From the NCBI GenBank assembly GCA_964016885.1, contig OZ024755.1, forward strand, positions 32,054,001 to 32,118,000: DNA of 64,000 nt, given 5' to 3'. Each line of letters begins with the position of its first letter. Position 1 is the first letter of the stretch. This DNA is from Eledone cirrhosa. Its lineage: Eukaryota. The notes beneath the pieces are model-generated. The model searched no databases. It saw only the letters and a list, made by a program, of their open reading frames with translations, and had not been told where the DNA came from. The translations under genes and the position numbers were made by a program. Positions 1 to 64,000 of the stretch are shown here, piece after piece.

Positions 1-138
1 ACATGTAGTTGTAAGCCATCGTTACATGGCTGGCAGTCATACAATGTCCTCTCGCAACATGTAGTTGTAAACCATCGTTACATGGCTGGCAGTCATACAA
101 TGTCCTCCCGCAACATGTAGTTGCAAACCATTGTTACA
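1..138. repeat. 56-bp tandem repeat (~2.4 copies, may extend upstream of the window)
   Basis: acatgtagtt starts at 1, 57 and 113. Confidence 0.9.
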
Positions 139-262
139 ACTTTGTCGACCCCACAATCCACACAAACCGTGTAGAAGGCAGCTGGGGGCTTTGCAAAGTC
201 AAATCTCGTGCCACGAGAGGAACCAGCGAGGCTCTTTTCGGCACTCACCTTCAGGAGTTCTG
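1..262 (+). mobile_element. Merlin (IS1016/ISXO2-like DDE) transposase remnant
   Basis: Translates as ...GWQSYNVLPQHVVANHCYNFVDPTIHTNRVEGSWGLCK...GTSEALFGTHLQEF. This matches the Merlin pattern W..Y..L..H..VNH..NFVDP..HT..IE..W...YL.EF. Frameshifted, with an internal 56-bp tandem repeat. Confidence 0.7.
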
Positions 263-284
263 CCTTGCTATTAAAAAAAAAATC

Positions 285-583
285 TGCAGTAATATTCTAT
301 ATTGGACATTGAGTTGCTGAAGCATGGAATAAACTACCTGCATCAATTATTAGCTGTAGAAACACTGCACCCTTTAAATCCTCCATGCTTCCTGAGATTC
401 GCCAACACTACACCTAATATCCCTCCCTCCATATACATACACACATGTATATCATGACTCATACACTATTCACTTCCCTGACATTTGTATATTATTCTAT
501 GTACTATACATGCACCTTTGACGAGTTGTAGTGCACCTGAGCACTGTACACAATAATTTCATTATTATCATTATTATTTATTA
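285..583 (+). mobile_element. CR1/L2-type LINE 3' end
   Basis: VAEAWNKLPASIISCRNTAPFKSSMLPEIRQHYT* (WNxLP...FK motif), then 3' UTR and an (ATT)n tail. Confidence 0.7.
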
Positions 584-586
584 TGA

Positions 587-1060
587 TTAGCAGAAAAACC
601 ACAATTCAGGTGGTTTTCTGCTAGCATGTGTAGTGTGTATATTGATATTATACAGAAATATATATACATGTAGATATGATACATCAAATAAAATCGTAAT
701 TGACAATATATAATACATAGAAATTGAACGAAGACTGCGTTACACTGTCTTATTTAATCAGTAACGTAATCCATGATACATTAAAAAAGACGATATTATA
801 TATAAACTGCATTAGGAGAAAATTAATGAATCTTTAAATAAACAAAATATATTTAATAAACAACCACAAAATTTAGAAGATAAATTATGTAATATTCATT
901 AATTATTTATTGTCGATAAAATAAAGTACCAGTAATACACTAGAATAATTACTGGCCTTGTGCCAAAAGTAGAAACAATTATTTATTCAAAGTAATCCAA
1001 CTTATTTTACAAACGGGATAAAAAAACAAAACCGTACGCAATCCTTTATGATAGTTTAGA
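587..1060 (-). mobile_element. Non-autonomous Helitron-like element, family B, copy 1
   Basis: Homologous to 17590-18170. The minus strand starts a|TCTAAACTAT and ends in a CTAG-like terminus with an inverted repeat. Contains a SINE fragment. Confidence 0.6.
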
Positions 1061-1173
1061 TATATAATAGACACTTTTGAATATTATAATTTAAATAATA
1101 ACTTTCTTACTTAATTACATTCAAAAAGCATTCCAGTCATGACTATCATTATCGGTGAGAGCTTTAGGACAAA

Positions 1174-2289
1174 CTAGCAGCAGGACCCAGCGTTGCACGG
1201 GGTAGGAAACGTGAAATAGCAACACGCATATGCAAAGATTGAGGAATGTTGCTGTGTACTTTTTGAATTCCCTTATTCTCAGGGAATGATTGTTCATCTA
1301 CTGGAAACGTAGAACGCCAGCAGGCCGAATCCAGTAGTAGCAGTGTCAGTGGGCTGATTGTGGAAATCCTGTATGCGAAAGGAGTAAGTAAGTGCTTTGG
1401 GGCGATGTGTGTCGTAAGTCTGTTCAGGAATTACGTCACGGATGGGGAACACACATCAATCTGAAGGAGCGACGTAGTCAATTGTGTGAAAACCAAGTAG
1501 GGATATTGAGATGACGAAATCAGCGTGGCAATGCAGCTACAGCAGTAGTGCAATTAGCACAAACACTGGGCGGCACTGCGTTTACACAGCAACAAAGGTG
1601 CGACAAAAGGGGTCACCGCGGAATTAGCACAACCGCTGTTCGGCGTACTTGCGCAGGGCGTTGATACTGCGGTGTAGGTGCAACAAAAGGGGTCTTAGTA
1701 GAAGTAGCACAGGCGTGAGTTTTAGGGTGTCAATAAAAAGGCAACGTACATACGGCCCAGATTTGCGCGTGATGAAAGCATGAAGCGTCAACAGGGCGCC
1801 GTCAAAAATGTTAAGGTCCTCCTTGTTTCCTCACGCCCTCCCCTCCCCCCACCGAAAATGGTCATGCTTAAAAGTAAGTGTTGTGTCTATTAAATAAACC
1901 AAATTTTTAACGAAATATTATACGATACATACAGTGTTTAAGTAGCGTTTATATTGAACATGAAAACGGCATGTAACGCCCAATGCTAATTCGTAAATTT
2001 CCTAGAAACCATTAATGGAATCGGACATTTTTTTTGTCCACAGCAATGCGAGGGGACTAACTAATGTGTGCCGCAAATTTCGAGGAAATCGGCTGGATTA
2101 TCTTTAAGTTACGTCTTTAAAATGTGGGTGTTCGCCTAATGCGGGCAGAAAAGGTTAAGATATTTTTAGCCCATTGCACTTCATGAAATATAAGTCACGC
2201 ATGTGTAAAGTTGGAAAAAAAATCGGTCGAGTACTTCTCGAGTTTTAGGGATTTACACAGACAGGCATCTTCTGTTTTATATATATAGA
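1174..2289 (-). mobile_element. Non-autonomous Helitron (~1.1 kb, CpG-rich)
   Basis: Minus strand reads a|TCTATATATATAAAAC...CCCGTGC-AAC-GCTGGG hairpin-TCCTGCTG-CTAG|t. Inserted between A and T with no TSD. Confidence 0.8.
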
Positions 2290-2785
2290 TGAGGCCCCTC
2301 ACTCGGGCCTTGAAGGAGGTAAACATGTTTTGGGGAGGAAACCTTAGCACAATGGTAAATCCGGCACTGATCATTATCTAATATGGGATTTCCTTATATA
2401 TTGACGGTAGGGTGTGATATCTTGGAATTTCGCTGCTATTTCTAACAGTGTGGGATTTACTTAATAGAAAACACTTTAATCGTTACGGAATTTGTTGTTC
2501 ATTAGTCCCTGTCAGTTATAAGATCAGATGTGTTCCAAATCTGATTTGCCTATTCTTCGTTTACACATACCGTTTATAAGACGACATTATTCACAGCATA
2601 ATGTCAAGGAGAAGCGGATACTGTTTCAGGAATATCGAACGAACATATAGAGATTATCTGATTGGTTTATCTTCGTAGAATTTTCTCGTCATCGAGACAA
2701 AGCTAGTTTTGTGCTAATTACCTCCCTTGCCCATAGATCTTTCATGTAAAAGGTAACAATTGTAAAAGACGCAGTAAATACAAAA

Positions 2786-24987
<22,202 letters not shown>

Positions 24988-25093
24988 GTATTTGAAAGGT
25001 AACAGAAGGCCTAACCACATTTCTGCCTCTTCTGAAGCTTTATTGTCATTAACAATTATTTCACTTTCACTCATTCCAAAAAATTGCATTACA

Positions 25094-25099
25094 AATAAA
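25094..25099 (+). terminator. Candidate polyadenylation signal of RUVBL2
   Basis: AATAAA ~107 nt after the stop codon, followed by T/GT-rich sequence. Confidence 0.6.
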
Positions 25100-25519
25100 A
25101 GTAAATTTCACATCCATGTGTCCATTTTTTTCTACATTGTTACTACCATTTATTATAAATATGATATAGTTACTGTTTATTGATCTTGTATCAGTTATTT
25201 TAAAGATATAGTTACTACTACCTGATCTAGTATCAGTTATTTTAAAGATGATATAGTTACTGTTGGTTGAACCAGTATTATAAATATGATATAGTTACTC
25301 AGTTGATCCAGTATCACCTATTATAAATATGATATAGTTACTGTTTATTGATCTTGTATCAGTTATTTTAAAGATGATATAGTTACTACTACCTGATCTA
25401 GTATCAGTTATTTTAAAGATGTTACTATTACCTGATCTAGTATAAGTTATTTTAAAGATGAGATAGTTACTATTACTTGATCTAGTATCTAGTTATTTTA
25501 AAGATTGATATAGTTACTA

Positions 25520-25958
25520 CTAGCTGAGGTACCTGGCTTTGCCTGGCACAACAGAAAATGACTATTGGATGTGTTTGGTTTCTAGTATTAGGTGAGACAA
25601 TATGTGTGAGACAGAGACACAAAAAAAACAATCATAATCACTATTATCTTTTTCAGCTCCAAAGGACGTCATCTGAAACGTAGCGATATAACGCATAACA
25701 TTGCTTCGTTAGTAATTAGTATAGGGTTGATTAATTTCAGATAATAAAAAGAATTTATAAAAGCTAACGCAATATTGTTAAACCTTCAAAGGACTTTCAT
25801 GGGACGTTACTCTCTCACTGAATATCTAACACTTTAATTGTATCTCTCTCTGTATAACGGCCTATCTCTCTCCCTCTGTGTCTCTCTCTCTTTAGTTGTG
25901 TGTGTGTGTGTAGTTCTCGGGTGAAAACAATAAACATCTCTCTTTTTTTATATATAGA
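25520..25958 (-). mobile_element. Array Helitron, divergent edge copy
   Basis: Same termini as the array consensus, but 25545-25790 is strongly diverged. Confidence 0.8.
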
Positions 25959-26460
25959 TTACCTGATCTAGTATAAGTTATTTTAAAGATATATTTACTA
26001 TTACCTGATCCAGTATCAGTTAAAGATGATATAGTCATTATTGGTTGATCTAGTATAAGTTATTTTAAAGATATACTTACTATTACCTGATCCAGTATCA
26101 GTTAAAGATGATATAGTTATTATTGGTTGATCTAGTATAAGTTATTTTAAAGATATAGTTACTATTACCTGATCCAGTATCAGTTAAAGATGATATAGTT
26201 ATTATTGGTTGATCTAGTATAAGTTATTTTAAAGATATAGTTACTATTACCTGATCTAGTATCAGTTAAAGATGATATAGTTATTATTGGTTGATCTGGT
26301 ATCAGTTATTTTAAAGATATATTTACTATTACCTGATCCAGTATCGGTTAAAGATGATATAGTTATTATTAGTTGATCTAGTATCAGTTATTTTAAAGTT
26401 TGATATAATTACAATTACCTAATACAGTATTAGTTATTTTAAAGATTGACATAGTTACTA

Positions 26461-27005
26461 CTAGCTGAGGTACCCGGCTTTGCCTGGGAAAATAGTTAAG
26501 AGAAGGCGGATAAAAGAAAAAAATGACTGTATTGGATATGTTGAGCATGCGTTGGGGCCGTAATGTGACAAAAAAGTAGAGAATAAAAAAAAAAAACTTC
26601 CTTATTAAGCTGTGGGAGTAAACTGCTGATTAAATCGTAGCATTGGCCTTGGGTTTTAAATGTGAAATAACCATAGTCAGTAAAATCTTTTTCAGCTCCA
26701 AAGGATATCATGAAACACTGCATGACATTGCTTCTGAAGTATTTAGCTTCATTAGTACGGTCTGTAAGTAGTATATGGATAAAAGCTGGAAGGTAAATTA
26801 ATTTCAAATAGTATCAAATTTTCTTGTAAAAGCTAAACAATATAAACTTTCATGGGACGTTAGTCTCTCACTGAATATCTAACACTTTAATTGTATCTCT
26901 CTCTGTATAACGGCCTATCTCTCTCCCTCTATGTCTCTCTCTCTTTAGTTGTGTGTGTAGTTCTCGGGTGAAAACGATAAACATCTCTCTTTTTTTATAT
27001 ATAGA
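26461..27005 (-). mobile_element. Array non-autonomous Helitron, representative copy (545 bp). Other copies have their left end at 27180, 28560, 29863, 33434, 35117, 36413, 38100, 39231, 40703, 41430, 42564, 45479, 48004, 49216, 50509, 54585, 58627, 59755, 60802, ~61774, 63307
   Basis: Minus strand a|TCTATATATAAAAAAAGAGAG...CCCAGGC-AAA-GCCGGG-TACCTCAG-CTAG|t. The flanks rejoin to the empty monomer junction atagttacta|ttacctgat. Confidence 0.85.
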
Positions 27006-30000
27006 TTACCTGATCTAGTATCAGTTATTTTAAAGATATATTTACTATTACCTGATCCAGTATCAGTTAAAGATGATATAGTTATTATTGGTTGATCTAG
27101 TATCAGTTATTTTAAAGTTTGATATAATTACAATTACCTAATCCAGTATTAGTTATTTTAAAGATTGACCTAGTTACTACTAGCTGAGGTACCCGGCTTT
27201 GCCTGGGAGAATAGTTAAAAGAAGGCAGATAAAAGAAAAAAATGACTGAATTGGATATGTTAAGCATGCGTTGGGGCCGTAATGTGACAAAAAGAAGAGA
27301 ATAAAAATAAAAAAACTTCAGTATTAAGTTGTGGGAGTAAACTGCTGATTAAATCGTAGCATTGGCCTTGGATTTTAAATGTAAAATAACCAGAGTCAGT
27401 AAGATCTTTTTCAGCTCCAAAGGATGTCATATGAAACACTGCATAACATTGCTTCTGAAGTATTTAGCTTCATTAGTACGGTCTGTAAATAGTATATGGA
27501 TAAAAGCTGGAAGGTAAATTAATTTCAAATAGTATCAATTTTTCTTGTAAAAGCTAAACAATATAAAATTTCATGGGACGTTACTCTCTCACTGAATATC
27601 TAACACTTTAATTGTATCTCTCTCTGTATAACGGCCTATCTCTCTCCCTCTGTGTCTCTCTCTCTTTAGTTGTGTGTGTGTGTGTATAGTTCTCGGGTGA
27701 AAACAATAAACATCTCTCTTTTTTTATATATAGATTACCTGATCTAGTATCAGTTATTTTAAAGATATAGTTACTATTACCTGATCCAGTGTTAGTTAAA
27801 GATGATATAGTTATTATTGGTTGATCTAGTATCAATTATATTAAAGATATAGTTACTATTACCTGATCCAGTATCAGTTAAAAATAATCGTTATTATTGG
27901 TTGCTGTAGTATAAGATATTTTAAAGATATAGTTACTATTACCTGATCCAGTATCGGTTAAAAATAATCGTTATTATTGGTTGATCTAGTATAAGTTATT
28001 TTAAAGATATAGTTACTATTACCTGATCCAGTATCAGTTAAAGATGATATAGTTATTATTGGTTGCTCTAGTATAAGTTATTTTAAAGATATATTTACTA
28101 TTACCTGATCCAGTATCGGTTATAGATGATATAGTTATTATTGGTTGATCTAGTATAAGTTATTTTAAAGATATATTTACTATAACCTGATCCAGTGTCA
28201 GTTAAAGATGATATAGTTATCATTGGTTGATCTAGTATCAGTTATTTTAAAGATATAGTTACTATTACCTGATCTAGTATCAGTTAAAGATTATATAGTT
28301 ATTATTGGTTGATCTAGTATCAGTTATTTTAGAGATATATTTACTATTACCTGATCTAGTATCAGTTAAAGATGATATAGTTATTATCGGTTGATCTAGT
28401 ATAAGTTATTTTAAAGATATATTTACTATTACCGGATCCAGTATCGGTTAAAGATGATATAGTTATTATTGGTTGATCTAGTATCAGTATTTTAAAGTTT
28501 GATATAATTACGATTACCTAATCTAGTATTAGTTATTTTAAAGATTGACATAGCTACTACTAGCTGAGGTACCCGGATTTGCCTGGGAGAATAGTTAAGA
28601 AAAGGCGGATAAAAGAAAAAAATGACTGAATTGGATATGTTGAGCATGCGTTGAGGCCATAATGTGACAAAAACCTTAGGTTTTAAATGTGAAATAACCA
28701 TAGTCAGTAAGATCTTTTTCAGCTCCAAAGGATGTCATATGAAACACTGCATAACATTGCTTCTGAAGTATTTAGCTTCATTAGTACAGTCTGTAAGTAG
28801 TATATGGTTAAAAGCTGGAAGGTAAATTAATTTCAAATAGTATCAATTTTTCTTGTAAAAGCTAAACAATATAAACTTTCATGGGACGTTAGTCTCTCAC
28901 TTAATATCTAACACTTTAATTGTATCTCTCTCTGTATAACGGCCTATCTCTCTCCCTCTGTGTCTCTCTCTCTTTAGTTGTGTGTGTGTAGTTCTCGGGT
29001 GAAAACAATAAACATCTCTCTTTTTTTATATATAGATTACCTGATCTAGTGTCAGTTATTTCAAAGATATATTTACTATTACCTGATCCAGTATCAGTCA
29101 AAGATGATATAGTTATTATTGGTTGATCTAGTATCAGTTATTTTAAAGATATAGTTACTATTACCTGATCAAGTATCAGATAACGATCATATAGTTATTA
29201 TTGGTTTATCTAGTATCAGTTATTTTAAAGATATAGTTACTATTACCTGATCCAGTATCGGTTAAAGATGATATAGTTATTATTGGTTGATCCAGTATAA
29301 GTTATTTTAAAGATATATTTACTATTACCTGATCCAGTATCAGTTAAAGATGATATAGTTATTATTGGTTGATCTAGTATCAGTTATTTTAAAGATATAG
29401 TTACTATTACCTGATCCAGTGTCAGTTAAAGATGATATAGTTATTATTGGTTGATCTAGTATAAGTTATTTTAAATATATATTTACTATTACCTGATCCT
29501 GTATCATTTAAAATGATATAGTTATTATTGGTTGATCTAGTATGTTATTTTAAAGATATAGTTACTATTACCTGATCAAGTATCAGATAACGATCATATA
29601 GTTATTATTGGTTGATCTATAATCAGTTATTTTAAAGATATAGTTACTATTACCTGAGCCAATATCAGTTAAAGAAGATATAGTTATTATTGGTTGATCT
29701 AGTATCAGTTATTTTAAAGATATATTTACTATTACCGGATCCAGTATCGGTTAAAGATGATATAGTTATTATTGGTTGATCTAGTATCAGTATTTTAAAG
29801 TTTGATATAATTACAATTACCTAATCCAGTATTAGTTATTTTAAAGATTGATATAGCTACTACTAGCTGAGGTACCCGGCTTTGCCTAGGAGAATAGTTA
29901 AGAGAAAGCGGATAAAAGAAAAAAATGATTGTATTGGATATGTTGAGCACGCGTTGGGGCCGTAATGTGACAAAAAAGAAGAGAATAAAAAAAAAAAAAC

Positions 30001-30375
30001 TTCCTTATTAAGCTGTGGGTGTAAACTGCTGATTAAATTGTAGCATTGGCCTTGGGTTTTAAATGTGAAATAACCATAGTCAGTAAAATCTTTTTCAGCT
30101 CCAAAGGATGTCATATGAAACACTGCATAACATTGCTACTGAAGTATTTAGCTTCATTAGTACGGTCTGTAAGTAGTATATGGATAAAAGCTGGAAGGTA
30201 AATTAATTTCAAATAGTATCAATTTTTCTTGTAAAAGCTAAACAATATAAACTTTCATGGGACATTACTCTCTCACTGAATATCTAACACTTTAATTGTT
30301 TCTCTCTCTGTATAACGGCCTATCTCTCTCCCTCTGTGTCTCTCTCTCTTTAGTTGTGTGTGTGTGTAGTTCTCG

Positions 30376-32736
30376 TAGCATTGGCCTTGGGTTTTAAATG
30401 TGAAATAACCATAGTCAGTAAGATCTTTTTCAGAGATACAATTAAAGTGTTAGTATTCAGTGAGAGAGTAATGTCCCATGAAAATTTATATTGTTTAGCT
30501 TTTAAAAGAAAAATTGATACTATTTGAAATTAATTTACCTTCCAGCTTTTATCCATATACTACTTACAGACCGTACTAATAAATCTAAAGACTTCAGAAG
30601 CAATGTTATGCAGTGTTTCATATGACATCCTTTGGAGCTGAAAAAGATTTTACTGACTATGGTTATTTCACATTTAAAACCCAAGGCCAATGCTACGATT
30701 TAATCAGCAGTTTACTCCCACAGCTTAATAAGGAAGTTTTTTATTTTTATTCTCTTCTTTTTTGTCACATTACGGTCCCAACGCATGATCAACATATCCA
30801 ATACAATCATTTTTTCTTTTATCCGCCTTCTCTTAACTATTCTCCCAGGCAAAGCTGGGTACCTCAGCTAGTAGTAACTATGTCAATCTTTAAAATAACT
30901 AATACTGGTTTAGGTAATTGTAATTATATCAAACTTTAAATTAACTTTTACTAGATCAACCAATAATAACTATATCATATTTATCTGATACTGGATCAGG
31001 TAATAGTAAATATATCTTTAAAATAACTGATACTAGATCAAGCAATAATAACTATATCATCTTTAACTGATATTGGATCAGGTAATGGTAAATATATCTT
31101 TAAAATAACTTATACTAGATCAACCAATAATAACTATATCATCTTTAACTGATACTGGATCAGGTAATATTAACTATATCTTTAAAATAACAGATACTAG
31201 ATTAGGTAATCTATCATCATCATCATCATCGTTTAACGTCCATGTTCCACGCTTGCATAGGTTTGGACGGGAGTTTTCCCATTTGAGGCAAGAGTGGTTG
31301 TCTTGCTCGCATAGGACTGTCTGGCGGGTTTTCTACAGCTGGATGCCCTTCCTAACACCGACCACATTTACATTGTGGGACTGGGAGGTTTTTACCGTGT
31401 TGCCTACACGGCGACATTACAGCGTGGACTGTGTGTTTTTTTTTGTCGTGACACCTACACGATCTCAGTTGTTTCGGCCTGGATGTTGTGGCACCAACGT
31501 AACTTTATATTGAAAGGGGTGGTGTGACGGGGGCGTATTTTGTTAGAACTGACTAGGAGGTTTACTTTGTATTTAGGCAAGGCGGGTCTTCTCTATTACT
31601 GAGTACCGCCAAAGATCTCGGTCCAGTGACATTGTCTTGGAGAGGTGTAAGTGTGTGAGGTCGGAATTTATCTGGCCGTCCCAGGTTTTTCTGGGTCTGC
31701 CTACTCCGTGGCTACCGTCTATCTTTATTGCCCTGAATTTTTTTATACAGCTGTCGTCTTTCATGCGCATCACGTGACCATACCAACGTAGCCTTCTCTC
31801 GAGTAAACAACATCTGATCCCTCTTATTTCTAATTTCTCCCTTAGTTCGATTATGCTTTGCCGTTCGCGTATATTACTATTACACATCCAGCGGAGAATG
31901 CAAGCTTCGTTCCTCTCTAGTCTGCGTATATCCTTTGCACACAATGCCCAGGTCTCACTGCCATGCAACATTGCTGTTCGTATGCAGGCATCATACAACC
32001 TGCCTATATATAAAAAAAGAGAGATATTTATTGTTTTCCACCGAGAACTACACACACACAACTAAAGAGAGAGAGACATAGAGGGAGAGAGATAGGCCGT
32101 TATACAGAGAGAGATACAATTAAGGTGTTAGTTATTCAGTGAGAGAGTAACGTCCCATGAAAGTTTATATTGTTTAGCTTTTACAAGAAACATTGATACT
32201 ATTTCAAATTAATTTACCTTCCAGCTTTTATCCATATACTACTTACAGACCGTACTAATGAAGCTAAATATTTCGGAAGCAATGTTGTGCAGTGTTTCAT
32301 ATGACATCCTTTGGAGGTGAAAAAGATCTTACTGACTATAGTTATTTCACATTTAAAACCCAAGGCCAATGCTACGATTTAATCATCCGTTTACTGTCAC
32401 AGCTTAATAAGGAAGTTTTTTATTTTTATTCTCTTCTTTTTATCAGATTACAGCCCCAACGCATGCTCAAAATATCCAATACAGTCATTTTTTTCTTTTA
32501 TCCGCCTTCTCTTAACTATTCTCCTAGGCAAAGCTGGGTACGTCAGCTAGTAGTAACTAAGTCAATCTTTAATATAACTAATACTGGATTAGGTAATTGT
32601 AATTATATGAAACTTTAAAATAACTGATACTAGATCAACTAATAATAACTATATAATCTTTAACTGATACTGGATCAGGTAATAATAACTATATCTTTAA
32701 AATAACTGATACTAGATCAACCAATAATAATTATAT
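30376..32736. repeat. Inversion cassette copy 1 within array
   Basis: 58-bp templated insert (30376-30433), then array sequence in reverse orientation to ~32736. Confidence 0.92.
31215..32003 (-). mobile_element. 5'-truncated RTE LINE inserted in a Helitron 5' end (copy 1)
   Basis: GRLYDACIRTAMLHGSETW...LRWYGHVMRM...GRPRKTW, 3' UTR and (GAT)n tail; flanked by ctat/ctat. Confidence 0.93.
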
Positions 32737-35700
32737 AATTTTTCTTGTAAAAGCTAAACAATATGAACTTTCATGGGACGTTACTCTCTCACTGAATATC
32801 TAACACTTTAATTTTATCTCTCTCTGTATAATGGCCTATCTCTCTCCCTCTGTGTCTCTCTCTCTTTAGTTGTGTGTGTGTGTAGTTCTCGGGTAAAAAC
32901 AATAAAACATCTCTCTTTTTTTATATATAGATTACCTGATCTAGTATCAGTTATTTTAAAGATATAGTGACTATTACCTGATCCAGTGTCAGTTAAAGAA
33001 GATATAGTTATTATTGGTTGATCTAGTATAAATTATTTTAAAGATATAGTTACTATTACCTGATCCAGTATCAGTTAAATATGATATAGTTATTATTGGT
33101 TGATCTAGTAAAAGTTATTTTAAAGATATAGTTACAATTACCTGATCCAGTATCAGTTAAAGATGAGATAGTTATTATTCATTGATCTAGTATCAGTTAT
33201 TTTAAAGATATAGTTACTATTACCTGGTCCAGTATCAGTTAAAGATGATATAGTTATTATTGGTTGATCTAGTATCAGTTATTTTAAAGATATAGTTACT
33301 ATTACCTGATCCAGTATCAGTTAACGATGGTATAGTTATTATTGGTTGATCTAGTATCAGTTATTTTAAAATTTGATATAATTACAATTATCTAATCCAG
33401 TATTAGTTATTTTAAAGATTAACATAGTTACTACTAGCTGAGGTACCCGGCTTTGCCTGGGAGAATAGTTAAGAGAAGGCGGATAAAAGAAAAAATGACT
33501 GAATTGGATATGTTGAGCATGCGTTGACGCCATAATGTGACAAAAAAGAAGAGAATAAAAATAAAAAACATCCTTATTAAGCTGTGGGAGTAAACTGCTG
33601 ATTAAATCGTAGCATTGGCCTTGGATATTAAATGTGAAATAACCATAGTCAGTAAGATCTTTTTCAGCTCCAAAGGATGTCATATGAAACACTGCATAAC
33701 ATTGCTTCTGAAGTATTTAGCTTCATTAGTACGGTCAGTAAATTGTATATGGATAAAAGCTGGAGGTAAACTAATTTCAAATAGTATCAATTTTTCTTGT
33801 AAAAGCTAAACAATATAAACTTTCATCGGACATTACTCTCTCACTGAATATCTAACACTTTAATTGTATCTCTCTCCCTCTGTGTCTCTCTCTCTTTAGT
33901 TGTGTGTGTGTATTGTTCTCGGGTGAAAACAATAAAACATCACTCTTTTTTTATATATAGATTACCTGATCTAGTATCAGTTATTTTAAAGATATAGTTA
34001 CTATTACCTGATCCAGTACCAGTTAAAGATGATATAGTTATTATTGGTTGATCTAGTATCAGTTATTTTAAAGATATAGTTACTATTACCTGATCCAGTG
34101 ACAGTTAAAGATGATATAGTTATTATTGGTTGATCTAGTATCAGTTATTTTAAAGATATAGTTACTATTACCTGATCCAGTACCAGTTAAAGATGATATA
34201 GTTATTATTGGTTGATCTAGTATCAGTTATTTTAAAGATATAGTTACTATTACCTGATCCAGTGAGAGTTAAAGATGATATAGTCATTATTGGTTGATCT
34301 AGTATCAGTTATTTTAAAGATATAGTTACTATTACCTGATCTAGTATCAGTTAAAGATGATATAGTTATTATTGCTTGATCTGGTATCAGTTATTTTAAA
34401 GGTATATTTACTATTACCTGATCCAGTACCAGTTAAAGATGATATAGTTATTATTGGTTGATCTAGTATCAGTTATTTTAAAGATATAGTTACTATTACC
34501 TGATCCAGTATCAGTTAAAGATGTTATAGTCATTATTGGTTGATCTAGTATCAGTTATTTTAAAGATATAGTTACTATTACCTGATCCAGTACCAGTTAA
34601 AGATGATATAGTTATTATTGGTTGATCTAGTATAAGTTATTTTAAAGATATAGTTAATATTACCTGATCCAGTATCAGTTAAAGATATAATTATTATTGG
34701 TTGATCTAGTATCAGTTATTTTAAAGATATAGTTACTATTACCTGATCCAGTATCAGTTAAAGATGTTATAGTCATTATTGGTTGATCTAGTATCAGTTA
34801 TTTTAAAGATATAGTTACTATTACCTGATCCAGTATCAGTTAAAGATGATATAGTTATTATTGGTTGATCTAGTATCAGTTATTTTAAAGATATAGTTAC
34901 TATTACCTGATCCAGTATCAGTTAAAGATGTTATAGTCATTATTGGTTGATCTAGTATCAGTTATTTTAAAGATATAGTTACTATTACCTGATCCAGTAT
35001 CAGTTAAAGATGATATAGTTATTATTGGTTGATCTAGTATCCGTTATTTTAAAGTTTGATATACTTACAATTACCTAATCCAGTTTTAGTTATTTTAAAG
35101 ATTGACATAGTTACTACTAGCTGAGGTACCCGTCTATGCCTAGGAGAATAGTTAAGAGAAGGCGGATAAAAGAAGAAAATGACTGTATTGGATATGTTGA
35201 GCACGCGTTGAGGTCGTAATGTGACAAAAAAGAAGAGAATAAAAATAAAAAAACTTCCTTATTAAGCTGTGGGAGTAAACTGCTGATTAAATCGTAGCAT
35301 TGGCCTTGGATTTTAAATGTGAAATAACCAGAGTCAGTAAGATGTTTTTCAGCTCCAAAGGATGTCATATGAAACACTGCATAACATTGCTTCTGAAGTA
35401 TTTAGCTTCATTAGTACGGTCTGTAAGTAGTATATGGATAAAAGCTGGAAGGTATATTAATTTCAAATAGTATCAATTTTTATAGTAAAAGCTAAACAAG
35501 ATAAATTTTCCTGGGACGTTACTCTCTCACTATATATCTAACACTTTAATCGTATCTCTCTTTGTATAACGGCCTATGTCTCTTCCTCTGTGTCACTCAC
35601 TCTGTAGTTGTGTGTGTGTAGTTCTTGGGTTAAAACAATAAACATCTCTCTTTTTGTATATATAGATTACCTGATCTAGTGTCAGTTATTTTAAAGATAT

Positions 35701-38700
35701 AGTTACTATTACCTGATCCAGTATCAGTTAAAAATAATCGTTATTATTGGTTGATCTAGTATAAGTTATTTTAAAGATATAGTTACTATTACCTGATGCA
35801 GTATCAGTTAAAGATGATATAGTTATTATTGGTTGATCTAGTATAAGTTATTTTAAAGATATATTTACTGTTACCTGATCCAGTATCGGTTATAGATGTT
35901 ATAGTTATTATTGGTTGCTCTAGTATAAGTTATTTTAAAGATATATTTACTGTAACCTGATCCAGTATCGGTTATAGATGATATAGTTATTATTGGTTGA
36001 TCTAGTATAAGTTATTTTAAAGATATATTTACTATAACCTGATCCAGTGTCAGTTAAAGATGATATAGTTATTATTGGTTGATCTAGTATCAGTTATTTT
36101 AAAGATATTGTTACTATTACCTGATCTAGTATCAGTTAAAGATGATATAGTTATTATTGGTTGATCTAGTATAAGTTATTTTAAAGATATATTTACTATT
36201 ACCGGATCCAGTATCGGTTAAAGATGATATAGTTATTATTGGTTGATCTAGTATCAGTTATTTTAAAGATATAGTTACTATTACCTGATCCAGTATCAGT
36301 TAACGATGGTATAGTTATTATTGGTTGATCTAGTATCAGTTATTTTAAAATTTGATATAATTACAATTATCTAATCCAGTATTAGTTATTTTAAAGATTA
36401 ACATAGTTACTACTAGCTGAGGTACCCGGCTTTGCCTGGGAGAATAGTTAAGAGAAGGCGGATAAAAGAAAAAATGACTGAATTGGATATGTTGAGCATG
36501 CGTTGACGCCATAATGTGACAAAAAAGAAGAGAATAAAAATAAAAAACATCCTTATTAAGCTGTGGGAGTAAACTGCTGATTAAATCGTAGCATTGGCCT
36601 TGGATATTAAATGTGAAATAACCATAGTCAGTAAGATCTTTTTCAGCTCCAAAGGATGTCATATGAAACACTGCATAACATTGCTTCTGAAGTATTTAGC
36701 TTCATTAGTACGGTCAGTAAATTGTATATGGATAAAAGCTGGAGGTAAACTAATTTCAAATAGTATCAATTTTTCTTGTAAAAGCTAAACAATATAAACT
36801 TTCATCGGACATTACTCTCTCACTGAATATCTAACACTTTAATTGTATCTCTCTCCCTCTGTGTCTCTCTCTCTTTAGTTGTGTGTGTGTGTGTATTGTT
36901 CTCGGGTGAAAACAATAAAACATCACTCTTTTTTTATATATAGATTACCTGATCTAGTATCAGTTATTTTAAAGATATAGTTACTATTACCTGATCCAGT
37001 ACCAGTTAAAGATGATATAGTTATTATTGGTTGATCTAGTATCAGTTATTTTAAAGATATAGTTACTATTACCTGATCCAGTGACAGTTAAAGATGATAT
37101 AGTTATTATTGGTTGATCTAGTATCAGTTATTTTAAAGATATAGTTACTATTACCTGATCCAGTACCAGTTAAAGATGATATAGTTATTATTGGTTGATC
37201 TAGTATCAGTTATTTTAAAGATATAGTTACTATTACCTGATCCAGTGAGAGTTAAAGATGATATAGTCATTATTGGTTGATCTAGTATCAGTTATTTTAA
37301 AGATATAGTTACTATTACCTGATCTAGTATCAGTTAAAGATGATATAGTTATTATTGCTTGATCTGGTATCAGTTATTTTAAAGGTATATTTACTATTAC
37401 CTGATCCAGTACCAGTTAAAGATGATATAGTTATTATTGGTTGATCTAGTATCAGTTATTTTAAAGATATAGTTACTATTACCTGATCCAGTATCAGTTA
37501 AAGATGTTATAGTCATTATTGGTTGATCTAGTATCAGTTATTTTAAAGATATAGTTACTATTACCTGATCCAGTACCAGTTAAAGATGATATAGTTATTA
37601 TTGGTTGATCTAGTATAAGTTATTTTAAAGATATAGTTAATATTACCTGATCCAGTATCAGTTAAAGATATAATTATTATTGGTTGATCTAGTATCAGTT
37701 ATTTTAAAGATATAGTTACTATTACCTGATCCAGTATCAGTTAAAGATGTTATAGTCATTATTGGTTGATCTAGTATCAGTTATTTTAAAGATATAGTTA
37801 CTATTACCTGATCCAGTATCAGTTAAAGATGATATAGTTATTATTGGTTGATCTAGTATCAGTTATTTTAAAGATATAGTTACTATTACCTGATCCAGTA
37901 TCAGTTAAAGATGTTATAGTCATTATTGGTTGATCTAGTATCAGTTATTTTAAAGATATAGTTACTATTACCTGATCCAGTATCAGTTAAAGATGATATA
38001 GTTATTATTGGTTGATCTAGTATCCGTTATTTTAAAGTTTGATATACTTACAATTACCTAATCCAGTTTTAGTTATTTTAAAGATTGACATAGTTACTAC
38101 TAGCTGAGGTACCCGTCTATGCCTAGGAGAATAGTTAAGAGAAGGCGGATAAAAGAAGAAAATGACTGTATTGGATATGTTGAGCACGCGTTGAGGTCGT
38201 AATGTGACAAAAAAGAAGAGAATAAAAATAAAAAAACTTCCTTATTAAGCTGTGGGAGTAAACTGCTGATTAAATCGTAGCATTGGCCTTGGATTTTAAA
38301 TGTGAAATAACCATAGTCAGTAAGATCTTTTTCAGCTCCAAAGGATGTCATATGAAACACTGCATAACATTGCTTCTGAAGTATTTAGCTTCATTAGTAC
38401 GGTCTGTAAGTAGTATATGGATAAAAGCTGGAAGGTATATTAATTTCAAATAGTATCAATTTTTATAGTAAAAGCTAAACAAGATAAATTTTCCTGGGAC
38501 GTTACTCTCTCACTATATATCTAACACTTTAATCGTATCTCTCTTTGTATAACGGCCTATGTCTCTTCCTCTGTGTCACTCACTCTGTAGTTGTGTGTGT
38601 GTAGTTCTTGGGTTAAAACAATAAACATCTCTCTTTTTGTATATATAGATTACCTGATCTAGTGTCAGTTATTTTAAAGATATAGTTACTATTACCTGAT

Positions 38701-41700
38701 CCAGTATCAGTTAAAAATAATCGTTATTATTGGTTGATCTAGTATAAGTTATTTTAAAGATATAGTTACTATTACCTGATGCAGTATCAGTTAAAGATGA
38801 TATAGTTATTATTGGTTGATCTAGTATAAGTTATTTTAAAGATATATTTACTGTTACCTGATCCAGTATCGGTTATAGATGTTATAGTTATTATTGGTTG
38901 CTCTAGTATAAGTTATTTTAAAGATATATTTACTATAACCTGATCCAGTGTCAGTTAAAGATGATATAGTTATTATTGGTTGATCTAGTATCAGTTATTT
39001 TAAAGATATTGTTACTATTACCTGATCTAGTATCAGTTAAAGATGATATAGTTATTATTGGTTGATCTAGTATAAGTTATTTTAAAGATATATTTACTAT
39101 TACCGGATCCAGTATCGGTTAAAGATGATATAGTTATTATTGGTTGATCTAGTATCAGTATTTTAAAGTTTGATATAATTAGGATTACCTAATCCAGTAT
39201 TAGTTATTTTAAAGATTGACATAGCTACTACTAGCTGAGGTACCCGGATTTGCCTGGGAGAATAGTTAAGAAAAGGCGGATAAAAGAAAAAAATGACGGA
39301 ATTGGATATGTTGAGCATGCGTTGAGGCCATAATGTGACGAAAACCTTGGGTTTTAAATGTGAAATAACCATAGTCAGTAAGATCTTTTTCAGCTCCAAA
39401 GGATGTCATATGAAACACTGCATAACATTGCTTCTGAAGTATTTAGCTTCATTAGTACAGTCTGTAAGTAGTATATGGTTAAAAGCTGGAAGGTAAATTA
39501 ATTTCAAATAGTATCAATTTTTCTTGTAAAAGCTAAACAATATAAACTTTCATGGGACGTTAGTCTCTCACTTAATATCTAACACTTTAATTGTATCTCT
39601 CTCTGTATAACGGCCTATCTCTCTCCCTCTGTGTCTCTCTCTCTTTAGTTGTGTGTGTGTAGTTCTCGGGTGAAAACAATAAACATCTCTCTTTTTTATA
39701 TATAGATTACCTGATCTAGTGTCAGTTATTTCAAAGATATATTTACTATTACCTGATCCAGTATCAGTCAAAGATGATATAGTTATTATTGGTTGAACTA
39801 GTATAAGTTATTTTAAAGATATAGTTACTATTACCTGATCAAGTATCAGATAACGATCATATAGTTATTATTGGTTTATCTAGTATCAGTTATTTTAAAG
39901 ATATAGTTACTATTACCTGATCCAGTATTAGTATCGGTTAAAGATGATATAGTTATTATTGGTTGATCCAGTATAAGTTATTTTAAAGATATATTTACTA
40001 TTACCTGATCCAGTATCGGTTAAAGATGATATAGTTATTATTGGTTGATCTAGTATCAGTTATTTTAAAGATATAGTTACTATTACCTGATCCAGTATCG
40101 GTTATAGATGATATAGTTATTATTGGTTGATCTGGTATAAGTTATTTTAACGATATATTTACTATTACCTGATCCAGTATCAGTTAAAGATGATATAGTT
40201 ATTATTGGTTGATCTAGTATCAGTTATTTTAAAGATATAGTTACTATTACCTGATCCAGTGTCAGTTAAAGATGATATAGTTATTATTGGTTGATCTAGT
40301 ATAAGTTATTTTAAATATATATTTACTATTACCTGATCCAGTATCACTTAAAATGATATAGTTATTATTGGTTGATCTAGTATGTTATTTTAAAGATATA
40401 GTTACTATTACCTGATCCAGTATCAGATCAAGAAGATATAGTTATTATTGGTTTATCTAGTATCAGTTATTTTAAAGATATAGTTACTATTACCTGATCT
40501 AGTATCAGTTAAAGATTATATAGTTATTATTGGTTGATCTAGTATCAGTTATTTTAGAGATATATTTACTATTACCGGATCCAGTATTGGTTAAAGATGA
40601 TATAGTTATTATTGGTTGATCTAGTATCAGTATTTTAAAGTTTGATATAATTACAATTACCTAATCCAGTATTAGTTATTTTAAAGATTGACATAGCTAC
40701 TACTAGCTGAGGTACCCGGCTTTGCCTAGGAGAATATTTAAGAGAAAGCGGATAAAAGAAAAAAATGATTGTATTGGATATGTTGAGCACGCTTTGGAGA
40801 CGTAATGTGACAAAAAAGAAGAGAATAAAAAAAAAAAACTTCCTTATTAAGCTGTAGGTGTAAACTGCTGATTAAATTGTAGCATTGGCCTTGGGTTTTA
40901 AATGTGAAATAACCATAGTCAGTAAAATCTTTTTCAGCTCCAAAGGATGTCATATGAAACACTGCATAACATTCCTACTGAAGTATTTAGCTTCATTAGT
41001 ACGGTCTGTAAGTAGTATATGGATAAAAGCTGGAAGGTAAATTAATTTCAAATAGTATCAATTTTTCTTGTAAAAGCTAAACAATATAAACTTTCATGGG
41101 AAGTTACTCTCTCACTGAATATCTAACACTTTAATTTTATCTCTCTCTGTATAACGGCCTATCTCTCTCCCTCTATGTCTCTCTCTCTTTAGTTGTGTGT
41201 GTGTGTGTAGTTCTCGGGTCAAAACAATAAACATCTCTCTTTTTTTATATATAGATTACTTGATCTAGTATCAGTTATTTTAAAGATATAGTTACTATTA
41301 CCTGATCTAGTATCAGTTAACGATGATATAGTTATTATTGGTTGATCTAGTATCAGTTATTTTAAAGTTTGATATAATTACAATTATCTAATCCCGTATT
41401 AGTTATTTTAAAGATTGACATAGTTCCTACTAGCTGAGGTACCCGGATTTGCCTTGGAGAATAGTTAAGAGAAGGCGGATAATAGAAAAAAATGATTGTA
41501 TTGGATATGTTGAGCATGCGTTGGGGCCGTAATGTGACAAAAAAGTTGAGAATAAAAATAAAAAAACTTCCTTATTAAGCTGTGGGAGTAAACTGCTGAT
41601 TAAATTGTAGCATTGGCCTTGGGTTTTAAATGTGAAATAACCATAGTCAGTAAGATCTTTTTCAGCTCCAAAGGATGTCATATGAAACACAGCATAACAT

Positions 41701-44700
41701 TGCTTCTGAAGTATTTAGCTTCATTAGTACGGTCTGTAAGTAGTATATGGATAAAAGCTGGAAGGTAAATTAATTTCAAATAGTATCAATTTTTCTTGTA
41801 AAAGCTAAACAATATAAACTTTCATGGGACGTTACTATCTCACTGAATATCTAACACTTTAATTGTATCTCTCTTTGTATAACGGCCTATCTCTCTCCCT
41901 CTGTGTCTCTCTCTCTTTAGTTGTGTGTGTGTAGTTCTCGGGTGAAAACAATAAACATCTCTCTTTTTTTATATATAGATTACCTGATCTAGTGTCAGTT
42001 ATTTTAAAGATATAGTTACTATTACCTGATCCAGCATCAGTTAAAGATGATATAGTTATTATTGGTTGATCTAGTATCAGTTATTTTAAAGATATAGTTA
42101 CTATCACCTGATCCAGCATCAGTTAAAGATGATATAGTTATTATTGGTTGATCTAGTATCAGTTATTTTAAAGATATAGTTACTATTACCTGATCCAGTA
42201 TCAGTTAAAGATGATATTGTTATTATGGGTTGATCTAGTATCAGTTATTTTAAAGATATATTTACTATTACCTGATCCAGTACCAGTTAAATATGATATA
42301 GTTATTATTCATTGATCTAGTATCAGTTATTTTAAAGATATAGTTACTATTACCTGATCCAGTATCAGTTAAAGATGATATAGTTATTATTGGTTGATCT
42401 AGTATCAGTTATTTTAAAGATATAGTTACTATTACCTGATCCAGTATCAGTTAACGATGGTATAGTTATTATTGGTTGATCTAGTATCAGTTATTTTAAA
42501 GTTTGATATAATTACAATTATCTAATCCAGTATTAGTTATTTTAAAGATTAACATAGTTACTACTAGCTGAGGTACCCGGCTTTGCCTGGGAGAATAGTT
42601 AAGAGAAGGCGAATAAAAGAAAAAATGACTGAATTGGATATGTTGAGCATGCGTTGAGGCCATAATGTGACAAAAAAGAAGAGAATAAAAATAAAAAAAA
42701 TCCTTATTAAGCTGTGGGAGTAAACTGCTGATTAAATCGTAGCATTGGCCTTGGATTTTAAATGTGAAATAACCATAGTCAGTAAGATATTTTTCAGCTC
42801 CAAAGGATGTCATATGAAACACTGCATAACATTGCTTCTAAAGTATTTAGCTTCATTAGTACGGTCTGTAAACAGTATATGGATAAAAGAGGGAGGTAAA
42901 TTAATTTCAAATAGTATCAATTTTTCTTGTAAAAGCTAAACAATATAAACTTTCATCGGATATTACTCTCTCACTGAATATCTAACACTTTAATTGTATC
43001 TCTGTCCCTCGGTGTCTCTCTCTCTTTAGTTGTGTGTGTGTATTGTTCTCGGGTGAAAACAATAAACATCTCTCTTTTTTTATATATAGATTACCTGATC
43101 TAGTATCAGTTATTTTAAAGATATAGTTACTATTACCTGATCCAGTACCAGTTAAAGATGATATAGTTATTATTGGTTGATCTAGTATCAGTTATTTTAA
43201 AGATATAGTTACTATTACCTGATCCAGTGTCAGTTAAAGATGACATAGTTATTATTGGTTGATCTAGTATAAGTTATTTTAAAGATATAGTTACTATTAC
43301 CTGATCCAGTATCAGTTAAAGATGATATAGTTATTATTGGTTGATCTAGTATCGGTTATTTTAAAGAAATAGTTACTATTACCTGATCCAGTATCAGTTA
43401 AAGATGATATAGTTATTATTGGTTGATCTAGTATCAGTTATTTTAAAGATATAGTTACTATTACCTGATCCAGTACCAGTTAAAGATGATATAGTTATTA
43501 TTGGTTGACCTAGTATCAGTTATTTTAAACATATATTTACTATTACCTGATCCAGTATCAGTTAAAGATGATATAGTTATTATTGGTTGATCTAGTATCA
43601 GTTATTTTAAAGATATAGTTACTATTACCTGATCTAGTATCAGTTAAAGATGATATAGTTATTATTGGTTGATCTGGTATCAGTTATTTTAAAGATATAT
43701 TTACTATTACCTGATCCAGTATCAGTTAAAGTTGATATAGTTATTATTGGTTGATCTAGTATCAGTTATTTTAAAGATATAGTTAATATTACCTGATCCA
43801 GTATCAGTTAAAGATGATATAGTTATTATTGGTTGATCTAGTATAAGTTATTTTAAAGATATAGTTACTATTACCTGATCCAGTATCGGTTAAAGATGAT
43901 ATATTTATTATTGGTTGATCTAGTATAAGTTATTTTAAAGATATAGTTACCATTACCTGATCCAGTATCAGTTAAAGATGATATAGTTATTATTGGTTGA
44001 TCTGGTATCAGTTATTTTAAAGCTATATTTACTATTACCTGATCCAGTATCAGTTAAAGTTGATATAGTTATTATTGGTTGATCTAGTATCAGTTATTTT
44101 AAAGATATAGTTAATATTACCTGATCCAGTATCAGTTAAAGATGATATAGTTATTATTGGTTGATCTAGTATAAGTTATTTTAAATATATAGTTATTATT
44201 ACCTGATCCAGTATCGGTTAAAGATGATATAGTTATTATTGGTTCATCTTGTATCAGTTATATTAAAGATATATTTAATATTATATGATCCAGTATCAGT
44301 TAAAGATGATATAGTTATTATTGGTTGATATAGTATAAGTTATTTTAAAGATATATTTACTATTACCTGATCCAGTATCAGTTAAAGATGATATAGTTAT
44401 TATTGGTTGATCTAGTATCAGTTATTTTAAAGATATAGTTAATATTACCTGATCCAGTATCAGTTAAAGATGATATAGTTATTATTGGTTGATCTAGTAT
44501 AAGTTATTTTAAAGATATAGTTACTATTACCTGATCCAGTATCGGTTAAAGATGATATATTTATTATTGGTTGATCTAGTATAAGTTATTTTAAAGATAT
44601 AGTTACCATTACCTGATCCAGTATCAGTTAAAGATGATATAGTTATTATTGGTTGATCTGGTATCAGTTATTTTAAAGATATATTTACTATTACCTGATC

Positions 44701-47700
44701 CAGTATCATTTAAAGATGATATAGTCATTATTGGTTGATCTATTATAAGTTATTTTAACGATATATTTACTATTACCTGATCCAGTATCAGTTAAAGATG
44801 ATATAGTTATTATTGGTTGATCTGGTATCAGTTATTTTAAAGATATATTTACTATTACCTGATCCAGTATCAGTTAAAGTTGATATAGTTATTATTGGTT
44901 GATCTAGTATAAGTTATTTTAAATATATAGTTATTATTACCTGATCCAGTATCGGTTAAAGATGATATAGTTATTATTGGTTCATCTTGTATCAGTTATA
45001 TTAAAGATATATTTAATATTACATGATTCAGTATCAGTTAAAGATGATATAGTTATTATTGGTTGATCTAGTATAAGTTATTTTAAAGATATATTTACTA
45101 TTACCTGATCCAGTATCAGTTAAAGATGATATAGTTATTATTGGTTGATCTAGTATCAGTTATTTTAAAGATATAGTTAATATTACCTGATCCAGTATCA
45201 GTTAAAGATGATATAGTTATTATTGGTTGATCTAGTATAAGTTATTTTAAAGATATAGTTACTATTACCTGATCCAGTATCGGTTAAAGATGATATATTT
45301 ATTATTGGTTGATCTAGTATAAGTTATTTTAAAGATATAGTTACTATTACCTGATCCAGTATCAGTTAAAGATGATATAGTTATTATTGGTTGATCTAGT
45401 ATCAGTTATTTTAAAGTGTGATATAGTTACAATTACCTAATCCAGTTTTAGTTATTTTAAAGATTGACATAGTTACTACTAGCTGAGGGACCCGGCTTTG
45501 CCTGGGAGAATAGTTAAGAGAAGGCGGATAAAAGAAGAAAATGACTGTATTGGATATGTTGAGCACGCGTTGAGGTCGTAATGTGACAAAAAAGTTGAGA
45601 ATAAAAATAAAAAAACTTCCTTATTAAGCTGTGGGAGTAAACTGCTGATTTAATCGTAGCATTGACCTTGGGTTTTAAATGTGAAATAACCATAGTCAGT
45701 AAGATCTTTTTCAGCTCCAAAGGATGTCATATGAAACACTGCATAACAATGCTTCTGAAGTATTTAGCTTCATTAGTACGGTCTGTAAGTAGTATATGGT
45801 TAAAAGCTGGAAGGTAAATTAATTTCAAATAGTATCAATTTTTCTTGTAAAAGCTAAACAATATAAATTTTCATGGGACGTTAGTCTCTCACTTAATATC
45901 TAACACTTTAATTGTATCTCTCTCTGTATAACGGCCTATCTCTCTCCCTCTGTGTCTCTCTCTCTTTAGTTGTGTGTGTGTAGTTCTCAGGTGAAAACAA
46001 TAAACATCTCTTTTTTTTATATATAGATTACCTGATCTAGTGTCAGTTATTTTAAAGATATAGTTACTATTACCTGATCCAGCATCAGTTAAAGATGATA
46101 TAGTTATTATTGGTTGATCTAGTATCAGTTATATTAAAGATATAGTTACTATTACCTGATCCAGTATCAGTTAAAAATAATCGTTATTATTGGTTGCTGT
46201 AGTATAAGTTATTTTAAAGATATAGTTACTATTACCTGATCCAGTATCAGTTAAAGATGATATAGTTATTACTGGTTGATCTAGTATAAGTTATTTTAAA
46301 CATATATTTACTATTACCTGATCCAGTATCGGTTATAGATGTTATAGTTATTATTTGTTGATCTAGTATAAGTTATTTTAAAGATATATTTACTATTACC
46401 TGATCCAGTATCGGTTAAAGATGATATATTTATTATTGGTTGATCTAGTATAAGTTATTTTAAAGATATAGTTACCATTACCTGATCCAGTATCAGTTAA
46501 AGATGATATAGTTATTATTGGTTGATCTGGTATCAGTTATTTTAAAGATATATTTACTATTACCTGATCCAGTATCAGTTAAAGTTGATATAGTTATTAT
46601 TGGTTGATCTAGTATCAGTTATTTTAAAGATATAGTTAATATTACCTGATCCAGTATCAGTTAAAGATGATATAGTTATTATTGGTTGATCTAGTATAAG
46701 TTATTTTAAATATATAGTTATTATTACCTGATCCAGTATCGGTTAAAGATGATATAGTTATTATTGGTTCATCTTGTATCAGTTATATTAAAGATATATT
46801 TAATATTATATGATCCAGTATCAGTTAAAGATGATATAGTTATTATTGGTTGATCTAGTATAAGTTATTTTAAAGATATATTTACTATTACCTGATCCAG
46901 TATCAGTTAAAGATGATATAGTTATTATTGGTTGATCTAGTATCAGTTATTTTAAAGATATAGTTAATATTACCTGATCCAGTATCAGTTAAAGATGATA
47001 TAGTTATTATTGGTTGATCTAGTATAAGTTATTTTAAAGATATAGTTACTATTACCTGATCCAGTATCGGTTAAAGATGATATATTTATTATTGGTTGAT
47101 CTAGTATAAGTTATTTTAAAGATATAGTTACCATTACCTGATCCAGTATCAGTTAAAGATGATATAGTTATTATTGGTTGATCTGGTATCAGTTATTTTA
47201 AAGATATATTTACTATTACCTGATCCAGTATCATTTAAAGATGATATAGTCATTATTGGTTGATCTATTATAAGTTATTTTAACGATATATTTACTATTA
47301 CCTGATCCAGTATCAGTTAAAGATGATATAGTTAATATTGGTTGATCTGGTATCAGTTATTTTAAAGATATATTTACTATTACCTGATCCAGTATCAGTT
47401 AAAGTTGATATAGTTATTATTGGTTGATCTAGTATAAGTTATTTTAAATATATAGTTATTATTACCTGATCCAGTATCGGTTAAAGATGATATAGTTATT
47501 ATTGGTTCATCTTGTATCAGTTATATTAAAGATATATTTAATATTACATGATCCAGTATCAGTTAAAGATGATATAGTTATTATTGGTTGATCTAGTATA
47601 AGTTATTTTAAAGATATATTTACTATTACCTGATCCAGTATCAGTTAAAGATGATATAGTTATTATTGGTTGATCTAGTATCAGTTATTTTAAAGATATA

Positions 47701-50700
47701 GTTAATATTACCTGATCCAGTATCAGTTAAAGATGATATAGTTATTATTGGTTGATCTAGTATAAGTTATTTTAAAGATATAGTTACTATTACCTGATCC
47801 AGTATCGGTTAAAGATGATATATTTATTATTGGTTGATCTAGTATAAGTTATTTTAAAGATATAGTTACTATTACCTGATCCAGTATCAGTTAAAGATGA
47901 TATAGTTATTATTGGTTGATCTAGTATCAGTTATTTTAAAGTGTGATATAGTTACAATTACCTAATCCAGTTTTAGTTATTTTAAAGATTGACATAGTTA
48001 CTACTAGCTGAGGGACCCGGCTTTGCCTGGGAGAATAGTTAAGAGAAGGCGGATAAAAGAAGAAAATGACTGTATTGGATATGTTGAGCACGCGTTGAGG
48101 TCGTAATGTGACAAAAAAGTTGAGAATAAAAATAAAAAAACTTCCTTATTAAGCTGTGGGAGTAAACTGCTGATTTAATCGTAGCATTGACCTTGGGTTT
48201 TAAATGTGAAATAACCATAGTCAGTAAGATCTTTTTCAGCTCCAAAGGATGTCATATGAAACACTGCATAACAATGCTTCTGAAGTATTTAGCTTCATTA
48301 GTACGGTCTGTAAGTAGTATATGGTTAAAAGCTGGAAGGTAAATTAATTTCAAATAGTATCAATTTTTCTTGTAAAAGCTAAACAATATAAATTTTCATG
48401 GGACGTTAGTCTCTCACTTAATATCTAACACTTTAATTGTATCTCTCTCTGTATAACGGCCTATCTCTCTCCCTCTGTGTCTCTCTCTCTTTAGTTGTGT
48501 GTGTGTAGTTCTCAGGTGAAAACAATAAACATCTCTTTTTTTTATATATAGATTACCTGATCTAGTGTCAGTTATTTTAAAGATATAGTTACTATTACCT
48601 GATCCAGCATCAGTTAAAGATGATATAGTTATTATTGGTTGATCTAGTATCAGTTATATTAAAGATATAGTTACTATTACCTGATCCAGTATCAGTTAAA
48701 AATAATCGTTATTATTGGTTGCTGTAGTATAAGTTATTTTAAAGATATAGTTACTATTACCTGATCCAGTATCAGTTAAAGATGATATAGTTATTATTGG
48801 TTGAACTAGTATCAGTTATTTTAAACATATATTTACTATTACCTGATCCAGTATCGGTTATAGATGTTATAGTTATTATTTGTTGATCTAGTATAAGTTA
48901 TTTTAAAGATATATTTACTATTACCTGATCCAGTATCGGTTATAGATGATATAGTTATTATTGGTTGATCTAGTATCAGTTATTTTAGAGATATATTTAC
49001 TATTACCTGATCTAGTATCAATTAAAGATGATATAGTTATTATTGGTTGATCTAGTATAAGTTATTTTAAAGATATATTTACTATTACCGGATCCAGTAT
49101 CGGTTAAAGATGATATAGTTATTATTGGTTGATCTAGTATCAGTATTTTAAAGTTTGATATAATTACAATTACCTAATCCAGTATTAGTTATTTTAAAGA
49201 TTGACATAGCAACTACTAGCTGAGGTACCCGGCTTTGCCTGGGAGAATAGTTAAGAGAAGGCGGATAAAAGAAAAAAATGATTGTATTGGATATGTTGAG
49301 CACGCGTTGGGGCCGTAATGTGACAAAAAAGAAGAGAATAAAAAAAAAAAACTTCCTTATTAAGCTGTGGGTGTGAACTGCTGATTAAATCGTAGCATTG
49401 GCCTTGGGTTTTAAATGTGAAATAACCATAGTCAGTAAGATCTTTTTCAGCTCCAAAGGATGTCATATGAAACACTGCATAACAATGCTTCTGAAGTATT
49501 TAGCTTCATTAGTACGGTCTGTAAGTAGTATATGGTTAAAAGCTGGAAGGTAAATTAATTTCAAATAGTATCAATTTTTCTTGTAAAAGCTAAACAATAT
49601 AAATTTTCATGGGACGTTAGTCTCTCACTTAATATCTAACACTTTAATTGTATCTCTCTCTGTATAACGGCCTATCTCTCTCCCTCTGTGTCTCTCTCTC
49701 TTTAGTTGTGTGTGTGTAGTTCTCAGGTGAAAACAATAAACATCTCTTTTTTTTATATATAGATTACCTGATCTAGTGTCAGTTATTTTAAAGATATAGT
49801 TACTATTACCTGATCCAGCATCAGTTAAAGATGATATAGTTATTATTGGTTGATCTAGTATCAGTTATATTAAAGATATAGTTACTATTACCTGATCCAG
49901 TATCAGTTAAAAATAATCGTTATTATTGGTTGCTGTAGTATAAGTTATTTTAAAGATATAGTTACTATTACCTGATCCAGTATCAGTTAAAGATGATATA
50001 GTTATTACTGGTTGATCTAGTATAAGTTATTTTAAACATATATTTACTATTACCTGATCCAGTATCGGTTATAGATGTTATAGTTATTATTTGTTGATCT
50101 AGTATAAGTTATTTTAAAGATATATTTACTATTACCTGATCCAGTATCGGTTATAGATGATATAGTTATTATTGGTTGATCTAGTATAAGTTATTTTAAA
50201 GATATAGTTACTATTACCTGATCCAGTACCAGTTAAAGATGATATAGTTATTATTGGTTGATCTAGTATCAGTTATTTTAGAGATATATTTACTATTACC
50301 TGATCTAGTATCAATTAAAGATGATATAGTTATTATTGGTTGATCTAGTATAAGTTATTTTAAAGATATATTTACTATTACCGGATCCAGTATCGGTTAA
50401 AGATGATATAGTTATTATTGGTTGATCTAGTATCAGTATTTTAAAGTTTGATATAATTACAATTACCTAATCCAGTATTAGTTATTTTAAAGATTGACAT
50501 AGCAACTACTAGCTGAGGTACCCGGCTTTGCCTGGGAGAATAGTTAAGAGAAGGCGGATAAAAGAAAAAAATGATTGTATTGGATATGTTGAGCACGCGT
50601 TGGGGCCGTAATGTGACAAAAAAGAAGAGAATAAAAAAAAAAAACTTCCTTATTAAGCTGTGGGTGTGAACTGCTGATTAAATCGTAGCATTGGCCTTGG

Positions 50701-51022
50701 GTTTTAAATGTGAAATAACCATAGTCAGTAAGATCTTTTTCAGCTCCAAAGGATGTCATATGAAACACTGCATAACATTGCTTCTGAAGTATTTAGTTTC
50801 ATTAGTACGGTCTGTAAGTAGTATATGGATAAAAGCTGGAAGGTAAATTAATTTCAAATAGTATCAATTTTTCTTGTAAAAGCTAAACAATATAAACTTT
50901 CATGGGATGTTACTCTCTCACTGAATATCTAACAATTTAATTGTATCTCTCTCTGTATAACGGCCTATCTCTCTCCCTCTGTGTCTCTCCCTCTTTAGTT
51001 GTGTGTGTGTGTGTAGTTCTCG

Positions 51023-53473
51023 TAGCATTGGCCTTGGGTTTTAAGTGTGAAATAACCATAGTCAGTAAGATCTTTTTCAGAGATACAATTAAAGTGTTAG
51101 TATTCAGTGAGAGAGTAATGTCCCATGAAAATTTATATTGTTTAGATTTTACAAGAAAAATTGATACTATTTGAAATTAATTTACCTTCCAGCTTTTATC
51201 CATATACGACTTACAGACCGTACTAATAAGTCTAAAGACTTCAGAAGTAATGTTATGCAGTGTTTCATATGACATCCTTTGGAGCTGTAAAAGATCTTAC
51301 TGACTATGGTTATTTCACATTTAAAATCCAAGGCCAATGCTACGATTTAATCAGCAGTCTACTCCCACAGCTTAATACTGAAGTTTTTTATTTTTATTCT
51401 CTTCTTTTTTGTCACATTACGGCCCCAACGCATGCTCAACATATCCAATACAGACATTTTTTTCTTTTATCCGCCTTTTCTTAACTATTCTCCCAGGCAA
51501 ATCCGGGTACCTCAGCTAGTAGTAACTATGTCAATCTTTAAAATAACTAATACTGGTTTAGGTAATTGTAATTATATCAAACTTTAAATTAACTTTTGCT
51601 AGATCAACCAATAATAACTATATTATATTTAACTGATACTGGATCAGGTAATAGTAAATATATCTCTAAAATAACTTATACTAGATCAAACAATAATAAC
51701 TATATCATCTTTAACCGATACTGGATCAGGTAATAGTAACTATATCTTTAAAATAACTGATACTAGATCAACCAATAATAACTATATCATCTTTAACTGA
51801 TACTGGATCAGGTAATAGTAAATATATCTTTAAAATAACTTATACTAGATCAACCAATAATAACTATATCATCTTTAACTGATACTGGATCAGGTAATAG
51901 TAACTATATCTTTAAAATAACTGATACTAGATTAGGTAATCTATCATCATCATCATCATCGTTTAACGTCCATGTTACACGCTTGCATGGGTTTGGACGG
52001 GAGTTTTCCCACTTGAGGCAAGAGTGGTTGTCTTGCTCGCATAGGGCTGTCTGGCGGGTTTTCTACAGCTGGATGCCCTTCCTAACACCAACCACATTTA
52101 CAGTGTGGGACTGGGAGGTTTTTACCGTGTTGCCTACACGGCGACATTACAGCGTGGACTGTGTGTTTTTTTGTTGTGACACCTACATAATCTCATTTGT
52201 TTCGGCCTGGATGTTGTGGCACCAACGTAACTTTATATTGAAAGGGTTGGTGTGATGGGGGTGTATTTTGTTAGAGATGCCTACTGACTGTAGTAGGTTT
52301 ACTTTGTATTTAGGCAAGGAGGGTCTTCTCTATTACTGAGTACCGCCAAAGATCTCGGTCCAGTGACATTGTCTTGGAGAGGTGTAAGTGTGTGAGGTGG
52401 GAATTTATCTGGCCGTCCCAGGTTTTTCTGGGTCTGCCTACTCCGTGGCTACCATCTATCTTTATTGCCCTGAATTTTTTTATACAGCTGTCGTCTTTCA
52501 TGCGCATCACGTGACCATACCAACGTAGCCTTCTCTCGAGTAAACAACATCTGATCCCTCTTATTTCTAATTTCTCCCTTAGTTCGATTATGCTTTGCCG
52601 TTCGCGTATATTACTATTACACATCCAGCGGAGAATGCAAGCTTCGTTCCTCTCTCGTCTGCGCATATCCTTTGCACACAATGCCCAGGTCTCACTGCCA
52701 TGCAACATTGCTGTTCGTATGCAGGCATCATACAACCTGCCTATATATAAAAAAAGAGAGATATTTATTGTTTTCCACCGAGAACTACACACACACAACT
52801 AAAGAGAGAGAGACATAGAGGGAGAGAGATAGGCCGTTATACAGAGAGAGATACAATTAAAGTGTTAGATATTCAGGGAGAGAGTAACGTCCCATGAAAG
52901 TTTATATTGTTTAGCTTTTACAAGAAAAATTGATACTATTTGAAATTAATTTACCTTCCAGCTTTTATCCATATACTACTTACAGACCGTACTAATGAAG
53001 CTAAATAGTTCAGAAGCAATGTTATGCAGTGTTTCATATGACATCCTTTGGAGCTGAAAAAGATCTTACTGACTATAGTTATTTCACATTTAAAACCCAA
53101 GGCCAATGCTACGATTTAATCATCCGTTTACTGTCACAGCTTAATAAGGAAGTTTTTTATTTTTATTCTCTTCTTTTTATCAGATTACAGCCCCAACACT
53201 TGCTCAAAATATCCAATACAGTCATTTTTTTTTTTTATCCGCCTTCTCTTAACTATTCTCCTAGGCAAAGCTGGGTACGTCAGCTAGTAGTAACTAAGTC
53301 GATCTTTAAAATAACTAATACAGGATTAGGTAATTGTAATTATATGAAACTTTAAAATAACTGATACTAGATCAACTAATAATAACTATATCATCTTTAA
53401 CTGATACTGGATCAGGTAATAGTAACTATATCTTTAAAATAACTGATACTAGATCAACCAATAATAATTATAT
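51023..53473. repeat. Inversion cassette copy 2
   Basis: Same three junctions as 30376-32736. Confidence 0.92.
51945..52740 (-). mobile_element. RTE insert copy 2
   Basis: Same truncation point and insertion site as copy 1. Confidence 0.93.
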
Positions 53474-55096
53474 AATTTTTCTTGTAAAAGCTAAACAATA
53501 TGAACTTTCATGGGACGTTACTCTCTCACTGAATATCTAACACTTTAATTTTATCTCTCTCTGTATAATAGGCTATCTCTCTCCCTCTGTGTCTCTCTCT
53601 CTTTAGTTGTGTGTGTGTGTGTGTGTAGTTCTCGGGTGAAAACAATAAAACATCTCTCTTTTTTTATATATAGATTACCTGATCTAGTATCAATTATTTT
53701 AAAGATATAGTTACTATTACCTGATCCAGTATCAGTTAAAGATGATATAGTTATTATTGATTGATCTAGTATAAGTTATTTTAAAGATATATTTACTATT
53801 ACCTGATCCAGTATCAGTAAAAGATGATATAGTTATTATTGGTTGATCTAGTATAAGTTATTTTATAGATATATTTACTATTACCTGATCCAGTATCAGT
53901 AAAAGATGATATAGTTATTATTGGTTGATCTAGTAAAAGTAATTTTAAAGTTATAGTTACAATTACCTGATCCAGTACCAGTTAAAGATGATATAGTTAT
54001 TATTCGTTGATCTAGTAGAAGTTATTTTAAATATATATTTACTATTACCTGATCCAGTATCATTTAAAGATGATATAGATATTATTGGTTGATCTAGTAT
54101 CAGTTATTTTAAAGATATAGTTACTATTACCTGATCCAGTATCAGTTAAAGATGATATAGTTATTATTGGTTGATCTAGTATGTTATTTTAAAGATATAG
54201 TTACTATTACCTGATCCAGTATCAGTTAAAGATGATATAGTTATTATTGGTTGATCTAGTATAAGGTATTTTAAAGATATATTTACTATTACCTGATCCA
54301 GTACCAGTTAAAGATGATATAGTTATTATTGGTTGATCTAGTATAAGTTATTTTAAAGATATAGTTACTATTACCTGATCCAGTATCAGTTAAAGATGAT
54401 ATAGTTATTATTGGTTGATCTAGTATCAGTTATTTTAAAGATATAGTTAATATTACCTGATCCAGTATCAGTTAAAGATGATATAGTTATTATTGGTTGA
54501 TCTAGTATCAGTTATTTTAAAGTGTGATATACTTACAATTACCTAATCCAGTTTTAGTTATTTTAAAGATTGACATAGTTACTACTAGCTGAGGGACCCG
54601 GCTTTGCCTGGGAGAATAGTTAAGAGAAGGCGGATAAAAGAAGAAAATGACTGTATTGGATATGTTGAGCACGCGTTGAGGTCGTAATGTAACAAAAAAG
54701 AAGAGAATAAAAATAAAAAACTTCCTTATTAAGCTGTGGGAGTAAACTGCTGATTAAATCGTAGCATTGGCCTTGAATTTTAAATGTGAAATAACCATAG
54801 TCAGTAAGATCTTTTTCAGCTCCAAAGGATATCATATGAAACGCTGCATAACATTGCTTCTGAAGTATTTAGCTTCATTAGTACGGTCTGTAAGTAGTAT
54901 ATGGATAAAAGCTGGAAGGTCAATTAATTTCAAATAGTATCAATTTTTCTTGTAAAAGCTAAACAATATAAACTTTCATGGGACGTTACTCTCTCACTGA
55001 ATATCTAACACTTTAATTGTATCTCTCTCTGTATAACCGCCTATCTCTCTCCCTCTGTGTCTCTCTCTCTTCAGTTGTGTGTGTGTGTAGTTCTCG

Positions 55097-57395
55097 TAGC
55101 ATTGGCCTTGGGTTTTAAGTGTGAAATAACCATAGTCAGTAAGATCTTTTTCAGAGATACAATTAAAGTGTTAGTATTCAGTGAGAGAGTAATGTCCCAT
55201 GAAAATTTTTATTGTTTAGCTTTTAAAAGAAAAATTGATACTACTTGAAATTAATTTACCTTCCAGCTTTTATCCATATACTACTTACAGACCGTACTAA
55301 TGAAGCTAAATACTTCAGAAGCAATGTTATGCAGTGTTTCATATGACATCCTTTGGAGCTGAAAAAGATCTTACTGACTATGGTTATTTCACATTTAAAA
55401 TCCAAGGCCAATGCTACGATTTAATCAGCAGTTTACTCCCACAGCTTAATAAGGAAGTTTTTTATTTTTATTCTCAACTTTTTTGTCACATTACGGCCTC
55501 AACGCGTGCTCAACATATCCAATACAGGCATGTTTTTCTTTTATCTGCCTTCTCTTAACTATTCTCCCAGGCAAAGCCGGGTACCTCAGCTAGTAGTAAC
55601 TATGTCAATCTTTAAAATAACTAATACTGGTTTAGGTAATTGTAATTATATCAAACTTTAAATTAACTTTTACTAGATCAACCAATAATAACTATATCAA
55701 CTTTAACTGATACTGGATCAGGTAATAGTAAATATATCTTTAAAATAACTGATACTAGATCAACCAATAATAACTATATCATCTTTAACTGATACTGGAT
55801 CAGGTAATAGTAACTATATCTTTAAAATAACTGATACTAGATTAGGTAATTTATCATCATCATCGTTTAACGTCCATGTTCCACGCTTGCATGGGTTTGG
55901 ACGTGAATTTTCCCACTTGAGGCAAGAGTGGTTGTCTTGCTCGCATAGGACTGTCTGGCGGGTTTTCTACAGCTGGATGCCCTTCCTAACACCAACCACA
56001 TTTACAGTGTGGGACTGGGAGGTTTTTACCGTGTTGCCTACACGGCGACATTACAGCGTGGACTGTGTGTTTTTTTGTCGTGACACCTACACGATCTCAT
56101 TTGTTTCGGCCTGGATGTTGTGGCACCAACGTAACTTTATATTGAAAGGGGCGGTGTGGATGGGGTAGGGGTGGTGTGACGGGGGCGTATTTTGTTAGAG
56201 ATGCCTACTGACTGTAGTTGGTTTACTTTGTATTTAGGCAAGGCGGGTCTTCTCTATTACTGAGTACTGCCAAAGATCTCGGTCCAGTGACATAGTCTTG
56301 GAGAGGTGTAAGTGTGTGAGGTCGGAATTTATCAGGCCGTCCCAGGTTTTTCTGGGTCTGCCTACTCCGTGGCTACCGTCTATCTTTTTTGCCCTGAACT
56401 TTTTTATACAGCTGTCGTCTTTCATGCGCATCACGTGACCATACCAATGTAGCCTTCTCTCGAGTAAACAACATCTGATCCCTCTTATTTCTAATTTCTC
56501 CCTTAGCTCGTTTATGCTTTGCCGTTCACGTATATTACTATTACACATCCAGCGGAGAATGCAAGCTTCGTTCCTCTCTAGTCTGCGTATATCCTCTGCA
56601 CACAATGCCCAGGTCTCACTGCCATGCAACATTGCTGTTCGTATGCAGGCATCATACAACCTGCCTATATATAAAAAAAAAGAGATATTTATTGTTTTCC
56701 ACAGAACTACACACACACAACTAAAGAGATAGAGACATAGAGGGAGAGAGATATGCTGTTATACAGAGAGAGATGCAATTAAAGTGTTAGATATTCAGTG
56801 AGATAGTAACGTCCCATGAAAGTTCATATTGTTTAGCTTTTACAAGAAAAATTGATTCTATTTGAAATTAATATACCTTTCAGCTTTTATCCACATACTA
56901 CTTACAGACCGTACTAATGAAGCTAAATATTTCAGAAGCAATGTTATGCAGTGTTTCATATGACATCCTTTGGAGCTGAAAAAGATCTTACTGACTATAG
57001 TTATTTCACATTTCAAACCCAAGGCCAATAATACGATTTAATCAGCAGGTTACTCTCACAGCTTAATATGGAAGTTTTTTATTTTTATTCTCTTCTTTTT
57101 GTCAGATTACAGCCCCAACGCATGCTCAAAATATCCAATACAGTCATTTTTTTCTTTTATCCGCCTTCTCTTAACTACTCTCCCAGGCAAAGCTGGGTAC
57201 CTCAGCTAGTAGTAACTATGTCAATCTTTAAAATAACTAATACTGGATTAGGTAATTGTAATTATATGAAACTTTAAAATAACTGATACTAGATCAACCA
57301 ATAATAACTATATCATCTGTAACTGATACTGGATCAGGTAATAGTAACTATATCTTTAAAATAACTGATACTACATCAACCAATAATAATTATAT
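55097..57395. repeat. Inversion cassette copy 3
   Basis: Same three junctions as 30376-32736. Confidence 0.92.
55855..56664 (-). mobile_element. RTE insert copy 3
   Basis: Same truncation point and insertion site; slightly more diverged. Confidence 0.93.
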
Positions 57396-60300
57396 AATTT
57401 TTCTTGTAAAAGCTAAACAATATAAACTTTCATGGGACGTTACTCTCTCACTGAATATCTAACACTTTAATTTTATCTCTCTCTGTATAATGGCTTATCT
57501 CTCTCCCTCTGTGTCTCTCTCTCTTTAGTTGTGTGTGTGTGTGTAATTCTCGTGTGAAAACAATAAACATCTCTCTTTTTTTATATATAGATTACTTGAT
57601 CTAGTGTCAGTTATTTTAAAGATATAGTTACTATTACCTGATCCAGCATCAGTTAAAGATGATATAGTTATTATTGGTTGATCTAGTAAAACTTATTTTA
57701 AAGATATAGTTACAATTACCTGATCCAGTACCAGTTAAAGATGATATAGTTATTATTCGTTGATCTAGTATAAGTTATTTTAAAGATATAGTTACTATTA
57801 CCTGATCCAGTATCAGTTAAAGATGATATAGTTATTATTGGTTGATCCAGTATCAGTTATTTTAAAGATATAGTTACTATTACCTGATCTAGTATCAGTT
57901 ATTTTAAAAATATAGTTAATATTACCTGATCTAGTATCAGTTAAAGATGATATAGTTATTATTCGTTGATCTAGTATCAGTTATTTTAAAGATATAGTTA
58001 CTATTAGCTGATCCAGTACCAGTTAAAGATGATATAGTTATTATTTGTTGATCTAGTATAAGATATTTTAAAGATATAGTTACTATTACCTGATCAAGTA
58101 TCAATAAAGGTGATACAGTTATTATTGGTTTATCTAGTATCAGTTATTTTAAAGATATAGTTACTATTACATTATCCAGTATCAGTTACAGATGATATAG
58201 TTATTATTGGTTGATCTAGTATCAGTTATTTTAAATATATAGTTACTATTACCTGATCCAGTATCGGTTGAAGATGATATAGTTATTATTGGTTGATCTA
58301 GTATCAGTTATTTTAAAGATATAGTTAATATTACCTGATCCAGTATCAGTTAAAGATGATATAGTTATTATTGGTTGATCTAGTATAAGTTATTTTAAAG
58401 ATATAGTTAATATTACCTGATCCAGTATCAGTTAAAGATGATATAGTTATTATTGGTTGATCTAGTATCAGTTATTTTAAAGATATAGTTACTATTATCT
58501 GATCCAGTATCAGTTACAGATGATATAGTTATTATTGGTTGATCTAGTATCAGTTATTTTAAAGTGTCATATAATTACAATTACCTAATCCAGTTTTAGT
58601 TATTTTAAAGATTGACATAGTTACTACTAGCTGAGGGACCCGGCTTTGCCTGGGAGAATAGTTAAGAGAAGGCGGATAAAAGAAGAAAATGACTGTATTG
58701 GATATGTTGAGCACGCGTTGAGGTCGTAATGTGACAAAAAAGAAGAGAATAAAAATAAAAAACTTCCTTATTAAGCTGTGGGCGTAAACTGCTGATTAAA
58801 TCGTAGCATTGGCCTTGGATTTTAAACGTGAAATAACTATAGTCAGTAAGATCTTTTTCAGCTCCAAAGGATGTCATATGAAACACTGCATAACATTGCT
58901 TCTGAAGTATTTAGCTTCACTAGTACGGTCTGTAAGTAGTATATGGATAAAAGCTGGAAGGTATATTAATTTCAAATAGTATCAATTTTTCTTGTAAAAG
59001 CTAAACAAGATAAATTTTCATGGGACGTTACTCTCTCGCTGAATATCTACCACTTTAATCGTATCTCTCTTTGTATAACGGCCTATGTCTCTTCCTCTGT
59101 GTCTCTCACTCTGTAGTTGTGTGTGTAGTTCTCGGGTGAAAACAATAATCATCTCTCTTTTTTTATATATAGATTACCTGATCTAGTGTCAGTTATTTTA
59201 AAGATATAGTTACTATTACCTGATCCAGCATCAGTTAAAGATGATATAGTTATTATTGGTTCATCTAGTATCAGTTATTTTAAAGATATATTTAATATTA
59301 CATGATCCAGTATCAGTTAAAGATGATATAGTTATTATTGGTTGATCTAGTATAAGTTATTTTAAAGATATATTTACTATTACCTGATCCAGTATCGGTT
59401 AAAGATGATATAGTTATTATAGGTTGATCTAGTATAAGTTATTTTAAAGATATAGTTACTATTACCTGATCCAGTATCGGTTAAAGATGATATAGTTATT
59501 ATTGGTTGATCTTGTATAAGTTATTTTAAAGATATATTTACTATTACCTGATCCAGTATCAGTTAAATATGATATAGTTGTTATTGGTTGATCTAGTATA
59601 AGTTATTTTAAAGATATAGTTAATATTACCTGATCTAGTATCAATTAAAGATATAGTTATTATTGGTTGATCTAGTATCAGTTATTTTAAAGTTTGATAT
59701 AATTACAATTATCTAATCCAGTATTAATTATTTTGAAGATTGACATAGTTACTAGTAGCTGAGGTACACGGCTTTGCCTGGGAGAATAGTTAAGAGAAGG
59801 CGGATAAAAGATAAAAATGACTGTATTGGATATGTTGAGCATGCGTTGGGGCCGTAATGTGACAAAAAAGTTGAGAATAAAAATAAAAAACTTCCTTATT
59901 AAGCTGTGGGAGTAAACTGCTGATTAAATCGTAGCATTGGCCTTGGGTTTTAAATGTGAAATAACCATAGTCAGTAAAATCTATTTCAGCTCCAAAGGAT
60001 GTCATATGAAACACTGCATAACATTACTTCTGAAGTATTTAGTTTCATAGTATGGTCTGTAAGTAGTATATGAATAAAAGCTGGAAGGTAAATTAATTTC
60101 AAGTAGTATCAATTTTTCTTGTAAAAGCTAAACAATATAAACTTTCATGGGACGTTACTCTCTCACTGAATATCTAACACTTTAATTGTATCTCTCTCTG
60201 TATAACAGCCTATCTCCCTCCCTCTGCGTCTCTCTCTCTTTAGTTGTGTGTGTCTGTGTAGTTCTCGTGTTAAAACAATAAACATCTCTCTTTTTTTATA

Positions 60301-63300
60301 TATAGAATACCTGATCTAGTATCAGTTATTTGAAAGATATAGTTACTATTACCTGATCCAGTATCAGTTAAAGATGATATAGTTATTATTGGTTGATCTA
60401 GTATCAGTTATTTTAAAGATATAGTTAATATTACCTGATCTAGTATCGGTTAAAGATATAATTATTATTGGTTGATCTAGTATCAGTTATTTTAAAGATA
60501 TAGTTACTATTACCTGATCCAGTACCAGTTAAAGATGATATAGTTATTATTGGTTGATCTAGTATCAGTTATTTTAAAAATATAGTTACTATTACCTGAT
60601 CCAGTATCAGTTAAAGATGATAGTTATTATTGGTTGATCTAGTATAAGTTATTTTAAAGATATATTTACTATTACCTGATCCAGTATCGGTTATAGATGA
60701 TATAGTTATTATTGGTTGATCTAGTAAGTTATTTTAATGTTTGATATAATTAGAATTACCTAATCCAGTATTAGTTATTTTGAAGATTGACCTAGTTACT
60801 ACTAGCTGAGGTACCCGGCTTTGCTTGGGAGAATAGTTAAGAGAAGGTGGATAAAAGAAAAAAATGACTGTATTGGATATATAGGGCACGCGTTGAGGTC
60901 GTATTGTGACAAAAAAGATGAGAATAAAAATAAAAAAACTTCCTTATTAAGCTGTGGGAGTAAACTGCTGATTAAATCGTAGCATTGGCCTTGGGTTTTA
61001 AATGTGAAATAACCATAGTCAGTAAGATCTTTTTCAGCTCCAAAGGATGTCATATGAAACACTGCATAACATTGCTTCTGAAGTATTTAGCTTCATTAGT
61101 ACGGTCTGTAAGTAGTATATGGATAAAAGCTGGAAGGTATATTAATTTCAAATAGTATCAATTTTTCTTGTAAAAGCTAAACAATATAAACTTTCATGGG
61201 ACGTTACTCTCTCATTTATATCTAACACTTTAATTGCATCTCTCTCTGTATAACAGCCTATCTCCCTCCCTCTGTGTCTCTCTCTCTTTAGTTGTGTGTG
61301 TCTGTGTAGTTCTCGTGTTAAAACAATAAATATCTTTCTTACTTTATATATAGATTACCTGATCTAGTATCAGTTATTTTAAAGATATAGTTACTATTAC
61401 CTGATCCAGTATCAGTTAAAGATGATATAGTTATTATTGGTTGATCTAGTATAAGTTATTTTAAAGATATATTTACTATTACCTTATCCAGTGTCAGTTA
61501 AAGATGATATAGTTATTATAGGTTGATCTAGTATCAGTTATTTTAAAGATATAGTTACTATTACCTGATCTAGTATCAGTTAAAGATGATATAGTTATTA
61601 TTGGTTGATGTAGTATAAGTTAATTCAAAGATATATTTACTATTACCGGATCCAGTATCGGTTAAAGATGATATAGTTATTATTGGTTGATCTAGTATCA
61701 GATATTTTAAAGTTTGATATAATTACAATTATCTAATCCAGTATTAGTTATTTTAAACATTGACATAGTTCTACCAGCTGAGGTACCCGGCTTTGCCTGG
61801 GAGAATAGTTAAGAGAAGGCTGATAAAAGAAAAAAATGACTGAATTGGATATGTTGAGCATGGGTTGGTGCCGTAATGTGACAAAAAGTAGAGAATAAAA
61901 ATAAAAAACTTCAGTATTAAGCTGTGGGAGTAAACTGCTGATTAAATCGTAGCATTGGCCTTGGATTTTAAATGTGAAATAACTATAGTCAGTAAGATCT
62001 TTTTCAGCTCCAAAGGATGTCATATGAAACACTGCATGACATTGCTTCTGAAGTATTTAGCTTCATTAGTACGGTCTGTAAATAGTATATGGATAAAAGC
62101 TGGAAGGTAAATTAATTTCAAATAGTATCAATTTTTCTTGTAAAAGCTAAACAATATAAACTTTCATGGGACGTTACTCTCTCATTTATATCTAACACTT
62201 TAATTGCATCTCTCTCTGTATAACAGCCTATCTCTCTCCCTCTGTGTCTCTCTCTCTTTAGTCGTGTGTGTCTGTGTAGTTCTCGTGTTAAAACAATAAA
62301 TATCTTTCTTTTTTTATATATAGATTACCTGATCTAGTATCAATTATTTTAAAGATATAGTTACTATTACCTGATCCAGTATCAGTTAAAGATGATATAG
62401 TTATTATTGATTGATCTAGTATAAGTTATTTTAAAGATATATTTACTATTACCTGATCCAGTATCAGTAAAAGATGATATAGTTATTATTGGTTGATCTA
62501 GTATAAGTTATTTTATAGATATATTTACTATTACCTGATCCAGTATCAGTAAAAGATGATATAGTTATTATTGGTTGATCTAGTATAAGTTATTTTAAAG
62601 ATATATTTACTATTACCTTATCCAGTGTCAGTTAAAGATGATATAGTTATTATTGGTTGATCTAGTATAAGTTATTTTAAAGATATAGTTTCTATTACCT
62701 GATCCAGTATCAGTTAAAGATGATATAGTTATTATTTGTTGATCTGGTATAAGTTATTTTAAAGATATATTTACTATTACCTGATCCAGTATCGGTTAAA
62801 GATGATATAGTATTATTGGTTGATCTAGTATAAGTTATTTTAAAGATATAGTTACTATTACCTGATCCAGTATCAGTTAAAGATGATATAGTTATTATTG
62901 GTTGATCTAGTATCAGTTATTTTAAAGATATAGTTACTATTACCTGATCCAGTATTGGTTAAAGATGATATAGTTATTATTGGTTGATCAGTTATTTTAA
63001 AGATATAGTTACTATTACCTGATCCAGTACCAGTTAAAGATGATATAGTTATTATTGGTTGATCTAGTATCAGTTATTTTAAAAATATAGTTAATATTAC
63101 CTGATCCAGTATCAGTTAAAGATGATAGTTATTATTGGTTGATCTAGTATAAGTTATTTTAAAGATATATTTACTATTACCTGATCCAGTATCGGTTATA
63201 GATGATATAGTTATTATTGGTTGATCTAGTAAGTTATTTTAATGTTTGATATAATTACAATTACCTAATCCAGTATTAGTTATTTTGAAGATTGACCTAG

Positions 63301-64000
63301 TTACTACTAGCTGAGGTACCCGGCTTTGCTTGGGAGAATAGTTAAGAGAAGGTGGATAAAAGAAAAAAATGACTGTATTGGATATATAGGGCACGCGTTG
63401 AGGTCGTATTGTGACAAAAAAGATGAGAATAAAAATAAAAAAACTTCCTTATTAAGCTGTGGGAGTAAACTGCTGATTAAATCGTAGCATTGGCCTTGGG
63501 TTTTAAATGTGAAATAACCATAGTCAGTAAGATCTTTTTCAGCTCCAAAGGATGTCATATGAAACACTGCATAACATTGCTTCTGAAGTATTTAGCTTCA
63601 TTAGTACGGTCTGTAAGTAGTATATGGATAAAAGCTGGAAGGTATATTAATTTCAAATAGTATCAATTTTTCTTGTAAAAGCTAAACAATATAAACTTTC
63701 ATGGGACGTTACTCTCTCATTTATATCTAACACTTTAATTGCATCTCTCTCTGTATAACAGCCTATCTCCCTCCCTCTGTGTCTCTCTCTCTTTAGTTGT
63801 GTGTGTCTGTGTAGTTCTCGTGTTAAAACAATAAATATCTTTCTTACTTTATATATAGATTACCTGATCTAGTATCAGTTATTTTAAAGATATAGTTACT
63901 ATTACCTGATCCAGTATCAGTTAAAGATGATATAGTTATTATTGGTTGATCTAGTATAAGTTATTTTAAAGATATATTTACTATTACCTTATCCAGTGTC

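Follow-up and report, generated by a model that had tools for sequence, protein, structure and literature searches.

The window analysed here, a 64,000-bp stretch of DNA, carries a composite tandem array that most likely (roughly 75%) arose from one Helitron insertion at an A|T site of a local minisatellite, followed by passive co-amplification of the element with its repeat through out-of-register homologous exchange and not through a transposase. A trans-acting RepHel would have inserted the Helitron once into a run of 42–46-bp monomers, and mispairing of the monomers to the left and right of the insertion could then have duplicated the Helitron together with both flanks, whether by unequal crossover, gene conversion or break-induced replication, which are indistinguishable here. 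Later exchange would have changed the spacers in steps of 82, duplicated 1.3–3 kb blocks, shuffled variants and generated three copies of an inversion-plus-retroelement cassette, all of which is visible as pattern in the array. Homogenisation presumably halts inside the leftmost copy, the outer part of which would retain an older state.

Architecture and reality of the array

The array spans position 25150 to the end of the window (64000), where it runs off, and its unit consists of a 545-bp element and 2–29 copies of an 82-bp (42+40) repeat. It had been described as beginning at 25520, but repeat onset lies near 25150, with old, unhomogenised 38–46-bp monomers forming the left edge (25150..25519; TRF period 45, 8.6 copies, 78% matches). 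Beyond a first, edge copy of the Helitron, 31 further element segments alternate with 82-bp tracts (25959..64000), and the repeat DNA of this interval amounts to ~20.1 kb, or 245 monomer equivalents. The 32 element-matching segments, between 25520 and 63859, agree with the ~32 Helitron copies of the preliminary description, but only 20 possess both ends: 17 full copies, two with a 72-bp deletion, and the edge copy. The CTAG is mutated in two of these 20. The incomplete segments lack the TC end (six), lack the CTAG end (three) or have a TC end split by a retroelement (three), and six of the 32 are inverted. Overall, there are 29 3′ (CTAG) ends versus 23 intact 5′ (TC) ends. Intact units measure 719–2915 bp (19 intact neighbours), matching the ~0.7 to ~2.9 kb given earlier, and spacer length follows n × 82 + ~10 bp, with n = 2–29. 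An identical pair of diverged subunits borders all 28 non-edge CTAG ends; the earlier statement that the same diverged monomers flank the CTAG-keeping copies therefore stands for these and fails for the first copy (25520–25958), whose left flank consists of older monomers unlike those elsewhere in the array.

The 82-bp repeat is best regarded as locus-specific host DNA lying outside the element, a conclusion supported by tests. Its depth relative to the flank is 7.9–8.5, close to the 8.8 monomers that a unit of the window contains, and this agreement suggests that the repeat is not spread elsewhere, in keeping with locus specificity of the 82-mer. The repeat lies beyond the TC and CTAG termini, as first proposed for a host-derived satellite, and dispersed relatives of the element exit at CTAG into unrelated flanks. 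An alternative, in which a HINE/Helentron-type element carries the repeat within it and the “spacer” consists of the right module of one neighbour fused to the left module of the next, would draw on a layout common in molluscs and flies (PMC7492417, available portion). Since the spacer itself is bounded by TC and CTAG, since the loose-end boundary of the dispersed copies places the repeat outside the element, and since the depth ratio points to no spread of the repeat elsewhere, this reading is already contradicted and has next to no chance of being correct.

It is conceivable that the array is an assembly expansion, as the three recent duplications described below show 99.6% identity, which could mean that two haplotypes were strung together. 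Against this stand a mean identity of just 94.1% among 22 near-full element copies, cassettes that are only 96.5–97.4% identical, and contig depth, a rough gauge of unit number, which suggests roughly 40–54 units compared with 29 in the window, in ratios that fit one locus. The region 26385–27085 was also compared with reads from four of six runs (X1, X2, X4 and X5), of which X1 and X2 derive from one sample that may be the assembly's own source. In two samples of a separate study, RAD reads reproduce the array's allele fractions at 11 listed sites (r = 0.95 and 0.91), and reads of that study cross the CTAG-repeat junction and carry array variants. Because these reads carry its variants, the array is not an assembly artefact; the expansion reading, which the preliminary description had named as a possible refutation, is largely refuted and extremely improbable.

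Helitron identity of the element

The reference copy (26461..27005, minus strand) places the 5′ TC at 27005, a hairpin at 26473–26488 and the 3′ CTAG at 26461–26464, so that the element reads a|TC-TATATA…hairpin, 8 nt, CTAG|t. Its excision in silico restores an intact monomer junction without a target duplication, upholding the proposed insertion between A and T. For fixed boundaries on either strand, the chance of TC…CTRR at A|T is ~1.7e-4 from base composition, and CTAG is kept at 26 of the 28 non-edge 3′ ends. The element contains no long ORF, the longest stop-free frame being 67 codons (in the copy at 27180). The subterminal GC-rich hairpin, a six-pair stem with a bulge (−4.4 kcal/mol), had been called diagnostic, and this is borne out by its position and by homologous ends that carry perfect stems at the same place, but not by folding alone, for which comparison with shuffled sequences was not significant (z −1.36 and −1.45); it is thus on position and homology, not on folding score, that the hairpin counts as evidence. 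The homologous stems fold at −5.3 to −6.4 kcal/mol in three of four loci, and the weaker stem of the array would favour read-through.

Dispersed relatives are evident on the CTAG side, where 44 (X1) and 58 (X2) contigs depart from the element at 26459/26460, their flanks differing from one another (agreement 0.45–0.46), and where one RAD locus in X5 (107 reads) represents a dispersed copy whose homology ends at the 3′ terminus. The search for dispersed copies with the same termini was less productive on the TC side, as none among the matches listed for this species end at the 5′ TC and depth at 26961–27008 is low. Five of five metagenome loci share only the terminal 28–34 bp with the element, and all read a|CTAG. 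In one of these contigs (L001), from another organism, the shared 3′ end lies ~650 bp behind an ORF with Helraiser as its best structure match (E 3e-49 versus 1e-10 for cellular Pif1), based on 1545 bases that exclude the Rep half. A second (L005) holds a 290-bp solo element at A|T with both ends the same as those of the array element, and the ORF of a third (L002) gave no match in a Pfam search. The element belongs to a dispersed Helitron family as a non-autonomous member, and the identity first suggested rests on TC/CTAG termini at A|T, relatives ending at CTAG, and a 3′ end in common with a contig encoding a Helraiser-like helicase.

How the array was amplified

Unequal exchange and Rep/Hel read-through had been left as equals, and five tests now favour recombination, leaving read-through poorly supported. 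None of the 29 CTAG ends is joined directly to a TC end. Of 26 spacers, 25 have an a-to-a subunit junction in the host flank on the TC side (the remaining one is cut by the analysis coordinates), as opposed to 2 of 395 interior junctions, and DNA upstream of the TC nick is therefore part of every unit. Three recent tandem duplications, at 33238..39200 (period ~2980 bp, with two elements per copy), 43750..48797 (period 2525 bp) and 60455..64000 (period 2505 bp, cut by the window end), have their located edges 150–650 bp inside the repeat: a breakpoint within the tract in the first two and the left edge in the third. The copies are recombinant, with variants shuffled among them, and site incompatibility rises with distance from 0.08 to 0.22 (P = 0.0005; 17 copies, 55 sites). 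The terminator decays like the interior, variability being 4.6% in the hairpin, 3.6% in the 3′ 30 bp and 3.3% in the interior, and the majority hairpin is kept in only 13 of 28 copies. Finally, nine segments without an intact TC end were nevertheless triplicated. The array thus presents the tandem TE-plus-host-repeat unit and single founder of a composite (compound-monomer) satellite, together with the concerted evolution by recombination and the higher-order blocks of satellites.

The triplicated segments belong to a cassette that, like the neighbouring gene, was absent from the preliminary description. Its first copy (29863..32931) comprises a truncated element, a 61-bp templated piece and an inverted segment (30432–32740), with three junctions showing 2–3 bp of microhomology; the second (50509..53674) is 97.4% identical to it, and the third (54585..57591) is 96.5–96.6% identical to the other two. 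The element copies of the cassette have lost their TC ends. Within copy 1 lies a 5′-truncated non-LTR retroelement (31215..32007, minus strand), with a 144-codon ORF end, a (GAT)n tail and a 4-bp CTAT duplication, inserted 4–5 bp inside the Helitron TC end. From its motif, we take it to belong to the RTE clade. Of 24 candidates, 14 prove homologous to the ORF at E ≤ 1e-20; a Pfam search with the ORF gave no match, and eight of the 14 homologues gave no class (one match fell below the cut-off). The 3′ part of the retroelement recurs near 10515–10748.

Amplification by the Helitron machinery would require a trans-acting RepHel to nick at TC, continue past the weak terminator into the repeat, and multiply the unit by rolling circle. 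Helraiser reads through in ~11.7% of events, and in 36% when the hairpin is missing, according to the accessible part of PMC4778049, which also describes circles with an exact CTAG-to-TC junction. The weakened array hairpin and invariant TC end are consistent with such a route, and a Helitron-spaced T122 cluster has been so interpreted (10.1101/2021.06.02.446622, available text). It is nevertheless highly doubtful here, given the missing CTAG|TC junctions, the host flank upstream of TC in every unit, the neutral decay of the terminator, runs of like units that never exceed two in the window, breakpoints that fall within the repeat, and the amplification of TC-less and inverted copies as well. 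A circle of one or more units excised by host recombination, then rolled and reinserted without a transposase (eccDNA), would keep both flanks and in-register junctions, as observed. An early burst of this kind could also account for copies that are near star-like (96.5% to majority) and show only a weak identity-distance trend (22 copies; rho −0.15, P 0.04), which disappears when five recent twins are removed (rho −0.05, P 0.26). Yet all recent events are two-copy duplications of differing periods (1293, 2505, 2525 and 2983 bp), and spacer lengths differ between nearly all neighbouring units, making this route very unlikely. Quite improbable, too, is the notion that the dead Helitron ends are the engine, with RepHel supplied from elsewhere nicking the conserved TC ends and these nicks setting off the recombination and template switches by which the minisatellite keeps expanding and rearranging; if true, a transposase would be driving satellite amplification in place, where transcription of an essential gene ends. 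At the TC end, the final 10 bases contain no substitutions in 197 cells, where ~3 variant alleles would be expected from interior rates (estimated P ~0.05, gaps uncounted), and this invariance counts against passive co-amplification by recombination only.

That element and repeat were co-amplified from one founder is supported by tests, because nine alleles frequent in dispersed relatives (contigs or reads) occur in none of 28–31 array copies, as the initial proposal of one insertion amplified with its host minisatellite would predict. A challenge comes from the edge copy (25520..25958, minus strand; 439 bp), whose TC-side 163 bases equal those of the copy at 27180 and which sits at the same insertion base. 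Its diverged CTAG-side part is only 79.8% identical to that copy (202 of 253 aligned bases, 13 gaps), so that the interior differs from the array by 20% plus 13 gaps as opposed to ~10% at flank and terminus, a pattern that uniform decay after a single insertion does not explain well. In reads and contigs, the edge copy is seen only via partial matches, and the contig matching it has depths of 13.5 (X1) and 10.7 (X2), similar to other single-locus contigs. Two independent insertions of related Helitron subfamilies, with units generated by unequal exchange between them, or a single insertion that a dispersed copy subsequently converted, could produce this divergence. An 11-bp insert and sequence close to it are also common to the edge copy and dispersed contigs but missing from the array type (loose end 26705, 13 contigs, X2), and the available portion of PMC5932611 documents TE arrays that arose by double insertion. 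On the other hand, edge and array copies share the insertion base and a derived extra T in the adjacent monomer, both have T at a hairpin-loop site where ~60% of contig depth has C, and the array type keeps dispersed-family segments lost by the edge copy, a pattern that decay of both from a common ancestor would produce. Taken jointly, these two variants are unlikely, and they would alter only the first step of the mechanism set out above.

Relation to known systems and the neighbouring gene

TE-plus-satellite composite arrays, including a Helitron-spaced one in Drosophila, are already in print, and the present array is a clear but not new example. Neither this array nor a cephalopod counterpart turned up in a literature search that covered a minority of subscription journals; repeat sequences suggest a cephalopod host. 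The element resembles the canonical Helitrons Helraiser and Helibat1, as characterized in the accessible part of PMC4778049, in its 5′-TC, CTAG-3′, subterminal palindrome and A|T target without duplication, but it is a non-autonomous, 545-bp array passenger with a weakened hairpin 8 nt from CTAG. T122 clusters with HelitronN-1_DPe on the D. pseudoobscura Y (10.1101/2021.06.02.446622) likewise alternate a host repeat and a non-autonomous Helitron in tandem; there, the repeat is 1.5 kb, the Y is heterochromatic, and the available text interprets the clusters as Helitron-driven capture without dissecting them, whereas here a variable minisatellite lies beside a gene, with evidence of recombination. 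In potato Sobo, too, the monomer joins part of a TE to a genomic tandem repeat, the two being amplified together, but the TE is an LTR retrotransposon and homogeneity reaches 99%, in contrast to the fourfold unit-length variation and 94% identity seen here (comparison limited to what PMC8091179 relates). Human teucer-ajax (10.1101/2021.07.12.451456, available text) similarly alternates a fixed block with a short-repeat tract of varying length, an arrangement attributed to unequal crossing over, but at several loci and without a Helitron. In the Drosophila R1 array, as far as PMC5932611 was available, a single TE insertion gains copies with its host array, but that array is itself a TE, and its passengers, present in a minority of units, are retroelements. 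Plant rolling-circle Helitron arrays (Xiong 2016, as cited in the accessible part of PMC12628747) also hold Helitron sequence in tandem, but with many 5′ ends and one 3′ end, unlike the present host DNA between copies; given 0/29 direct head-to-tail junctions and 29 3′ versus 23 intact 5′ ends, assignment to that class was rejected. Oyster Cg_HINE, from the available portion of PMC7492417, likewise has a Helitron adjoining short tandem repeats, but inside the element; the Helentron/HINE class was also rejected, as the internal tandem repeats required between two modules are missing and the repeat lies outside TC and CTAG.

The array shows that finding Helitron sequence in tandem does not suffice to infer rolling-circle amplification, which simple sequence tests can tell apart from recombination. 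Moreover, the array offers a compact record of satellite growth in 39 kb: the Helitron serves as a dated marker, the two original flanks are preserved, one edge has escaped homogenisation, and an inversion and a retroelement of later date are present along with recent duplications. Its onset lies ~55 bp past the poly(A) signal of a spliced RuvB-like gene of the TIP49 family (5751..24987, plus strand), whose last exon ends in ENMDTN-stop near 24987, with AATAAA at 25094. From its sequence, the gene is presumably a RUVBL2-like paralogue; all five exons tested match TIP49/TIP49_C, four of them above the curated cut-off. An array of at least 40 kb that begins so close to the end of a housekeeping gene could, judging from its sequence, serve as a usable length-polymorphism locus.

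Structure and origin of the array

A composite tandem array extends from ~25150 to the window's end and alternates a 545-bp element (reference copy 26461–27005, minus strand) with spacers of 2–29 copies of an 82-bp repeat, itself composed of 42-bp and 40-bp subunits; over its first 370 bp the monomers are old and irregular. The preliminary description counted ~32 Helitron copies, and 32 segments indeed match the element, six of them inverted, but just 17 are full. The others carry a common 72-bp deletion (two), are interrupted at the TC end by an insert (three), lack that end (six), consist of the TC part alone (three) or represent the divergent edge copy (one). Mean identity among 22 near-full copies is 94.1%, and intact units measure 719–2915 bp, matching the ~0.7 to ~2.9 kb first estimated.

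The possibility that assembly had expanded the array is contradicted by RAD data of a separate study: reads of two samples begin at the element's SphI site and cross CTAG into the same diverged monomer. Allele fractions in these reads follow those of the window copies (r 0.95 and 0.91 at 11 sites, among 40 of 158 difference rows), with the r values inflated by three near-fixed sites. Flank depth roughly suggests ~40–54 units overall. Because the repeat-to-flank depth ratio (7.9–8.5) equals the number of monomers per unit in the window (8.8), the 82-mer appears restricted to units of this kind, in line with its proposed locus-specific, host-derived nature. Moreover, nine alleles common among dispersed relatives of the element occur in 0 of 28–31 array copies; the array therefore descends from one founder.

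The leftmost element (25520–25958, minus strand) is identical to the array copy at 27180 over 163 TC-side bases, while its outer side shows 79.8% identity and 13 gaps. It retains pieces of dispersed contigs lost from the array type and is without others that the array kept. Edge and array copies occupy one and the same insertion base and have in common an extra, derived T in the neighbouring monomer. Most simply read, the leftmost element is an old copy left unhomogenised at the margin of the array; a second insertion, or conversion by a dispersed copy, is an unlikely source for it.

Composite satellites of a TE and a repeat are already known, and the array joins them. It works like the potato Sobo compound satellite (as described in PMC8091179), human composites such as teucer-ajax and the Drosophila R1 array with insertions expanded inside it, and is comparable to a reported cluster on the D. 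pseudoobscura Y of a host repeat spaced by a Helitron. It is neither a HINE with internal repeats nor a plant-type rolling-circle array (as described in PMC12628747). Searches of open-access literature brought up no report of this array.

Helitron identity of the element

Read on the minus strand, the element runs a|TC, hairpin, 8 nt, CTAG|t (CTAG at 26461–26464, TC at 27005), and its removal leaves an intact subunit junction, as originally described; the chance probability of such ends at such a target is ~1.7e-4. These features agree with the Helraiser description (PMC4778049). Four public sequencing runs were aligned to one array unit with short flanks. In two contig sets, both from one sample, 44 and 58 contigs stop matching the element at 26459/26460 and continue into AT-rich flanks that differ from one another, and CTAG is thus the end of dispersed relatives; among the matches listed, no TC boundary of dispersed copies was seen. 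With the single-copy contig of the edge as reference, depth is roughly 240–370-fold at the 3′ end and in the thousands in some inner blocks, although depth is no copy number. Scanning metagenome contigs for the element's first 20 bases yielded five loci, all reading a|CTAG and sharing 28–34 terminal bases alone with the element. In one (L001), the Helitron end lies ~650 bp behind an ORF with Pif1 domains that by structure matches the Helraiser transposase best (E 3e-49); another (L005) is a solo element of 290 bp with both ends at A|T. The Helitron identity is well supported.

The 20-base 3′ end is identical in the five metagenome contigs, their sequence being otherwise unlike save for ~150 bp shared by L001 and L004 only; it is a widespread, conserved terminus, possibly of a horizontally spread lineage. 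In the contig L003, a pair of 95-bp inverted repeats (171–1171) and a central palindrome (1185–1234) lie beside the Helitron end. Most of the dispersed relatives, like three metagenome ends, carry GCGAAGC, the very stable DNA mini-hairpin, in the hairpin; the loop in the array (26481–26485, minus strand) has GCAAAGC in 28/28 copies and the edge copy.

Amplification of the array

Unequal exchange and Rep/Hel rolling-circle read-through had been proposed as equal options; recombination is favoured by five tests, whereas read-through fares poorly. In RepHel circles, according to the Helraiser study (PMC4778049), TC follows CTAG without intervening sequence, a junction formed by 0 of 29 CTAG ends in the window. 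An a-to-a subunit junction marks the TC-side flank in 25 of 26 spacers (interior junctions of that type, 2/395), so every unit includes host sequence from upstream of the nick, which is not copied by read-through starting at TC. For the three youngest tandem duplications (~2980, 2525 and 2505 bp), those edges that could be located fall within the repeat, a fourth tract terminates within an element, and runs of more than two like units are absent from the window. Sites become more incompatible with distance, at 0.08 within 30 columns and 0.22 beyond 240 (P = 0.0005; 17 copies, five recent twins omitted), and the element copies are thus recombinant. The terminator decays much like the interior (4.6% variation in the hairpin and 3.6% in the 3′ 30 bp vs 3.3%), the majority hairpin being kept in 13 of 28 copies.

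A ~3-kb cassette is present three times (29863–32931, 50509–53674 and 54585–57591; 96.5–97.4% identity). It carries an inversion, whose three junctions show 2–3 bp of microhomology, and a templated piece of 61 bp, a pattern that would be expected of replication template switching. It also includes a truncated retroelement inserted just inside a TC end; counting TC-less and TC-split segments, nine without an intact TC end were amplified.

The array is real: a composite satellite in a good state of preservation, in which the Helitron is a passenger. Host recombination is its most likely origin, with a probability of about 0.75. Against host recombination, the 10 terminal bases at the TC end do not vary (0 substitutions in 197 cells), and three of the four homologous ends form a stronger hairpin than the array does. 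That RepHel nicks drive array instability seems quite improbable.

The adjoining gene and other elements

A spliced gene of the TIP49 family (RuvB-like), presumably RUVBL2, lies in the left 25 kb, with at least 14 exons (5751–24987), a stop near 24987 and AATAAA at 25094, so that the repeat begins ~55 bp behind this signal. Several introns contain minisatellites as well, with units of 56 bp (15 copies, at 12625), 29 bp (13 copies, at 14921), 41 bp (26 copies, at 21051) and 44 bp (4.7 copies, at 23525), so tandem growth is a general tendency of the locus. More retroelement-like intronic fragments were noted by eye at 7000–7340, 10500–10750 (this piece aligned), 14060–14460 and 15600–16250; a (GAT)n or (ATTGA)n tail follows some of them.

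A second Helitron-like element (1174–2289), unrelated to that of the array and in the same orientation, has a left end a|CTAG with hairpin-like sequence, a right end ...TATATATAGA|t and an A|T target. A third, intronic one (17590–18170) reads a|CTAG ... TATAGTTTAGA|t, gave no clear hairpin on folding, and has an apparent partial copy, judged by eye, near the window start (620–1060).
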